DNA from: Nannocystis bainbridge | GTDB lineage: Bacteria > Myxococcota_A > Polyangia > Nannocystales > Nannocystaceae | Length of the DNA: 64,000 bases | Direction: 5' to 3' | Assembly: GCF_028368995.1 (NCBI RefSeq) | Contig: NZ_JAQNDL010000003.1 | Coordinates: 992,001-1,056,000, forward strand | Shown: piece by piece, positions 1 through 64,000 of the stretch | How positions within the stretch are numbered: position 1 is the stretch's first letter | How the letters are laid out: the number at the start of each line of letters is the position of its first letter | Translations under genes and position numbers: made by a program | The notes under the pieces: generated by a model | The model's input: the letters and a program-made list of their open reading frames with translations, nothing else | What the model was told of the DNA's origin: nothing | Databases searched by the model: none

Positions 1-2
1 TG

Positions 3-995
3 CGCGGCGCGGCCCGCCCGCTGCTGCTCGGCCTGGCCCTGTTCGACATCGCCATCAGCGCCGTTTACGGCAGCTACGCCTTCTTGATCCTCAAGGCGCC
101 CTGCCCCTACTGCCTGTCGCTCTACGTCATCAGCGCCTTACTGCTGATGAGCGCCCTGTTCACCGTCCACGGCGCCCCGCGCGGCCTGTGGAAGCGGCTG
201 ACCACGCGGCGCCAGGCCGACCTGCTCGACGCCGTGTTCATCGCCGGCGTCGTGTTCGTCGTCGGCCTCGGCGTGCAGTCGCTCGGCTTCCAGGCCACCC
301 GTCGGTTCGTCGACGCCAACACCGGCTGTGTCGCCCCGACCACCGCCCTCCCGGCCACCGTGATCGTCACCGGCGCCGCCGAGCCCAAGGTCGGCATCGC
401 CCTGTTCCTCGACCTCAGCTGCCCGCACTGCTCGAACGAGTTCCGCAACGTCGGCCGGGCCGTGCGCAGCAAGGAGCTCGACGTACCGACGCGGGTCTAC
501 GTGTTCCACACCCCGCGCGCCGCCTGCGACACCGACGCCTTCCCGGCCGGCTACCCCAAGCACCACCCTGACGCCTTCAACGGCGGCGCCTGCCTCGCGG
601 CCAAGGCCGCCGAGTGCGTCGAGAAGCTGCGGCCCGGCGCCGGCTTCGACATGATCGCCGGCCTGTTCGCCCTCCAGGCCGATCCGGACCCGAGCGGCGG
701 CCCCTTGTTCAGCCCCGAGCGGGTCGCCAACAAGGCCGTCGACATCGGCCTCGAGATCGACCCTGACGACCGGGACAACGAGCTGTTCCAGTGCATCAAC
801 AACGACAAGGACGGGCCGACGCGGATCACCGCGCACCAGAAGTACGCCGTCGAGCAGGACTACAAGGTCCCGACCGGCTACGTGTTCCCGATCGAGAACG
901 GCGCCCCGCGCCTCGACACCGTCAACCACCTGCAGTCCGACTACACCGCCCGCGCGATCATCAACATCGTGCGCGGCATGGTGAAGACGCCCTGA
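3..995 (+). CDS. VKOR family membrane protein fused to DsbA-like thioredoxin domain (5' end outside window)
   Basis: Frame is open from the window start. TM helices carry CPYC (VKOR redox motif), followed by a soluble domain with LFLDLSCPHC (DsbA-type CxxC) and a cis-Pro-like VPT. Confidence 0.8.
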   Translation, partial: RGAARPLLLGLALFDIAISAVYGSYAFLILKAPCPYCLSLYVISALLLMSALFTVHGAPRGLWKRLTTRRQADLLDAVFIAGVVFVVGLGVQSLGFQATRRFVDANTGCVAPTTALPATVIVTGAAEPKVGIALFLDLSCPHCSNEFRNVGRAVRSKELDVPTRVYVFHTPRAACDTDAFPAGYPKHHPDAFNGGACLAAKAAECVEKLRPGAGFDMIAGLFALQADPDPSGGPLFSPERVANKAVDIGLEIDPDDRDNELFQCINNDKDGPTRITAHQKYAVEQDYKVPTGYVFPIENGAPRLDTVNHLQSDYTARAIINIVRGMVKTP

Positions 996-1010
996 CCCGA
1001 GCTGGCACGC

Positions 1011-2126
1011 ATGGCCTCCGAGTTCGACACGACGACCAAGCTCCTGCTGGTGCTGACCGGCTTCATGGCCCTCATGGTGCTGCTCATCGCCTACGTGGCG
1101 CTGTTCCGCACCGAGGACCCGCTGCTGGCCCAGGCCGCCGGTGAACAGGGCGCACCGACCGTCAACGCGCCCGCGACCGACTGCGACGCCAGCACGCCCG
1201 AGGGCAGCGCCAAGTGCCCGCCCGGGCAGTACTGCATGGGTGACAAGTGCGCCGCGATCGACGACCTCGCCATCTGCGGCGAGGGCGACAGCTGCCGCGA
1301 CTGCGACTGCGAGATGCCGCTCGTGTGCCACCAGATGCGCTGCCAGGACCCGAGCAAGCTCGAGCGGGCCCCGCTCGAGTGCGCCCGCAACGAGGAGCTG
1401 GCCAAGGCCGTCCGCAACCTGCAGAACAAGTGTGCCAGCCGCGACAAGAGCCTCGGCGACCTGGTCTCGACCCGCTCGTGCACCCCGTCGGACTGGGAGC
1501 AGCTGGCGATCGACGACCCGCAGTTCGACCTGATCCTCGCCGCCTTCCCTGGCCGCTTCTCGGTCCACTACCCGACCGGCCTGCCGAAGAAGGGCACCAA
1601 CTGGCCGACCAAGACGGTGCGCGACCACTACAAGACCCAGATCCGCCGCTTCAAGGACGAGCTGACCCGGGCCAAGCAGGTGTTCGTGATCGGCCGCGCC
1701 TCGCCCGACGGCGACCGCCAGCAGAACCACGACCTCGCCGTGCGGCGCATGGACATGGTCACCCAGATCCTCGGCGAGGTCGTCAACGAGGGCCTGGCCG
1801 AGACCGATCGCAAGCAGATCCCGATCCAGCCGTTCGCCATGCGCGACGCCAAGCCGCTCAACCCCGAGCGGTTCAAGAAGAGCTACCTCGACGTCGAGGA
1901 CAAGCCCGCCAACAAGACCCCGTCGCCGGTGGTCGCCTGGGACGACACCAACCAGAAGCGCATGCAGAGCCTCCTCGACGGCGCCATCGACCTCAAGGAC
2001 CAGAGCTCGCGCGACTGGACCGAGCTGTTCAACGCCATCAACCGCGTCGTCCTCGTCGTCCCGATCCCCTGCGACGGCACCGAGTACAAGCCGCCCAAGA
2101 CCATCCTCGACGAGTCCGCCGGCTGA
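1011..2126 (+). CDS. Membrane-anchored Cys-rich protein with OmpA-like (peptidoglycan-binding) domain
   Basis: N-terminal TM helix and Cys-rich segment, then VFVIGRASPDGDRQQNHDLAVRRMDMV, which resembles the OmpA_C motif IxGHTDxxGxxxxNxxLSxxRAxxV. Confidence 0.6.
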   Translation: MASEFDTTTKLLLVLTGFMALMVLLIAYVALFRTEDPLLAQAAGEQGAPTVNAPATDCDASTPEGSAKCPPGQYCMGDKCAAIDDLAICGEGDSCRDCDCEMPLVCHQMRCQDPSKLERAPLECARNEELAKAVRNLQNKCASRDKSLGDLVSTRSCTPSDWEQLAIDDPQFDLILAAFPGRFSVHYPTGLPKKGTNWPTKTVRDHYKTQIRRFKDELTRAKQVFVIGRASPDGDRQQNHDLAVRRMDMVTQILGEVVNEGLAETDRKQIPIQPFAMRDAKPLNPERFKKSYLDVEDKPANKTPSPVVAWDDTNQKRMQSLLDGAIDLKDQSSRDWTELFNAINRVVLVVPIPCDGTEYKPPKTILDESAG

Positions 2127-2132
2127 ACCACC

Positions 2133-2396
2133 ATGTCCAGCGCACCGACGCCGCCCCTGCTCGCCTACAAGCTGGTCGCCATCCTGACGACCTTCATCGC
2201 CGGCGTCAGCCTGCTGGTCGCCGTCATGCTCATGATCCGCGTCGACAAGGCCCGCGACCTGCTGCAGAGCAAGCTGCAGGCCTGCCCGTGCTGCAGCGAG
2301 GCGCTCGCCAATCCGCCCGCGAGCCCGCCGCAGCAGCCGGTCAACATGCCGGTCAACACCCCGGTCAACCACCCGGTCAACGCCCCCAAGACCTGA
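2133..2396 (+). CDS. Small single-TM membrane protein with PVN repeats
   Basis: Tightly packed in the operon, with host-like codon usage, one TM helix and PVNx repeats. Confidence 0.6.
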   Translation: MSSAPTPPLLAYKLVAILTTFIAGVSLLVAVMLMIRVDKARDLLQSKLQACPCCSEALANPPASPPQQPVNMPVNTPVNHPVNAPKT

Positions 2397-2406
2397 CCGA
2401 GAGACC

Positions 2407-3624
2407 ATGTCCGAGCCGACCCGCCTCGACCTCAAGGACGCCGACCCCGCGCGGGCCAAGGCGCGGGTGTACGTCCGCTGGGCGGTCATCAACGTCCTGC
2501 TGACCACCCTCGCCTGCGGCCTCGCCCTGCTGATCTGGCTCAAGGAGGGCGACGTGCGGCGCCAGCTCGCGCGCGTCATGCAGCGCGAGAAGCAGGGCTG
2601 CGTCGACACCACGCGCGTGCTCGAGACCAAGACCGCGCTGATCGTCGACCCCGAGGAGGTCGCGCCGCCGCAGGACCAGCCGCGCAGCGGCTACGTCGGC
2701 AAGTTCGGGACCCAGATCTCGCCGGCCATGCTGGTCAAGCTCGAGGCCATCCGCGACCCCAGGAAGCCGGCCGTCGAGGTCCGCTTCGGCGCGCAGGAGG
2801 TCCTGCCGTCGCAGGCGGTCCACGTCGTCAACCTGTGGGCGACCTGGTGCGGCCCGTGCAAGGCCGAGATGCCTGACTTCAAGGCCATGTTCGCCCACAA
2901 GGCCGAGACGTGGGCCGACGCCGTCAAGTTCGTCCCCGTCCAGCTCAAGGACAACACCGACCCGCGCAAGTCCTACCAGGACTTCGCCGACATCATGCCG
3001 CCCTCCGCCGTCAAGCTGGCCGACCGCAGCTACGACGAGAAGTTCGTCAAGGTGCTCGAGAGCGAAGACCAGCGCCAGCTGTTCCGCGGCAACCTGCCTG
3101 TCACCTTCGTCCTCGACTGCAACCGCCGCGTCCGCTGGGCCAAGTTCGAGCAGCTCACGGAGGCCGACTTCGAGGACCTCGAGAAGCACCTCGACCAGCT
3201 GCACGCCGAGCTCGCCGACGACTCGCCCGACGCCTGGTGTAAGAAGCCGTGGCCCGGCAACGGCCGCTGCGAGGGCAAGGAGAACACCGCCGCCCACCAC
3301 AGCCCCGAGGACTGCGGCGAGCTCAAGAAGCGCGGCCCGGCCGTCGAGACCCCGGTGCTCCCGCCGATCGAGCCGACCCCCGAGGCCTGCCCCGCGGGCC
3401 AGTTCCGCGCCGCCGACGGCCGCTGCTCCCGCCTCAAAGGCGCCCCCGTGATCCCCAAGGTCGAAAAGCCCCAGGGCCCCAAGACCTGCGGCAACGGCGT
3501 GTGCGAGCCCGCCCGCGGCGAGAGCAGCCAGACCTGCTGCCAGGACTGCCCCTGCGACGCCCCCCTGGTCTGCAAGCTCGACGCCAGCGACCGCCACACC
3601 TGCCAGGCCAAGGGACTTAAATAG
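2407..3624 (+). CDS. Membrane-anchored TlpA-family thioredoxin with Cys-rich C-terminus
   Basis: VNLWATWCGPCKAEMP and LPVTFVLD motifs, N-terminal TM helix, C-terminal CGNGVCE Cys-rich repeat. Confidence 0.85.
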   Translation: MSEPTRLDLKDADPARAKARVYVRWAVINVLLTTLACGLALLIWLKEGDVRRQLARVMQREKQGCVDTTRVLETKTALIVDPEEVAPPQDQPRSGYVGKFGTQISPAMLVKLEAIRDPRKPAVEVRFGAQEVLPSQAVHVVNLWATWCGPCKAEMPDFKAMFAHKAETWADAVKFVPVQLKDNTDPRKSYQDFADIMPPSAVKLADRSYDEKFVKVLESEDQRQLFRGNLPVTFVLDCNRRVRWAKFEQLTEADFEDLEKHLDQLHAELADDSPDAWCKKPWPGNGRCEGKENTAAHHSPEDCGELKKRGPAVETPVLPPIEPTPEACPAGQFRAADGRCSRLKGAPVIPKVEKPQGPKTCGNGVCEPARGESSQTCCQDCPCDAPLVCKLDASDRHTCQAKGLK

Positions 3625-3747
3625 GGCTGTCCTCCCGGGCATGTCCCTCGGAACATGCCCTCATGAACCTGTGCGATCGGGCATGCTCCGAACGCCGGGC
3701 CATCGAACACCCGCCGAGCCGCTCGCCAGCCCCGCGCTCACCCGCAA

Positions 3748-4040
3748 GCGCCTGTCCCAAAGGACACCTCGCTCGTCTAACGACGACCGAGCGCCTCCGC
3801 ACCCGGGCCGCCGCGTCCTCGTCAGCGACATGTCCCCAAGGACACTTCACTCGCTGAACGACGACCGAGCGACTCTGCACCCTGGCGGCCGCGTCCTCGT
3901 CCGCGACATGTCCCCAAGGACACTTCGCTCGTTGAACGACGACCCGAGCATCCCGTCGCGAAAACGACGACCGAGCGCCTCCGCACCCTGGCCGCCGCTG
4001 CCCTCGCCAGCGACATGTCCCGAAGGACACATCGCTCGTC
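3748..4040. repeat. ~78-bp tandem repeat array (about 4 units), each carrying TGTCC-N4-GGACA
   Basis: Units start near 3748, 3825, 3903 and 4010 (GCGACATGTCCCCAAGGACACTTCGCTCG...ACGACGACCGAGCG). The array lies between convergent genes. Confidence 0.9.
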
Positions 4041-4050
4041 ACTCTGCTTT

Positions 4051-5301
4051 TTAGAAGCGTCCGGTGAGCGTCAGACCGAGCGCCCCGCGCCCTGGCCCGC
4101 CGCCGATCCGCAGCGCCTTCGCGTACTGCGACGAGCGCCCGCGCGACAGCCCGAGCCCCAGCCCTGCGCCGGCGACCAGCCCCGCGCCGAGCCCTGCGAC
4201 CGCCGAGGTCGCGGTGAAGATCGTCGCCGGACCCTTCACCCCGGTCTGCAGCTCGGCCCAAGTCGCCGGCGTCGTCGCGTTGACCTCGTTGAAGCTGTTC
4301 GCGCTGATCACCAGCCCGACGATCCCGCCGATCACCGCCGCCGCGCCGACGCCCGTCTCGACGTACCAGGCGATCTTCCGCGTCCGCTCCGAGCGCGCGT
4401 ACCAGACCGCCCCGCTACCGATCAGGCCCACGCCCGCGCCCAGCACCCCTGCTCCGGCCCCGCGCAGCGTCGCACCCGCGCGCAGCTCCGCCGAGCAGGT
4501 CTGCAGGTCGGGCCACGTCGCGCACTGGCTCGCGTCCGTCTTCAGCGCCGGCCCGAACTCCTTGCCTTGCGCCACCCCGGTGATGACCGCGCCCACGATC
4601 GCCAGCCCGCCGCCGACCGCGATCGTCGCCAGACCGACCTTGCGGCCGTCGAACGGCTTGTCGGGCTGCGGCGTCGGCTGTCCTTCGGGACCTGTCTCCG
4701 GGGGCAGGGGCTTCAGCGCCAGCTCGGCCGTCAGCGGCGCCCCGGCCGTCACCTTGATCTGCGTCTCCGCGGGCTCGGCCCCGGGCGCCTCTGCCCGCAG
4801 CACCCACGTCCCCGGGTCGAGCTGGATCACCCCGCTCTGCGCCGCCCCGCTGGGCGACACCGGCACCGGCAGGTTCGGCCGCAGATCCGACGCCAGCTCG
4901 CTGACCCACCGCGCCGTCACCTTCGGCGCCTCGGCCGCTCCATCGGCTTGCACGCGGACCTGCACGCTCGACACCTCGCGTCGCGCGACCTCGAGCTGCG
5001 CCTTGGCCTCGTCGCGGTCCGCCCCCTTCACCTCGGCCAGCGCCAGGTACTCGTTGAGGTACGCCACCGCGTGCGCGTAGTGGCGGGCCGTGTAGCGGGT
5101 CACCGCCGCGTTGAAGAGGAACCGCGGCTCCTTGAAGTCGCGCCACAGCGCCTCGAACTCGAGCGCCGCCTCCACGTGCCGCTGCTTCTCGAACTGCTGG
5201 TACGCCGCGGCGACCCGCTGTTCCTTCGACGAAGCCGACGCCGTGGGCGCGTCTGCCGTCACCATCGCCATCGCCAGCGCGACACCTTGCACGATCAGCA
5301 T
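4051..5301 (-). CDS. Myxobacterial TPR/PEGA-like protein with C-terminal TM helices
   Basis: Signal-like MLIVQGVALAMA, TPR-like helices (FLFNAAVT...YLNEYL), PEGA-like beta domain (LDPGTWVLRAEAPG), hydrophobic helices, ends GLTLTGRF. Confidence 0.7.
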   Translation of the reverse strand: MLIVQGVALAMAMVTADAPTASASSKEQRVAAAYQQFEKQRHVEAALEFEALWRDFKEPRFLFNAAVTRYTARHYAHAVAYLNEYLALAEVKGADRDEAKAQLEVARREVSSVQVRVQADGAAEAPKVTARWVSELASDLRPNLPVPVSPSGAAQSGVIQLDPGTWVLRAEAPGAEPAETQIKVTAGAPLTAELALKPLPPETGPEGQPTPQPDKPFDGRKVGLATIAVGGGLAIVGAVITGVAQGKEFGPALKTDASQCATWPDLQTCSAELRAGATLRGAGAGVLGAGVGLIGSGAVWYARSERTRKIAWYVETGVGAAAVIGGIVGLVISANSFNEVNATTPATWAELQTGVKGPATIFTATSAVAGLGAGLVAGAGLGLGLSRGRSSQYAKALRIGGGPGRGALGLTLTGRF

Positions 5302-5543
5302 TCGCCCTCGTTCCCCGGCCGGGCCGCGAGTATAAGCCCCACCGGCCCGCGGGCCAAGTGACGCGCACCCCCTCCCGCGCGCCCGAACGCCCACCTGCCC
5401 TAACGGCCAGGCTCGCCCGCGCGCATCCGCGTCGCTGGCTCGCGGCCCCACGCGAGCCTCACGCCCCCACCGCCGCGGCTCGCAGGGTTACGAGCGCGAC
5501 ACACGAAGCCCACGCGCCCACCGCGTGATCTCGCTACCACCTC

Positions 5544-5703
5544 GTGCACGGATGGCCCCGCGCCCCGACCTCGGCCCGCTGCGACGCGTGCACGAACGGC
5601 TCCGCGCCCCGACCTCGGCCCGCTGCGACGCGTGCACGAACGGCTCCGCCCGACCTAGGCCCGCTGCACGCGTGCACGAACAGCTCCGCGCCCGACCTCG
5701 AGG
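5544..5703. repeat. ~44-bp tandem repeat (3-4 units)
   Basis: CCCGACCTCGGCCCGCTGCGACGCGTGCACGAACGGCTCCGCG repeated in the intergenic region between divergent genes. Confidence 0.85.
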
Positions 5704-6026
5704 CGAACGCGAACCTGCGCGATAGGCCTCGACCTGCCCATCGAGCGCTGCGCCCGTGCACCGCCTTGCTCCTGCCCCTGCCTCGGCTCCACGTCCTGCA
5801 CACCTTCAAGCCTCGCTCTCGCCCCGACCTCCGGCTCGGGCGGCTGCGACCTCGCGCCCTGCGTGCCTCGCCGCGAACGCAGCGGGCCCGACCGGCCTGG
5901 AGCGCCCCGCGGACCGCGAAATTCCTGTCCTCGAGATCGTCGTTCGGCGTGAGATCTGCCGGCGCCTCGCGGCCCGCCCTTGCGCTCCGCGGCCTCACCG
6001 TCGACCATGTCCACAAGCGCACCGCC

Positions 6027-7292
6027 ATGCACGCCCGCTCCTCGCTCGTCGTCCTCGCCGTTCTCTCTGCCGGCTGCCTGAAAGATCTCACCCAGGTCGA
6101 GACCGACACCGGCGGCATCGCCACCGAGACCACCACCGAGACGGCGACCGAGACCACGGTCACCACCACCGTCTCGACCACCGACGACAAGCCCGCCTGC
6201 GGCAACAACGTCCTCGAGCCCGGCGAGCAGTGCGACGACGGCAACGCCGCCGACGGCGACGGCTGCGAGGCCGACTGCACCACCACCCCCGGCGAGAACT
6301 GCGGCAACGGCGAGCTCGACGACGGCGAGGACTGCGACGACGGCAACACCGTGGGCGGGGATGGCTGCGAGAACAACTGCACCGAGACCGTCATCCCCGC
6401 CTCCTGCGGCGACGGCAAGATGGACCCCGGCGAGCAGTGCGACGACGGCAACGACGACAACTCCGACGCCTGCACCAACACCTGCAAGACCGCCGTCTGC
6501 GGCGACGGACTCATCCTCGCCGGCACCGAAGCCTGCGACGACGGCGGACCCAGCGCTACTTGCGACGCTGACTGCACCGTCGCCGAGTGTGGCGACGGCA
6601 CCGTCAACGGCGACGCAGGGGAAGAGTGCGACGATCAAAACGAAGTCGATACGGACGCCTGCATCGCTTGCAAGACCGCGACCTGCGGCGATGGCTTCGT
6701 CCAGGCCGGCGCCGAGGAGTGCGACGACGGCACCCCGGACGGAGATGATCTCTGCAATGAATGCAAGAACGTCCCCTATCGCTACATCTTCACGACGGCG
6801 GCGACATACACCGGAAAATTTGGCAACGTCATTGTCGCCGACACCTCGTGCACGACCGCGGCCATCGGGGCGGATCTGCCGATCTCCGACAACACACAAT
6901 GGGTCGCCTGGCTGAGCGCCGGCGCGAGCCAGGCTATCCAGCGCCTCGATACCGGCTTCACGGGCTGGTATGTCCTGCCGACCACCCCCCCCACGCTCGT
7001 CGCGAGGGGATGGGCGGGGTTGACCTCCGGCACCCTTCAGCACGCGATCGATGCCACGGAGACCGGAGCGGCGGTCCCCGCTCCCGCAACGGTCTGGACC
7101 AATACGGACATCCTTGGCGAGCTGCCCATGTTGAATATCCATTGTAAGAACTGGAACTCTTCGATGGCCGTGGACAAGGGTCGCGTGGGTCTCTCGACAG
7201 CCACTAACAGCGATTGGACCGATCCGGAGATGCTTGCATCGGCCACATGCGACACTTCCCATCACCTGTATTGCATCGAGGACATTATCTGA
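6027..7292 (+). CDS. Lipoprotein with Myxococcus Cys-rich repeats (DUF4215-like) and C-terminal DUF1554/endostatin-like domain
   Basis: Lipobox LSAGC, many CGDGxxxxxEQCDDGN repeats, C-terminal IFTT...ADxxC...WT...C..W...HLYCIE. Confidence 0.85.
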   Translation: MHARSSLVVLAVLSAGCLKDLTQVETDTGGIATETTTETATETTVTTTVSTTDDKPACGNNVLEPGEQCDDGNAADGDGCEADCTTTPGENCGNGELDDGEDCDDGNTVGGDGCENNCTETVIPASCGDGKMDPGEQCDDGNDDNSDACTNTCKTAVCGDGLILAGTEACDDGGPSATCDADCTVAECGDGTVNGDAGEECDDQNEVDTDACIACKTATCGDGFVQAGAEECDDGTPDGDDLCNECKNVPYRYIFTTAATYTGKFGNVIVADTSCTTAAIGADLPISDNTQWVAWLSAGASQAIQRLDTGFTGWYVLPTTPPTLVARGWAGLTSGTLQHAIDATETGAAVPAPATVWTNTDILGELPMLNIHCKNWNSSMAVDKGRVGLSTATNSDWTDPEMLASATCDTSHHLYCIEDII

Positions 7293-7407
7293 TCGCAGCA
7301 GCGCATCCGAGCGCGTCGCCATAAGGGCCAGGTACGGCCCACAGATCTGCCTGCTGTGGCTCGGTTCTCGGTGAAGAGGACCGCGCAGAAGCGGCCCAAG
7401 GAACCTC

Positions 7408-8661
7408 ATGCTGTACCGTACCGCCCTCCTTTTCGCCTTCTTCAGCGCATATGGGTGCTTCTACAATCCGACGGGCACCCCCGACAATTCGAGCTCCGAA
7501 ACGGACGTGAGCACGGCGAGCTCCCCAGTCACCACGACCGCGACGACCACCGACGACAAGCCCGCCTGCGGCAACAACGTCCTCGAGCCCGGCGAGCAGT
7601 GCGACGACGGCAACGCCGCCGACGGCGACGGCTGCGAGGCCGACTGCACCACCACCCCCGGCGAGAACTGCGGCAACGGCACCCTCGACGACGGCGAGGA
7701 CTGCGACGACGGCAACAATGTCGACGGGGATGGCTGCGAGAGCAATTGTCGACTGGCTGTCACAGTGAAGTGCGGCGACGGTAAGCTCGACCCTGGCGAG
7801 CAATGCGACGACGGCAACACGATGAGCGGCGACGGCTGCGAGGCCAACTGCACCAAAACACCCAAGTGCGGGGACGGCATTCCGGGTCCGGGCGAGCAAT
7901 GTGACGACGGCAACGAGGACGATGGCGATGCCTGCATCCAATGTATGTCGGCCGTTTGTGGCGACGGCATCCTGTGGACAGGCAAGGAGATGTGCGATGA
8001 CGGAGCATCGAACGGCATGTACGGACAGTGCAACGGCGAGTGCAACGGCCTCGGCGAGCGCTGCGGCGACGGCATGCGCGACGGACCAGAGGAATGCGAC
8101 GATGCCGACATGGTCGACAACGATGCCTGCACGAACGACTGCATTGCTCCTCGATTGGTCTTTGTAACCGCTGCTACTTTCAAAGGTGCTATTGGGGGTC
8201 TCGCCGGCGCCGATGCGAAGTGCACCCAAGCCGCCGCCGAATCACCGTTGCCGAAGAATCTGACCTGGAAGGCATGGATCAGCGACGGCACCAGTTCGCC
8301 CACATCTGCGGGACGGCTGGAGACCGACTACACGGGGTACTACAAGTTCACGAATGAGACCATCCTCGCCCATGGGTGGAGCGCCCTGGTCGCCCCACCG
8401 CTCGCACTCCCGATCACATTCGACGAGAACAGCAATCCAGTGGAGGAACCGCTCCTGGCGTGGACAAACACGCTATCGGCAGGCACCAGCGTCGGCGCCG
8501 ATCATTGCAGCAATTGGACATCTTCAATGTTCAGCACAAAGGGTCGGTTCGGTGACGTATCGGCGAGCGATGCCACATGGACGGACGCCGCTGTCGACAA
8601 TCCCACGGGCTGCTCCAACTCCTTCCACCTTTATTGTTTTCAGAGCGCTCCTGCTCCGTGA
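7408..8661 (+). CDS. Paralogous Cys-rich repeat/DUF1554-like lipoprotein
   Basis: Lipobox SAYGC, same repeats, C-terminal VFVT...[10 protein letters not shown]...HLYCFQ. 137 bp are identical to the upstream paralog. Confidence 0.85.
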
Positions 8662-8700
8662 AGGTCTCCTCTGCGCGCGGCCGCCAGCAGTCACATCTCG

Positions 8701-8760
8701 ACCACCGATAGCTCCACGCTCGACTGCAATACGCCGCGCCACCTCTATTGCGTGCAAACC
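8701..8760 (+). pseudogene. Orphan C-terminal fragment of a third DUF1554-like domain
   Basis: Reads TTDSSTLDCNTPRHLYCVQ, in the same frame as and just after the stop of 7408..8661. It matches the paralog ends CDTSHHLYCIE and [11 protein letters not shown]. Confidence 0.7.
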
Positions 8761-8819
8761 CGAATCCTTCCGCGCGCGCGCGCGAAACGCAAAGCGCAAA
8801 GCAAGATAGGAGCCCACCC

Positions 8820-8948
8820 ATGCGACACACCGTGCTCCTCGCCGCCCTCCTCGGCCTCGCCTGCAGCCCCGGCAAGGGCGGCACCAGCGACACCGCCGCC
8901 ACCGATCCCGGCGAGACCGCGATCGACCTCGTCATCGGCACGCCCTGA
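8820..8948 (+). pseudogene. Truncated lipoprotein (signal peptide plus short linker only)
   Basis: GGAG RBS, MRHTVLLAALLGLAC lipobox, stop after 42 aa. Confidence 0.5.
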
Positions 8949-8957
8949 CGGTCCCTC

Positions 8958-10376
8958 TCAAACGGACGGGCGCGGGCGACGACTTTCGAGCTTGGCGGCG
9001 AACAGGTGCTCGGCCGCGGCCGCGATCAGGCGATCGACCGTGCAGTTGGCCTCGTTCGCCTGCGCGATCCCGACGAGGAGAGTCAGCGACAGCGTATGCC
9101 CGTCGTCGGTGGTGATGTCGCCGGCGACCTCCTCGCAGATCTGCTCCGCCAGCGCGGTAGCCCCTGCGGGGTCCGTGCCTGGCAGGAGCAGTGCGAACTG
9201 GTCGCCGGCGTGGCGCGCCAGGACAGCGCCCGGGCGCCCGTACGGCCGCAAGCGCAGGGCGATCTCTCGTAGCAGTCGATCACCCGCGAGATGTCCATAC
9301 GTGTCGTTGATGCTCTTGAAGCGAGCGACGTCCAACAGCACCAGCGAGAGCGGCTGGCCGGAGATCTTGGCGGTCTGCAGCTCGTGTTCGAGATGGTCGA
9401 TGAGGTAACGGCGGTTGTGCAGCCTGGTCAAGCCATCGAGCTGCGTCAGGGGGTCGGCCGGCTCGACGTTCGGCGGTGCGTCGACCACTGTCAGCGCGGT
9501 GTCGCCGATCCGGATGCGATCACCGTCGTGGAGCGGCGCCTCCTGTCTCTGCTGGGCGTTGACGTATGTACCGTTGGTGCTGCCGTTGTCGACCACCCAC
9601 CAGCCATCGGTACGTCTCTCGAATCGCGCATGGTTGCGAGAGGCGGAGCCTCCTCCGAGCACGATGGCGCTTTGCTCGCTGCGTCCGACCGTGATCGGCG
9701 CCGAGGCTGCTTCCAGCCGATGCAGTCGGCCGGCTGTCGCGGCATCCCCCGAGCCGACGATGACGAGGTAGCAATCGCTCGCCTGCGCGCGGCGGCGGCC
9801 CGAGAAGAGGCGACCGGCCCAATCGGCGACGGGGTCGGGCCTGCCCATCGCGTGGCTCTCGACGCCGCCGTCCGACAGCTGCTTCGGGATCGCTATGCAC
9901 TGCCCCGCGAGCGCGCGAGACTCCGCGGCGGCCACGGTGTCGCAGTAATAGACCTGCTCCTTGCATTGCTGGCAGAAGCGGACCGACTCGGCGTCGGTCG
10001 GCGCGAGCGTCTCCCAGCGCTTGGTGCAGGCGAACGTGAAGCGGACCCGCGGGCGCTCCCGCTTGGCGCTGTCGCTGCCACAATTCATGATCACGTCGCG
10101 CAGCAGCAGGTTGGCGTAATCGAACCCGATCTCGCGCCCCAGCTCGATGAATCGCGCGATCACGGCGGGGTCGGCCGCCGGCTGCGAATGGAGGGCGACC
10201 TCGAGGCGCAGCCATTCGGCGCGCGCGGGGTCGCGATCCTCGACGAGCTTCGCATAGGCGAGCCGATCGGCGTCGCCCAGAGACTTGTCGTAGGCCTTGC
10301 GAATGAAGGAGCGCTCGTCTTCGGAGCTCTGGTATTCCGAGATGCGGGACCGCGCCTGTGTCACGGATAAAGGCAT
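8958..10376 (-). CDS. TIGR02996-like/Cys-rich N-terminus + FHA + degenerate GGDEF protein
   Basis: RLAYAKLVEDRDPARAEWLRLE; CTKRW...RFCQQCKEQVYYC; FHA GR...SRNHA...STNGTYVN; DGLTRLHNRR...FKSINDTYGHLAGD...RHAGDQF. Confidence 0.8.
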   Translation of the reverse strand: MPLSVTQARSRISEYQSSEDERSFIRKAYDKSLGDADRLAYAKLVEDRDPARAEWLRLEVALHSQPAADPAVIARFIELGREIGFDYANLLLRDVIMNCGSDSAKRERPRVRFTFACTKRWETLAPTDAESVRFCQQCKEQVYYCDTVAAAESRALAGQCIAIPKQLSDGGVESHAMGRPDPVADWAGRLFSGRRRAQASDCYLVIVGSGDAATAGRLHRLEAASAPITVGRSEQSAIVLGGGSASRNHARFERRTDGWWVVDNGSTNGTYVNAQQRQEAPLHDGDRIRIGDTALTVVDAPPNVEPADPLTQLDGLTRLHNRRYLIDHLEHELQTAKISGQPLSLVLLDVARFKSINDTYGHLAGDRLLREIALRLRPYGRPGAVLARHAGDQFALLLPGTDPAGATALAEQICEEVAGDITTDDGHTLSLTLLVGIAQANEANCTVDRLIAAAAEHLFAAKLESRRPRPSV

Positions 10377-10698
10377 AGCACACCTGCTTCCGCGGGCGCG
10401 TTCGCGCGGAGGCTATGCAGCCTCGCGCACGCATGTGCGGCGCGAGGCGGAGCGGCGTTCGCCGCGAAAACGCTATCTTGGACGATGGTCAGTTGCACGA
10501 GCGAGCGGGCCCGTCGAGGCCCAGATCACACTCTGGCCCGAGCCTCTCGACCTCGCGGCGGCGTGCCGTGGCGAGCGCGCGTCGGCGGGGGAGCCGGCCC
10601 GTGTCGAGGGCCATGTCCACGAGAACACGAGCGGCTGTTCGCCGAGCATGGCCGGTGTTAGCTTCGGCGCTCCCCCCGAGCCATGAAGCGGCGATCTC

Positions 10699-11214
10699 AT
10701 GAAAGTCGTAGCGAACAAATACTACGTCCCTGCCCTCGAGACCCTGCCCGCAGAGCGGCGGCGCCATTTCCAGAAGCGAATCCTCGCGCTCACGGCGCGC
10801 GCCAAGGCGATCGAGAACGGCGAGGACGAGCCGATGGATCGGGAGGCGCTCGGAGACCTCGCGGACGATGCCGGCGAGTCGCTTTCCATGAGCCTGGGCG
10901 AGTTGCCGGGCCTGCTGGAGGAGTTGTTCGACGAGTCCGTCGATCCGCTCAGCGCCCTGCTCGACGAGGTTCGCGCCGATGCGTGGCCCCCCAGGGCGCA
11001 GGAGGCCCTCTACGCCTGCCCCTATTGGATCACGCTGTGGATCGTCGAGAACAGTCTGTGGGATGACGAGGCGGCGAACACCATGCGTCGGCTGACCAAG
11101 CGCTTCCTCGACAGGCTCGCCAGGGCGCTGCAGCTCGACGCCGCGACGCGCAAAGACATCGAGAGCACCACGCGTGCGCTCCGCAGCGGCGACGACGACG
11201 CAGACGACGACTGA
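10699..11214 (+). CDS. Hypothetical acidic helical protein (weak TerB/DUF533-like C-terminus)
   Basis: 171-aa ORF with coding-like codon usage. FLDRLARALQLDAATRKDIE resembles TerB-like tails. Confidence 0.6.
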   Translation: MKVVANKYYVPALETLPAERRRHFQKRILALTARAKAIENGEDEPMDREALGDLADDAGESLSMSLGELPGLLEELFDESVDPLSALLDEVRADAWPPRAQEALYACPYWITLWIVENSLWDDEAANTMRRLTKRFLDRLARALQLDAATRKDIESTTRALRSGDDDADDD

Positions 11215-11215
11215 C

Positions 11216-13828
11216 CTACCCCCGCGGTTCGCTTCGCTCGCTCGCCGTCGGCGTCGGCAGCTCGCTCGCCGGCACCTTCTCGCCCGCGACGATCTGCGCG
11301 AAGATCTCCGCCTGCACCCGATGCAGCTCCCACGAGCGCTCGAGCACCCACAGCAGCTCGAGCAGCTCCTGCGTCATCGCCTCCGACCAAACGATGGGCC
11401 GCACGGCGTCGAGCGGTGACGACGTGCGGCCGCGCGGCTCCAGCATGCGCCCCGCCAGCCACGACGACACCACCTTCAATCCCGACACCTCGTAGCCCCA
11501 GATCTCCGCGGCCACCGGCGCGAATCGACCGCTGCCGACGCTCAGCACCCCGGCCGTCCACGAGCTCTTCGCCGGCACCTCGCGCACCGGCGCCACGCAC
11601 CGCGCTGCCCCTGCCGTGGGCACTGCGCGAAACGTGTGGAGCCCCAGCAGCTCCGCCCCGACCGCCGCGCAGCGGGAGAACAGCCGCTCGTCCCGCGTGA
11701 GCGGCACCCGCGGCCCCGGCTCCGCCACCTCCTCCGCCAGCGCATCCACATACCCGGGGTGCCCCAGGCAGCCGTAGACGTACGCGAACAGCTCCTCCGC
11801 CGCCACTGTCCGCGAGAACATGTCCCCAAGAACATCCAGCAAACCACGCGTCACGTTGGCCTGCCGCGCCATCGCATCGCGCCACAGCGGGATCACCCCC
11901 TTGTCGCCGAACGACCCGCGGAAGTGATGAAGGTCCGGCACCTCCGCGCAGCCCATCACCGCCGGCCCGCGCGACAACCCGCTCGACAGCAGCGTCGTCA
12001 GGTACAGCTGAGACGGCCCGTGCGCGCGCCACAGCGCCGGCCGCAGGCGATCGCCGAGGCGCGCGTCGGCGAGGCACCAGCGGCGATCGAGCGAGCGCCA
12101 GGAGATCCGCGCGACCCGTGGCATCGGCGCGTCGACCGGCAGCGACGCCAGCGGCGGCAACGGCGAGCCATCCAGGAGGTCGGCCCCCGGCCGCGCGATC
12201 GTCCACGCCTCCGACTCGCGGAACGCCGCCGCGCGATCCTCCGCCCGCAGCAACCCCCGCCAGCGCCGCTCCAGCACCTCCGGCGTCACCGCGATCGGCC
12301 ACGTCCGCTTCCACTGCGCCCCCGCGTGCTGCCACGGGAACAGATCGATCAATCGCGGCCAATCACCATGGTCCCCGGAGGCCCCCGGCACCAGCGGCGC
12401 CTCCCATGCATCGGCGGCGCGCGCCCATTCGAGTGAGTGCCACGATTGCAGCGCCCCGAGCGCGAGCAACTTCTCTTCACGCTGCTGCGAATCGGCGAGC
12501 CGCGCATACCACAGCACCGCCGCCCGTGATCGCTGAATCTCCGCCCTCCGCAACCCCACCGCGATACAGACCGGCGTGCGCACCCCTTTAAAAACATTCG
12601 CGGAGCGACGCGGGCCGAGAGCGTCGCCGCCGAGGTCGAGGATCCACAGCGCGTCGAGCACCTCGCGCAGATGGCGGCGCATCGCCGCGAAGCCTGGCCC
12701 GCGCAGGTAGCTCGACGGTGTGATCAGACAGACGATCCCCGGCCCATCCTGCTCGCAGCTCCACCAAAGCGCCCAGCGCCAGAAATAGACATACGCATTA
12801 TACAGATTCTTCGCGTGTCTGCCGAGAGCCCCCTCCGGCAAGAAATCACCGAGCAGCGCCCGCTCGCCGCGCCCGGGATCGCCGTGGCGGATCCACCCGC
12901 CGCGATCGTCCTCCGTCAATTCGCGCCGGTCGTACGGCGGATTGCCGATGCACACCCGGATCTGCCCCGCGTCCGTCGCCTCGAGCTGCGGGCGCGCCAG
13001 CGTGTCGCGCAACATCACCCGCGAAGCCTGCACGCGCCCGCCCGCGTCACGCAGCGCCCGCGTCACGCGAGCATGCGCCGCCGCGTGCGGCCCCGCGAGC
13101 ACCTCGTGGGCCACGAGGCTCTCGCCGAGGCGGGTCATGCACGCTTCGACATCGCCGCCGCCAGCTCGCGCTGTTCGCAGCGCGTCGTCGACGATCGCCA
13201 GCGGATACACCCCGGTGCCGCACGCCGGATCGATCACTGTCACGTTCGGCGCCGCGAACCCGAGCGGCGCCGCCAGCTCGCGCTGCAGCAGCTCGCGCAC
13301 TGCCACGATCTGTGCGTGCACCACCTCCGCCGGCGTGTAGTAGGCCCCCGCCTCGCGCCGCAGCCGCGCGTCGTACGCCGCCAGGAACTCCTCGTAAAAG
13401 TAAGTCCCCTCGCCCTCGCGCAGCCCCGCCAGCGACGCATCCTCGATCGCCGCCACCGTCGCCTCGAGCTCGTCCAGCGCTGCGCCGATCTCCCCGCGAT
13501 GCTCCGCCGCCGCTCGCATCGCCCGCAGCAGCGGACCCGGCGTCTCCCCCAGGCGCGTGCACGCCCCCGCCACCTCCGCCCGCGCCTCCGGGTGCGCGAG
13601 CCGATCGCTCCACAGCCCGTACGTGATCGTCTGCGCCAGCGCCTCGGCGAACTCCGCTTCGCCCCCGCGGGTCGCTGGCGACCACGCGTCCGCGAGCGTG
13701 CGCAGGCGCGAGCCGGGCGCTGTCACGGCCGCGAGCAGCGCGTCGCGCAGGGTTCGGCAGCTCGCGGCCAGTCGCGCCGCTACCTCGCGCGAGCTCTTCG
13801 GGGCCTGCCTCCGCACGCGCGGAAACAT
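11216..13828 (-). CDS. Type ISP/IIG-like N6-adenine DNA methyltransferase with C-terminal specificity domain, apparently lacking the nuclease
   Basis: YFYEEFLAAYD...GAYYTP, DPACGTG (motif I), IGNPPY (motif IV), LlaBIII-like C-terminal region (IWGYEVSGLKVVSSWL). The part of the listed 2026-aa ORF upstream of 13828 is an antisense shadow. Confidence 0.85.
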   Translation of the reverse strand: MFPRVRRQAPKSSREVAARLAASCRTLRDALLAAVTAPGSRLRTLADAWSPATRGGEAEFAEALAQTITYGLWSDRLAHPEARAEVAGACTRLGETPGPLLRAMRAAAEHRGEIGAALDELEATVAAIEDASLAGLREGEGTYFYEEFLAAYDARLRREAGAYYTPAEVVHAQIVAVRELLQRELAAPLGFAAPNVTVIDPACGTGVYPLAIVDDALRTARAGGGDVEACMTRLGESLVAHEVLAGPHAAAHARVTRALRDAGGRVQASRVMLRDTLARPQLEATDAGQIRVCIGNPPYDRRELTEDDRGGWIRHGDPGRGERALLGDFLPEGALGRHAKNLYNAYVYFWRWALWWSCEQDGPGIVCLITPSSYLRGPGFAAMRRHLREVLDALWILDLGGDALGPRRSANVFKGVRTPVCIAVGLRRAEIQRSRAAVLWYARLADSQQREEKLLALGALQSWHSLEWARAADAWEAPLVPGASGDHGDWPRLIDLFPWQHAGAQWKRTWPIAVTPEVLERRWRGLLRAEDRAAAFRESEAWTIARPGADLLDGSPLPPLASLPVDAPMPRVARISWRSLDRRWCLADARLGDRLRPALWRAHGPSQLYLTTLLSSGLSRGPAVMGCAEVPDLHHFRGSFGDKGVIPLWRDAMARQANVTRGLLDVLGDMFSRTVAAEELFAYVYGCLGHPGYVDALAEEVAEPGPRVPLTRDERLFSRCAAVGAELLGLHTFRAVPTAGAARCVAPVREVPAKSSWTAGVLSVGSGRFAPVAAEIWGYEVSGLKVVSSWLAGRMLEPRGRTSSPLDAVRPIVWSEAMTQELLELLWVLERSWELHRVQAEIFAQIVAGEKVPASELPTPTASERSEPRG

Positions 13829-13939
13829 AGCAGAGCAACATCGCGCGCGGTCGTCGGCCCGCGCGGACGGCGGCGCGGCGAGTGCGTGCATTTGTCCCCG
13901 CGGGAGCGCCGGCCCGCGGTGATATCCTCCTGGCGGCTC

Positions 13940-16900
13940 ATGCTTCATATCGCCGTCGAACGCGAGGGACAGCCGCGCAAAGAGCTCCGCTTCGCCAAGG
14001 ACGTGGTCGTCGTCGGCCGCGAGGCCGAGCACGATCTCCAGCTCAACTTCGAGGACGGCGCCTCGCGCCAGCACGCCCGCTTGAGCCACGAGCGCGGCCA
14101 GCACTTCGTCGAGGACCTCGGCTCGCGCAACGGCACCAAGGTCAACGGCAAGCGGATCGCCGCCAAGACCCCGCTCAAGCCCGGCGACGAGGTCGAGGTC
14201 GGCAAGGTCAAGATCTACCTGGTCGGAGAGACAGGTGCAGCCGGTGGCCGCGGCACCGCGCGGGTCCAGCCGCGCGGCGCCGACGACGACCAGACCGTCC
14301 AGCGCCCGGCCAAGGCCAAGGCGGCCGCGCCCGAACCTGCCCCGAAGGCCAGGCCCGCTCCCGAGCCCGCCAAGCCCGTCGCCAAGCCCGTCGCCAAGGC
14401 CTCGCGGCCGGCGCCCGATCCCGAGGCTGTCGCGCAGGACACCAGCATCCGCGTCAACCTGCGCCAGCCCGAGCCCGAGCCCGCGGCCGCGCCCGAGCCC
14501 GAGGGCAAGCCCACCGGCCCGGTCAACGACGAGAACGAGGCGTGCCGCAGCCAGATCGATCCGCTGGCCCGGCGCTGGCGCGACCTCGGCAAGCCCGAGG
14601 GGCTGCTCCTCCACGGCCCGCTGCTCAAGCGCGGCCTCACCTGGGCGGCCAGCGACCGCAAGCTGCGGCCGCGCCCGTCCGAGCTGCACCGCGAGTTCAT
14701 CTACGCCAGCCGCGGCGATCGTCGCCACCGGATCCGCGACGTCGGCCTGCGCGCCGGGGCGCTGACGATCGCGCTGGTCGGCGGCAACGTGGCGGCCCAC
14801 GTGCTCCACGACGACCTCGAGCTCAAGGACGCCGCCGCCGGTCGCGAGGCTGGTGCGGGCCAGTGCACGCCCGACAACCCGGCCGTGCAGCGGGCCAACC
14901 TCCTGGCCCAAAAGGCAGCCGAGCAGACCGACCTCGAGCTGGCGATCCTCGCCGGCACGCGGGCCGTCAGCGCCGCCGACGGCCCGTGCGCGCGTCAGTC
15001 CGACGCCGAGCGGGCGCTGCGGATCGCCCTCTCGCGCCAGCGCAGCCGCGTCATCGGTCGCGGCAACGCGCCGATCCGCGACGCAAACGTCGGCCGCGAC
15101 GAGCGTGACGTCGTCACCGTCGACGACACCGGCGCCGTCGTCCTTTACGACCGCACCGGCGCCTCGCAGCCGAAGACCTTGCCCTCGAGCAGCGGCGCCG
15201 GCAAGGTCGCCGCGCTCGGCCCCGAGGGTCGCTGGCTGGCCGTCGGGACAGCCAAGGGCGTCGTCGACCTGTGGGACCTCGCGCAGCGCACCGCGCCCAA
15301 GCTGACCCGGCAGCTCGAGAGTCACCGCGACCCTGTCACTGCGATCGCCTTCAGCGAGGACGGCCGGTTCTTCGCCACCGGTGACCGCCGCGGCAACGTC
15401 ACCGTGTGGGACATGCGAGGCACCGACGCCGGCGCCAAGCTCGGCGAGCTGCGGCAGCACAGCGGCGCCATCGAGCAGCTGGTGTTCCGCGACGGCGGCA
15501 GCCGCCTCTACTCGTTCGGCGGCAAGCAGGCGGTCGCCACCGACCTGCAGGACGGGCGCAAGAAGGGCAAGCAGCTCAACCTCGCCATCGGCGGCGACGC
15601 CACCGCGTTCGCGGTCAACGGCGAGGGCGACGAGGTCGTGGTCGGCGACAGCATCGGCCAGGTCGTGCGCTGGCGGGTCCGCACCCTCGCGCGCGCCCAG
15701 CAGGACGCGCTCGCCAGCCACACCGGCGCCGTCGTCGACCTCTCGTTCCTCCCCGGCGCGCGGGCCGTCCTGTCCCTCGGGACAGACAAGCAGCTCATCG
15801 TCACCGAGCTCGATCAGATGATGCGCGAGGGCAGCGAGCCGCTGCGCGTCGGCCTGCGCGGGCTGCAGTCCGAGCCCAAGGCCCTGGCCGCCGACCCGAC
15901 CGGGCGCCGGATCGCCGTCGCCGCTCAGGACCACAAGATCTACGTGTGGGATGCCGCCCAGCGTCACACCTCGGCCCAGCCGGTGGTCGTGTTCGACGAG
16001 CACGTCGACACCATCGAGTCGGTGCTGCCGAGCTACGACGGCAACTCGCTGCTGTCCGCCTCGGCCGACGGCACCTTGCGTCTGTGGCCGCTGCAGAACG
16101 CCGAGGCTGGCGGCGCGCTCGCGGTCCTCAGCGATCACCGCGGCCCGATCACCGGTTTGGGCCTCAGCAGCGACGGCGGCCGCATGGCCTCGCTCGGCCA
16201 GGACAAGGCCTTCCGCGCCTGGCGGCTCGACGCTCGTGGCGCCCCGCGGCGGATCCTCGAACGCACCTTCGAGCAGGCCCCGCAGGCTCTGGCCGTCAGC
16301 CCTGATGGTTTGTGGGCGGCCGTCGGCGTCGAGCGTCAGCTGCTCATCTACAACCTCGGCGCCAACGAGCGCGAGCCCAAGCCGATCGAGCGCGCCCAGC
16401 ACGACGACCTCATCAGCCACGTCGCCTTCAGCCCGGACAACCGCTGGCTGGTCAGCGCCGACTTCTCCGGCGCCATCAACACCTGGCCGATGAAGAGCGA
16501 CGGCCCCGAGGACAGCCCGGCCCGCAAGGTCGCGCTCGGCCGCTCCGTCACCGCGCTGGCGCTGGCGCCCAGCAGCCCCTACTTCGCGGTCGCCGCGGCC
16601 GACAACCGGGTCACGCTGTGGCCGATGACCGGCAACGGCGGCGAGCAGCAGGTCGTGCAGCACGAGAAGTCGGTGCTGTCGCTGACCTTCAGCGGCGGCG
16701 GCGACCTGCTGGTCTCGACCAGCGACGACGCGCGCGCGATCCTCCGCACCGTCGACAAGGGCAAGACCGCCGAGCTGTCCGAGCGCTCGGCCGTCGCCCA
16801 CGACTCGCGCGTGCGCGCGGCGGCGTTCAGCCCCGACAAGCGGTGGCTCGCCACCGGCAGCGACGACGGCGTCATCAACATGACCGACCTCAAGAACATG

Positions 16901-17278
16901 ACCGAGCGGAGCAAGCCGCTGAAGGGTCACGAGACGGCCATCACCGGCCTGTTCTTCGAGCCAGGCAGCGAGCTCCTGGTGTCCGCCAGCGCCGACAAGA
17001 CCTTGCGGCTGTGGCTCGTCGACGACCTCAGCCGCGGCGGCGAGGTGCGATCGATCCCCCTCAGCGGCCACACCGGTCCCGTCAGCGCCATGCGCGTCGA
17101 CGGCAGCGGTCGCCTCCTCGTCAGCGGCGGCGCCGACGGGGCCCTGCGCGTCTGGCCGCTCAAGCAGGACCTGCTGATCGCGCTGGCCTGCCGCACCGTC
17201 GGCCGCGACTTCAGCGACGACGAGTGGAGCACGCTCTACCCGGGCGAGCCGGTCGAGCCGCTGTGCGAGGGCAAGTAG
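13940..17278 (+). CDS. FHA-domain, single-TM, WD40 beta-propeller protein
   Basis: FHA (VVGR...ASRQHA...SRNGTKVNG), Pro/Ala linker, helical segment, TM, then about 14 WD40 repeats (GH...SADKTLRLW). Confidence 0.9.
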   Translation: MLHIAVEREGQPRKELRFAKDVVVVGREAEHDLQLNFEDGASRQHARLSHERGQHFVEDLGSRNGTKVNGKRIAAKTPLKPGDEVEVGKVKIYLVGETGAAGGRGTARVQPRGADDDQTVQRPAKAKAAAPEPAPKARPAPEPAKPVAKPVAKASRPAPDPEAVAQDTSIRVNLRQPEPEPAAAPEPEGKPTGPVNDENEACRSQIDPLARRWRDLGKPEGLLLHGPLLKRGLTWAASDRKLRPRPSELHREFIYASRGDRRHRIRDVGLRAGALTIALVGGNVAAHVLHDDLELKDAAAGREAGAGQCTPDNPAVQRANLLAQKAAEQTDLELAILAGTRAVSAADGPCARQSDAERALRIALSRQRSRVIGRGNAPIRDANVGRDERDVVTVDDTGAVVLYDRTGASQPKTLPSSSGAGKVAALGPEGRWLAVGTAKGVVDLWDLAQRTAPKLTRQLESHRDPVTAIAFSEDGRFFATGDRRGNVTVWDMRGTDAGAKLGELRQHSGAIEQLVFRDGGSRLYSFGGKQAVATDLQDGRKKGKQLNLAIGGDATAFAVNGEGDEVVVGDSIGQVVRWRVRTLARAQQDALASHTGAVVDLSFLPGARAVLSLGTDKQLIVTELDQMMREGSEPLRVGLRGLQSEPKALAADPTGRRIAVAAQDHKIYVWDAAQRHTSAQPVVVFDEHVDTIESVLPSYDGNSLLSASADGTLRLWPLQNAEAGGALAVLSDHRGPITGLGLSSDGGRMASLGQDKAFRAWRLDARGAPRRILERTFEQAPQALAVSPDGLWAAVGVERQLLIYNLGANEREPKPIERAQHDDLISHVAFSPDNRWLVSADFSGAINTWPMKSDGPEDSPARKVALGRSVTALALAPSSPYFAVAAADNRVTLWPMTGNGGEQQVVQHEKSVLSLTFSGGGDLLVSTSDDARAILRTVDKGKTAELSERSAVAHDSRVRAAAFSPDKRWLATGSDDGVINMTDLKNMTERSKPLKGHETAITGLFFEPGSELLVSASADKTLRLWLVDDLSRGGEVRSIPLSGHTGPVSAMRVDGSGRLLVSGGADGALRVWPLKQDLLIALACRTVGRDFSDDEWSTLYPGEPVEPLCEGK

Positions 17279-17307
17279 GCCCGGGCGGCGCTCCACGCGA
17301 CACGCTA

Positions 17308-17390
17308 TGTCCTCGATGACATGTCCCTATCGACATGTCGTCGAAGACATTTGCTAACAGACATGTCTTCGAGGGCATGTCCGAAAGACA
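17308..17390. repeat. Head-to-tail array of six 14-bp TGTC-N6-GACA-type palindromes
   Basis: TGTCCTCGATGACA|TGTCCCTATCGACA|TGTCGTCGAAGACA|TTTGCTAACAGACA|TGTCTTCGAGGGCA|TGTCCGAAAGACA (last unit 13 bp). Confidence 0.85.
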
Positions 17391-17447
17391 CTGCCTGCAC
17401 GCTCCGCCCGCTCGCGCGGCGTCACCGCTGCTGCGGGCGACGCGGCG

Positions 17448-19169
17448 TCACTTCGCGTTGCTGCACGCCGTGTCGTTCGGGTCGCACTTGAAGCGGACGT
17501 GGATGTGGTGAATATGCCCGTCCGAGTGCATCACCAGCGCCGGCGCGCCCTTCGGCCGCGGCCACTGGATCAGCTTCTTCAGCTCGGCCGCGCTCTCGCC
17601 CTCGGCGATCGCCGCCTTGTGCAGCTCTTCTTGCAGCCAGTGCGACAGGAAGATCTCCTGGATCGCCCCGGTCGAGTTCAGCGCGCGGATGAACCGCCAC
17701 GTCGTCCGCCAGTCGACCTCTTCGGGCTCCGGGCGGCAGCTCGTCGTGCTGCAGTTCTTGCAACCGTCGAGGTAGCGCTTGCGTTTGACCTGCAGCCAGA
17801 TGTCGGCGTCGCGGCCGGACTGGTGCGACTTGTGACGGCCGTAGCCGCCGCCGTCCTTGAGCGACAGGTCGGCGATCATCACCTGGTTGCTGAAGCCCTG
17901 GGCGCGGAACTCGGAGACCCCGCGCAGCAGCTGCGACAGCGTGTGGTTGGTCGCGTAGGCGTGCGAGGCGCAGCGGACATCGGCCAGCGGCGAAGGCAGC
18001 AGCTGCACCGGATTGACGAGCGTCCCGCTGGTCACGCCGCCGACCGAGCTCGCGCCCGTGGGGACGATGAAGATCGGCAGGTCGTCGGGGTTCGGCGACT
18101 TCGCCCCGAACGCACCGGCGTCGATCCACAGCGTCAGCTCCTCGCCGCCCTTGAGCCGGTCGGGCACCTTCGGGTTGAACTGGCGCAGCTTGTCGACGCT
18201 CGTGCTGTACAGGTTGGCGACCGCCAGCCAGTCCTCGCCCTCGCCGACCGTGTAGTACTCCTGGACCAGCGGCGGCCGCGGCGGACGCGTCGTCCGCACC
18301 TTGAGCTTCATGTCCGTCAGCAGCGTCGTCACCCCGCCGTTCCACTGCTGCAGCAGCACCGGCGACACCTCGTAGTAGCGGGCGATGTCCTCGAGCGTCT
18401 CGCTCGGGCTGACCTGGTGCTCGATCCACTCCTCGCGCGCCGTCGGCCCCGAAGGACCTGTCCTTTCGGCCACCTGATCGTCGATGCTCGTCGGCGTCGG
18501 CGTCGGCTCCGGCTCGGGCTCGGTCGCCGCGGGTCGGTTGAACAGGAAGATCGCCAGCGCCCCGAGCAGCACGCCGCCGGTCGTGAACTGCAGCGCCCGG
18601 CGGATCATGTGCGCCCGCATGCTCGCGCCGACGAACTCGCGCAGCAGCGGCTCGGCCTCGACCTCGGCCCGCTGCGCCGGCACGGCCATCCAGCCCTCGG
18701 CCAGCCCCAGGTCGCGGCCGTGCAACAGCAACCGGCGCGCCCGCCCGTGGTCGACCCACTCGCGGGCGTAGCGAGCCAGCCGCCGCTGCTCGACGGCCCG
18801 CTGCTCGTCCTCGCCGCGGGCCAGCGCGACCGGCTCGAACTTCAGCTTCTGCTCGAGCTTGCGGTCGCGGTCGTCGTCGGCGATCTCGAGCACGTAGGCG
18901 CCGATGCTGAGGCGATCGCCGGCGCGGAACTCGGTCGGCTCGCTGCAGCGGCGCGAGTTGACGTAGGTGCCGTTGCGCGAGCCACGGTCGGTGACGATGA
19001 GCTTGTCACCCTTGAAGGAGATCCGGCAGTGCTTGCTGGACACGCCGTGGCCGCCGAGGACCAGGGTGGAGTCGACGCTGCTGCCGACCTGCATCTCCGG
19101 GCCCTTGAACGCGACCCGGCGCTCGTCGCCGTCCGGGGATATGACCTTGAAGACAGGTCCGTCAGCCAC
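17448..19169 (-). CDS. FHA-TM-2xLysM-MepA-type murein endopeptidase
   Basis: FHA (VSSKHC...SRNGTYVN), TM, LysM (HQVSPSETLEDIARYY; YTVGEGEDW), MepA-like Zn motifs HKSHQSGRDADIW and HIHHIHVRF. Confidence 0.85.
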   Translation of the reverse strand: MADGPVFKVISPDGDERRVAFKGPEMQVGSSVDSTLVLGGHGVSSKHCRISFKGDKLIVTDRGSRNGTYVNSRRCSEPTEFRAGDRLSIGAYVLEIADDDRDRKLEQKLKFEPVALARGEDEQRAVEQRRLARYAREWVDHGRARRLLLHGRDLGLAEGWMAVPAQRAEVEAEPLLREFVGASMRAHMIRRALQFTTGGVLLGALAIFLFNRPAATEPEPEPTPTPTSIDDQVAERTGPSGPTAREEWIEHQVSPSETLEDIARYYEVSPVLLQQWNGGVTTLLTDMKLKVRTTRPPRPPLVQEYYTVGEGEDWLAVANLYSTSVDKLRQFNPKVPDRLKGGEELTLWIDAGAFGAKSPNPDDLPIFIVPTGASSVGGVTSGTLVNPVQLLPSPLADVRCASHAYATNHTLSQLLRGVSEFRAQGFSNQVMIADLSLKDGGGYGRHKSHQSGRDADIWLQVKRKRYLDGCKNCSTTSCRPEPEEVDWRTTWRFIRALNSTGAIQEIFLSHWLQEELHKAAIAEGESAAELKKLIQWPRPKGAPALVMHSDGHIHHIHVRFKCDPNDTACSNAK

Positions 19170-19179
19170 GGTGTCCTCC

Positions 19180-20856
19180 TCAACCGGCCAGCAGCATCAC
19201 GAGCAAGCCGACCAGGATCAGCAGGCCGCAGCCGACGTTGACGATGATCAGCGTCTTCTGCAGCGACCACTCCGCCGGCTTGCGGACCAGCGCAGCGGCG
19301 GCGTGGCCGTCGAGGGCCATCGTCGCCTCGTTCGGGCGCGCCCGCGACTGCACCGCGGCGGCCGCGTCGGGCATCGCCATCGTCGTCTCGCCCTGCGGGA
19401 TGTTCGGGTCGGCCAGGATCATCGTCGTGTCCTGCCGCGCCGGCATGCCGCCCTGGTCGGACAGGATCATCGTCGACTCGGCCCGCTGCGCCGACGGGTC
19501 CGGCAGGATCATCGTCGACTCGCTCGGCGGCGGCTTGCTCTGCCCGAGCACCACCGTGCCGCCGCTGCCGACGGCCGGGTGGCTGTCGGTGCGGAACACG
19601 ACCGTGCGATCGACGGGCGCCTCTTCGCCGGCGCCGGTGGTCGGCGCCACGACGGTGCGCCCGGCCCCGGTGGTCGTGGCCACGATCGTGCGGCCCGGCG
19701 CTTGCGGGTCGACGACCGTCGCGCTGACCGGCCGCAGCGTCGCGAGGTTGTTGGTGGGCCCGATCGAACCTGACCGTTGGGACAGGCTCGGTCCGACCAC
19801 CGTGCGATCGGCCTGCAGCTTCGGCGACTGCTGCATCAGCAGGTTGGCGCCGCTGCGGCCGGGACGCTTGGTCGACATCAACGTCGTCGTCGTGTCGTCC
19901 TCGTCGTCCTCCTCGTCGGTGATGGTGCCGGACGGGCGCGGGGTCTGGCCGCGCACCTCGATCATCGTGCCCGCGGCGGTCACCGGCGCGCCGGGAGTGA
20001 TCCCGGGGAACCGACGCACGTGGGCGATCGCGTCGGCCATCGCCTTGAGATCGGCGAAGCGCTCTTCGGGCTGTTTGCCGAGCGCGCGGCGGATGAGGCC
20101 CTCGACGCCGACCGGCACGCCCACGTCGGGCGCGACGTCGGCCAGCCGCGGCGGCGGCTCACCCATGATCTTGCGGGCGATCTCGTAATACGACTGGCCC
20201 TGGAACGGCAGCTGGCCGCTGACCAGCTCGAACAGCACGACCCCGAGCGCGAACACGTCCGTGCGCTCGTCGGTCGCCCGACCCTCGAGCTGCTCGGGCG
20301 CGCGGTAGTCGACGGTGCCGAGCGCCGAGTCGACGCGCGTGCTGTCGCTCGACACGATCTCGAGCTCGGCCGTCGCGTAGTCGAGGATCCGGACCTCGCC
20401 GCGGTCCGTGACGAAGATGTTGCTCGGTTTGAGGTCGCGGTGTGCGGTCCGCGTGCTCGCATAGACGGCGTGCAGGATCTCCGCCGTCTGGCCGCACAGC
20501 TCGAGCGCGCGCATCCACGGCATTCGGCCGACGCGCGCGCGCAGCTTGCCGACGTCGTCGCCGGTCAGCGAGTCCATCACCACGATCGGCGGGTTGCGCG
20601 AGGCCAGCCCGAGCCCGCGCGGCAGCACGAGCCCCGAGTGGCCGGCGCGACCGACCGTGGCGATCAACTTGGCGTAGCGGTCGAGCGCGTCGTCGCCGGC
20701 GCGCCCGGGCTCGAGGACCTTGAGCGCGACGGCTCGCTGGCCCTGCGTATCCCAGGCACGAAACACCTGCCCGACTCCCCCGCCTCCGAGGGACTCGCGC
20801 AGCTGGTAGCGACCGCCGACGACGGTGCCGATCCGATGTGACGAAGTGACTGTCAC
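19180..20856 (-). CDS. Hanks-type Ser/Thr protein kinase with Thr-repeat tail and C-terminal TM (PpkA-like position)
   Basis: GGGGVGQV, VALK, HRDLKPSN, DYA in place of DFG, APEQ, DVFALG. It directly follows tssC. Confidence 0.9.
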   Translation of the reverse strand: MTVTSSHRIGTVVGGRYQLRESLGGGGVGQVFRAWDTQGQRAVALKVLEPGRAGDDALDRYAKLIATVGRAGHSGLVLPRGLGLASRNPPIVVMDSLTGDDVGKLRARVGRMPWMRALELCGQTAEILHAVYASTRTAHRDLKPSNIFVTDRGEVRILDYATAELEIVSSDSTRVDSALGTVDYRAPEQLEGRATDERTDVFALGVVLFELVSGQLPFQGQSYYEIARKIMGEPPPRLADVAPDVGVPVGVEGLIRRALGKQPEERFADLKAMADAIAHVRRFPGITPGAPVTAAGTMIEVRGQTPRPSGTITDEEDDEDDTTTTLMSTKRPGRSGANLLMQQSPKLQADRTVVGPSLSQRSGSIGPTNNLATLRPVSATVVDPQAPGRTIVATTTGAGRTVVAPTTGAGEEAPVDRTVVFRTDSHPAVGSGGTVVLGQSKPPPSESTMILPDPSAQRAESTMILSDQGGMPARQDTTMILADPNIPQGETTMAMPDAAAAVQSRARPNEATMALDGHAAAALVRKPAEWSLQKTLIIVNVGCGLLILVGLLVMLLAG

Positions 20857-20860
20857 CTGG

Positions 20861-22354
20861 CTAGGACTTGTCCAGCTTGCCGACGAGCGACAGGGTGAAC
20901 TCGGCGCCCTCGAACTTGAGGTGCGGCTCGATGGCCAGGTTGCAGCGGAACCAGCCGACCTGCCCCTCGACCTCCTCGACGATCACCTTGGCCTTGCGCA
21001 GCGGCTTGCGCGAGCGGGTCGCGGCCGGCGGATCCGGCATGTCCGACACGTACTGACGGATCCAGTTGTTGAGCTCGCGGTCGAGGTCGGCGCGCGACTT
21101 CCAGGTGCCGATCTGCTCGCGCTGGAGGACCTTCATGTAGTGGGCGAGGCGCGTGATCACGAACATGTACGGGAGGCGCGTCCCGAGCATGTAGTTGGTC
21201 TGCGCCGCCAGACCCTCGGCGGTCTTGGCGAACACCTTCGGCCGCTGGATCGAGTTGGCGGAGAAGAACGACGCGTTGTCGCTGTCCTTGCGGAACACCA
21301 GGCCGATGAAGCCCTGCTCGGCGAGCTCGTACTCGCGGCGGTCGTCGAGCGAGGTCTCGGTCGGGATCTTGCTCTTCAGTTCGCCGCCCTGCTCATACTG
21401 GTGGAGCGGCAGGTTGTAGACCGCGCCGCCGCCCTGGGGGCCGATGATGTTCGGGCACCAGCGGTACTTGGCGAAGCTCTCGGCGATCTTGGCGGCCATC
21501 GCCAGCGACGCCGGGCCCCACAGGTACGCGTCGTGGTCGTCGATCACCTCCTCGGTGAAGTCGAAGGCCTTGACCCCGAGCTCGCTCTCGCGCTTGCCGT
21601 ACGGCGCGCGCAGCATGAAGCGCGGCATGCACATGCCGAGGTAACGGGCGTCCTCGGTCTCGCGCAGGCTGTTCCACTTGGCGTACTGCGGGCCCTCGAA
21701 CAGCGCCTGCAGGTCCTTGAGCTTGGGCAGGTCGGTGAACGACTGCACGCCGAACATCTTCGGTGCGGCGTTGCCGAGGAACGGCGCGTGCGACATGGCG
21801 CCCACGGCCGCGAACTGCTTGAGCAGCTGGATGTCCTCGGTCCCGGTGCCGAAGTCGTACGTCGAGCAGATCACCCCGTACGGCTTGCCGCCGAACACGC
21901 CGAAGTTGTTGCGGTAGATCGTGTTGTAGAGGCCCGACTTGGTGATGTCGGGCGCGTCCTCGAAGTCGACCCGGAGGTCTTCCTTGGTCGCGTTGACGAT
22001 CTCGAGGCGGACGTTCTCACGGAAGTCGATCTGGTCGACCAGGTACTTGAGGCCGCGCCAGGACGACTCGAGCTGGCGGACCTGCGGGTGATGCAAGATC
22101 TGGTTGACCTGAGAGGTGAGGCGGCGGTCGATGTCCGCGATCATCTCGTCGATGAGGCCCTTGTCGATCTTCGGCGCGACCGTGGGCGACCGCAGGAGAT
22201 CGTCCATCAGCTTGCGGGTGCCGCGGCGGACCAGCTCGTAGGCCTCGCCGTCGTTCGGGCCGAGCTTGGTCTCGGAGAGCAGCGAGTCGAGTAGCGAGTC
22301 TTGCAACTCGCCCGCTTGCCGCTGCGACGCTGTCTGGGAATTCGTGTCCGACAT
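20861..22354 (-). CDS. tssC: T6SS contractile sheath large subunit TssC/VipB
   Basis: QVNQILHHP...LESSWRGLKYL, FGGKPYG, PRFMLRAPYG, LPYMFVITRLAHYMKV, LSLVGKL. Confidence 0.97.
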   Translation of the reverse strand: MSDTNSQTASQRQAGELQDSLLDSLLSETKLGPNDGEAYELVRRGTRKLMDDLLRSPTVAPKIDKGLIDEMIADIDRRLTSQVNQILHHPQVRQLESSWRGLKYLVDQIDFRENVRLEIVNATKEDLRVDFEDAPDITKSGLYNTIYRNNFGVFGGKPYGVICSTYDFGTGTEDIQLLKQFAAVGAMSHAPFLGNAAPKMFGVQSFTDLPKLKDLQALFEGPQYAKWNSLRETEDARYLGMCMPRFMLRAPYGKRESELGVKAFDFTEEVIDDHDAYLWGPASLAMAAKIAESFAKYRWCPNIIGPQGGGAVYNLPLHQYEQGGELKSKIPTETSLDDRREYELAEQGFIGLVFRKDSDNASFFSANSIQRPKVFAKTAEGLAAQTNYMLGTRLPYMFVITRLAHYMKVLQREQIGTWKSRADLDRELNNWIRQYVSDMPDPPAATRSRKPLRKAKVIVEEVEGQVGWFRCNLAIEPHLKFEGAEFTLSLVGKLDKS

Positions 22355-22392
22355 GTCCTAAAACTCCTTCTGCGAATCCGTGGCGGAGAGCC

Positions 22393-22902
22393 TCACGACC
22401 CCGGCTTGTCCTCGATCCCCAGCTCTTTCATCAGGCGATTGCGCTTGTCGGGGTCGCGCAGCGCCTCGACCAGCTTCTTCTTGAAGTCCGGCACGTTGCC
22501 GCCGACCAGCGGGCCCTTGAGGGCCGTGAGCGCGTTGCGCAGCTCCATCAGCTCCTTGAGCTGCGGCACCTGCTCGACGATCCCCTCGGGGCGGAAGTCC
22601 TTCAGCGTGTCGAACTTGAGGCTGAGCGAGAGGTCGCCCTGATCGCCGTCCGTCAGCTTGTTGGTGACGCTGATGTCGGTCTCGAGCTTCTGCGCCGCCA
22701 TCACCTTGTCGAAGTTGTCCTTGTCGACGTTGATGGGGACGCGCTCCTCGACCGGCCGGTCGTCCTGGCGCCCCGTGAAGTCGCCGAGCATGAGGATCTT
22801 GAGCGGGAGCTCGACGTCCTCCTGCGCCCCGTCCGTGGCCGGCTTGTACGTGATGTTCACGCGCTCCTTCGGCGCAACCGATCCGTCTTTACCCTTGCTC
22901 AT
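22393..22902 (-). CDS. tssB: T6SS contractile sheath small subunit TssB/VipA
   Basis: SVAPKERVNITYK, ELPLKILMLGDF, DFRPEGIVEQVPQL. Confidence 0.97.
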   Translation of the reverse strand: MSKGKDGSVAPKERVNITYKPATDGAQEDVELPLKILMLGDFTGRQDDRPVEERVPINVDKDNFDKVMAAQKLETDISVTNKLTDGDQGDLSLSLKFDTLKDFRPEGIVEQVPQLKELMELRNALTALKGPLVGGNVPDFKKKLVEALRDPDKRNRLMKELGIEDKPGS

Positions 22903-23251
22903 GAAGGCACCCATCCTCGCGGACACTACTGTTTTCGTCGCCCCGTCTGTCCCCGCGGTGCACCAGACAGCGCCACCTCTGCGGCATGGACCATAGAACG
23001 GCGAGCCGTCCGACGTCCAGAGCGTGCGAGAGGCGCCGCGATCGCGCGCGCGAAATCACCGCACGCTGACACCGACGTAACGCGGATGAGGGCGTGCCGG
23101 ACGTCGCCGCGCGCTCGCGCGAAAGTGACACCAGCGCGAATTTGCACATGCGCGATTCTGCGAGCCAAAGTCGCGTTGGAGGCCGCGCAGGCGCGAAAAT
23201 ACCGGTGTCGAGCCCGTAGCCGGCCCGGGGGCCTTTGATAAGGTGTCCCGC

Positions 23252-23746
23252 ATGGCTGAGACCGTCCATCTGTACCTGAAAGCGAATGGCCAAGACATCC
23301 AGGGCGAGAGCTCGCAGACCTCGCTGGGTCGCGAGAACTCCATCGAGTGCGTCGAATTCCAAGACAGCGTCCGCACCGCGCGTGAGCACGGCAGCCGTGC
23401 CGCCGTCGGTCGCCGCGTCCACGCGCCGATCCGGATCGTGAAGCGCATCGACAAGAGCTCGCCGCTGATCGCCAAGGCCCTGTGCCGCAACGAGAGAATC
23501 GACGCCGAGTTCAAGTTCTTCCGCCCGATGCCGACCGGCGACGGCACGACCGAGCAGTTCTTCACCGTCAAGCTGGAGAACGGCCGCGTCGACTCGATCG
23601 AGCGCCTCTCGCCCAACGCCCTCGACCCGGCCGAGGCCAAGGCCCCGCCGCTCGAGACCGTGAGCATCGTCTACCACACCATCACGTGGATCTTCGTCCC
23701 CACGGGCGCCGAGTTCGTCGACTCGTGGTCGAACAGCGACGGCTGA
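23252..23746 (+). CDS. hcp: T6SS tube protein Hcp/TssD
   Basis: IQGESSQ...GRENSIEC, GRRVHAPIRIVKRIDKSSPL, PLETVSIVYHTITW. Confidence 0.95.
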   Translation: MAETVHLYLKANGQDIQGESSQTSLGRENSIECVEFQDSVRTAREHGSRAAVGRRVHAPIRIVKRIDKSSPLIAKALCRNERIDAEFKFFRPMPTGDGTTEQFFTVKLENGRVDSIERLSPNALDPAEAKAPPLETVSIVYHTITWIFVPTGAEFVDSWSNSDG

Positions 23747-23865
23747 TCGCCGTTCGTTGCACATAAAACGGCCTGGCGCGTGAGTTCGTCTCCGCGCCTG
23801 GCCGGCCTGGCTTTCTACTATAGCGTTCCCCCTCCCTCCCCACCTTTCCCCGCGAGAGACCCCGC

Positions 23866-26499
23866 ATGCGCGTCGACCCGAAAGCGATCGTTCGAAGGCT
23901 CAACCCGACCTGCACCTCGATGCTCGAGGCCGCGGTGTCCCACGCCGCCAGCTCCCGCTACTACGAGATCGTCCCCGAGCACCTGCTCGTCGCGATCTTG
24001 AGCGCCGAGGACACCGACGCGGCGAAGATCCTCTCGCACTTCAATCAGGACGCGACGCGCCTGCGGCAGCGCGTGCAGCGGGCCCTCGAGACCATGCGGA
24101 CCGGCAACGCCGGCCGCCCCGTGTTCGCCGAGACGCTCTTCCAGTGGCTCGAGGACGCGTGGGTCGTCGCCTCGCTGCAGTACGGCTCGACCGAGATCCG
24201 CACCGGCCACCTCATCCAGCAGTGGTGCGCCCGCGGCCACCGCTACAGCGCCGAGACGCTGCCCGAGCTGGCCGCGATCGACCTCGAGACGCTGCGCAAG
24301 GACCTCGAAGGCATCGCCGCCGGCTCGAAAGAGGCCGTGCGCGCGGCCTCGGCCCCTGCGGGCGGCACAGGCGGCGGCACCGCTGCTGCGACGCCGGTCG
24401 CCGCCGGCGAGCAGGCGCTGCGCCGCTTCACCTCGTCGTACACGGAGAAGGCCCGCGAGGGCAAGATCGACCCGGTGTTCGGTCGCCACCAGGAGATCCG
24501 CCAGCTGGTGGAGATCTTGATCCGCCGGCGCAAGAACAACCCGATCATCGTCGGCGAGCCTGGCGTCGGCAAGACCGCGCTCGTCGAAGGCCTCGCCCGC
24601 GCGATCGTCGAGGGCGACGTCCCGACCGCGCTGCAGGACGTCGAGCTGCTCGAGCTCGACATGGGCCTCATGCAGGCCGGCGCCGGCGTGCGCGGCGAGT
24701 TCGAGAAGCGCCTCAAGGCCGTCATCGAGGAGGTCAAGTCCTCGCCCAAGCCGATCGTCCTGTTCATCGACGAGGCCCACACCATCGTCGGCAACAAGGA
24801 CAACGACGCCACCAACATCCTCAAGCCCGCGCTGGCCCGCGGCGAGCTGCGCACGATCGCCGCCACGACCTGGTCCGAGTACAAGAAGTACTTCGAGAAG
24901 GACGCCGCGTTCGCCCGCCGCTTCCAGTTGGTCAAGGTCGACGAGCCGTCGGAGGACCAGGCGCTGGTCATGCTCCGCGGCCTGCGCGACACCTACGAGC
25001 GCACCCACACCGTGACGATCCGCGACGAGGCGCTGATCGCCGCCGTCAAGCTCAGCCACCGCTACATCTCCGGCCGTCAGCTGCCCGACAAGGCGGTCGA
25101 CCTGCTCGACACCGCTTCGACGCGGGTGAAGATCGAGCAAGCGTCGCGGCCCGAGGCGATGCTGCGCCAGGAGCAGGAGCTCGCGGCGCTCAGCCGTGAG
25201 ATCGGCGCGCTCGAGCGCGAGGATCGCGAGGGCAACCTCGTCGACCTCGCCCGCCTCGCCGAGCTGCGCGACAAGCTGCGGAGCGGCGAGAACGAGCGGA
25301 CCGCCCTCGACCGCCGCTGGCAAGAGGAGAAGGAGGCCCTGGGCGCCGTCGACAAGGCCCGCGAGGCCCTGCGCACCGCCGGCGACGCGGCCACCGACGA
25401 GCTCCGCGAGGCCAAGCGCACCGCCGACGCCACGCTGATCGCCGCCGGGGGCGAGGAGCGCCTGATCCACGCCGAGGTCGACAGCGACGCCGTCGCCCGC
25501 GTCGTCTCCAACTGGACCGGCATCCCCGTCGGCAACATGAAGCGCGACGCGATGGAGAGCCTGCTGCGCCTCGAGGACACCCTCACCGAGCGCGTCAAGG
25601 GTCAGCCCAACGCGGTCAAGGTCGTGTCGGAGACGCTGCGCATCGCCCACGCCGGCATCCGCAACCCGAGCACCCCGATCGGCGTGCTGCTGTTCGTCGG
25701 CACCAGCGGCGTCGGCAAGACCGAGACCGCGACGGCCCTCGCCGACCTGCTCTACGGCGGCGAGCGCTTCATGACGACGATCAACATGTCGGAGTTCCAG
25801 GAGAAGCACACGGTGTCGCGCCTGATCGGCTCGCCGCCGGGCTACGTCGGCTACGGCGAGGGCGGCGTGCTGACCGAGGCCGTGCGTCAGCGGCCCTACT
25901 CGGTGGTCCTGCTCGACGAGTGCGAGAAGGCCGACCTCGACGTCATGAACCTGTTCTACCAGGTGTTCGACAAGGGCATGCTGTCGGACGGCGAGGGTCG
26001 CCTCATCGACTTCAAGAACACGATCGTGATCCTCACCAGCAACCTGGCCTCGGACGCGATCATGAAGCAGACCGACAACGGCCTGACCCAGCGCTCGCCC
26101 GAGGAGTTGGTCGAGGCGATCCGGCCGACGCTGTCGAAGCACTTCAAGCCGGCGCTGCTGGCCCGCATGTCGATCGTGCCGTTCCAGCCGCTGCCGCCGG
26201 CGGTGCTGCGCGAGATCACCGAGCTCAAGCTCAGGGGCCTGCGCAAGCGCCTGATGGACAGCCACAAGATCGAGACCGAAGTGCTCGACGAGGTCTACGA
26301 CGCCATGGCCGCTCGCTGCAACGAGGCCGAGACCGGCGCCCGCAACGTCGATCACATCCTCCGCGGCTCGCTCATGCCGGTGCTCAGCCGCAAGCTGCTC
26401 GAGGCGTTCGCCGCTGGTCAGCAGCCGAGCAAGCTCCGCATCGGCCTCGGCAAAGAGGGCGAGGCCTGGGACATCACCTTCGACCCGCTGCCCGAGTGA
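23866..26499 (+). CDS. tssH: T6SS ATPase ClpV/TssH
   Basis: ClpV-type N-terminus, RRRKNNPIIVGEPGVGKT, ATTWSEYKKYFEKDAA, GTSGVGKTETA, TGARNVD. Confidence 0.97.
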   Translation: MRVDPKAIVRRLNPTCTSMLEAAVSHAASSRYYEIVPEHLLVAILSAEDTDAAKILSHFNQDATRLRQRVQRALETMRTGNAGRPVFAETLFQWLEDAWVVASLQYGSTEIRTGHLIQQWCARGHRYSAETLPELAAIDLETLRKDLEGIAAGSKEAVRAASAPAGGTGGGTAAATPVAAGEQALRRFTSSYTEKAREGKIDPVFGRHQEIRQLVEILIRRRKNNPIIVGEPGVGKTALVEGLARAIVEGDVPTALQDVELLELDMGLMQAGAGVRGEFEKRLKAVIEEVKSSPKPIVLFIDEAHTIVGNKDNDATNILKPALARGELRTIAATTWSEYKKYFEKDAAFARRFQLVKVDEPSEDQALVMLRGLRDTYERTHTVTIRDEALIAAVKLSHRYISGRQLPDKAVDLLDTASTRVKIEQASRPEAMLRQEQELAALSREIGALEREDREGNLVDLARLAELRDKLRSGENERTALDRRWQEEKEALGAVDKAREALRTAGDAATDELREAKRTADATLIAAGGEERLIHAEVDSDAVARVVSNWTGIPVGNMKRDAMESLLRLEDTLTERVKGQPNAVKVVSETLRIAHAGIRNPSTPIGVLLFVGTSGVGKTETATALADLLYGGERFMTTINMSEFQEKHTVSRLIGSPPGYVGYGEGGVLTEAVRQRPYSVVLLDECEKADLDVMNLFYQVFDKGMLSDGEGRLIDFKNTIVILTSNLASDAIMKQTDNGLTQRSPEELVEAIRPTLSKHFKPALLARMSIVPFQPLPPAVLREITELKLRGLRKRLMDSHKIETEVLDEVYDAMAARCNEAETGARNVDHILRGSLMPVLSRKLLEAFAAGQQPSKLRIGLGKEGEAWDITFDPLPE

Positions 26500-26506
26500 C
26501 GCCGCC

Positions 26507-26527
26507 GGCCCGGAGTTCTCCCGGGCC
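26507..26527 (+). terminator. GC hairpin after clpV
   Basis: GGCCCGG-AGTTCTC-CCGGGCC immediately after the stop. There is no U-tract. Confidence 0.35.
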
Positions 26528-26806
26528 GACGACGTAGCCACACCCTCGCGGACGGACCCGTCCCCGAGGGTTTTCTGCTACCCGCGCCAGCAAGCGTCGC
26601 GTCACTCCGCGGCGCCTTCTTCGGCCACGAGGGCCCGCGGAACCTCGCTCCGCGAGCCCGCCCTGCCTCGCCTAGCGACGCTGCGGCCCCGCAGTGAGGC
26701 CTGGAGAGGGCGTGTCGGACCTCACGGTGATGGATCTTTGGGACATGTCCTGAAAGATCGGCCGCGTGGAATGTTTGGCGCGCCTGCGACGTAAGGCGCC
26801 TTCAGC

Positions 26807-27580
26807 ATGGAACCGAGCAAGCCCTCCGCCTCCCTCGATCTGCGACCGTTCGGCCTCCTCGGCGTCGGCGTCGCGCTGGTCCTCGCCACATACATCGCCA
26901 GCAGCACCTGGGAGCGCGTCCGTGTGCGCCCCGTGGTCCGCACGATCCAGGTCACCGGCTCGGCCAAGAAGCGCATCGTCTCGGACTTCATCGAGTGGAC
27001 CGCGACCGTCGAAGCCAGCGCCGACGGCCGCACCGAGGCCTATCGGGTGCTCCACGACAACGCCAAGCGCACCGAAGAGTTCCTGATCAAGCACGGCGTG
27101 CCCAAGGACCACATCTGGCTGTCCTCGGCCAGCGTCGACCCGTCCTACGAGACCGAGTATCACGGCACCGGCGAGAACCGCATCGAGAAGCAAGTGCTCA
27201 AGGGCTACGACGCGCTGCAGGAGATCAAGGTCCGCTCCAGCGACGTCGCCCTGGTGGAGAAGATGTCGCGCGAGGTCACCGAGCTGCTCGAGCAAGGCGT
27301 GACCGTCAGCTCCGACGCTCCGGAGTACTTCTACACGAAGCTCGGCGACGTGAAGATCGAGATGCTCGCCGAAGCCTCGCGCGACGCCCGAACCCGCGCC
27401 GACAACATCGTCGCCTCGGCCGGCGGCGCCGAGATCGGCGCGCTGCGCACGGCCGACATGGGCGTCATCAACGTGAACCCGGCAAACTCCACGACGGGCT
27501 CGTGGGACGGCAACAACGATACTTCGTCGCTCGAGAAGGACATCATCACGATCGTCCACGCTACGTTCGAGCTGAAGTAG
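26807..27580 (+). CDS. SIMPL (DUF541) domain protein
   Basis: RTIQVTGSAKKRIVSD, YFYTKLGDVKIEMLAEASRDARTRA, IGALRTADMGV. Confidence 0.9.
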   Translation: MEPSKPSASLDLRPFGLLGVGVALVLATYIASSTWERVRVRPVVRTIQVTGSAKKRIVSDFIEWTATVEASADGRTEAYRVLHDNAKRTEEFLIKHGVPKDHIWLSSASVDPSYETEYHGTGENRIEKQVLKGYDALQEIKVRSSDVALVEKMSREVTELLEQGVTVSSDAPEYFYTKLGDVKIEMLAEASRDARTRADNIVASAGGAEIGALRTADMGVINVNPANSTTGSWDGNNDTSSLEKDIITIVHATFELK

Positions 27581-27639
27581 GGCTCCGCGGGGTTGAGGGT
27601 TCTTGCTTGGCAAGCGACCCGCGAGAGGCGAGACCACTT

Positions 27640-29150
27640 GCCCAATGTTCGCACCAACTCGGGCACGGGCGCTGAACGGCGAGCCAGCCCTCGTCTCCCG
27701 CAGCCCGGCGGGTAGAGAGGCCGCGAGACCGCCTCGCGCGGCGCCAGACACGATTGGTACGTCGCCCGGGCAATCGTGGCTCGCCCGTTTACACGGGCTG
27801 GCCGAGTGCTTCCACCAGGCACTCCTCCGCGACACGAAGCTTGCCGCGTGTCGCAAAATCCCGGTCCACGGCATACATGCCCAGAACCTCCACGGCATAG
27901 GAATGGAACCCGACGGCCGCTTGCCGGTTCCAAAACTTGAACAGCCGAATCCCGCGCCGAAGGTCGCGAAACGGCGCATCCAATTCGTCGATCAGCCGTA
28001 TCTGTCGCTCGACAGACGTAGCGACGAATCTGTCGGTCTGGCGCCGCAGGATGAGCGCATGTTCGATATCATCACCCTCGACGAGCTATTACCTCTACGT
28101 CCTGCTCGACATCTACAGCCGCTGCGTCGTCGGCTGGACCCTGGCGCACCGCGAGAGCGCCGACCTCGCCGCACGCCTGATCCGCGCCGCCTGCGACAAG
28201 CAGAACATCCAACCTGACCAATTGACCATTCACGCCGATCGCGGCGCCGTTCCCACGTCGCGCGAGCTCGCCGACCTCTACGATGCCCTGGGTGCCCGCC
28301 GCTCGCACAGCAGGCCCCACGTCAGCGACGACAACCCGTACTCGGAGGCCCACTTCAAGACCCTCAAGTACACCCACGACTACCCCGACCGCTTCGCCTC
28401 CTACGACGACGCCCACGCCTTCTGCGCCCGCTTCGTCGACGGCTACAACCATCACCACCGCCACTCCGGCATCGCCTTCCTGGCCCCCGCCGACGTGCAT
28501 TACGGCCGCACCGAGGCCATCCTGTCCATCAGGGCTGCCGCCCTCCACGCCGCCTTCGAAGCCCATCCCGAGCGCTTCGTCCGTGGAAGGCCCACGCCGC
28601 GCCGGCCACCCGCCGCGGTCTACATCAACCCACCGCGCCGCCTCGAACGCGGCCTTCGCGAGTACGACGTCCATGTCCTTTCGGACAGGTGCAGCACGAC
28701 CGATAGCCCACCGGACTGCTACTGCGGCGAAATCTCACATTCACTAAACAGGACCCGCGCCGTGTCTCAAAGTCATTGACAGGCTCCGATCCCGACCGAG
28801 CCCCCTCTTCTTGAACTTGATCCGACCGAGTGTCGCTGCGACCGGACGATGGCGTGCCCGGCGTCAAGTTCGAAGCGTAAGCGCTGCTCTACACGCGCGT
28901 GGGCGGCCGATGACCGTACTCGGCAGCAGTTCCTCCCCGCGGGTCGTTTGCCAGATTCAATGGTCGAGATAAACGTAGAGGTCCTCGAGCTCTGCCCCGC
29001 GATGGCGTTCCCTTTGCCGATTGAACCGCCCACGCGGGTATCGGACGACACCGAACTCGCGGTTGTTTCAAGGGACAGAGCGTCTCCGACGCTCAGGATC
29101 TCCGCAGCGAACTCGTCGACATGTTCGGACGACGCGCCGCGTGAACGACC
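27640..29150 (-). pseudogene. Decayed CD-NTase (CBASS-type oligonucleotide cyclase) interrupted by an IS3 remnant
   Basis: Minus-strand fragments in shifting frames: RVGGSIGKGNAI / EDLYVYL / VRSQRHSVG-IKF, then after the IS LVEGDDIEHALIL...FVATSVERQI...RRGIRLFKFWNR...FHSYAVEVL. Frameshifts and a stop are present. Ends are approximate. Confidence 0.6.
28087..28788 (+). mobile_element. IS3-family remnant (integrase core and right end only)
   Basis: YYLYVLLDIYSRCVVGW...HADRG...SRPHVSDDNPYSEAHFKTLKY...YNHHHRHSGI; terminal TGTCTCAAAGTCATTGACAGGCTCCG. The 5' half is missing. Confidence 0.85.
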
Positions 29151-29511
29151 ACGTGTCCGGATTCCAGCAGCCGGCGCAGGCCAGCAGGCACCCTGAACCC
29201 AGGCGACGAGTCGCTCGCCGGGGCCGTTCGCCGCGCTGCGGCGGAGGTGCGGGCGACGTTGAGCTTCATCCATAAGTCCGCTTGAGCAGCACGAGGCGGA
29301 TCGCTACGGCCCGACCACTGGGTCCGCACCCATCGAGATCCGGATCGGCTGCGATGGCGCGTTCACGCTGACGGGCTTCCCGAGCGACGAATGGGTCGAC
29401 GACGGCTGATGATCATTGCCAGCGCGCCGCGTCCTGATGGCTCTGGCTAACACCGTTCAGAGCGCAAGCCGCCTTGTGAAGCCCATCTCCCTGTGTTGAT
29501 GTTTCCGAGTC

Positions 29512-30870
29512 ATGATCGCCCTCGTCCCCCTCGCGCGCCCTGCCGAGGTCCTGCTCTGGGCCGCCCCGCTCCCGGGCGAGTCCGAGTTTGTCCTCGAAGA
29601 CCCGCTCGCGCTCGACTATCTCGGCCAGCAGCTCGGCTATTTCCTCCTCCCGGCGCTCACGACCCGCAGCGGCCAGGCGCAGTACTTTGCCCTGGTCCTC
29701 TACGGCCTCGACCTCGCCGAGCGTGCCCTCAAGGAATACGGCCTGCCCGATGACGATGACGAGCGCCGTCGGCTGTTCGAACGGTGGGAACGGCTATGGG
29801 CGCTCGCCACCCTCGAGTCCCGCAACGGCTCGCTCGGCCGCGGTCACCCCGACGCCATGCGCGGCGCTCGTGGCGTCAGCAAGACCTGGTTCTCCGGCGA
29901 CAAGCCGCTCCCGCGCGACTACCCGCTCATCTCCCGCCAGAGCGAGCTGGGCGGCCTCGGCGCGTACCTCGTCCCGCTCCGCGACCTCGGCCTCGTCTAC
30001 CCCGGCAGCTTGCGGATCACCCCGGCCGCCACCCCGATCGTCGACGCCTTCTGGGGCGAGCCCGGCACCACGCACATGCAGCGCTTCGACAACTGGGCGC
30101 TGCACGTGCTCGCGCCGGCCACCAGTCGCATCGAGCGCAAGTTCCAGAATTTCCGCCTCGCCACCCTCGGCGAGCGCTCGCGCCTGACCAGCATCCTCGG
30201 CCGCAGGCCCCAGCAGGATCGAATCTTCGAGGCCGTCGTCGAGCGCGCCCCGCCGCCGAGCCTCGCCGTCGCCCGCCTCGTCGAGCGGGCGACCCGGCTC
30301 GATATCCACGATCCGCGCGACGTGCTCCTCGCCATGCTCGCTGGTCGCTGCGGCCCCGTCGACGCTCCACTGCGGGACTTGCTCGGCCTCGCCCTCGCCT
30401 TTGGCGACACCGCCGTCGCCGTACGCGACTGCTTCGACACCATCTACACCGACATCACCGACGCCGGCTTCATCGCCGCGCGCGCCCGCATCGTCGGCCA
30501 GTCGCTCACGACCGAACGCCTGGACAACCTCCGCCGCGCCACTGCGGCCCTGCTCGCCGCCCCCGAGCTCGCGCGTCTGCAGCGACTGCCGATGCACGGC
30601 CGCGTCTTCCTCCGCCTCGCCGAGGATCTCTCCGGCGCCACGCCCGACGCCGTCCTCGACCACATCCTCGCCTTCCACCGCCGCGTCCAGCGCGAGCGCA
30701 CCACCGGCGACAGCTGGATCGCCCATGACGGCGGCGACCTCAGAATCGCCCAGACCCGCTACACCGGCCACCGCTTCGAGGCCCGCTTCCCCGCCTTCAA
30801 GCTCAACATCGTCCGCAACCTGCTCGAAACGACAGGCCGTCTCCCCGCCACGAACGGAGCGCCGCAATGA
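29512..30870 (+). CDS. DUF6361-like protein, first gene of a putative defence operon
   Basis: EDPLALDYLGQQLGYFLLPALTTRSGQAQYF resembles the DxLG...LxPxxxT...RYF N-terminus, plus LGAYLVPLRDLG. ATGA overlap with the next gene. Confidence 0.6.
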   Translation: MIALVPLARPAEVLLWAAPLPGESEFVLEDPLALDYLGQQLGYFLLPALTTRSGQAQYFALVLYGLDLAERALKEYGLPDDDDERRRLFERWERLWALATLESRNGSLGRGHPDAMRGARGVSKTWFSGDKPLPRDYPLISRQSELGGLGAYLVPLRDLGLVYPGSLRITPAATPIVDAFWGEPGTTHMQRFDNWALHVLAPATSRIERKFQNFRLATLGERSRLTSILGRRPQQDRIFEAVVERAPPPSLAVARLVERATRLDIHDPRDVLLAMLAGRCGPVDAPLRDLLGLALAFGDTAVAVRDCFDTIYTDITDAGFIAARARIVGQSLTTERLDNLRRATAALLAAPELARLQRLPMHGRVFLRLAEDLSGATPDAVLDHILAFHRRVQRERTTGDSWIAHDGGDLRIAQTRYTGHRFEARFPAFKLNIVRNLLETTGRLPATNGAPQ

Positions 30871-33056
30871 CGAAACGATCCGCCCCCCCGCGGCGCACCG
30901 CCCTCGAATGTCTCGAGAGCCAGGAGCCCTGCCTCGGCGCCGTCTTCTGCTCCTATACCTTCGACCCGATCTTCTTCGAGTCGCACGTCCTGCGCACGAT
31001 CCTCAAGCTGCAGAGCGATCCCGACGAACAGCTCCCCGACTTCCTGCGCGAGGGTCTAAAGGCGCTCCAGGGCGTTCCGGTCGCCTGTTTCGTGGACGCC
31101 GATGCCCGCACACCCGGCCAGCGCCTCCCCTACGACCTTCGTCTCATCTCCGCTCGCGTCTTCCACCCCAAGCTCGCCCTGCTCGTCCACAACGATCACG
31201 CGAACCTGCTCCTTGGGTCTGGCAACCTCACGCGTGGTGGCTACGGCGACAACACCGAACTGTGGTTCCCCCGCAAGCTCCGCTACAGCGACGCGAACGA
31301 CGTCGCTGCCTTGCGCGCGCTACTCGGCTTCCTGGGCGGCGTCGAGGCCCTCGCTGGCGCACCGAGCCCGCAGCTCGCCCTCGTCCGCACCAGCCTCACC
31401 GCTCGCCTCGCTACCGCCCCCGCCCAGGCCGACGCCCGCACCTTCCACGTCCTGCACTCCCTGCAGGCCCCGCTGCTCCCGGCCTTCCTCGAGCTCGTCC
31501 CGCGCGACGCGGAGATCCTCCAGCTCGGCGTGCTCGCGCCATTCTTCGAGCGCGACGATCAGCAGGCTGCCGAACTCGAACAGGTCCAATCACTCGTCAG
31601 CTACATCCTCGCCGCTCGCAACAGCCACAAGGCCGAGCTCCACCTTGGCTTCGGCTGGCAGGGCGGCCCGCTTGGTCCCCCGGCTATTGTCCCCGCGCTC
31701 GAGCAGAGAGTCGGCCAGCTCTGGGTCCATCGCACGCCCGGCGATCCGCCGACCATCGAGTACTTCATCCCGCTCAAGTGCACCGCCAAGACGGTCCGCT
31801 ACCTCGACCACCGGCTGAAAGAGCGCTCGTGGTCCCGCGAGGACGCCGACGAGGCCCACGCCGCGCGTCAGCTCTATCCGGCCGCCCCGCCGGTCGCCAA
31901 CGGTCCCGCGCGGATCGTCGAGGCGCTCGCCAGTCAACGCGAGCTGCGGACCTGGCTCCTGCCGACCCTCCGCTTCGACGATGACCGCCCGGTGCGCCGC
32001 CCACTGCACGCCAAACTGCTGACGATCACCACCGAGCGTCGCGGCGTCATCACCACCTACGTCCTCGTCGGCTCTCCCAACGCCTCTGGCCGTGCCCTGC
32101 TGCACCCGCCACCGCACGGCAACGTCGAGCTCGCCATGGTCTTCTCGGCCGAGGGCGCATGGGCCCTCCCCGATCTGGCACCCGAACTGATCGCCTGTCC
32201 ACGCGACCAGCTTCAACTCGCCGAGCCTGTCTTCCCGGCGACCGGCGTCAACCTCGGTCGCTGGATCGCCGACGCCACCTACGACCCTCGCGCCCGCGAG
32301 CTCCGCGTCGTCTGGGCCGATGGCATCGCGGCGGCACCGACCTCCTGGCGCCTCCTGTACGTCGAGCGCCAGCTGGCCCACGGTGACACCCCGCCGTTCG
32401 GCGAGCTCCGCCTCGGCGGATTCGATCTCCTCGCGATCTGCTGCGAGCTGACGCTCGAGATCGCCGGCGTCTTTTACAGCGTCCCGATCCGCGTCACCGA
32501 CCTCGGTGCCCTGCCCGCCGACCCGGTCGAGGCGCAGTACGGCCTCGCCGAGTTGATCGCCCTGCTCAGCCGCCGGATCGGTCGTGAGCGCCTGCGCCAC
32601 GTCGCCACCCAGGCCGGCCCACAGGGCACTTCCGCCGTCCTCGAGACCATCTTCGGCGAAGGCTTCACCCCGACCGACATCTTCCGCACGTGGAAGAACC
32701 TCGCCCGCGACCTCCGCGAGGAGAACATCACCCTCGCCGCGTTCCGCCACATCCTCGCCGGCCCGATCGGTGTCCGCGCCGTCTGGCAGCGCATGCGCGA
32801 CGCGATCGGCGGCGCCCTCACCCGCGAGGTCGTGTGGTTCTACGGCGCCGAACTTCTCAAGACCTTCAGCGAGCTCGAGCTGCCCGCGGACCCCGACCAG
32901 CCGAGCAAGCTCGCCGAACTCGCCGGGTTCCTGAACGACCTGCGCGCCGACCTCGGCGCGCTCGCGCCCGACATTCAAGGTCGCCCGTGGATCGGTCCGA
33001 TCCTGCGCTTCTATCAACCACTGACTGCCCCGAGCGAACGCCATGACCCTGCGTGA
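30867..33056 (+). CDS. Phospholipase D-family nuclease-like protein (two HxK motifs)
   Basis: SYTFDP; VFHPKLALL...LGSGNLT; LHAKLL...VGSPNAS. Confidence 0.8.
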   Translation: MTKRSAPPRRTALECLESQEPCLGAVFCSYTFDPIFFESHVLRTILKLQSDPDEQLPDFLREGLKALQGVPVACFVDADARTPGQRLPYDLRLISARVFHPKLALLVHNDHANLLLGSGNLTRGGYGDNTELWFPRKLRYSDANDVAALRALLGFLGGVEALAGAPSPQLALVRTSLTARLATAPAQADARTFHVLHSLQAPLLPAFLELVPRDAEILQLGVLAPFFERDDQQAAELEQVQSLVSYILAARNSHKAELHLGFGWQGGPLGPPAIVPALEQRVGQLWVHRTPGDPPTIEYFIPLKCTAKTVRYLDHRLKERSWSREDADEAHAARQLYPAAPPVANGPARIVEALASQRELRTWLLPTLRFDDDRPVRRPLHAKLLTITTERRGVITTYVLVGSPNASGRALLHPPPHGNVELAMVFSAEGAWALPDLAPELIACPRDQLQLAEPVFPATGVNLGRWIADATYDPRARELRVVWADGIAAAPTSWRLLYVERQLAHGDTPPFGELRLGGFDLLAICCELTLEIAGVFYSVPIRVTDLGALPADPVEAQYGLAELIALLSRRIGRERLRHVATQAGPQGTSAVLETIFGEGFTPTDIFRTWKNLARDLREENITLAAFRHILAGPIGVRAVWQRMRDAIGGALTREVVWFYGAELLKTFSELELPADPDQPSKLAELAGFLNDLRADLGALAPDIQGRPWIGPILRFYQPLTAPSERHDPA

Positions 33057-35976
33057 CCAAGCCTGGCTCCGCACCTTCCTCGACCTCGGCGCGCACGCCC
33101 AGCAGGGCAACATCTCCTCGCGTGACATCGAGCGGCAGGAGGACACCGTCCTCCGCGCCCTCGACATCTTGCAGGACCACCCCGGCGTCGTGCTCGCCGA
33201 CGAGGTCGGCATGGGCAAGACCTTCGAGGCGCTCGGCGTGCTCGCAGCCCGCGCTCACGTCGCGCCCGACAGCCGCTTCCTCGTCATCACGCCCGGCCCC
33301 GACCTCAACAAGAAGTGGACCCGAGAGATCCGGCGCTTCATCGCCGACGCCGGCGGCGGTCGCAAGATCTACGGCGGCCTCGAGCCCGACGCGATCCTGG
33401 ACGTCGGTCGTCTCGGCGACCTCCTGGTCGAGGCCCCGCGCCGTCGCGTGCTGATCGCCCCGATCAGCCTGTTCTTGCGCGGCGTCCGCGAGGACCACGC
33501 CGACCTGCTCGACCTCTTCTGTCGCTACAAGCGCCTCTCCGGCCCGACGCGCGCCGCCATCTTCCGCCGCTTCCGCGACGGCGCCTGCCAGCGCGAACCC
33601 GCCGAGACCTTCTTCGGAAAGTTCGACTACGCCGCCCTCGAGCCGCACCTCGCGGCCGCCTTCGCGCGCGCCGACGGCAACGAGCCCACGCTCGACGCCG
33701 CCTACGCCGAGCACGGCAACGAGCTCTTCGCCGCCGACAACAAGGTCGGCAAGATCCTCGACCTCCTCGACCTCGCCCGCTACCGGCTCGCCCGCGCCCT
33801 GCTCCCGACCTTCGACCTGCTCGTCGTCGACGAGGCCCACAAGCTCAAGAACCGCGAGACCAAGCGCGCCCTGTCGCTGAGCCAGGCCCTGCGCCAGCGC
33901 TTCCGCAACGCCCTCTTCTTGACCGCGACGCCGTTCCAGCTCGGCATCGACGAGCTGCGTCAGGTCTTCGCCCTCTTCTCTCTCGCCCAGACCGCGCCTC
34001 CCGACCTGCAAGAGCGCGCCGAGCAGCTGCTGACCGACATCCGCGATTATCAGGGCACCTACGCCGCCTTCGAGCGCGACTGGGGCCGCGTCGATCCGGT
34101 GCTCGCCGCCGAGCTCGGCCAGCACCTCGAGCGTTCGCCCGATCTCTCACAGCTCCCCGACAACCCCGCTCTCCGCCCGGTCGCGCTGCACGTGCGGCGG
34201 CTGATCGAGCTCAAGGACGCGCGCATCGAACCGGCCTTCCGCCGCTGGATGGTCCGCAGCCGCCGTGACGACCGCTTCCTCTACCGGGACCACTGCCCCA
34301 GGCACTTGCCCGTCGCGGGTCCGGCGATGATCCCCTTCCTCGCCTACGAGCGGCTGATCGCCGAACTGTTCGACCAGAAGCATCCGACCCACAAGGCCGC
34401 AGTCGAGATCAACATGGTCTCGTCCTACAGCGCCGCCCAGAAGAGCGAGATGCTCTCGAACGAGAAGACCGCCGCGATCCCGTCGATCGAGCGCTACCGC
34501 GGCCTCTTGCGCGACATCTTGAAGAACCTCTCCGACGAGCGCGACAGTCATCCCAAGCTCTCGCACGTCCTGGGCGACGTCCTGCGCGCCGCCGAGGAGC
34601 GTGGTGAAAAGACGCTGATCTTCTGCGCCCGGATCCAGACGCTGCACGAGCTCCAGCGCAAGCTGCACGACGCCTGGGAGGACCGCCTCCTCGACCGCTG
34701 GCGCCACGCCTACCCCGATGCCGACCACGAGGGCATCTTCGGCGAGCGCGGCGAGGACCGCCACGCCCGCGGCCGCCATGCCCTGCTACAGCAGCGATTC
34801 CACCGCACCCAGGACCTCCTCTACTTCGCGCTGCGCGAGCGCTACCTGCAGACGTTGCTCGACTTCGGGGACTGGGGCGAGCGCCACCTCGACGCGATCG
34901 TCGAACGCGCCGAGCCGCTGCTCCGCCAGGTCCGCACCGGCCCGACCTCCGCCGAACGCATCAACTTCTGCATCCTCAAGCGGGTCGTCGAGCGCGCCGC
35001 CGTCGAACTCCGCCGTGAACACGACCCGGCCTGGGCCAGGGAATTCTCCGAGGTCATCCAGCGGGTCTGCGACCCGCGCTTCATCCCCCACGGCTACGAC
35101 CTCGTGAAGGACGAGCTCGAGGAGTCCGAGGACGGGCACCACACCCCGACCTGGAACATCTCGCGCGAGCACGCGCAGCTCGTCGTCAGCGCGCAGCCCC
35201 ATCTGTGGACGTACTTCCGTGGCAACATGTACGGCCTCCCCGACGAGCGCCGGATCCAGCTCGTCGAACGGCTGGCCCGCTACCTCACCGCGCGCTACGT
35301 CCCGTTCATCGCCGACGTCATCGCCGCAGCAAGTTCGTCCGGTCTCGCCGTCGATCCCGTCCCCTCGCGCGAGCTCCTCGACCTCGTCGACGGCTTCTGG
35401 CAGACCCCTGTCGGACGCGGCTATGTCATTCAGCTGCGGCAGTTCCTGCAGTATTTCCATTACGAGCTCTCCGAGGAGTCGCAGGACAAGCTCCTCGACG
35501 GCGAGCTGCTCGAGGGCCGGTTCGTCCGCCAGACCAGCGACGGCGAGGCGCGCGAGCGCCTGCGCGAGGCCTTCAACACCCCGCTGTACCCGATGGTACT
35601 GATCGCCAACGAGGTCATGCAGGAGGGCCTCGACCTGCAGCGCTCGTGTTGCCGCATCATCCACCACGACCTGCCCTGGAACCCCGCCCAGCTCGAGCAA
35701 CGCGTCGGCCGCATCGACCGCCTCGGCGGCCGGATCCACAAGCTGCGCGACAAGAACGCCGACGCCAAGCTCGAGATCCTCTACCCGCTGATCCAGCAGA
35801 CGATCGACATGCGGATCCACCAGGTCGTCCGCCAGCGCGAGAAATGGCTCGAGTTCCTGCTCGGCGCGCCGCCCGATCCCCAGGAGTACGCCGAGGTCGA
35901 CACGCCGCCGCCGCCGCTCCCCACGGCCCTCGCCGACCGCCTCCGCATCGACCTGCGCCCGCGCTCTCCTTCCTGA
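33043..35976 (+). CDS. SNF2-related SF2 helicase
   Basis: VLADEVGMGKT, VVDEAH, LTATP, QEGLDLQ, DLPWNPAQLEQRVGRIDR. Confidence 0.92.
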   Translation: MTLRDQAWLRTFLDLGAHAQQGNISSRDIERQEDTVLRALDILQDHPGVVLADEVGMGKTFEALGVLAARAHVAPDSRFLVITPGPDLNKKWTREIRRFIADAGGGRKIYGGLEPDAILDVGRLGDLLVEAPRRRVLIAPISLFLRGVREDHADLLDLFCRYKRLSGPTRAAIFRRFRDGACQREPAETFFGKFDYAALEPHLAAAFARADGNEPTLDAAYAEHGNELFAADNKVGKILDLLDLARYRLARALLPTFDLLVVDEAHKLKNRETKRALSLSQALRQRFRNALFLTATPFQLGIDELRQVFALFSLAQTAPPDLQERAEQLLTDIRDYQGTYAAFERDWGRVDPVLAAELGQHLERSPDLSQLPDNPALRPVALHVRRLIELKDARIEPAFRRWMVRSRRDDRFLYRDHCPRHLPVAGPAMIPFLAYERLIAELFDQKHPTHKAAVEINMVSSYSAAQKSEMLSNEKTAAIPSIERYRGLLRDILKNLSDERDSHPKLSHVLGDVLRAAEERGEKTLIFCARIQTLHELQRKLHDAWEDRLLDRWRHAYPDADHEGIFGERGEDRHARGRHALLQQRFHRTQDLLYFALRERYLQTLLDFGDWGERHLDAIVERAEPLLRQVRTGPTSAERINFCILKRVVERAAVELRREHDPAWAREFSEVIQRVCDPRFIPHGYDLVKDELEESEDGHHTPTWNISREHAQLVVSAQPHLWTYFRGNMYGLPDERRIQLVERLARYLTARYVPFIADVIAAASSSGLAVDPVPSRELLDLVDGFWQTPVGRGYVIQLRQFLQYFHYELSEESQDKLLDGELLEGRFVRQTSDGEARERLREAFNTPLYPMVLIANEVMQEGLDLQRSCCRIIHHDLPWNPAQLEQRVGRIDRLGGRIHKLRDKNADAKLEILYPLIQQTIDMRIHQVVRQREKWLEFLLGAPPDPQEYAEVDTPPPPLPTALADRLRIDLRPRSPS

Positions 35977-36028
35977 CGCGCGGTGCGCAGGTTCAGCTCG
36001 TCGCGCCGTCCTACAATCAATGGTTCGC

Positions 36029-36059
36029 CGAGGCTGTCATTGCAGCCTCGCGCTTTTTT
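36029..36059 (+). terminator. Probable intrinsic terminator of the helicase operon
   Basis: CGAGGCTG-TCATTG-CAGCCTCG followed by CGCTTTTTT. Confidence 0.55.
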
Positions 36060-36376
36060 AGGTGCGAATGATGTGCCCGATCGGTGCGTCGATACAGTGA
36101 AGGATGGCCGGGCCAACGCGCGAACGGATCGAGCCATCCCAGCGCTATCATGATAGCGATCGAGCAACAGACCGCAGAATGGCGCGCTCCACTCGTATCG
36201 TCCCCTGAGCCCCTCGCGCTCGACGCGAACGCCCCGGTTCCGGCCGGTTCATGGGGTCTCCCGCCGACACCTGTGAGCGATATCGCCCCGTGCGAAGATG
36301 CGCCTGCCGGGCCACTCCGATCCTTGTGAGCGCCACCGCGCTGTGCGAGGATGCGCGCTCGCAGGTCGGAGGTCTC

Positions 36377-37306
36377 ATGAGCCATCGCCGCCGAAAACTC
36401 GCTCTTTCTGCCGTGGGCGTGGGGCTGCCTGGGGTCGACGACCCGGCGCTGCCGCTGCCGGTGTCTGGTTTTGCGCACTCGGCGCTGCGGTGGCCGGACG
36501 CTTCCGCGCTCATCGGCTCCACCTGGTCGGCTGCGCGCACAGCGCATTCCGGCATGAGCGACCCGGGGACCCGGCGCGTGCTCAACGAGGATGCCTTCCT
36601 CGCCGACGGTCGGCTCGGGCTGTTCATCGTCGCGGATGGTGTGGGTGGCAGGCCATTCGGCGGTCTCGCTGCTGGCGAGGCGGTGTCGGTGCTGTGGGAG
36701 TGGATCTTGCGCGAGACGAAGGCGCTCGGCGCACCGATGCGTGGGCCTGGCCAGCCATCCGGGAATGGCAGCAGTGTCGTGCAGCTCGGGTCCGTCGTTC
36801 GCACCGCCCTGCAGAACGCGTCGCGGACGCTCCGCACGATGGCCACGGCCGATCCGCGCTATGCGGGCATGTGCACGACCGCCTCGGTCGTGCTCGTCGC
36901 CGGCGACGTCGCGGTGGTCGGGCAGGTCGGAGATTCGCGGGTGTACCACGCACGCGGCGCGGCGGTGCGGCAGGTGACCGAGGATCACACGCTGCTGGGC
37001 TTGCAGGTGAAGCGAGGGCTCGTGGCGCCCGAGCAGGCGCGCGGACGACGATCGCCGATCATCCGCGCGCTCGGCCTCGCCGACGAACTCGAGGTCGACA
37101 TTCACGCGGTGCCGGTCGCCCGCGGCGATCGGCTGCTGCTGTGCTCCGACGGCCTGCACGAGCACTTCCAGCGCGAGGGTGTCCTGCAGCACCTGTTCCA
37201 GCTCGACATCCGCACCGCCGCTCCTGCCGCGGTTCACCACGCCCGACGTCGCGGCGGCCGGGACAACATCACCGCGCTGTTCGTGGAGATCCTCGGGCCG
37301 GGCTAG
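36377..37306 (+). CDS. PP2C-family Ser/Thr phosphatase
   Basis: GGAGG RBS; NEDAF, VADGVGG, GMCTT, VGDSRVY, LCSDGL, GGRDNIT. Confidence 0.92.
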   Translation: MSHRRRKLALSAVGVGLPGVDDPALPLPVSGFAHSALRWPDASALIGSTWSAARTAHSGMSDPGTRRVLNEDAFLADGRLGLFIVADGVGGRPFGGLAAGEAVSVLWEWILRETKALGAPMRGPGQPSGNGSSVVQLGSVVRTALQNASRTLRTMATADPRYAGMCTTASVVLVAGDVAVVGQVGDSRVYHARGAAVRQVTEDHTLLGLQVKRGLVAPEQARGRRSPIIRALGLADELEVDIHAVPVARGDRLLLCSDGLHEHFQREGVLQHLFQLDIRTAAPAAVHHARRRGGRDNITALFVEILGPG

Positions 37307-37551
37307 GGGGCCGAGCGATGCGCCATCGTGACCTGACCGCGGCGCGGGGACGACGGTGTCTTCATCGCCTCGCCGGGTGGACCTCGGGCGAGCTCACGCG
37401 AGCGACGGCGGGCTCGTCAGCACCTCCGCGAGCTCGCACCTCGATGCGCCCGTTGCGATCAGGGTCCGCTCCACGGTGCTTTTGGACCTCGATCCCGCGG
37501 CTCCGTGCAGGCGCTTGCCCCGGGGCCTGCGCCGGATGTTATGGTCGCCGC

Positions 37552-38697
37552 ATGCTCCGCACCACCGTCACTCTGTCTGCGATTGCGATGACCGTGTTTA
37601 CCGCCTGCGGGGGGGCCGACTCCGGGCGCGGGGACACGAGCGTGGCGACGGCGCCGACGGGCGCGACCACGGTGCCCGTGACCACCGACGCCACCAGCAC
37701 CAGCGACGTCGCGCCCACCTCTTCGGGCACCACGAGCAGCACCGGCGAGCCGACCTCCACGTCCACCACCTCCTCCACCAACCCCTCGGGCGTCGACACT
37801 GCCAAGTTCGACCTCGGCGCCAGCGACCTCGGCGCGGGCACCACCGGCGGCGACAACGGGTGCAAGAAGGTCGATTTCCTGTTCGTGATCGACAACTCGA
37901 CCAGCATGGAGGACAACCAGGACGCGCTGATCGACAGCTTCCCTGGCTTCATCGACGCCATCAAGACCGCCCTCGGCGACGTCGACGACTACCACATCAT
38001 GGTCGTCGACACCGACGCGAACGGCCGGTGCGCGAAGCCTTGCGACGAGAGCGACCCCGATTACGTCAAGTTCTGCGCCGCGGCCAACTACCACGCCTGC
38101 ACCACGGAGCTCGAGCCGTGCGACACGCAGCGCGGCGCCGGGGTCATCCACCCGGTCGGCTCCTTCTCCAGCAACACCAAGTGTCCGGTGGCCGGTGGCC
38201 ACCGCTACATGTTGCCCGATCAGCCCGACCTCGCCTCGACGTTCGCCTGCGTCGCCAAGGTCGGCACCGCCGGCAACGCCTCGGAGCGGCCGATGAACGC
38301 CATCGAGGAGGCCGTGAGCGAGGAGCTCAACTTCCCCAACGGTTGCAACGGCGGGTTCCTCCGCGACGACGCGATCCTCGTCATCACCTTCATCAGCGAC
38401 GATCCCAACAAGCCCGACCAGGGCGATCCCGCCTCCTGGAAGGCGTCGGTCGTCGCGGCCAAGAACGGCGACGAGAACGCCGTCGTGGTGCTCGGCCTCA
38501 TCCCCCACCCCGAGCTCGACTGCATCACCGGCAACGACCCGAACCTGACCCAGGGCGCCCACTGGCAGGAGTTCATCGAGTCGTGGGGCTCGCACGGGAT
38601 CTCCGGCTCGGTCTGCGAGGCCGACTACGCGCCCTTCTTCCTCCAGGCGATCCAGGCCATCGACCAGACCTGCGACGAGTTCAACCCGCCGGGTTGA
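37552..38697 (+). CDS. Lipoprotein with VWA-like domain (myxobacterial)
   Basis: Lipobox FTAC, Thr/Ser linker, KVDFLFVIDNSTSM (MIDAS-like), FLRDDAILVITFISD. Confidence 0.85.
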   Translation: MLRTTVTLSAIAMTVFTACGGADSGRGDTSVATAPTGATTVPVTTDATSTSDVAPTSSGTTSSTGEPTSTSTTSSTNPSGVDTAKFDLGASDLGAGTTGGDNGCKKVDFLFVIDNSTSMEDNQDALIDSFPGFIDAIKTALGDVDDYHIMVVDTDANGRCAKPCDESDPDYVKFCAAANYHACTTELEPCDTQRGAGVIHPVGSFSSNTKCPVAGGHRYMLPDQPDLASTFACVAKVGTAGNASERPMNAIEEAVSEELNFPNGCNGGFLRDDAILVITFISDDPNKPDQGDPASWKASVVAAKNGDENAVVVLGLIPHPELDCITGNDPNLTQGAHWQEFIESWGSHGISGSVCEADYAPFFLQAIQAIDQTCDEFNPPG

Positions 38698-38826
38698 CCG
38701 CGCGGCCACGAACCTGCTCTGCGTCTGGCGGCAGGAGCATGTCCCTGAGGACATGTCTCAAGTATCAGGCCGATGCGCAGGCGCTGTCTCGACGCCGTGG
38801 GCTTGCTCGCCCGTCGGGCGGCCGGG

Positions 38827-39402
38827 TCAGCCGGCGCCGGCCTCCAGCACCGGTTGCCAGAAATAGCAGTTCGCGGGCACCTCTTCGCCCTTGAGCGCCC
38901 TGCTCAGCTTGCAATCGCGGCCGGCGAGCGTGTCCATCGTATCGATGATGGTCTGCATCGGGATGTTGGACTCCGCGGAGATGGTCACGGTCGTCTCGTG
39001 CGGGAAAGCCTGCTTGTAGCGCTGCACCCGCTCCTCGAGGGCCGCGTAATCGTAGCGGCTGTAATCGCCGAGCGGCGTGCCGGGCCTGGCCAGCGGGATC
39101 GTCGGCGCTTTCGAATCGGTCGCCTTGCCGGCCTCGGCGCCGTCCTGCTGGGCGTCGGCGGAGATCCGGAAGCCGTCCTCGAGGACCATGACCTTGAGGT
39201 TGAGCGGCTTGTCCTGGGGCGCGTCGTCGGGCTTGGTCTCGGCGCTGGCGGCCGAGAAGCGCGGCGGCGAGACGTTGATCGACGACATCGACGCGTACTC
39301 CATCACCGACAGCAGGAGGGGAATTAATAAAAACATGACGTTCATGACCGGGAGGAGGTCGGCTTCGATCTCCACTCCTTCGAATTTTTTACGCCTGCGC
39401 AT
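38827..39402 (-). CDS. ExbD/TolR-family biopolymer transport protein
   Basis: DLLPVMNVMFLLIPLLL TM helix; VTISAESNIPMQTIIDTMD. Confidence 0.85.
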   Translation of the reverse strand: MRRRKKFEGVEIEADLLPVMNVMFLLIPLLLSVMEYASMSSINVSPPRFSAASAETKPDDAPQDKPLNLKVMVLEDGFRISADAQQDGAEAGKATDSKAPTIPLARPGTPLGDYSRYDYAALEERVQRYKQAFPHETTVTISAESNIPMQTIIDTMDTLAGRDCKLSRALKGEEVPANCYFWQPVLEAGAG

Positions 39403-39810
39403 CGCTTCACCTCCTTGCCCCGGAGCGGGGGTGACCGCAATGAGAGCGGATGATTGGGTACACACGCTGTATGAACTCCATGGACGTGGATCCTCCTTCG
39501 CGCCGGATCGAGAGACCGGCGCGGCGCACCATATGAATGTCGAAATTGCCGGACCGCGCTCCGCGGAGCAGGCGGGCGTCAGCGACGACTTCGCAAGAGC
39601 CGTGTCACGTCGCCGCTCGCGGGCCGTGACACGGGCCACGGCGCCGGGCGGCGCCTGCCCGCCTGGCCGCGAGCGAGAGGAGTACGGGCGCGTTGCGTGC
39701 TCCGGTGAGTACAGTGCCGGGGCCGCGGCCGACCCTACACGCGCCGGGAAGAAATCTCGCGGCGCCGGTCGGAGCGCCACCAAGAGCGCCAGCGGCTCGG
39801 CCGGGACCGC

Positions 39811-40755
39811 TCACGCGCCGGCGCAGACCTTCGTCGTGCCGTCGAACACCTGCGGTCCCTTGCACGCGGCCGCGCTGGAGCAGTGGCAGATCCCCTCCAC
39901 GCACGTATCGGCGCGCAGCGTGTCGACGCAGTCGGCGTCCTGGCCGCAGCCGCACACGCCGGCGATGCAGACCGCGTAGCCGCCGATGCCGGACGTCGCG
40001 CAATCGGAGTCTTCGCCGCACTCGCAGCGCTGCGTGCGAGGATTGCACACCGGGTGGCCGGTCTGCGTCGCGCAATCCGAGCCGTTCGCGCACGGGTCGA
40101 AGCAGACCCCGTCGTCGCAGCGGGTCTCGGTCAGGCCGCAGACCGTGACCGGCGCCCCGCCCTCGATTGGTTCGACCTGGAGCTCCTCGCCGACCAGCAC
40201 GTCGCACGGGGCGCCGTCGCTGGGCCGCGGCGCGCACTTGCCAGCGCCGTCACCGATGGCGACGCAGGCGTAGCTGTTGCCGCAATCGGCCTGGGCCGCG
40301 CAGGTGATCGTCCAGCCGCTGAGGATGACGTCACATTGCTCGTCGGTCGAGCAGACCGTGACGACATCGTTGACGCAGCGCTGGTCCTGACAGGTGTAGC
40401 CGGCATCTTCGCCGAAGACGAAGCAGTCGGTATCGCTGGCGCAGGCCTCCTGGCAGAACTGGCCGGCGCCGCCGGTGGTCGTGGCCTCCGTGGTGGGCGC
40501 GGTCGTCGTGGTGGTCGCGGGCGGTTCGCTCGTGACGGTGCCGGTCGTGGTGAAGGTGCCGGTCGTGCTCACCGAATCGTCGCTCGAGGTGCCCATCGTC
40601 TGCGTGGCCTGCGTGGCCTGCGTGGCCTGCGTCGAGTCCGTCGTGACGCCGGAGGTCTCCGTGCCGCTGCCCTTGTCGGCGCCGCAGGCGAGCGGCGCGA
40701 GCACGGCCGCGAACAGGAGGATCACCGGCGTCTTCACGAGAAATGAGCGTTGCAT
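39811..40755 (-). CDS. Cys-rich lipoprotein
   Basis: Lipobox PLAC, Thr-rich linker, repeated CxxDxDC units. Confidence 0.8.
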   Translation of the reverse strand: MQRSFLVKTPVILLFAAVLAPLACGADKGSGTETSGVTTDSTQATQATQATQTMGTSSDDSVSTTGTFTTTGTVTSEPPATTTTTAPTTEATTTGGAGQFCQEACASDTDCFVFGEDAGYTCQDQRCVNDVVTVCSTDEQCDVILSGWTITCAAQADCGNSYACVAIGDGAGKCAPRPSDGAPCDVLVGEELQVEPIEGGAPVTVCGLTETRCDDGVCFDPCANGSDCATQTGHPVCNPRTQRCECGEDSDCATSGIGGYAVCIAGVCGCGQDADCVDTLRADTCVEGICHCSSAAACKGPQVFDGTTKVCAGA

Positions 40756-41008
40756 GGCCGCGAGGGTACCCCACGCGGCGAGATGGCGATGGGCGCCGCA
40801 TTCTTCGTCGGCGGTGAAACAGGTTTCGCAAGACCCCGGCTTCGCGTGCGTATGGCGGCTCGCTGGCAATGGGCAGTCACGGCCGGCGAATGCACGGCGG
40901 GCTCGGCCGTGACGCTCTGGTGAATGCACGCTCGCGGTCTGTTGTCCCCACTCGAGGTCGCGCGGCAGCGGTTCGGCGCCTCGTGGTGGACGCTCGCTAC
41001 GCGGCGGC

Positions 41009-41419
41009 TCACGCGGCGACGCCGGGCTCGCGCGCGAAGGGCCGGACCTCGCGAAATTCGACCACCGCGAGCGAGCCGACGAACAGCGCCTCGAAGCCGA
41101 CGTGCACGACGCCGAAGATGCTCGCGGTGCCCGCGGTCGTCGCCAGGATCGCGGCGCAGGCGACGACCCACGCGGCGTTGGCGGCCACGAGGAGGTCGAT
41201 CGCGCGGCGCGACGGGGTGCGCCCGCGCGACGCCCGGACCGCGAGCGAGCCGGAGTAGCAGGCGTAGGCGAGGTTGACCGCGCCGATGAAGCCCACGAGC
41301 GCCGGCGAAAAGGCGTGCAGCTGCGCCAGCGGGCCGCGCAGCGCGAGCACCACGAGACCGGCGATGCAGGCGGCGGAGCCGTCGAGCCAGAGGATCGCGC
41401 GGGCGCGCCGGGGCATCAT
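41009..41419 (-). CDS. Small 4-TM membrane protein
   Basis: LWLDG...NLAYACYSGSLA...ANAAW...EALFVGSLAVVE hydrophobic pattern. Confidence 0.7.
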   Translation of the reverse strand: MMPRRARAILWLDGSAACIAGLVVLALRGPLAQLHAFSPALVGFIGAVNLAYACYSGSLAVRASRGRTPSRRAIDLLVAANAAWVVACAAILATTAGTASIFGVVHVGFEALFVGSLAVVEFREVRPFAREPGVAA

Positions 41420-41528
41420 CGCGGGCGAGGGTAACGCGGATCCGCGGGGGTCGTCACGGCTCGCCGCCGCGCCGGACGCGGAGACGCCGGGCGCTGGCCG
41501 CGGACGGGGCGTGTGCCATACAGGGGCC

Positions 41529-42326
41529 ATGCTCGCCGTCACCGGTCCGCCGCGCCGCCTCTACGCGCTCCGCTTCGGCTGGGAGCCGGTGCCCGAGGCC
41601 GTGTCGCTGCGCGGTGGCTCGAAGGATGTGTATTTATTCGAGCCGGTGACCGGCGCCGCGGTCGAGTACGACGACGGCTGGGTCCTGATCGACACCGGCC
41701 TCAACCCGGACATCCTGCGCGACCCGGCGCTGCGCGCCGCGCATTACGTCAAGGCGGCCGTCGGCTGCGTGCCCGAGGGCGATCCGCTGCTGCGCCAGAT
41801 CGACGCGGCCGGGCTGGCGCTCGCCGACCTCAAGGGCTGCGTGCTCTCGCATCTCCACTGCGATCACGGCGGCGGCTTGCGGCACCTCGAGGGCGGCCCG
41901 CCGATCGTGATTCAGGCCCGCGAGCACGCGTTCGCCATGGACGAGGCGACCCTCGAGCACTGCTATTTTAAGAGCGACTACGACCGCCCCGGGCTGCGCT
42001 GGCGGCTCATCGAAGGCGAGGTCGAGCTCGCCGCTGGTTTGCGCACGATCCCGACCTTCGGCCACACGCCCGGGCATCAATCGATCGCCGTCGAGCTGCC
42101 GGTCGGCGGCACCGTCGTGCTCGCCTGCGACGCCGCCGATCTGCGGCGCAACATCGACGCGCTGATCCCGTGCGGCGAGCTCACGCACCCGCACCTCGCC
42201 GCGGCCGCGGCGCGGTCGATCGAGCGCCTGCACGCGCTCGATCGCCAGCCTCGCACCGAGGTCTGGCCCGGCCACGATCCCGACTTCTGGGCCACACGCC
42301 TGGCGCCGCCGGCGGCCTACGGCTGA
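41529..42326 (+). CDS. N-acyl-homoserine lactonase-family metallo-beta-lactamase
   Basis: LIDTG, SHLHCDHGGG, GHTPGHQS, LACDA, PGHD. Confidence 0.85.
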   Translation: MLAVTGPPRRLYALRFGWEPVPEAVSLRGGSKDVYLFEPVTGAAVEYDDGWVLIDTGLNPDILRDPALRAAHYVKAAVGCVPEGDPLLRQIDAAGLALADLKGCVLSHLHCDHGGGLRHLEGGPPIVIQAREHAFAMDEATLEHCYFKSDYDRPGLRWRLIEGEVELAAGLRTIPTFGHTPGHQSIAVELPVGGTVVLACDAADLRRNIDALIPCGELTHPHLAAAAARSIERLHALDRQPRTEVWPGHDPDFWATRLAPPAAYG

Positions 42327-42372
42327 CGCGCGCCTTCGCTGGGGCCTGTCTCTGGGGACAGGCGGTCGCGGC

Positions 42373-43743
42373 TCAGCCGTCGCCGAGGCGCTGGCGGACG
42401 TCCTGGGCGTAACGGCTGCGGGGGAAGCGGCGCAAGAACTCGGCGCCGGCCTGGGCGGCCTGGGTGGCGCGACCGAGGCGGTGCAGCGCCTCGACGCGGC
42501 CGTGCAGGGCCTCCTCCGCGAGGGCGCCCTGCGGGGCGTCGCGCAGGTAGGCGTCGAACGCCGACAGCGCGCCGCGTGGATCGCCGAGCGGGCCGAGCGA
42601 CAGCTGGCCGAGCGTGACCTGGGCGGTGCGGGCCAGCGAGGTGTCGCCGTGCTCACGCAGCAGACGGCGGTAGATGCGGGCGGCCGCGCGGTAGTTGCCG
42701 GCGCCGCGCAGCGCGTGGGCCTCGTCGATGAGCTGCCCGGGGTCGCTGGCCGGGCGCGCTTTGGCCGGAGCGCTGCGCTCGGCGGCGGCGGGGACCGCCC
42801 GGGCCAGCGAGTCGGCCGTCTCGCCCTCGGCGAGCAGGCGTTCGCCGTCGGGGCCGTGCAGGCGATGGGTGCCGTGGACCGCGGTGATCCGCCAGCGCTC
42901 GGGCTCCGCGATCACTCGCAGGGCGCCCGGCCCGTCGCTGACGATCGCCACGCCGGCGACCTCGATCCACACCACGCCGACGGCCGCCGGCGTGACCTCG
43001 ACGTGCAGGTCGCCGCGCTCGACCGCGAGGACGGCCCCGCGCACCCGCAGCTCGGCCTCGCCCGCGGCGCAGGCGGTGAACAGGTCAGTTGCGCCGACGC
43101 AGGCGGCGTCGTCGAGGCGCAGCGGGCCGTCGGCGAGCGGCTGGTGGAGGGCGAGCGGAGCCTGGCCGTCGCTGCCGCCGCCGCCGCCGCGGAGCAGGCG
43201 CAGCTCGGCGGGCATGTCCTTCGAGACAGGCGCTTCGGCTCGACCGGGGCTGTCCTTCGGGGCATGGGCGACGAGGTCGAGCGCGGTTCTGTCCTTTGGG
43301 ACAGGTGGTTCGAGGTCGAGCTTCGCGCCGGGCGCGACCTGGGCGGCGCGCGATGACATGTCCTCGGGGACATGTCCGAAAGGACGGATGATCAGCAGCC
43401 ACGCGGCGGCCGCGGCGAAGGCGACGCCGAGGCCGATGCCGAGGGCCGAGCGCCGGCCGGGGCCCGACGCGGCCGGGTGGCCGGCGAGGAAGCGGTCGAC
43501 CGCGCCGGCGACGATGGCGTCGTCGGCGGCGGTGACTTCGGGCTCGCCGCGGCGGAGCTCGTCGAGCAGCTCGCGCTCGCGTCGGGTCGCCGCCCCGTCG
43601 CCGCGGTGGGCCGCGAGGAAGGCGGCGTCGTCGGCCGCGAGCGGGTCGCCGGCGAGGGACGCGTCGACGAGTCGGCGCCAGCGTCGGTCCGCGGAGGTGT
43701 CGTCGATTGCTTCGGGTTCGTGGTGCATGGGAGGCTCCGTCAC
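42373..43743 (-). CDS. Anti-sigma factor-like protein (TM, FecR-like beta domain, TPR)
   Basis: Overlaps the ECF gene stop; AAAAAWLL TM helix; C-terminal TPR (FDAYLRDAPQGALAEEAL...FPRSRYA). Confidence 0.75.
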   Translation of the reverse strand: MTEPPMHHEPEAIDDTSADRRWRRLVDASLAGDPLAADDAAFLAAHRGDGAATRRERELLDELRRGEPEVTAADDAIVAGAVDRFLAGHPAASGPGRRSALGIGLGVAFAAAAAWLLIIRPFGHVPEDMSSRAAQVAPGAKLDLEPPVPKDRTALDLVAHAPKDSPGRAEAPVSKDMPAELRLLRGGGGGSDGQAPLALHQPLADGPLRLDDAACVGATDLFTACAAGEAELRVRGAVLAVERGDLHVEVTPAAVGVVWIEVAGVAIVSDGPGALRVIAEPERWRITAVHGTHRLHGPDGERLLAEGETADSLARAVPAAAERSAPAKARPASDPGQLIDEAHALRGAGNYRAAARIYRRLLREHGDTSLARTAQVTLGQLSLGPLGDPRGALSAFDAYLRDAPQGALAEEALHGRVEALHRLGRATQAAQAGAEFLRRFPRSRYAQDVRQRLGDG

Positions 43744-44366
43744 GGGGCCGGACGGCCGAGGTTGAGGTCGCGGCGGATGAGCTTGCGGAGGGTCTCTTCG
43801 GCCTTGAGGACCCGCGACTTGACGGTGGGCACCGGGGCTCCGGTCAGCTCGGCGATCTCGGGCAAGGTGTGGTCGAGCGCGTGGCGGAGCACGAGGGCGA
43901 TCCGCTGGGGCTCGGGGAGGAGGGCGAGGTAGTCGGCGACGGCCCGCGGGATGTGCTCGCGCAGGTCGTCACCGGGTTCGAGGGGCTCGTTGCCGGGGTC
44001 GTCCTCGTCGTGGCTGACGAGCGCGAGCCGACGCCCGCGCTTCAGCCAGCGGAGGGTGACGCGCACGGTGATCCGGCGCGCCCACGCCTCGAGCGGGCCC
44101 TGGCCGGCGTAGGTGCGGGCCGACTCGAGCAGCTCGACGAGGGCGGTCTGGGAGAGGTCGTCGGCGTCGCTGCCGGCGCCGAGCAGCGCCCGGGTGACGC
44201 GCCGCGCGACCGGGAGCAGCCGGCGAGCGAAGGTGGTGGCGGCCTGGCGATCGCCGGCGGAGGTGGCCCGCGCGAGGGCCCGGGCCTCGGCGTGCTCGGC
44301 GGTCCCGTCGGACGGAGCATCCGCGGCGACGGCGACGAGCGCAGGTGCGGGGGCCTTGGCGAGCAA
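43740..44366 (-). CDS. ECF RNA polymerase sigma factor
   Basis: DADDLSQTA, WARRITVR, LPEPQRIALVLRH...EIAELTGAPVPTVKSR. Confidence 0.92.
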   Translation of the reverse strand: MLAKAPAPALVAVAADAPSDGTAEHAEARALARATSAGDRQAATTFARRLLPVARRVTRALLGAGSDADDLSQTALVELLESARTYAGQGPLEAWARRITVRVTLRWLKRGRRLALVSHDEDDPGNEPLEPGDDLREHIPRAVADYLALLPEPQRIALVLRHALDHTLPEIAELTGAPVPTVKSRVLKAEETLRKLIRRDLNLGRPAP

Positions 44367-44377
44367 TCAGCGGTAGG

Positions 44378-44410
44378 GTGGCGCGACCGCCGGGCGGCGG
44401 ATGAAAAAAA
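44378..44410 (-). promoter_or_regulatory. Candidate ECF promoter upstream of the sigma gene
   Basis: Minus strand TTTTTTTCATCC-N14-GCGCCAC, with identical boxes and spacing at 49538-49570. Confidence 0.7.
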
Positions 44411-44541
44411 GCGACGGCACGGGCGCCGGGGAGCCCCGCGCGCCCCGGGGGCCTCGCTTCGTCGTCCTGGCGCCTCCAGGCGAAGCTCAGACTTGCCGAG
44501 CGCGGATAGCCCCGCGCCCCCGGGGGCCTCGCTGCGCCGCC

Positions 44542-45645
44542 CTAGCGCACCCAGGTGAGGCCGAGGCCCGCGGTGGCGCCGAGGGTCGGCGGGCGCACGA
44601 GCGGGGTGGTGCCGACCGGGGTGCGGGCGACGAGGTCGAAGTTGCGCAGCCAGATGTCGAGGCCGGCCGCGAGGACGAGGGCGAAGCCGCGCCCGAGCTC
44701 GAAGCCGAGGCCGAGGGTAGGCGCGACGCCGAACCGCAGCCCCGCGCCCGCGCGCGCCTGCGAGCCGGCGGTCGGCCGCCACACCAGCGCCTCGCCGCGC
44801 CCGGCCAGGGCAGGCTCGACGAACACCCGCCGACGCGCCCCGAGCCCGATCCGATAGCCGAGCCGCACGCCGAAGCCGAGCCGGCCGAGCCGCAGGCGAG
44901 CGTCGTCGAAGCGCTGCCCGCCGAGCTCCGGGGTGAGCGCGGCGTGCAGCAGGCCAGCGCCGCCGACGGCGAACACGAGGCCGCGGCGGCCGAGCAAGCC
45001 GAGCTCGAGCCCGAGACCGCTGGCCCACGGCAGCTGCGCGGCGTAGCTCGAGCCGACGTACCCGAAGCCGAGCAGGAGCCGCACGGCAGGCGCAGGCGCG
45101 GGCTTCGGCGCGGGCGCGACGGGGGCCGGGGCAGGCTCCGGGGCCACGGGCGGCGGCGCCTCGACCGGCACGGCGAGCACCTCCATGTCGAGCGGCGCCT
45201 CGCGGGTCGCCAGCGAGGCGACGAGGCCGCGGATCACCACGCCGAGGATCTCCCGCGTCTCGAGCGGATCGTCGGGCGTGTCGAGGTGGCGCGTGTAGAG
45301 CCGCTCGGGCGCGCCGAGCAGCAAGTAGACGGCGCTGCCCTGCCCCGCGGCCTCGACCCACACGACCGCGCCGGCGCCCCCGGCCAGGCGCTCGCGGGCC
45401 CACACGAGTTGGTCGGCGAGCGCGGCCGCCGGGCGGACCTCGACCGCCGGGCCGACGCCGAGATCGGCGAGGTGACCGCGCAGGGCCTGGGCGACGGCGA
45501 CGGCGTCGATGCGGCCGGCCTCGATCACGCCGACGGCGATCTGCGGCGCCTCCGTGACCTCGGCGGCCGGGCCCGGGGCGCTCGCGGGCGACGGTTCGCC
45601 GACGACGAGCGCGAGGGCCAGAGGGACGGCGACCACAGGGGGCAA
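44542..45645 (-). CDS. Secreted/outer-membrane protein (beta-strand-rich C-terminus)
   Basis: Signal-like N-terminus, Pro linker, alternating Gly/hydrophobic strands ending GLGLTWVR. Confidence 0.6.
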   Translation of the reverse strand: MPPVVAVPLALALVVGEPSPASAPGPAAEVTEAPQIAVGVIEAGRIDAVAVAQALRGHLADLGVGPAVEVRPAAALADQLVWARERLAGGAGAVVWVEAAGQGSAVYLLLGAPERLYTRHLDTPDDPLETREILGVVIRGLVASLATREAPLDMEVLAVPVEAPPPVAPEPAPAPVAPAPKPAPAPAVRLLLGFGYVGSSYAAQLPWASGLGLELGLLGRRGLVFAVGGAGLLHAALTPELGGQRFDDARLRLGRLGFGVRLGYRIGLGARRRVFVEPALAGRGEALVWRPTAGSQARAGAGLRFGVAPTLGLGFELGRGFALVLAAGLDIWLRNFDLVARTPVGTTPLVRPPTLGATAGLGLTWVR

Positions 45646-45690
45646 GTTGTATCCCGCCCGGTCAGCGGGGACCAGCCGGGGCGCGGCGGG

Positions 45691-46101
45691 TCAGCACTCC
45701 AGGCAGGCGCCGACGACGGCGACGCCCTGCGGGTCGAGCTCGATGTTGTAGGACTCGGAGATCCCCCGCCACTCGGAGAGGCCGCCGCCGAGGTCGGTGG
45801 CGGCGTGATTCCAGCGATCGACGACGGCGGCATCGCTGGCGAGCTGGACCCACCAGGCGGCCCGCGCGGCGCTGGTGTTGGTGATCGTGAACTCGTAGCA
45901 GGAGCCGCTCTCCCAGTCGCTGGTGAGCAGGCGCGCGACAGTGAGCGCGGGGGCGGCTTCGACGACGACGAGGCCGCAGCGACCGTCAGCCGGCTCGCCG
46001 CCCGCGAGCTCGAAGACCTCGCCCTCGCCGCGACAGCCGAGCCCGAGCGCGAGGCCGAGCAGAGCGATGCGAGAGCGGCTACGAGAGCGAGCGGCGCGCA
46101 T
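45691..46101 (-). CDS. Small lipoprotein with CBM2-like carbohydrate-binding domain
   Basis: Lipobox LGLGC; SDWESGSCYEFTITNT...WWVQL...WN...YN, a CBM2-like pattern. Confidence 0.65.
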   Translation of the reverse strand: MRAARSRSRSRIALLGLALGLGCRGEGEVFELAGGEPADGRCGLVVVEAAPALTVARLLTSDWESGSCYEFTITNTSAARAAWWVQLASDAAVVDRWNHAATDLGGGLSEWRGISESYNIELDPQGVAVVGACLEC

Positions 46102-46242
46102 GCCCTCTTCTAGCGGGCCAGCCGCGAGCAAGCAACGGCGCGCAGCCGCGCCGCACGACTCGATGCCGCACTCACGCATCACCACGATCGACGCAGCGCG
46201 ACGCCTCACTCGCGCCGCGCTGCGTCTCGCTCCCGCGCCGTC

Positions 46243-47970
46243 TCACTCCGCGCGGCGGACGAAGTGCTCGCTCGCGGCCAGCTGCACGTAGAACTCGCGC
46301 AGGCCGAGCTCGCCCTCCTGCAGGGCGGTGCGGGCCTCCTCGGCGAGGCAGTTCTCCTCGACGCCGTAGGCGAAGTTGGCGAGCAGGCCGCTGACGCAGT
46401 CGGTGGTCTGCGGCAGCTCGGCCAGCTTGCTCGCCATGTCGGTGAGGCCGTCGAAGGTGACGAGCGGCACCAGCTTCGAGTCGACCGCCTGGCCGGTGGC
46501 GTCGATCGTCAGCCCGTTCTCGTCGGCGCGGTAGCGGCCCGCTTGATCGAAGTGCTCGAAGCCGAAGCCGATCGGGTCGAAGTACTGATGACACGACTGG
46601 CAGGCGGGATCGCCGGCGTGGGCGACCTCGTAGCGCTCGCGGGTGGTCTGCGCGCCGGGCATCGGCGGATCGATGGCCGGGATGTTCATCGGCGGCGGGA
46701 TGTGCGGGCCGCACAGCAGGCGGTCGTAGACCAGCAGGCCGCGCTTGGTCGGCGACGAGCTGTCGGCGTGGGCCTGGCCCGCGAGCACCGAGCCCTGGGC
46801 CAACAGGCCGATGCCCCAGTCGTCCGGCCGCTCGACGACGACGCTCTCGCCGGCGATCTGGCCGAAGCCGTAGAACTGCGACAGCGTCGCGTCGAGCACC
46901 GTGAACGACGCCGTCAGCAGGGCCCGCACGTCGCCGTCCTGGGCGAACACCACCTCGTCGACGAAGCGCCGCGTCTCGTCGATCATGCGCATGCGGATGC
47001 CGTCGAACCCGGCGATGTCGATCTTCACCTTGCTCTCGACCTGCGGGTACTTGGCCCACTGGCGGAAGAACAGGTGCAGCACGCCCTTGCCGCGCGCGGT
47101 CGCCAGCAGCGCCTCGGCCTCGGCCATGCGCGCCTCCGGGGTCGCCAGCGCGCCCTGCTCGGCCTTCGCCAGCAGCTCCGGGCTCGGGGTGCTGCCGCCG
47201 TAGGTGTACGCGAGCGCGGTCGCGACCTCGTAGGGCGTCAGCGCGTGACCGCCGTCGACCGGCTCGCCGAGCTCGCTGCGGTACACGGCGTGCGGTGACT
47301 GGATCAGGCCGACGAGGGTCCACTTCAGCGCGATCGGGAACGCGACCTCGGCGGCGATGCCGGCGAAATGCGCCTCGTAGCGCCCGCGCTCGTCGCCGCT
47401 GAGCGGGCGGCGGAACAGCCGCTCGCCGTACTTGCCGATGAACTCGGCGGCGCAGGCCGAGTCGGGCTTCTGGGCCGCGCACGGCAAGATCGTCGACAGC
47501 ACCGCGGGCGCGGTGACGGCGTCGCCGACGGCCTCGGCGGTGGCGAGCCACTCCTTCGCGGTCTGGTCGCCGACCAGCAGCGTCGCGGCGTCGTTGGTGA
47601 ACCCGTGCTTCGACGCCGGATCGATGCCCAGCGCCACCCCGGACCACGTCGCCTCGATCTCGGGGAAGATGTCGCGCAGCGTGCTCTCGAGCTCGACCTG
47701 CGACAGGCGCCGCAGCACCCGCGCGCCCAGGCGCGACTGCTCGCAGCGGCCGGACGGGTTGATCGGCGGCGGATCGTCGCCGGTGTCGCTGGTGCCGGCG
47801 GTCGGATCGTCGCCGGTGGTCGGCACGCCCGCGGTGCCGCCGGTCTCGGTGTCGCTGCCGCCGGGGTCGGAGTCGGTGCCGGCGCCGCCGCCGCTGCTCG
47901 GACAACCTGTCCCGAAGGCCAGGCCGAGCGCGAGGTACAGATGTCGGGAGGAGAGGTCGATGCGTGTCAT
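46243..47970 (-). CDS. DUF1592/1588/1595/1587 (PSCyt-associated) lipoprotein
   Basis: LRRLSQVE, LFRRPL, SPHAVYRSE, SSPTKRG, CQSCH heme-like motif, DPIGFGFEHFD. Confidence 0.88.
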   Translation of the reverse strand: MTRIDLSSRHLYLALGLAFGTGCPSSGGGAGTDSDPGGSDTETGGTAGVPTTGDDPTAGTSDTGDDPPPINPSGRCEQSRLGARVLRRLSQVELESTLRDIFPEIEATWSGVALGIDPASKHGFTNDAATLLVGDQTAKEWLATAEAVGDAVTAPAVLSTILPCAAQKPDSACAAEFIGKYGERLFRRPLSGDERGRYEAHFAGIAAEVAFPIALKWTLVGLIQSPHAVYRSELGEPVDGGHALTPYEVATALAYTYGGSTPSPELLAKAEQGALATPEARMAEAEALLATARGKGVLHLFFRQWAKYPQVESKVKIDIAGFDGIRMRMIDETRRFVDEVVFAQDGDVRALLTASFTVLDATLSQFYGFGQIAGESVVVERPDDWGIGLLAQGSVLAGQAHADSSSPTKRGLLVYDRLLCGPHIPPPMNIPAIDPPMPGAQTTRERYEVAHAGDPACQSCHQYFDPIGFGFEHFDQAGRYRADENGLTIDATGQAVDSKLVPLVTFDGLTDMASKLAELPQTTDCVSGLLANFAYGVEENCLAEEARTALQEGELGLREFYVQLAASEHFVRRAE

Positions 47971-49337
47971 GCCTTGAGCTCCTGGATCGCAGAGACCGAC
48001 TGACCACCGATCGAGCCGAGCGGGACGTCCATCGCGTCGGCGAGGGTCGCGAGCATGTCGATGTGACTGCGATCGACCTGGACCACCCGCCGGGTCTTGA
48101 GGTAACCACCGCCGCCGCCGATCAGGATCGCCGGCAGGCTCGAGCTGACCGGCTGGCCGTCGATCCACACGTCCGAATGATCGGAGTTGTGATTGGCGCC
48201 GTCGGACACCTCGCTGCACACATAGACCAGGCTGTTGTCGAGCACCGTGCGCGTCGGGTCCTCGAGGTCGAGCGGGTCGGGCTGGTCGAGCACCGCCAGG
48301 AACTTGCTGGCGAGCCGCTCGAAGAACCACTTCTGGCACTGCGCGAACTCGGCCCGGCCGGCGCCGTCCCACGAGTGCGAGACCGGGTCGTGGTGCCCCT
48401 TGGCGATCCCCGGGCCGCCCTCGAAGCCGAAGTTGAGGCCGGCGTTGACCCACATGTTCTGCAGGGTGATGACCCGCGCCGAGCCGCACACGAAGGCGTG
48501 GGCGCTGGCCTCGAGGTGGGCGTCGAGGATCTTGCCGAAGAAGCTCTGGTTGAGCGGGTCGAGCCCGGCGACCGCCTCGACGGCCGGCAGCGCCGGCTTG
48601 CTGTCGCAGCTGACCATCGGCGGCGGCGGGCCCTCGCCCGAGGCCTTGGCCTTGAGGTTGCGGATGGCGTCGAGGTGCAGCGCGAGCTTGTTCTCCTCGC
48701 GCGTCAGCCCCGACACCACCCCCTGCATCGCCTCGATCTCGCCCTCGGTCAGGCCCAGTGTCGCCGCGCGGAACTTGTTCTCGTCGACGCCAGGCATCGG
48801 CATCGGCGCCGGACCGACGCCCTGGAACAGCTGCGTGACGGCCTCGACCGGGCTCTCGATCGGCCGCACCCACGAGCCGTGCTTGACGAGGTAACAGTCG
48901 CTGTAGAAGCCGGCCCCCTTGTCGTACGGGATGGCGCCGAGCACGTGCGGGGTGACGCCCATGCCGTCGGCGATCAGGTGATCGATCGAGTTGCTGCCCT
49001 CACCCTCGGCGAAGCCGGTCAAGGTGGCGCGGATGGCGACGTGGTTGGAGATCCCGCCGTTCATCGACAGGCCGCGGACGACGGCGACGCGGTCGCGGTA
49101 CGGCATGAGCGGGCTCAGCACGTTCGAGCCCTGCAGGAAGGTCTCGCCCTCGCCGTACGGCATCAGGTGCTCGGGCGGCATGCCGTGCGGCACGTAGAAG
49201 ATGAAGAGGCGCTTGGGCCGGTCGCCAGGGCCGGCGACGGCCAGACGGGACATCTTGGCCGCGAGCGGGGCGGCGATGCCGAGCCCCAGCGCCTGCAAAA
49301 AGGTGCGGCGCATCAGTCGTTGCTGCGATCGGTGCAT
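47967..49337 (-). CDS. DUF1552 family protein (Tat-exported)
   Basis: RRTFLQALG Tat motif; PKRLFIFYVPHG; HHDPVSH; TVLDNSLVY. ATGA coupling with the DUF1592 gene. Confidence 0.88.
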   Translation of the reverse strand: MHRSQQRLMRRTFLQALGLGIAAPLAAKMSRLAVAGPGDRPKRLFIFYVPHGMPPEHLMPYGEGETFLQGSNVLSPLMPYRDRVAVVRGLSMNGGISNHVAIRATLTGFAEGEGSNSIDHLIADGMGVTPHVLGAIPYDKGAGFYSDCYLVKHGSWVRPIESPVEAVTQLFQGVGPAPMPMPGVDENKFRAATLGLTEGEIEAMQGVVSGLTREENKLALHLDAIRNLKAKASGEGPPPPMVSCDSKPALPAVEAVAGLDPLNQSFFGKILDAHLEASAHAFVCGSARVITLQNMWVNAGLNFGFEGGPGIAKGHHDPVSHSWDGAGRAEFAQCQKWFFERLASKFLAVLDQPDPLDLEDPTRTVLDNSLVYVCSEVSDGANHNSDHSDVWIDGQPVSSSLPAILIGGGGGYLKTRRVVQVDRSHIDMLATLADAMDVPLGSIGGQSVSAIQELKA

Positions 49338-49537
49338 GCGTTCCTCCGCGATGTTCGACAAGGAGAGTGACTGGAGATCGAGGCCCGGCAGGGCGGCATG
49401 GACGCGCGACCAGGCGCCGCCCGGCCGGCGCCGCAAGGTCGCCTCGAGTCAGCTGACTCGAGGGTCATGTCGTAAAGTTCATGTCGTAAAGTTCATGCTG
49501 CCCTGCCCGCGCGACCGGGCGACGCCTCTCTCCCCCT

Positions 49538-49570
49538 GTGGCGCAGGGGCGGCGAGGTGGATGAAAAAAA
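49538..49570 (-). promoter_or_regulatory. Candidate ECF promoter upstream of the DUF1552 operon
   Basis: Minus strand TTTTTTTCATCC-N14-GCGCCAC, matching 44378-44410. Confidence 0.7.
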
Positions 49571-50110
49571 TCGAAGGGCGAGACCGCGCCCGGGCCGCGC
49601 GGCCCCGCGCCAATTGCTGCGGCGAGCTCTGCCGTGGGCCGGAGGAGCGCGAGCCAGGCGCGACGCTCGAGCGGCCGCATCGGCGAGCGAGAACCTGCGT
49701 GCTGCATCGGCAAAAGCCGAGCCTCCGCACCGCATCGGCTCGACTGCCTGCGGCTCGACGTCGAGCCGCGCGTCACTGGCACGACCCCCGAGATCATCAC
49801 CCTCATCGAGACCGCTCGACCTCGTTGACCGACTTACCCGAGCGCGCGCCCGGCGTCGGACCGCGCCCGCACCTCGCGATGCGACGAGCGGCTCTCGTCC
49901 ATTCGTAGGAGCCGCCGCCGAACGCCCTGCCCGACCCGCTCGACGCGCGCTATGGCGTATGACCATTGCCCGCTGCGTCCAGGGGACCCGGAGCGCCGAG
50001 CATTCGGCCTCGCATCAACAAGCCGCGCCAGCTGCGAGCAGGCGCAGCTTGAGAGCAAGCACCCGGCCGCAGCGGCCGGCGCGAATCACCGAGGACGCGC
50101 CTCTCCCGTG

Positions 50111-51343
50111 TCACCGCCGAGCCGGCCAAAGCCGCACCGCCAGCGCCCCGAGCCCCGCCACCGCCCCCAGCCCTGTCACCCCTTGCCAGCCCCACGCTGC
50201 CAGCAGCACCCCGCCGAGCGCCGCCCCGGCCGCCATCCCGAGGAACATCCCTGACAGCAGCACCGCGTTGAGCCGGCTGCGCGCTCCCGGGTCGATGCCG
50301 TACACGATCGTCTGGTGGGCGATCGAAGTCGCTTGCACCCCGAGGTCGAAGCCGAGGGCCCCGAGCGCCAGCAGGATCAGCTGACCTGGCGGTGACAGCA
50401 GCGGGCCTGCCGTCATCGCCACGAACGCGGCCACTGCCACGCCTGCGCCGATACGCGTGACCGGCTCCGGGCCGCGGCGGTCGGCCAGCTTGCCGGCGAT
50501 CGGCGCGGCCAGGGCTCCGGCGGCGCCGGCCAGGCCGAACGCGCCGGCGGCCGTGCTGCCGAGGTGGAACGGCGCTGCGTGCAGCATCACCGCCAGGGTC
50601 GACCAGAACGCGCTGAAGCCGACGCACAGCAGCCCCTGGGCCAGGGTCGCGCGCCGCAGCGCCGGGTGGCGGCGCCACAGCGCGGCCAGCGAGCCGAGCA
50701 AGCGACCGTAGCCGAGGCGGGTCGTCGGCGCCGACGCGGGCAGCCGGGCCCACACCGTCACGCCGATCGCGGCGACGCTGGCGGCCGCGGCCACGAACAT
50801 CGCCCGCCAGTGGAAATGCTCGGCGACGAAGCCGCTGACCACCCGCGACAGCAGGATGCCGAGCAGCAGCCCCGTCATCACCGTGCCGACGACCTTGCCG
50901 CGGCGGGCCTCGGGCGCCAGCGAGGCCGCCGCGGGCACGATGTCCTGCGCCATCGTGGCGGCGACGCCGATGGCCAGGCCGGCGACCTGCAGCACGCCGA
51001 TCGTCGGCGCCCCGGCGGCCACCAGCAGCGCCGCGGCCAGGGCCGAGGTCTTGCCGAGGATGAGGTGGCGGCGGTCGAACCGGTCGCCCAGCGGCGCCAG
51101 CAGCAGCAGGCCCAGCGCGTAGCCGAGCTGCGTCAGCGTCGGCACCAGCGCCAGCGCGCCCGGCGAGGCGCCCATATCGGCGCCCAGCGAGCCGAGGATC
51201 GGCTGGCTGTAGTACAGCGAGGCCACGCTCAGGCCCGCCCCCGCCGCCAGCAGCCCGGTCAGCGCGGGCGTCAGCGCCGGCGCAGCCCGCTCCGGGGCGG
51301 CCCGGGCGGGCAGGATGGCATTCGTTTCTTGCATGGTCGTCAT
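50111..51343 (-). CDS. MFS transporter
   Basis: LYYSQPIL, TQLGYALGLLLLAPLGDRFDRR, about 12 TM helices. Confidence 0.92.
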   Translation of the reverse strand: MTTMQETNAILPARAAPERAAPALTPALTGLLAAGAGLSVASLYYSQPILGSLGADMGASPGALALVPTLTQLGYALGLLLLAPLGDRFDRRHLILGKTSALAAALLVAAGAPTIGVLQVAGLAIGVAATMAQDIVPAAASLAPEARRGKVVGTVMTGLLLGILLSRVVSGFVAEHFHWRAMFVAAAASVAAIGVTVWARLPASAPTTRLGYGRLLGSLAALWRRHPALRRATLAQGLLCVGFSAFWSTLAVMLHAAPFHLGSTAAGAFGLAGAAGALAAPIAGKLADRRGPEPVTRIGAGVAVAAFVAMTAGPLLSPPGQLILLALGALGFDLGVQATSIAHQTIVYGIDPGARSRLNAVLLSGMFLGMAAGAALGGVLLAAWGWQGVTGLGAVAGLGALAVRLWPARR

Positions 51344-51428
51344 GGCGGGTGGACCTCGTTCCCGAGGGCGAGCCGCAGTGTGCAAGCCCGAGCCCGGCGG
51401 TGGTAGGCATGACGGCCGCACATCGGTT

Positions 51429-51443
51429 ATACGCTCGGCGTAT
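51429..51443. promoter_or_regulatory. LysR-type T-N11-A operator
   Basis: ATACGC-TCG-GCGTAT inverted repeat between the divergent MFS and LysR genes. Confidence 0.55.
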
Positions 51444-52386
51444 GACCGCCTCGGAGGCCCAGACCGGCGACCGCCTGCAGCTCATGGAGACCTTCGTGCG
51501 GATCGTCGAGGCGGGCAGCCTGTCGGCCGCCGCGGCTCAGCTGCGGACCACCCAGCCGACGGTCAGCCGCCGCCTCAAGCTGCTCGAGCGCTCGCTCGGT
51601 GTGCGCCTGCTGCAGCGCACCACCCACGTGATGCGCCTGACCGTCGACGGCGAGCGCTGCTTTCAGCGCGCCAAGGAGCTGCTGGCCAGCTGGGCCGCGT
51701 TCGAGGCCGACCTGCGCGGCGCGCAGGAGGAGCCGGAGGGCACGCTGCGGGTCGCCATGCCCCACGCCTTCGGCCAGGACCGGTTCGTCGCGCCGATGGC
51801 CGCGTTCCTGCGCGAGCACCCGCGCGTCGCGGTCGAGTGGCTGCTGCGCGACGAGGTGCGGGACTTCATCGCCGCCGGCATCGATTGCGCGATCCAGGTC
51901 GGCGAGCCGGCCGACCCCGCGGTCATCGCCGTCAAGCTGTCGGAGGTGCCGCGCATCGTCGTCGCCGCGCCGTCGCTGATCGCCGCCGCCGGCGCCCCGC
52001 CGGAGGACCCGGACGACCTGGCGGCCCTGCCGTGGCTGGCGCTGCGCACGTTCTATCTCAGCGAGGTGGCCCTGACGCACGCGCGCACCGGCGAGACGCG
52101 GCGCCTGCGGATCCGTCCGCGCTTCAGCACCGACAGCCTGTTCGCCCTGCGCAGCGCGGCGCTCGAGGGCCTCGGCGTGTGCGTCGGCTCGGCGTGGCTG
52201 CTGACGCAGGACCTGGCGCAGGGCCGCCTGCTGCACGTGGCCCCGCGCTGGCAGGCGCCGCCGCTGCCGGTGTACCTGACGTACCCGCAGGCCCGCTTCT
52301 ACCCGTCGCGGCTGCTGCGCTTCGTGGCGACGATGCGCGCGGCGGTGCCCGAGCTGCTGGCCGACGATCGCCGCCGAGCGCGCTGA
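51442..52386 (+). CDS. LysR-family transcriptional regulator
   Basis: FVRIVEAGSLSAAAAQLRTTQPTVSRRLKLLE...LLQRTT HTH, followed by a substrate-binding domain. Confidence 0.95.
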   Translation: MTASEAQTGDRLQLMETFVRIVEAGSLSAAAAQLRTTQPTVSRRLKLLERSLGVRLLQRTTHVMRLTVDGERCFQRAKELLASWAAFEADLRGAQEEPEGTLRVAMPHAFGQDRFVAPMAAFLREHPRVAVEWLLRDEVRDFIAAGIDCAIQVGEPADPAVIAVKLSEVPRIVVAAPSLIAAAGAPPEDPDDLAALPWLALRTFYLSEVALTHARTGETRRLRIRPRFSTDSLFALRSAALEGLGVCVGSAWLLTQDLAQGRLLHVAPRWQAPPLPVYLTYPQARFYPSRLLRFVATMRAAVPELLADDRRRAR

Positions 52387-52451
52387 CACGACGACGCATT
52401 CGCTACGGCCAAGCCAGTCTCTCGAGCTCGGCCTCTCCCGAGCCGCGGCCT

Positions 52452-52823
52452 CTACATCTTCACCACCGCGCTTCGGCGCATCCATCCGATGCCATCTTCC
52501 GCGCTGGCGGTCGTGACCGCCAAATATTCATGCGATCCGTCGTAGTACGTCCAGTCACACCAATCGCCGACGATGTCGCCAGCATTCTTGGTCTTCAGCA
52601 GGTTCCAACCAGGCTTTTCGTACACACCAGCCGTCGGCCAGAGGACCTTGTAGTGACAGTTTGCCGCGGCGGGGCGAGGATTGGCGCTCAACTCGTCCGG
52701 ACCGACGGCGTCCGCATCGGCATCCTGCGCCATCTCTCCCTCCGAGACTTCGAAAAGCTCCTCGTCATCCGGACTATCGCAGGCGATGAAGAATGCAGAC
52801 AAGACAAAGAAGAGGTTTCGCAT
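52452..52823 (-). CDS. Small lipoprotein with SH3-like C-terminal domain
   Basis: Lipobox FFIAC, acidic linker, CHYKV...GIGWMRRSAV; lower GC than neighbours. Confidence 0.6.
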   Translation of the reverse strand: MRNLFFVLSAFFIACDSPDDEELFEVSEGEMAQDADADAVGPDELSANPRPAAANCHYKVLWPTAGVYEKPGWNLLKTKNAGDIVGDWCDWTYYDGSHEYLAVTTASAEDGIGWMRRSAVVKM

Positions 52824-53371
52824 CTTTTCTTCTCCCTGAACGAAGCATGCTTCAATCCCTCGCTGGTGCAAGAGAACAATCGACATAACCTAGTTTTTAT
52901 GCAAGAGACACCTACTTCGTCACGTAACGCTGCGGCGCCGAAGCGCGCTCAAGCCAGACGATATGCAAGAGTCCGCTCGCTTGCCGCGCACCTCGTTTAT
53001 GGACACTACGCGAAGGGAGCTCTATCCATATTGAATAGATCCGTCCAGCCATACGCCGAGCGTCATCAACGCGCAATCACTCCCGTCGAGATCTTTATCA
53101 TGATGCATCTCGCGATACCGACTCGACGTGCCGGACGCATACCGACGAGGGCTGGTTCAGGACAACTGCGATACGAGCTGCTCACGGGCTGCCGTCGACG
53201 CCGGGCGTCGCCGTCGACTCGCCTTCCGTGCCATGGCCGGCGTGATGCCCTCGGCGGCGCTCTCCCGCAGCCTCGAACTCTGACCAACTGGCTGCCGCCC
53301 CTTGCTCGCGGCCGGGCGAGCGTTCACCCTCTTCGAACCGCATGCCGCAGCGACGGGGCTCGAATCCACGC

Positions 53372-56300
53372 ATGGCCGGCCTCACGGCCCTGGGCGCGCT
53401 CCTGGGGCCTCTGCTGGCCTGCGGCGACGGGGGTCCATGCGGCCCGCTGGCGCCGCTGTGCGACGACCCGGGGCGCACCCGGAGCGTGGCCGTGCGGGTC
53501 CAGGACGCGGTGATGCTCGACTTCGACGGCGACGGCAAGGACGAGGCCGTGGTGCTGTCGCGCGACAACCGGCAGCTCACGCTCGGGTACGCCGACGACT
53601 GGCGCTCCTCGATCTACCTCGACAGCGACCCGGTCGGGATCGAGGCGCTGCCCGGCGAGGTCGCGGTGGCGCTGGCCGAGCCGGCACGACGGATCGAGGT
53701 CTTCGCGGTCGACGCAGAGGGCCGGCTCGACCGGCGACGGACCCTCCCGTTGCGCTCCGCTCCGATGGCGCTGCGCGCCGCCGACCTCGCCGGCGACGGC
53801 GCGCCGGAGCTGATCGCCAGCCTGTCCGGGGCGAGCCAGCTCGCGGTCGTCGATCCGGTGACCGGGGCCACGCAGCACTACGCGGCGGGCAGCGGCGCGT
53901 CGGAGCTGGCGATCGGCGACGTCGACGGCGATGCGCGCCTCGACGTGGTCGTGGTCGACGCCTTCGCCGGCGCGCTGCAGGTCCTCCGCGGCACCGGCGA
54001 CGGGCGGCTGCTGCAGGCCGAGCCGAGCCCGTCGTCGCCGGGCACGCGGTGGCTCGAGCTCGCCGATCACGACGGCGACGGCGACCTCGACGCCGTCGCG
54101 CGCGACGAGGCCACCAGCGTGCTGGTCCATCACAACGAGGGCGGCCGGTTCTCGAGCCCCGTCGCGCTGCCGATCGCCGGCGAAGCGCCCACGGGCGCCG
54201 GCCTGGCCGTCGGCCCACCGGCGAAGAACGGCCTGGTCGGGGTCGTCGTGCCGGCAGGGTTGCAGCTGCGGACCTTGTTCGGCAAGGGCGCGGCGTTCCT
54301 CGGGAACTCCGAGCGGTGGCTGCGCGAGCCCTCCGAGTGGGTCGGCACCGATCGCTCGGGCTCCGTGTTGGTCGGCGGGAACCCTTCCCTGACGCGCTTC
54401 ACCTGGGGATCGAGCGCGTCCGCCATCCAGACCTGGCGCGGGGAGCAGGTGGGTGAGTGGATCGGCTCCGGCACGGTGGCGACGGGCCACCTCGACGGCG
54501 ATCACCTGATCGACGTCGCGGTCACCATCGGCGATAGCCTCCACCTGCTCCGCGGCCGCGCCGACCTCGAGCTCGAGCGAATAGCCCAGTTCGAGCTCGA
54601 AGCGTACGCGACCTCGGTGGTGATCGCCGACGTGACCGGCGACGGCCAGCCCGAGGTCATCGTCGGCGACGATGTCCGTGCGCAGGCGTTTTTTCGCGGC
54701 GACGACGGCCAGTTCGTCGCCGGGCCCGGCGTCGCGCCGAGCGTCGCGCCGCTGACGCTGGTGTCGCTCCGGACCGGTCCGGGCCAGCCGCGCGTGATCG
54801 CGGCCATCCCCGATCGAGAGTACGACCTGAGTCAGACGCCCGGAGCTTCGCTGCTGCGCTTCGCCGAAGACGGCGCCGTCACCGTGGTCGAGTTTGCCGA
54901 CGGCCTGTACGTCGACAAACTGATCGCGGTCGACTTCGACGAGGACGGCGTCGACGAGCCGCTGATCCTCGGGCGGCGCGACGAGACCCGGGTGCTCACG
55001 CGCATGACGCCCGCGGGCGACGGCTTCGCGCCCGGCGTCGAGCACGACCTGGCGGCGCTGTCCGGGGTCGCTCTGGAGATCGATGACTTCGCTCAACTCG
55101 CCGCGGCCGACGTCGACGGCGACGGCGACGGCGAGATGTTCGTCGACGCCCCCGGGGGTCACCTCCGCATCGAAGGGATCGCCGACGACGCGCCCCAGGC
55201 GACGCTCGCAAATCAGCTGAGCCCGACGACCGTGCGCGACGTCGACGGCGACGGGCTGCTCGACCTGGTGTACCTCCTCGGGGACAACTTCTTCTACCAT
55301 TCCGGTCTCGGCGGCGGCACGTTTGCGACCGAGCGGCGCGGTCACCGGATGATGGCGACCAAGGCGATGACCTTCGCGGACGACCCGGCAAGCCAGTTCG
55401 ACATCGTCGCTGTGGGGCATGGCATATCCACGCACCTCACCCGCGACACGATGAGCCTCGTCGGCGCGAGCGGCAGCTTCGAGTTCCACGGGGACGTGTC
55501 CCGGTTCATCCGCGCCGACCTCGACCTCGACGGTATCGACGATCTCGTGACCCTGGGCGCGAGCGGCGGCGCCGCGGCGCTGTGGGGCAGCGAGACCGAC
55601 CCACTGGGGCGCGGCGAGGGCATCGCCACCGACGCGACGGCCTTCGGCGACCTCGACGGCGATGGCCGCCCCGAGCTGCTGTCGGGCGAATGGGGCGTCC
55701 TGTTCGCGTACCGCGGATTCCCTGGCCGCCAGGAGCCCGAGGTGGTGTTCGAGGTGTTCCAGCGGCCCGTGCGTCTGGAGGTCGCGGACATCGACGCCGA
55801 CACGCGGCCCGACCTCGTCGCCCTGCGGTACGAGGACGACGATCGCCTCGCGCTCGCCGTGGCCCATGGCACCGCCGTGCCGCTGCGGTTCGACCCGTGG
55901 CAGACGATCGCCACGGTGTCGGAGTATCAGTTCGCGTCCCTGCAGCTCGGCGACGTCGACCGCGACGGCGACCTCGACATCCTCGTCGATCCCGAAGAGG
56001 CGCCCAGCGTGCTCGTGCGCGGGCTCGGCGGCCGCGCGTGGGCCGAGCCCGAGGCGCTGCCGGGCGAGCGCACCCTGTTCAGCCGCGCCGACGCGCGCGG
56101 CCGCGTCGATCTGCTGACGCAGGAGGGGCCGACGATCCATCGCCACGTCGACGGCGACCCCGCTCATCGCAGCCCGCTCGTCACAATCGACGAGGCGGCC
56201 TTGTTGACCGCGGCCGATGCCGACGGCGACGGGCGCTACGACCTCGCGGTCGCCGACGGCAAGCAATTGTTCGTGTGGCTGCTCGGCGACGGCGATCCCC

Positions 56301-56458
56301 GGCGCGTGCAGATCCCGCTCGAAGCTCCGCTCGCCGCGATCGCCGTCGATTTCCCCGACATCGACGGCGACGGCCGCCCCGACCTCGTCGCGCTCGGCAA
56401 ATTCGGCGGCCTGCTGGTCCGCTGCTCTCGCGCCCACGCCCCGGACCCCGCGCCGTAG
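53372..56458 (+). CDS. FG-GAP/VCBS repeat lipoprotein
   Basis: Lipobox LLAC; many DxDGDGxxD calcium-binding repeats. Confidence 0.9.
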   Translation: MAGLTALGALLGPLLACGDGGPCGPLAPLCDDPGRTRSVAVRVQDAVMLDFDGDGKDEAVVLSRDNRQLTLGYADDWRSSIYLDSDPVGIEALPGEVAVALAEPARRIEVFAVDAEGRLDRRRTLPLRSAPMALRAADLAGDGAPELIASLSGASQLAVVDPVTGATQHYAAGSGASELAIGDVDGDARLDVVVVDAFAGALQVLRGTGDGRLLQAEPSPSSPGTRWLELADHDGDGDLDAVARDEATSVLVHHNEGGRFSSPVALPIAGEAPTGAGLAVGPPAKNGLVGVVVPAGLQLRTLFGKGAAFLGNSERWLREPSEWVGTDRSGSVLVGGNPSLTRFTWGSSASAIQTWRGEQVGEWIGSGTVATGHLDGDHLIDVAVTIGDSLHLLRGRADLELERIAQFELEAYATSVVIADVTGDGQPEVIVGDDVRAQAFFRGDDGQFVAGPGVAPSVAPLTLVSLRTGPGQPRVIAAIPDREYDLSQTPGASLLRFAEDGAVTVVEFADGLYVDKLIAVDFDEDGVDEPLILGRRDETRVLTRMTPAGDGFAPGVEHDLAALSGVALEIDDFAQLAAADVDGDGDGEMFVDAPGGHLRIEGIADDAPQATLANQLSPTTVRDVDGDGLLDLVYLLGDNFFYHSGLGGGTFATERRGHRMMATKAMTFADDPASQFDIVAVGHGISTHLTRDTMSLVGASGSFEFHGDVSRFIRADLDLDGIDDLVTLGASGGAAALWGSETDPLGRGEGIATDATAFGDLDGDGRPELLSGEWGVLFAYRGFPGRQEPEVVFEVFQRPVRLEVADIDADTRPDLVALRYEDDDRLALAVAHGTAVPLRFDPWQTIATVSEYQFASLQLGDVDRDGDLDILVDPEEAPSVLVRGLGGRAWAEPEALPGERTLFSRADARGRVDLLTQEGPTIHRHVDGDPAHRSPLVTIDEAALLTAADADGDGRYDLAVADGKQLFVWLLGDGDPRRVQIPLEAPLAAIAVDFPDIDGDGRPDLVALGKFGGLLVRCSRAHAPDPAP

Positions 56459-56602
56459 CCTTCGCCTCCGCCGCGCCGGGTCACCATCGCCACTTCGGCG
56501 CGACGGCCGATCACTGAAGCGCCACGACGGCGCCCCGCACCGAGGCGACCGAGTCTCCGGTGCGACGAACGAGCCGCCCGCACGCTCGCCAGCGCCCACC
56601 CC

Positions 56603-56652
56603 ATAATTTTACCCGGGGGATATTGACCCTTCAATAACACCCGGGTATTATT
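56603..56652 (+). promoter_or_regulatory. Sigma70 promoter with overlapping palindromic operators
   Basis: TTGACC(56623)-17 bp-TATTAT(56646); palindrome AATAACACCCGGGTATTATT (56633-56652) and a second site AATTTTACCCGGGGGATATT. Confidence 0.8.
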
Positions 56653-56658
56653 CCCGCC

Positions 56659-57201
56659 GTGCACGCCCCGCGCAGCTACACCGCCTTTGCCGGCGCTCGC
56701 CGGATCGCCTCCGGCAGCGCGCGGGAGGTCCTCCAGCGGCTCGGCGAGCTCGCCTGCGCCGGGCCCGTCCTCGTCTTCGACGACGCCACCGGGGCCCAGG
56801 TCGAGCTCGACCCGCGGCTCGCCGCTGACGACCCGCCCGCCCGCGCGGGCCCTGGTCGCCCGAAGCTCGGCGTCGTCTCGCGCGAGGTCTCGCTGCTCCC
56901 GCGGCACTGGGAGTGGCTCGAGCAGCAGCCGAGCGGCATCTCGGCCGCCCTGCGCCGGCTCGTCGAGGAGGCCATCCGGCGCGCCCCGGACGCGGAGCGG
57001 GCTCGCCTCGCGCGGGAGGCCGCGCACCGGGTCATGACCGCGCTCGCCGGCGACCTGCCCGGCTACGAGGAGGCCGCGCGGGCCCTGTTCGCGCGCGACG
57101 CCGGGCGCTTCGCCCAGACGACTCGCCGCTGGCCGGCCGACATCCGCGACCACCTCGCTCACATGCTGGGGCACGCCTTTCCGCCCGGAGACGACCCATG
57201 A
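56659..57201 (+). CDS. DUF2239 family protein
   Basis: YTAFAGARRIASG, VLVFDDATG, GPGRPKLGVVSREVSLLPRHWEWL, LAGDLPGYEEA. Confidence 0.9.
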   Translation: MHAPRSYTAFAGARRIASGSAREVLQRLGELACAGPVLVFDDATGAQVELDPRLAADDPPARAGPGRPKLGVVSREVSLLPRHWEWLEQQPSGISAALRRLVEEAIRRAPDAERARLAREAAHRVMTALAGDLPGYEEAARALFARDAGRFAQTTRRWPADIRDHLAHMLGHAFPPGDDP

Positions 57202-57578
57202 CCTCGCACCTCACCACCCGCGCCGAGCACAAGCGACAGTACCGCGAGCAGCCGCGGCAGGCCGGCATCTACCTCATTCGCAACACCGTCAGCGATCGCG
57301 TGCTGCTCGGCAGCAGCATGAATTTGCACGGCCCGCTCAACCGCCACCGCTTCCTGCTCTCGATCGGCGGCCACCCCAACCGCGCCCTGCAGGACGACTG
57401 GCGCCGCCTCGGCCCGGACGCCTTCGAGTTCACGATCGCCGAGGTCGTCGCGCCGCAGGACGCAGAGGCCGGCCCGCACGAGGACGAGCTCGCGTTCCTG
57501 GAGGACCTGTGGCTCGAGCGCACGGCGCCGCTCGGCGAACGCAGCTACAACCTGCACCCGCGGATCCGCGACACCTGA
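57198..57578 (+). CDS. Small GIY-YIG nuclease-family protein
   Basis: AGIYLIRN...VLLGSS, HPNRALQDDW...FEF. ATGA overlap with DUF2239. Confidence 0.85.
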   Translation: MTSHLTTRAEHKRQYREQPRQAGIYLIRNTVSDRVLLGSSMNLHGPLNRHRFLLSIGGHPNRALQDDWRRLGPDAFEFTIAEVVAPQDAEAGPHEDELAFLEDLWLERTAPLGERSYNLHPRIRDT

Positions 57579-57677
57579 GCGGGTCATCGACATGTCCAAA
57601 AGGACATGGTTGATGATTGACCCGATGCGCCGCGAACGCCGCGAGCGGCTCGCCGCGCGCCGGCTCGGGGCCCAGGT

Positions 57678-58169
57678 TCAGCGCCAGCGCAGCGTGATGA
57701 CCCTGCGCGCTCCGTCGTCGAGGCTCACCAGCTCGCTGGGCTCCGGCCCTTCGTCGTCGGGCATCCCGATCCGGCCCGCATAGGCGTGGACGTGCGCGAT
57801 TTTCGGCCAATGCGCGCGGAGCTGCTCGACGAGCAACCGCTCGATGAGTTCGAGGTCGGGCGTCGTGTCGGCCCCGAACCAGTCGACCCGCCCGAGCGGG
57901 TAGCTGTCGCGCGGATCGAGGAGCGTCCGGCCCGCGAGCAACACCAGGCCGTCGAGCGAGCACTCGTCGTAGTCGTATCCGTGCGCGTCATATGTGAAGA
58001 GCTCGACCGGGAAGCGCTCGAAGGCCCGCTCTGCCTCCACGTTGAACACGGCGAGCGCGACCTCCGGGAGATCACGGAGCGCCCCGGCGATGTTGAGGAG
58101 CTCCGCCTGCAACGCGGGTGACACGGCGGCGAGTGCCGCGCGAACCGACCGCTCGTCGACGCAACGCAT
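57678..58169 (-). CDS. Hypothetical protein
   Basis: 163-aa acidic ORF with plausible composition and no recognised motif. Confidence 0.5.
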   Translation of the reverse strand: MRCVDERSVRAALAAVSPALQAELLNIAGALRDLPEVALAVFNVEAERAFERFPVELFTYDAHGYDYDECSLDGLVLLAGRTLLDPRDSYPLGRVDWFGADTTPDLELIERLLVEQLRAHWPKIAHVHAYAGRIGMPDDEGPEPSELVSLDDGARRVITLRWR

Positions 58170-58357
58170 GGCCCGACTATAGGGCCGCTCCAGGGCAGGC
58201 GACCAGCGCGCGGACCCGAAGTTCGTCGGGGCTCACGCGGTACGGACGCCTGCTCGAGGGCCGAGCGCCCAATTCTTCGCCACGGCTCTACCCGCTCGGC
58301 GAGGCGGCCGGCTCGAGAAGCGCGTACCGGCTCGTTCGGAAACTACCGGCTCGCGTA

Positions 58358-59320
58358 TCACATCGCTTCAAAAAGATCCTCGTCGAGGTGCACGATCTTG
58401 AACGGCAGGATCGGCGCCTGATTGGTATAGAGCACGCGATAGACCTCGCTGTCGACCATGTAGAGCTGGCCCTCGGCCACCGTCGCGCTCGTCAGGCCTG
58501 TCGGCACCGAAGTCGTCGTGCGGACCGTCGCCTGGGTGTGGTCATTGCCTGAGAACGACAATTGCTGCACCCCGCCGTCGTAGATCACGTACAGCTTCGA
58601 CCCGAGGAATTCGAGCCCGTCCGGGCCGGGGAATCGCGGGTCGCCCGGGACCGAGAACAGGTCGCCGGAGAACGTCACTGCGTCGATCTCGGTCGGGTCG
58701 GACAGCGACACCCGGAAGAGCGCCGGCGGCATCGAGGTCACCACCATCAGGTCCTCGCCGCCGGGGGCGATGTCGAGGCCGTTGAGGCCCATCGCGCCGG
58801 GCGCCTGGGGGGCGAATTGCGGGCTGGTGGCGAACACCTCGGCCGTGTCGTCCTCGCCGATCCGGTAGATGTTCGGCAGCGCCGAATCGGTGGCGTACAC
58901 CGTGCCCGCGGCGTCGGTCGTCAAATCATTGCAGAACGACGGCTCGCCGAGGTCGATGGTCCGCGCGATGGTCCCGGCGTCGATGTCGAACGCGAGCACC
59001 TTCGAGTTCGGGACCGGGTCGGTCTTGACATCGACCTGACAGACCCACAAGAGGCGGCGTTCCGCGTCCACGTGCGCCCCGCTGAACGACACCAGCGGGT
59101 CGGGGGAGGCGTAGAACACCTGCTCGGGGCCCAGCGCGGTGATCCGCGTGATTTCGCCCCCATTGATGGCAGTGGCGAAGAACGAGAACGTCTCCTCGTC
59201 GTAGGCGATGCCCTCGGGCAACGAGGTCTTGCTCGCCAGCTTGTACTGCTCGGGCAGGGGCAGGTCACAGGCGAGGACGGGGAGCGCGGCGGCGATGGAC
59301 AGCAGGATGGGGTGCTTCAT
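58358..59320 (-). CDS. SMP-30/gluconolactonase-like beta-propeller lipoprotein
   Basis: Lipobox VLAC; LPEGIAYD, FCNDLTTD...VYATDS, GLNGL, GPDGL. Confidence 0.82.
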   Translation of the reverse strand: MKHPILLSIAAALPVLACDLPLPEQYKLASKTSLPEGIAYDEETFSFFATAINGGEITRITALGPEQVFYASPDPLVSFSGAHVDAERRLLWVCQVDVKTDPVPNSKVLAFDIDAGTIARTIDLGEPSFCNDLTTDAAGTVYATDSALPNIYRIGEDDTAEVFATSPQFAPQAPGAMGLNGLDIAPGGEDLMVVTSMPPALFRVSLSDPTEIDAVTFSGDLFSVPGDPRFPGPDGLEFLGSKLYVIYDGGVQQLSFSGNDHTQATVRTTTSVPTGLTSATVAEGQLYMVDSEVYRVLYTNQAPILPFKIVHLDEDLFEAM

Positions 59321-60307
59321 GGCGACCTTTCGTCGTCGGCGGTGAGATAACCAGCTGTTTGTGATCTGAAGGAGAGAACGGATCACAGGCCGAGACTACC
59401 CGGGTCCGCGCGGTACATCACGCGAACCACCCGCTGCATTGGCCCTCTGCAGCGGGCTGCCCGTGATGCCGAACGGCGTCCGCGAACCCGTCTTCGGGGC
59501 AGCGGATCGCGGGCCCGTCACGCGCACGCAACATGCGGTTCGTCGTTTGCGGCGGGTCCTTCGCGTCGATTCGCGGTCGAGGCTGGTGCCGACGACATCC
59601 GGGTACCGTGATCGGCGACCCGATGACCGGCAACTGGGTCGGCCAGCACCCGCGCCCGGCCGCCGTCCGCCCCCGTGGCCCCGCGAGCACCACCTTTTGA
59701 CCGGGCCATTCGCAGCCTCGCGGCGATCGCCGATGTTCCTCTCGGCGGCGGGGTCCTCGGGCGACTCGGGGCGGGTCCCGATCGCGGCAGCGCTGCGCGT
59801 CCGCTTTTGTCTCGCAAAGCGCTCGCGCCTCGCCGTCATGGATCGCTTGCGTCGTACGCGCGCAACGGCGAATCGCCGCGACCTCGCCACGCCTACATCG
59901 CGATCCATGTCGTCCTTCGCCCTCGGTCGCGGCCGGCGATCGAGCTCAAAAAATCTGCGGACCCCTGAGCAGCACCGGCGCCGGCGGGGCGCTCGACGAC
60001 GTGGCGATCACCGGCGTGACCTCCTACCGCTCGGCGCTCCGAGCGGACGCGAAGCGCTGCATCCTCCGCAGCATCGCGGGCTCGCCTCGCGTTCAGCCTA
60101 GATCTCGGACCCGCGCGTGGTCCCAGCCAGGGACATGCGCGGGTCTACCTGTCGCGACCCCGAGCAGGACGCGGCTGTGAAGCTCGGCCGCCGGCCCGAA
60201 CCGCGCGCGACGGCGCGGGCCGGTCATCGATGGCGCACAGCTGGGCGTGGAGGCGGCTCCGCATGCGGGCGAGCCTCGCAGGAGGCGGCTCCGAGCGCAA
60301 CCGCGCG

Positions 60308-61312
60308 TCAAGGACGCGGCGCCTCGCCCTCGAGCCGGGCGACGTACGTGCGACGGACCAGGACGAGCCCAAGGGCCGTCAGGGGCACCGCCACGACGAC
60401 CCCCAGCGCGCCGGCCAGCACACCCATCGCCGTCTGCGCGAGGATGGTCAGCGCCGGCGGCAACGACACCGCTCTTCGCTGGATCAGCGGCGTGACCACC
60501 GTGTTCTCGACGACCTGCACCCCGACGTAGAGGACGGCCACCCAGATGGCCGTCTGCGTCCCTTGCAGCAGGGCCAGCAGCAGCGCGGGCACTGCCGAGA
60601 GGATCGGACCGAAGTTCGGCACGAACACCATCACCCCGGCCACGAGCCCGAGGACCAGCGCGAGCGGCACTCCGAGGGCCCACAGCCCCACTGCCGTCGC
60701 CACGGCGACCAGCGTCATCGACACGAGCGAGCCCACGAGCCAGCGGCGCAGCACCTGGCCGCATTCGGCGACGAGCGCCCTCACCCGTGGCCGGGCATCC
60801 ACGGGGAACAGCCGGATCGCGTTGTCGATGTACACCCGCGGCTGCAAGGCCGCCCACAGGCCGACGACCGCGATCACGAACAGGCTGACGACCGCGCCGA
60901 ACGTCGTCGACAGCGCTCGACCGGCGCCCTGCATCGCCTCCGGCTGGGCGCCCTGCACCCGGGCGATCAGCCAGCGACCCCAGCGGTGTTGTTCGAGCAT
61001 CGCCGACAGCTCGCGCCATGCGTCGGGGATCTGCGCCATCATCTCGTCGAATTGCCGGCCGAACTCGGGCGCGATCGCAAACGCCGCGCCCGCCGCGGCG
61101 AGCACCAGCACCACCAATACGAGGGCGATCGACTGATTGGGCGACAGACGGGTGCGCGCGCTCAGCCAGTCCGCGGGGGCGCGCAACAGGACTGCAATCA
61201 GCACACCGGCGAACATCAGCAGCAATACGTCGACCAGCCACCACGCCAGCAGGACCCCCGCCGCCACCATGCCCGCGCGCACGAGGGCCGACGTCAAAGA
61301 TTGCGGCGACAT
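60308..61312 (-). CDS. AI-2E family transporter
   Basis: LRRWLVGSL, FVPNFGPILSAVP, QVVENTVVTPLIQ, SLPPAL. Confidence 0.9.
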   Translation of the reverse strand: MSPQSLTSALVRAGMVAAGVLLAWWLVDVLLLMFAGVLIAVLLRAPADWLSARTRLSPNQSIALVLVVLVLAAAGAAFAIAPEFGRQFDEMMAQIPDAWRELSAMLEQHRWGRWLIARVQGAQPEAMQGAGRALSTTFGAVVSLFVIAVVGLWAALQPRVYIDNAIRLFPVDARPRVRALVAECGQVLRRWLVGSLVSMTLVAVATAVGLWALGVPLALVLGLVAGVMVFVPNFGPILSAVPALLLALLQGTQTAIWVAVLYVGVQVVENTVVTPLIQRRAVSLPPALTILAQTAMGVLAGALGVVVAVPLTALGLVLVRRTYVARLEGEAPRP

Positions 61313-61751
61313 CAAGCGCCGTGCCCCTCTCGCTCGCGCTCGATCGAAGGCCCCGGGAGGGCCGCCGCGGTCCGTGAACGTCGCTTCGTTGTCCGCACCG
61401 GGGGATCCAAGCACAACAATTGCCGCGGTCGAATGCGCGGCTCCGCCAGGCTCGACCGTAGCCGACGAGGGCGAGCGCGCAGCCTTCGACGAGGTGCCGA
61501 GCCTGCTGGGATGCGTCAATTCAGGCATCCGCTTTTCGCCTGCGCCCCCGCGTCCTCGCGCAGCATGCGCGGCGGCGAGGTGTTCGTCGCGCGACGAACA
61601 CCTCGCTCAGGGAGCCCCGCTCTGGAATTCCCGAGATCGCGAACCTCGAGTCCGCGCGCGACTTCATGTCGATTCCACCCATTCGCCCCGCTGTCCCGTT
61701 CGCGAGGCCACCACACCCCGAAGGACCTCGTTCTCGCCGACGTGAAGCCCC

Positions 61752-63506
61752 GCTAGCCCGGATTTCTCACCACGGGTAGCGGAGCTTGCTGAGCGGCCTC
61801 TATCCGACCAGGCGCTCGGCGCTCGGTCGTCGGTGATAGGAGTCGCGGGCGACGCCGAAGCTTGCGCGAGATCGAGCTGTAGGGTGGATTACAAGCCCGG
61901 CGGGGCCCTTCCGAGCTACATGTCCATGAGGACATACGAATCCCGGCGCGGAGAGGCGCACCCATGCGGGCAGGAGGTTGTCGAGGATCGTCAGCGTCTC
62001 ATGAGCGTGATCGGCGGAGGTTGTCGAGGGCACGCCACCAGACGTGCTGGAAGGGGAAGACCGAGCTGAGGGAGATGTAGATGCGGCGGACCGAGGTCGT
62101 GATGATCGCGCCGATCTTGAGCAGCCGCGTGCGGATCGTGGAGACCTGGGCGTGCGCGAGTTCGGTACCGACGAGCGCGATTCGGCGGAGCTCGTTCAGG
62201 ATCATGTAGGCGACGGACGAGAGCCAGAGGCGGAGCTGGTTGGCGCGCAGCGTGTGCGCGCTCGTGCGGTCGGCGAAGAGGCCGAGCTGCTGCTCCTTGA
62301 TCCGGTTCTCCATGTCGCCGCGGGCGCAGTACAGGTCCTCGTAGAGGCCGCGGGCGTCATACTCGTCGCAGGACAGGTTGGTGGCGACGAAGCGCGGGTT
62401 CTCCTTGTCGGTCGTGTACTCGGCCTTGCCGACCACGCGGCGTTCGCAGGACCAGGACCGGTTCGTCTCGTATCGGAAATCCTTGAAGACCCGCGCGTTC
62501 TTGCCGGTGCGCTCGGCGATGGCGCGGGCCTCGCTCATCTCGGCGTCGATCTCCTCGATCAAGCGCGAGTTCTTCTGCAGGCCGAGGACGAAGTAGAGCC
62601 CGTTGTCCTCGCACCAGCGCATGAGGTCATCGCGGCAGAAGCCCGAGTCCCCACGCACGATGATCCGCACGCTCGGCCAGCGCGCGAGGATCTGCGCGAC
62701 GATCCGCTCCAGCTCCTCGACCGCATGGCTGGCCGGCTGCTCGTTGGCGGTGTTCAGCGCGGCACCGAGGAGGAAGTTGCCACAGAAGACGTACAGCGGC
62801 AGGTAGCAGTAGCCGTCATAGAAACCGTGAAAGAAGCGGTCCTCCTGCTGACCGTGCACCGGGTCGTCGGTCGCGTCGAGATCGAGGACGATCTCCGCCG
62901 GCGGTTCAGTGTGCGCGGCGAGGAAGGTGTCGACGAAGAGGCGTTGGATGCCGTGGTCGTCGTAGCTGATCTTCTTGTAGCGCTCGTCACCCGCGACGAT
63001 CGGCGTCGCCAGCTCCAGGCGGTTCAGCGTGCTCTTGCCGGCCAGCGCGTGGCCCCGGTCGCGCTCCCGCTTGCGCTGCTCGCCGGTCGGATCGGCCTTG
63101 CCGACCGCCAGTGCGAGCAAGGCGTCGTCGCGGAGCGTGTCATGGTCATTCAGGTCTTCGTAGCCGCACAGAAGGCCCAGCACACGCTGCGCCAGCAGCT
63201 CCTCGACGGTGTGCTCGATGCGGCTCGGGTCGCGGTGGTCCCGGAAGCAGGACGCGAACCTTCGAAACACACCTGAGCTCTTGGTCAGCTCGCGCAGCAG
63301 CAGCAAACCGCCGTCCGAGCTGACCCGTCCGGCGTCGAACGCAGCCTCGACCCGGCGCCGTCCGGCAGGTTGAAAATCGAACTCGGTGCGGATACACCTT
63401 GTCGTGTTCCGGCCGTACCCCTGGGTGGCAAGCAATCGTTTCACACCCGCTCAAACTCGGGAAGTACGGCCGGAATTCCTTACCGTGGTGAGAAATCCGG
63501 GCTAGG
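61752..63506 (-). mobile_element. Complete IS1380-family insertion sequence
   Basis: 23-bp perfect TIR CTAGCCCGGATTTCTCACCACGG (61753-61775 / 63483-63505); 5-bp target duplication GCCCC at 61747-61751 and 63507-63511. Confidence 0.95.
61999..63444 (-). CDS. IS1380-family DDE transposase
   Basis: FDAGRVSSDGG, GYEDLNDH, LDLDATDDPVHGQQE, RGDSGF, YCARGDMENRIKEQQ. Start codon uncertain. Confidence 0.95.
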   Translation of the reverse strand: MKRLLATQGYGRNTTRCIRTEFDFQPAGRRRVEAAFDAGRVSSDGGLLLLRELTKSSGVFRRFASCFRDHRDPSRIEHTVEELLAQRVLGLLCGYEDLNDHDTLRDDALLALAVGKADPTGEQRKRERDRGHALAGKSTLNRLELATPIVAGDERYKKISYDDHGIQRLFVDTFLAAHTEPPAEIVLDLDATDDPVHGQQEDRFFHGFYDGYCYLPLYVFCGNFLLGAALNTANEQPASHAVEELERIVAQILARWPSVRIIVRGDSGFCRDDLMRWCEDNGLYFVLGLQKNSRLIEEIDAEMSEARAIAERTGKNARVFKDFRYETNRSWSCERRVVGKAEYTTDKENPRFVATNLSCDEYDARGLYEDLYCARGDMENRIKEQQLGLFADRTSAHTLRANQLRLWLSSVAYMILNELRRIALVGTELAHAQVSTIRTRLLKIGAIITTSVRRIYISLSSVFPFQHVWWRALDNLRRSRS

Positions 63507-63544
63507 GCCCCTGCCGCGACGGTGATAGGCTCGTGTCCATCACG

Positions 63545-64000
63545 ATGCGCGACCCGTCGACGTGGCCCGACGCGGCCGGGGACAGCTCGGCCGCGTTGCC
63601 GCTGCGCGACGCCCCCGACGGCACAAATATCGACGGATGGTGCGCCGAGTTGGTCGCGCGCGTGCGGCCCGGCGGGTTCGAGCCCGCGACCGCCTCCGCG
63701 ACCGCGACCCTGGCCGGTCGCTATCGCCTGCTCCACCGCCTCGGCCGCGGCGGCGTCGGCGAGATCTGGTGCGCCGAGCACGTCGCATTGCGCAAAGAGG
63801 TCGCCGTCAAGCTGCTGCGCGACGAGCTGGCCGCCGACCCGCTGGTGCGCCGCCGATTCCTGCGCGAGGGCCGACTCGCGGCCGCCGTGCGTCACCCCGG
63901 CGTGGTCGACATCCTCGACGTCGGCGAGACCGACGACGGCTGCGTCTATCTGGTGATGGAGCGGCTGGTCGGGCGCACGCTCGCGGAGGAGGTCGAGTGG
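63545..64000 (+). CDS. Ser/Thr protein kinase (runs off window end)
   Basis: GRYRLLHRLGRGGVGEIW...VAVKLL...FLREG...HPGVVDILDVG...YLVME. Confidence 0.9.
   Translation, partial: MRDPSTWPDAAGDSSAALPLRDAPDGTNIDGWCAELVARVRPGGFEPATASATATLAGRYRLLHRLGRGGVGEIWCAEHVALRKEVAVKLLRDELAADPLVRRRFLREGRLAAAVRHPGVVDILDVGETDDGCVYLVMERLVGRTLAEEVEW

Follow-up and report, generated by a model that had tools for sequence, protein, structure and literature searches.

Iterated palindromes in bacterial chromosomes

Few features of bacterial chromosomes are as poorly understood as iterated palindromes of the REP, HIP1 and DUS types. In enterobacteria and pseudomonads, REP/BIME elements (and the REPINs associated with RAYT) are short, species-specific palindromes present in hundreds to thousands of copies, clustered at gene 3' ends and in convergent spacers at loci shared by relatives. 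The uptake words DUS (Neisseria) and USS (Pasteurellaceae) exist in genus 'dialects' at a density near 1 per kb, lie in gene regions that tolerate them, with certain reading frames preferred, and form intergenic inverted repeats after genes. Short symmetric units that abut one another are bound by cooperative dimers in the arrays of ribbon-helix-helix and HTH repressors (MetJ met-boxes, omega-protein heptads, plasmid centromere iterons), and the Rickettsia palindromic elements are selfish in-frame insertions of 100-150 bp within genes. The cyanobacterial HIP1 (GCGATCGC) is a hyper-abundant palindrome that occurs in coding and non-coding DNA above the level of codon-aware models and is conserved between genomes (PMC5861425).

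The myxobacterial motif described here, TGTCC-N4-GGACA, is best read as REP/BIME-like in its niche and HIP1-like in its spread. A literature search found no published description or explanation of it, in agreement with an earlier note on this DNA whose author knew of no such system. The motif is unusually clean, combining a strict dyad, a 14-bp phase, a stop-codon anchor, a lineage boundary and a graded abundance in sister genera, and its reader and purpose are thereby directly testable. Should a protein read the motif at gene ends, this would be a new kind of transcription-unit punctuation in a very GC-rich bacterium; as a drive signal, the motif would have no uptake- or HIP-like precedent known to us in myxobacteria. 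In practical terms the motif marks the native DNA of a genus rich in natural products, and it is relevant to gene-end annotation and to the design of expression constructs.

The motif in the 64-kb window

The window, that is the whole stretch of DNA analysed (64 kb), contains 11 perfect copies, which start at 3753, 3831, 3909, 4016, 15771, 28674, 38740, 43290, 43359, 57593 and 61921, against an average of 0.04 and at most 2 in 100 dinucleotide shuffles. The earlier note had every one of these coordinates right, and had itself estimated well under one perfect copy per 64 kb by chance; the nine near-perfect copies that it listed (at about 3642, 4679, 11821, 18459, 42347, 43215, 43251, 43373 and 47908) are all real, each with one mismatch. 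Eight further one-mismatch copies (3628, 10614, 11807, 14428, 15237, 17308, 17322 and 19771) bring the sites with at most one mismatch to 28, compared with 1.73 expected. The GACA|TGTC joins between copies that had also been pointed out are seen in the abutting pairs at 3628/3642, 11807/11821, 17308/17322 and 43359/43373.

Two abutting one-mismatch units (3628..3655) begin 3 nt past the stop of gene 2407-3624(+), and the convergent spacer 3625-4050 holds four perfect units (3753..4029), which form the cores of tandem repeats of 78 bp (TRF period 78, 2.5 copies); in the orthologous spacers of five other species the unit is kept and the remainder of the repeat is not. A degenerate array of about five units with a 14-bp period (17307..17382; TRF period 14, 5.4 copies) starts about 29 nt past the stop of gene 13919-17278(+), likewise in a convergent spacer. 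Three other convergent spacers contain a relaxed unit followed by the perfect unit at 38740 (38695..38753), a TGTCT variant (42347..42360) 20 nt past the stop of gene 41529-42326(+), and a perfect unit (57593..57606) that lies 14 nt past the stop of gene 57198-57578(+) and within a 14-bp stem. The TGA of the relaxed unit at 38695 is itself the stop codon of gene 37552-38697(+), and arrays follow the equivalent stop in five of the eight orthologous loci examined. A single one-mismatch unit (10614..10627) sits in a divergent spacer.

Other copies are intragenic. A one-mismatch unit with an abutting relaxed unit (4679..4706) lies within CDS 4051-5301(-), at the same position in four orthologues that differ there by substitutions only; two abutting one-mismatch units (11807..11834) encode a conserved VLxDMF peptide in a minus-strand ORF; and single one-mismatch units occur in CDS 17448-19169(-) (18459..18472) and CDS 46243-47970(-) (47908..47921). 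The perfect unit at 15771..15784, within an FHA-WD40 gene and translated L-S-L-G-T, is perfect in three of five orthologues and altered by substitutions in the other two. A cluster of five units (43215..43386; two perfect, three with one mismatch) lies in the linker region of gene 42373-43743(-), which immediately follows an ECF sigma factor gene, and the units are translated as xVPxDx peptides; three orthologues have units at matching positions, among indels. In-gene copies, of which the earlier note had spoken, are thus confirmed in these genes, and also in an IS3-family integrase fragment with a perfect unit near its 3' end (28674..28687), all four genomic copies of which carry the motif, perfect or with one mismatch. 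The claim that copies lie inside both IS elements of the window stands for this fragment; for the perfect unit at 61921..61934, which lies 64 nt beyond the stop of the DDE transposase gene 61999-63306(-), a position inside the element is not demonstrated.

A rigid dyad spread over the whole genome

Throughout the 11-Mb genome there are 1987 perfect copies, against 12.8 expected from arm frequencies, and every other spacer length from N0 to N11 yields between 0 and 16. The relaxed form TGNCY-N4-RGNCA has 6858 copies (390-540 at other spacings), about 0.6 per kb, in coding and non-coding DNA alike. Two other species, sampled over 400 kb each, show the same rigidity of N4, with 44 and 60 copies compared with 0-1 at other spacings. 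Within the arms, position 2 is strict, position 5 takes C or T (149-fold over other spacings) and the central position 3 accepts any base when one arm alone varies (26-31-fold); the last of these changes would break a 5-bp stem, and the pattern resembles a contact map rather than a stem. The effective half-site is (C)(A/C)TGnCY. A lone TGTCC is barely enriched (12351 against roughly 10,600, a hand estimate from base composition) and 1145 of the 1987 units are stand-alone dyads; membership of the DUS/USS class, defined by an asymmetric 9-12-mer enriched on its own, is rejected on the ground that enrichment here is confined to the N4 dyad.

Perfect copies occur in every 250-kb bin of all five contigs (12-79 per bin) and are clumped (variance 221, mean 45). 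No pattern linked to ori or ter was found at this resolution, and density is unchanged at the GC-skew switches. The analogy with matS, parS and SlmA that had been proposed therefore fails: organisation sites of these kinds, or of the Noc type, would number tens and be confined to or excluded from one macrodomain, whereas there are thousands of sites genome-wide here.

Phased arrays at stop codons

The earlier note overlooked two aspects of the motif, its exact 14-bp phasing and the steep concentration of its arrays at stop codons. Units abut without linkers in 2066 arrays of 2-12 units; CATG-to-CATG distances of 14 bp occur 3736 times, those of 28 bp 2073 times and those of 42 bp 1586 times, against about 70-480 for nearly all other distances. 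Arrays of at least four units are intergenic in 437 of 473 cases. Neighbouring spacers differ in 1595 of 1670 pairs and are identical in 75, against 19.5 expected, an excess that indicates some recent duplication of units.

A unit starts within -3..+60 nt of the stop codon in 1761 of 8118 called genes, and the TGA itself is often used. In convergent spacers the first 20 nt from a stop carry 11-12 units per kb, a density that has dropped to 0.3 by 300-500 nt. Stops in tandem spacers are followed by 5-6 units per kb, the surroundings of start codons have 0.2-0.7 and CDS 0.32, and an N5 control gives 0.0-0.3 per kb. For perfect copies alone the convergent spacers have 1.59 per kb, the tandem ones 0.64-0.68 and the divergent ones 0.22, so that the REP-like trait of clustering past gene 3' ends and in convergent spacers is present for a 14-bp unit.

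Coding copies, lineage and constraint

Called CDS contain 810 of the 1987 perfect copies (41%), far above the 21-26 left by shuffling synonymous codons with the proteins kept and the 4-5 left by shuffling codon order (five replicates each). The enrichment thus survives the codon-aware background against which the earlier note wanted it checked. In 90% of these copies the flanks have a coding GC3 signature. The copies prefer certain reading frames (462, 283 and 65), pile up in disordered linkers (Pro/Ser/Ala-rich, poorly conserved stretches) and vary between orthologues by substitution at fixed positions; clean insertions were not seen.

All 11 genomes of the genus are rich in the motif; two sister genera show it weakly, and elsewhere its frequency is that of the background, as its predicted lineage specificity would have it. 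At intergenic sites compared with two species, arm identity is 216/260 (83%), far-flank identity 702/1040 (67.5%) and spacer identity 57/104, bearing out the observation that spacers vary while arms are conserved; in CDS the arms reach 431/520 (83%) and the flanks 1640/2080 (79%). These figures come from a small sample of 79 site comparisons in two related genomes, whose kinship overstates significance. Where a gene end has a unit here, the orthologue also has one at 14/32 and 21/31 gene ends in the two species, and where it has none the orthologue has a unit at only 4/119 and 3/100. The number of units varies between orthologous arrays, and retention of perfect sites is moderate (15/34 and 20/45; the controls, which vary with site class, give about 0.17-0.45). 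With coding and non-coding copies above codon-aware expectation and arms conserved, the suggestion of a HIP1-like palindrome maintained genome-wide holds.

A proposed protein site at gene ends and the alternatives

From the observed anatomy, abundance, lineage restriction, DNA-level constraint and stop-codon anchoring we infer, tentatively and as the best of several readings, that TGTCC-N4-GGACA is a double-stranded DNA site for a predicted dimeric protein that acts cooperatively in arrays at gene ends. A sequence-specific dimer of the genus would recognise single sites scattered everywhere, tolerant gene parts included, and adjoining dimers could bind cooperatively where sites abut in 14-bp phase. 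Since a stop codon is not something that a DNA-bound protein can sense, the anchoring must be credited to selection, which would have placed arrays at stop codons, or tens of bases past them, in about a fifth of genes. There they might serve as orientation-independent punctuation of gene ends, either as a topological barrier or as a protein roadblock or insulator that counters read-through, the niche filled by REP/BIME elements in enterobacteria. The case for a protein reader of the double helix consists of the rigid N4, the contact-map-like tolerance, the lack of compensation and of stem extension or U-tract, the constrained arms with free spacers, the 14-bp phase, the gene-end anchoring and the recurrence of the same gene ends across species. 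The dimeric reader envisaged in the earlier note accords with this anatomy (strict N4, half-site TGnCY, free spacers, no base-pair compensation); a search for a candidate protein found none. Against a protein site, an RNA- or translation-linked reading would account more directly for stop-codon anchoring, there is a sense-strand bias of a few loop types (GCAA, GTGA) and of the 3/12 wobble variant, and perfect-site retention between species is only moderate. A gene-end role also leaves the 810 coding copies and their pile-up in disordered linkers unexplained, a pattern that looks more like genome-wide drive. The stronger proposal, in which a dedicated cooperative protein on phased arrays would stop or insulate transcription in both directions genome-wide and the thousands of single sites would be evolutionary spill-over, is doubtful.

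A molecular drive of the DUS/USS or HIP1 kind, in which uptake, recombination, biased repair or a methylation-directed process favours word-bearing DNA and copies build up by point mutation where tolerated, in 3' spacers first and then in disordered linkers, is an unlikely explanation in our estimate. In its favour are the roughly 6900 relaxed sites across coding and non-coding DNA, the frame-biased coding copies in Pro/Ser/Ala-rich, poorly conserved stretches that change by substitution at fixed positions and not by insertion, the avoidance of promoter-proximal DNA, the spread without a transposase or shared flanks, and one sister genus with 161 isolated copies, of which about half of 15 examined are in coding sequence. 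A reported recent link of HIP1 to transformation efficiency also favours it. Known uptake sequences are asymmetric words and not strict dyads, however, copies of the motif are clumped, and a model that simply fills free space does not predict the approximately 30-fold drop in density away from the stop in promoter-free convergent spacers, although long spacers may conceal genes missed by the gene caller. A methyltransferase of the D12 class, the one class profiled, is present in 25 of 31 relatives; it is not lineage-specific and points neither way.

The stop-anchored gradient, the convergent spacers with about twice the tandem density and the fixed 4-nt loop would also suit a hairpin in 3' untranslated regions, formed by RNA or single-stranded DNA with a stem of 5-7 bp and read sequence-specifically by an RNA-binding protein or RNase, that defines or protects mRNA 3' ends in the manner of REP stabilisers or the histone mRNA stem-loop. 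The folding energy of 120 arrays, -0.459 kcal/mol per nt, is indeed far below the -0.267 of shuffled sequence, the window sites have z-scores of -1.9 to -5.2, and there is a weak sense-strand bias of GNRA-type loops in tandem spacers (9 GCAA to 1 of the complement, 6 GTGA to 1) and of the 3/12 wobble variant (110 sense, 69 antisense). We nevertheless regard such a hairpin as quite improbable. The predicted fold of arrays is one or two long hairpins and not one per unit, and the central stem position tolerates any one-arm change. Compensated double variants show no clear excess over uncompensated ones of similar composition (the partner of TGCCC is GGGCA in 146 cases, AGACA in 107 and GGCCA in 106; TGTCT..AGACA is seen 127 times where independence predicts about 94). 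Stems do not extend past the consensus at 593 stand-alone intergenic sites, U-tracts are rare (T-runs within 25 nt at 25/606 sites on the sense side and 19/606 on the antisense side), and no overall sense-strand G.U preference is clear (318 against 271 intergenic, 298 against 378 in CDS). With its unextended 5-bp core stem and no U-tract the unit is not an intrinsic (Rho-independent) terminator; tRNA genes end in ordinary GC-stem/T-run terminators and are followed by the motif in only 7 of 102 cases. No Rfam family matched in the window, and a hairpin leaves the coding copies on either strand unaccounted for. A non-autonomous mobile mini-palindrome, REP- or MITE-like, whose putative enzyme would target gene ends or existing units and whose arrays would grow by repeated insertion or slippage, is very unlikely. 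Orthologous arrays that differ in unit number, the excess of identical neighbouring spacers, one 18-bp unit-containing indel between orthologous linker sequences and a 3'-end niche like that of REPs favour it; the RAYT-type enzyme (IS200/IS605-like Y1 transposase, PF01797), on the other hand, is found in 0/11 genomes of the genus, with matches in 8/31 relatives and 6/14 control genomes, most neighbouring spacers differ, gains at gene ends since the species split are rare, and coding copies show substitutions and not clean insertions. A MITE or IS-derived repeat is rejected, as there are no target duplications or shared flanks and arrays fade out without defined termini. Nor does one long repeat family explain the enrichment, since the ±80-bp flanks of 1556 of the 1987 perfect copies are unlike those of any other copy.

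Comparison with known systems

Like REP/BIME elements, the myxobacterial motif is hyper-abundant, clustered past gene 3' ends and in convergent spacers, and found at the same loci in relatives. Its core, however, is just 14 bp, a strict 5-N4-5 dyad whose arrays run in exact 14-bp phase from the stop codon; genes contain 41% of its perfect copies, where a REP/BIME element would be expected to be strictly extragenic; and the genus lacks RAYT/Y1 in 11 of 11 genomes and gives no sign of hairpin-level selection. With DUS and USS it shares genus-level spread, a comparable relaxed density, tolerant gene parts, a frame preference and intergenic copies that act at once as inverted repeats past genes, but the word itself is a strict dyad whose half-site is barely enriched alone, and its copies are clumped in arrays. 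As in MetJ, omega-protein and iteron arrays, symmetric 14-bp units abut without linkers, and one dimer per unit may be possible by analogy; those arrays number a handful per replicon, at promoters or centromeres, whereas here about 2000 arrays lie past stops and are depleted near starts. The Rickettsia palindromic elements likewise place palindromic repeats within intact protein-coding genes, but the present unit is 14 bp long, keeps conserved positions and changes by substitution with clean insertions not seen. Like HIP1, the motif is over-represented in coding and non-coding DNA beyond codon-aware expectation, has arms conserved above their surroundings and is without a clear RNA or peptide function (for HIP1, PMC5861425). 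It differs from that contiguous 8-mer in being a bipartite word with a free spacer, in having no cognate methyltransferase identified within the D12 class profiled, and in its phased tandem arrays, its stop-codon anchoring and its occurrence in a different phylum.

A palindrome defined by its spacer

The 14-bp palindrome TGTCC-N4-GGACA occurs 11 times without mismatch in the window, which spans positions 992001-1056000 of contig C2, each copy exactly where the earlier note had placed it, against a mean of 0.04 (maximum 2) in 100 dinucleotide-preserving shuffles. All nine near-perfect copies reported at that stage were recovered along with eight more, and sites with at most one mismatch number 28 where 1.73 would be expected. 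The Nannocystis bainbridge genome as a whole (G000; 11.05 Mb in 5 contigs, 71-72% GC) carries 1987 perfect copies compared with 12.8 expected from the arm frequencies, while identical arms separated by 0-3 or 5-11 bases are found 0-16 times each. Allowing one mismatch in one arm adds 4258 copies, versus ~218 at spacers N3, N5 and N7, and the relaxed form TGNCY-N4-RGNCA occurs 6858 times, versus 540, 518 and 390 at N3, N5 and N6. The same specificity for N4 was seen in two congeneric species, with 44 and 60 copies in 400 kb of each and 0-1 at other spacings.

To score the tolerance of each arm position, every variant was compared with its own frequency at other spacings. The G at position 2 is strict, variants at positions 1 and 4 reach 3-11x and 11-16x that background, position 5 accepts C or T (149x) and the central position 3 accepts any base (26-31x). 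The effective half-site is TGnCY, and the extended consensus of the unit reads R-C-(A/C)-TGTCC-YYRR-GGACA-(T/G)-G-Y. The primary unit is the 14-mer: 1145 of the 1987 perfect units lack an abutting half-site, and an N4 partner is present for 760 of 956 GGACATGTCC decamers.

Genes were called with our own simple codon-usage caller (8119 ORFs, which take up 84.7% of the sequence), which overlooked some genes, so that intergenic counts are somewhat inflated and figures for long spacers unreliable. Of the 1987 perfect copies, these calls place 1160 in intergenic DNA, which makes up 15.4% of the genome, 810 in coding sequence and 17 across an edge. The flanks of 90% of the coding copies bear a coding GC3 signature, compared with 98% of random coding positions, which marks these copies as genuine. 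The earlier note would have surrendered its claim to a codon-aware background or to a single known repeat family, and neither accounts for the enrichment. Protein-preserving shuffling of synonymous codons leaves 21-26 of the 810 coding copies and shuffling of codon order 4-5 (5 replicates each); the enrichment therefore acts at the level of DNA, and protein sequences are also shaped by the motif. The flanks of ±80 bp are unique for 1556 of the 1987 copies, singletons in an all-against-all BLAST in which the two big clusters, of 150 and 97 members, resolve into arrays of the unit; this dismisses one long repeat or MITE as the source.

Copies within genes

The T of the unit falls on codon position 3 in 462 coding copies (read as xV[P/L]xD), on position 2 in 283 and on position 1 in 65. 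The surrounding residues are enriched in proline (1.44x), serine (1.25x) and alanine (1.24x) and depleted of aromatic residues and of isoleucine, asparagine and lysine, and large proteins host the densest coding clusters in their disordered repeat regions. Several of the dense clusters appear just downstream of ECF-sigma-like genes of ~200 amino acids, as judged by gene size and position; examples are C3:712627-718442, C2:2615363-2618889 and window positions 42373-44363, the window pair being the one checked against Pfam. In the latter the cluster spans 43215-43386, in the gene adjoining the sigma factor at 43740-44363. A 3.7-kb unit-dense 'spacer' in this genome turned out to be an uncalled repeat-rich ORF. 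At C3:1093500-1099500 (locus L178, 1740-4900) a long ORF absent from the gene calls encodes Gly/Pro-rich repeats (...APGTGPWGQ...), and its repeat DNA is full of GGTCC-N4-GGACA-type units.

Other features of the window deserve mention in their own right. A type VI secretion cluster at 17448-26496 encodes VipA, VipB, Hcp and a ClpV-like AAA+ ATPase, and is adjoined by genes for an FHA/LysM/peptidase M74 protein, a Ser/Thr kinase and a large FHA-WD40 protein, a set that looks like a threonine-phosphorylation control module. The start of the FHA-WD40 gene may be at 12671 rather than 13919; the stretch 11216-13900 is 84-89% conserved in five species, yet uncalled, with ORFs on both strands, and around 11807-11834 the orthologues use rare codons ending in A or T. 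A 44-bp tandem repeat at 5543-5700 (3.7 copies, 89% matches) occupies the divergent spacer upstream of a gene for a DUF4215 repeat protein.

Arrays phased from the stop codon

Units frequently abut, sharing a CATG at the join. The distance between CATGs is 14 bp in 3736 cases, 28 bp in 2073, 42 bp in 1586 and 56 bp in 751, against ~70-480 at nearly all other distances; the multiples 70 and 84 bp stand at 383 and 391. Chaining CATGs at the 14-bp period defines 2066 arrays genome-wide, with two units in 1265, three in 328, four in 213, five in 159, six in 75 and seven in 22; four are longer still, up to 12 units. Arrays of at least four units are intergenic in 437 of 473 cases. The arrays fade out and have no defined ends. 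Adjacent units have identical spacers in 75 of 1670 pairs, where 19.5 would be expected; that adjacent spacers are so seldom identical led us to reject the idea of target-site duplication. At 49465-49497, ~30 nt upstream of where the gene at 47967-49436 on the minus strand starts, the 14-bp unit TCATGTCGTAAAGT is tandemly repeated without mismatch (2.4 copies). These identical units form a three-CATG chain at the same period, which may represent an array that is young or aberrant and has non-palindromic arms.

The arrays have a marked address. Convergent spacers carry 1.59 perfect copies per kb (324 of 1444 contain at least one), tandem spacers 0.64-0.68 and divergent ones 0.22, with at least two units in 71 of the divergent spacers; in tandem spacers 73% of copies are closer to the upstream stop codon than to the downstream start. 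Relaxed units rise from 13-37 per 10 nt within the gene to 476-509 immediately past the stop. A single-base spike at -3, in 123 genes, places the TGA stop itself in the left arm as TG[A]CC, and is followed by spikes at +11, +25, +39 and +53 in one 14-nt series and at +2 and +16 in a second, giving the post-stop consensus TGA-CC-N4-GGaCATGtCC-N4-GG.CATG... In 1761 of 8118 genes a unit begins within -3 to +60 of the stop. Normalised for available positions, the density in convergent spacers is 11-12 per kb over the 20 nt nearest a stop and declines steadily with distance, reaching 2.8 between 100 and 150 nt and 0.34 between 300 and 500 nt, the long-spacer values being soft because of the missed genes. 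In tandem spacers it declines from 5-6 per kb directly past the stop to 0.7, and it stands at 0.2-0.7 beside start codons and 0.32 in coding sequence (N5 control 0.0-0.3). This profile implies two layers, a genome-wide background enrichment and a steep component anchored at the stop codon. The motif follows 7 of 102 tRNA genes, which end with ordinary GC-stem/T-run terminators.

A word of the lineage, kept in place

All ten other genomes of the genus contain 114-2090 perfect copies each (reversed-pattern controls 1-6). Two genomes of sister genera, G011 and G013, have 87 and 161, six further genera of the family 3-5, and 12 genomes of other families in the class 0-7. Three CATGs at the 14-bp period occur 1670 times in N. 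bainbridge and 0-4 times per genome in 150 genomes across the phylum. The 15 sites examined in G013 are isolated, without arrays, and about half lie in coding sequence; the word is thus older than the genus, and its arrays and expansion are genus-specific. Among 185,579 species genomes only 49 stretches with two abutting perfect units were found, of which 32 are in Nannocystis records, 14 in Mesorhizobium and 3 are singletons. The Mesorhizobium cases were set aside as belonging to an unrelated 48-bp perfect palindrome, CACCCCCCTC-TGTCCTGCCGGACATGTCCGGCAGGACA-GAGGGGGGTG. Among ten of these records some have flanks in common and others differ, placing this palindrome at several distinct loci at least; it resembles a REP-like element belonging to Mesorhizobium, with the double unit inside by coincidence. 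Among 80 listed of 102 CATGTCC-N4-GGACATG stretches in viral contigs there was no multi-copy virus, each being a single site on a separate contig. G011, a genome of 61.7% GC, has an over-represented palindrome of its own, TTGCA-N2-TGCAA / TGCAT|ATGCA, with 7-10 copies in 200 kb (C6:1-200000) versus 0.1-0.3 expected, which may be a separate 'dialect' of iterated palindrome.

At orthologues of the gene at 37552-38697, post-stop arrays are present at five of eight loci examined and vary in how many units they have and in the sequence of their spacers; the three array-less loci are the most divergent (72-76% identity). The window and the five other species compared with it all have a post-stop array in the convergent spacer at 3625-4050; its orthologues carry tandem repeats in four of the five, differing in length and sequence, and the unit is the sole common part. 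Coding copies sit at fixed positions between orthologues and differ by substitutions. We aligned 400 kb each of two other species, G010 (87% identity) and G003 (85%), to N. bainbridge and pooled the results. Intergenic identity is 216/260 (83%) in the arms, 702/1040 (67.5%) in the far flanks and 57/104 (55%) in the spacers; the coding values are 431/520 (83%), 1640/2080 (79%) and 157/208 (75%). The nominal p for arm conservation is 4e-7 in intergenic and 0.04 in coding sequence, both overstated since G010 and G003 are related. Whole perfect sites were kept in 15/34 and 20/45 cases, with control 14-mers at ~0.17-0.45 depending on site class. Where N. bainbridge has a post-stop unit the orthologue has one at 14/32 and 21/31 ends; where it has none, at 4/119 and 3/100. 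The arrays are old and tied to their loci, where they are maintained with a moderate turnover; recent gains are few.

Site, hairpin, drive or mobile element

We tentatively read the motif as a double-stranded DNA recognition site for a putative dimeric protein. The earlier note had proposed a dimeric site akin to matS, parS or SlmA sites, or a HIP1-like palindrome; the dimeric site is the best supported reading and the HIP1-like spread holds, but the chromosome-organisation analogy falls, there being no pattern linked to ori or ter and 12-79 copies in every full 250-kb bin (mean 45, variance 221). A sequence-specific hairpin in the 3'-UTR would best account for the anchoring at stop codons, and arrays do fold well (-0.459 versus -0.267 kcal/mol per nt; z-scores of window sites -1.9 to -5.2), with weak sense biases in some GNRA-type loops and in 3/12 wobble variants. 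It leaves the tolerance pattern unexplained: any one-arm change is tolerated at the central arm position, which argues against selection for pairing, and TGCCC partners with GGGCA 146 times, AGACA 107 and GGCCA 106, so that compensated doubles have no clear favour, while TGTCT..AGACA occurs 127 times versus ~94 expected under independence. In 593 stand-alone intergenic sites complementarity past the consensus is at the level of the permuted control, save for a small tail of ~36 sites versus 12. T-runs follow 25/606 sites on the sense and 19/606 on the antisense side, no clear U-tract signal; an overall sense-strand enrichment of G.U-compatible variants is likewise not clear (318 versus 271 intergenic, 298 versus 378 coding), and Rfam matches within the window number 0. 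We consider such a hairpin improbable.

Molecular drive of the DUS or HIP kind, which we regard as unlikely if slightly less so than the hairpin, gives the best account of the spill-over into coding sequence but leaves the gradient within promoter-free convergent spacers unexplained. Least probable of all is a mobile mini-palindrome: some duplication of units and one 18-bp indel carrying a unit speak for it, but a Y1/RAYT transposase is found in 0/11 genus genomes, termini, target duplications and shared flanks are lacking, and gains are rare. A RAYT/REPIN model was discarded on the same ground, PF01797 being present in none of the 11. Methyltransferases were profiled for the D12 class, which is not lineage-specific. 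If the motif is indeed a dimeric site, abutting units would permit cooperative binding by the putative dimers and selection would keep the arrays at gene ends, where they could act as a roadblock, an insulator or a topological barrier.

Relation to known systems

Full-text literature searches turned up no description of the motif, or of iterated palindromes in Nannocystis, in keeping with the earlier note, which knew of no described system. The traits used for comparison are those of REP/RAYT, DUS/USS, the MetJ and omega operators, RPE and the histone stem-loop. Iterated palindromes are a known kind of element; the architecture that we have not seen described is the strict 5-N4-5 dyad with 14-bp phased arrays running from the stop codon. 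The motif falls outside DUS/USS, matS/parS/SlmA sites, intrinsic terminators and MITEs, and it differs from REP in that it has no RAYT, is not extragenic and is not under pairing selection. In its niche it is nevertheless akin to REP/BIME, and in its spread to HIP1, as portrayed in PMC5861425 and PMC4390886.
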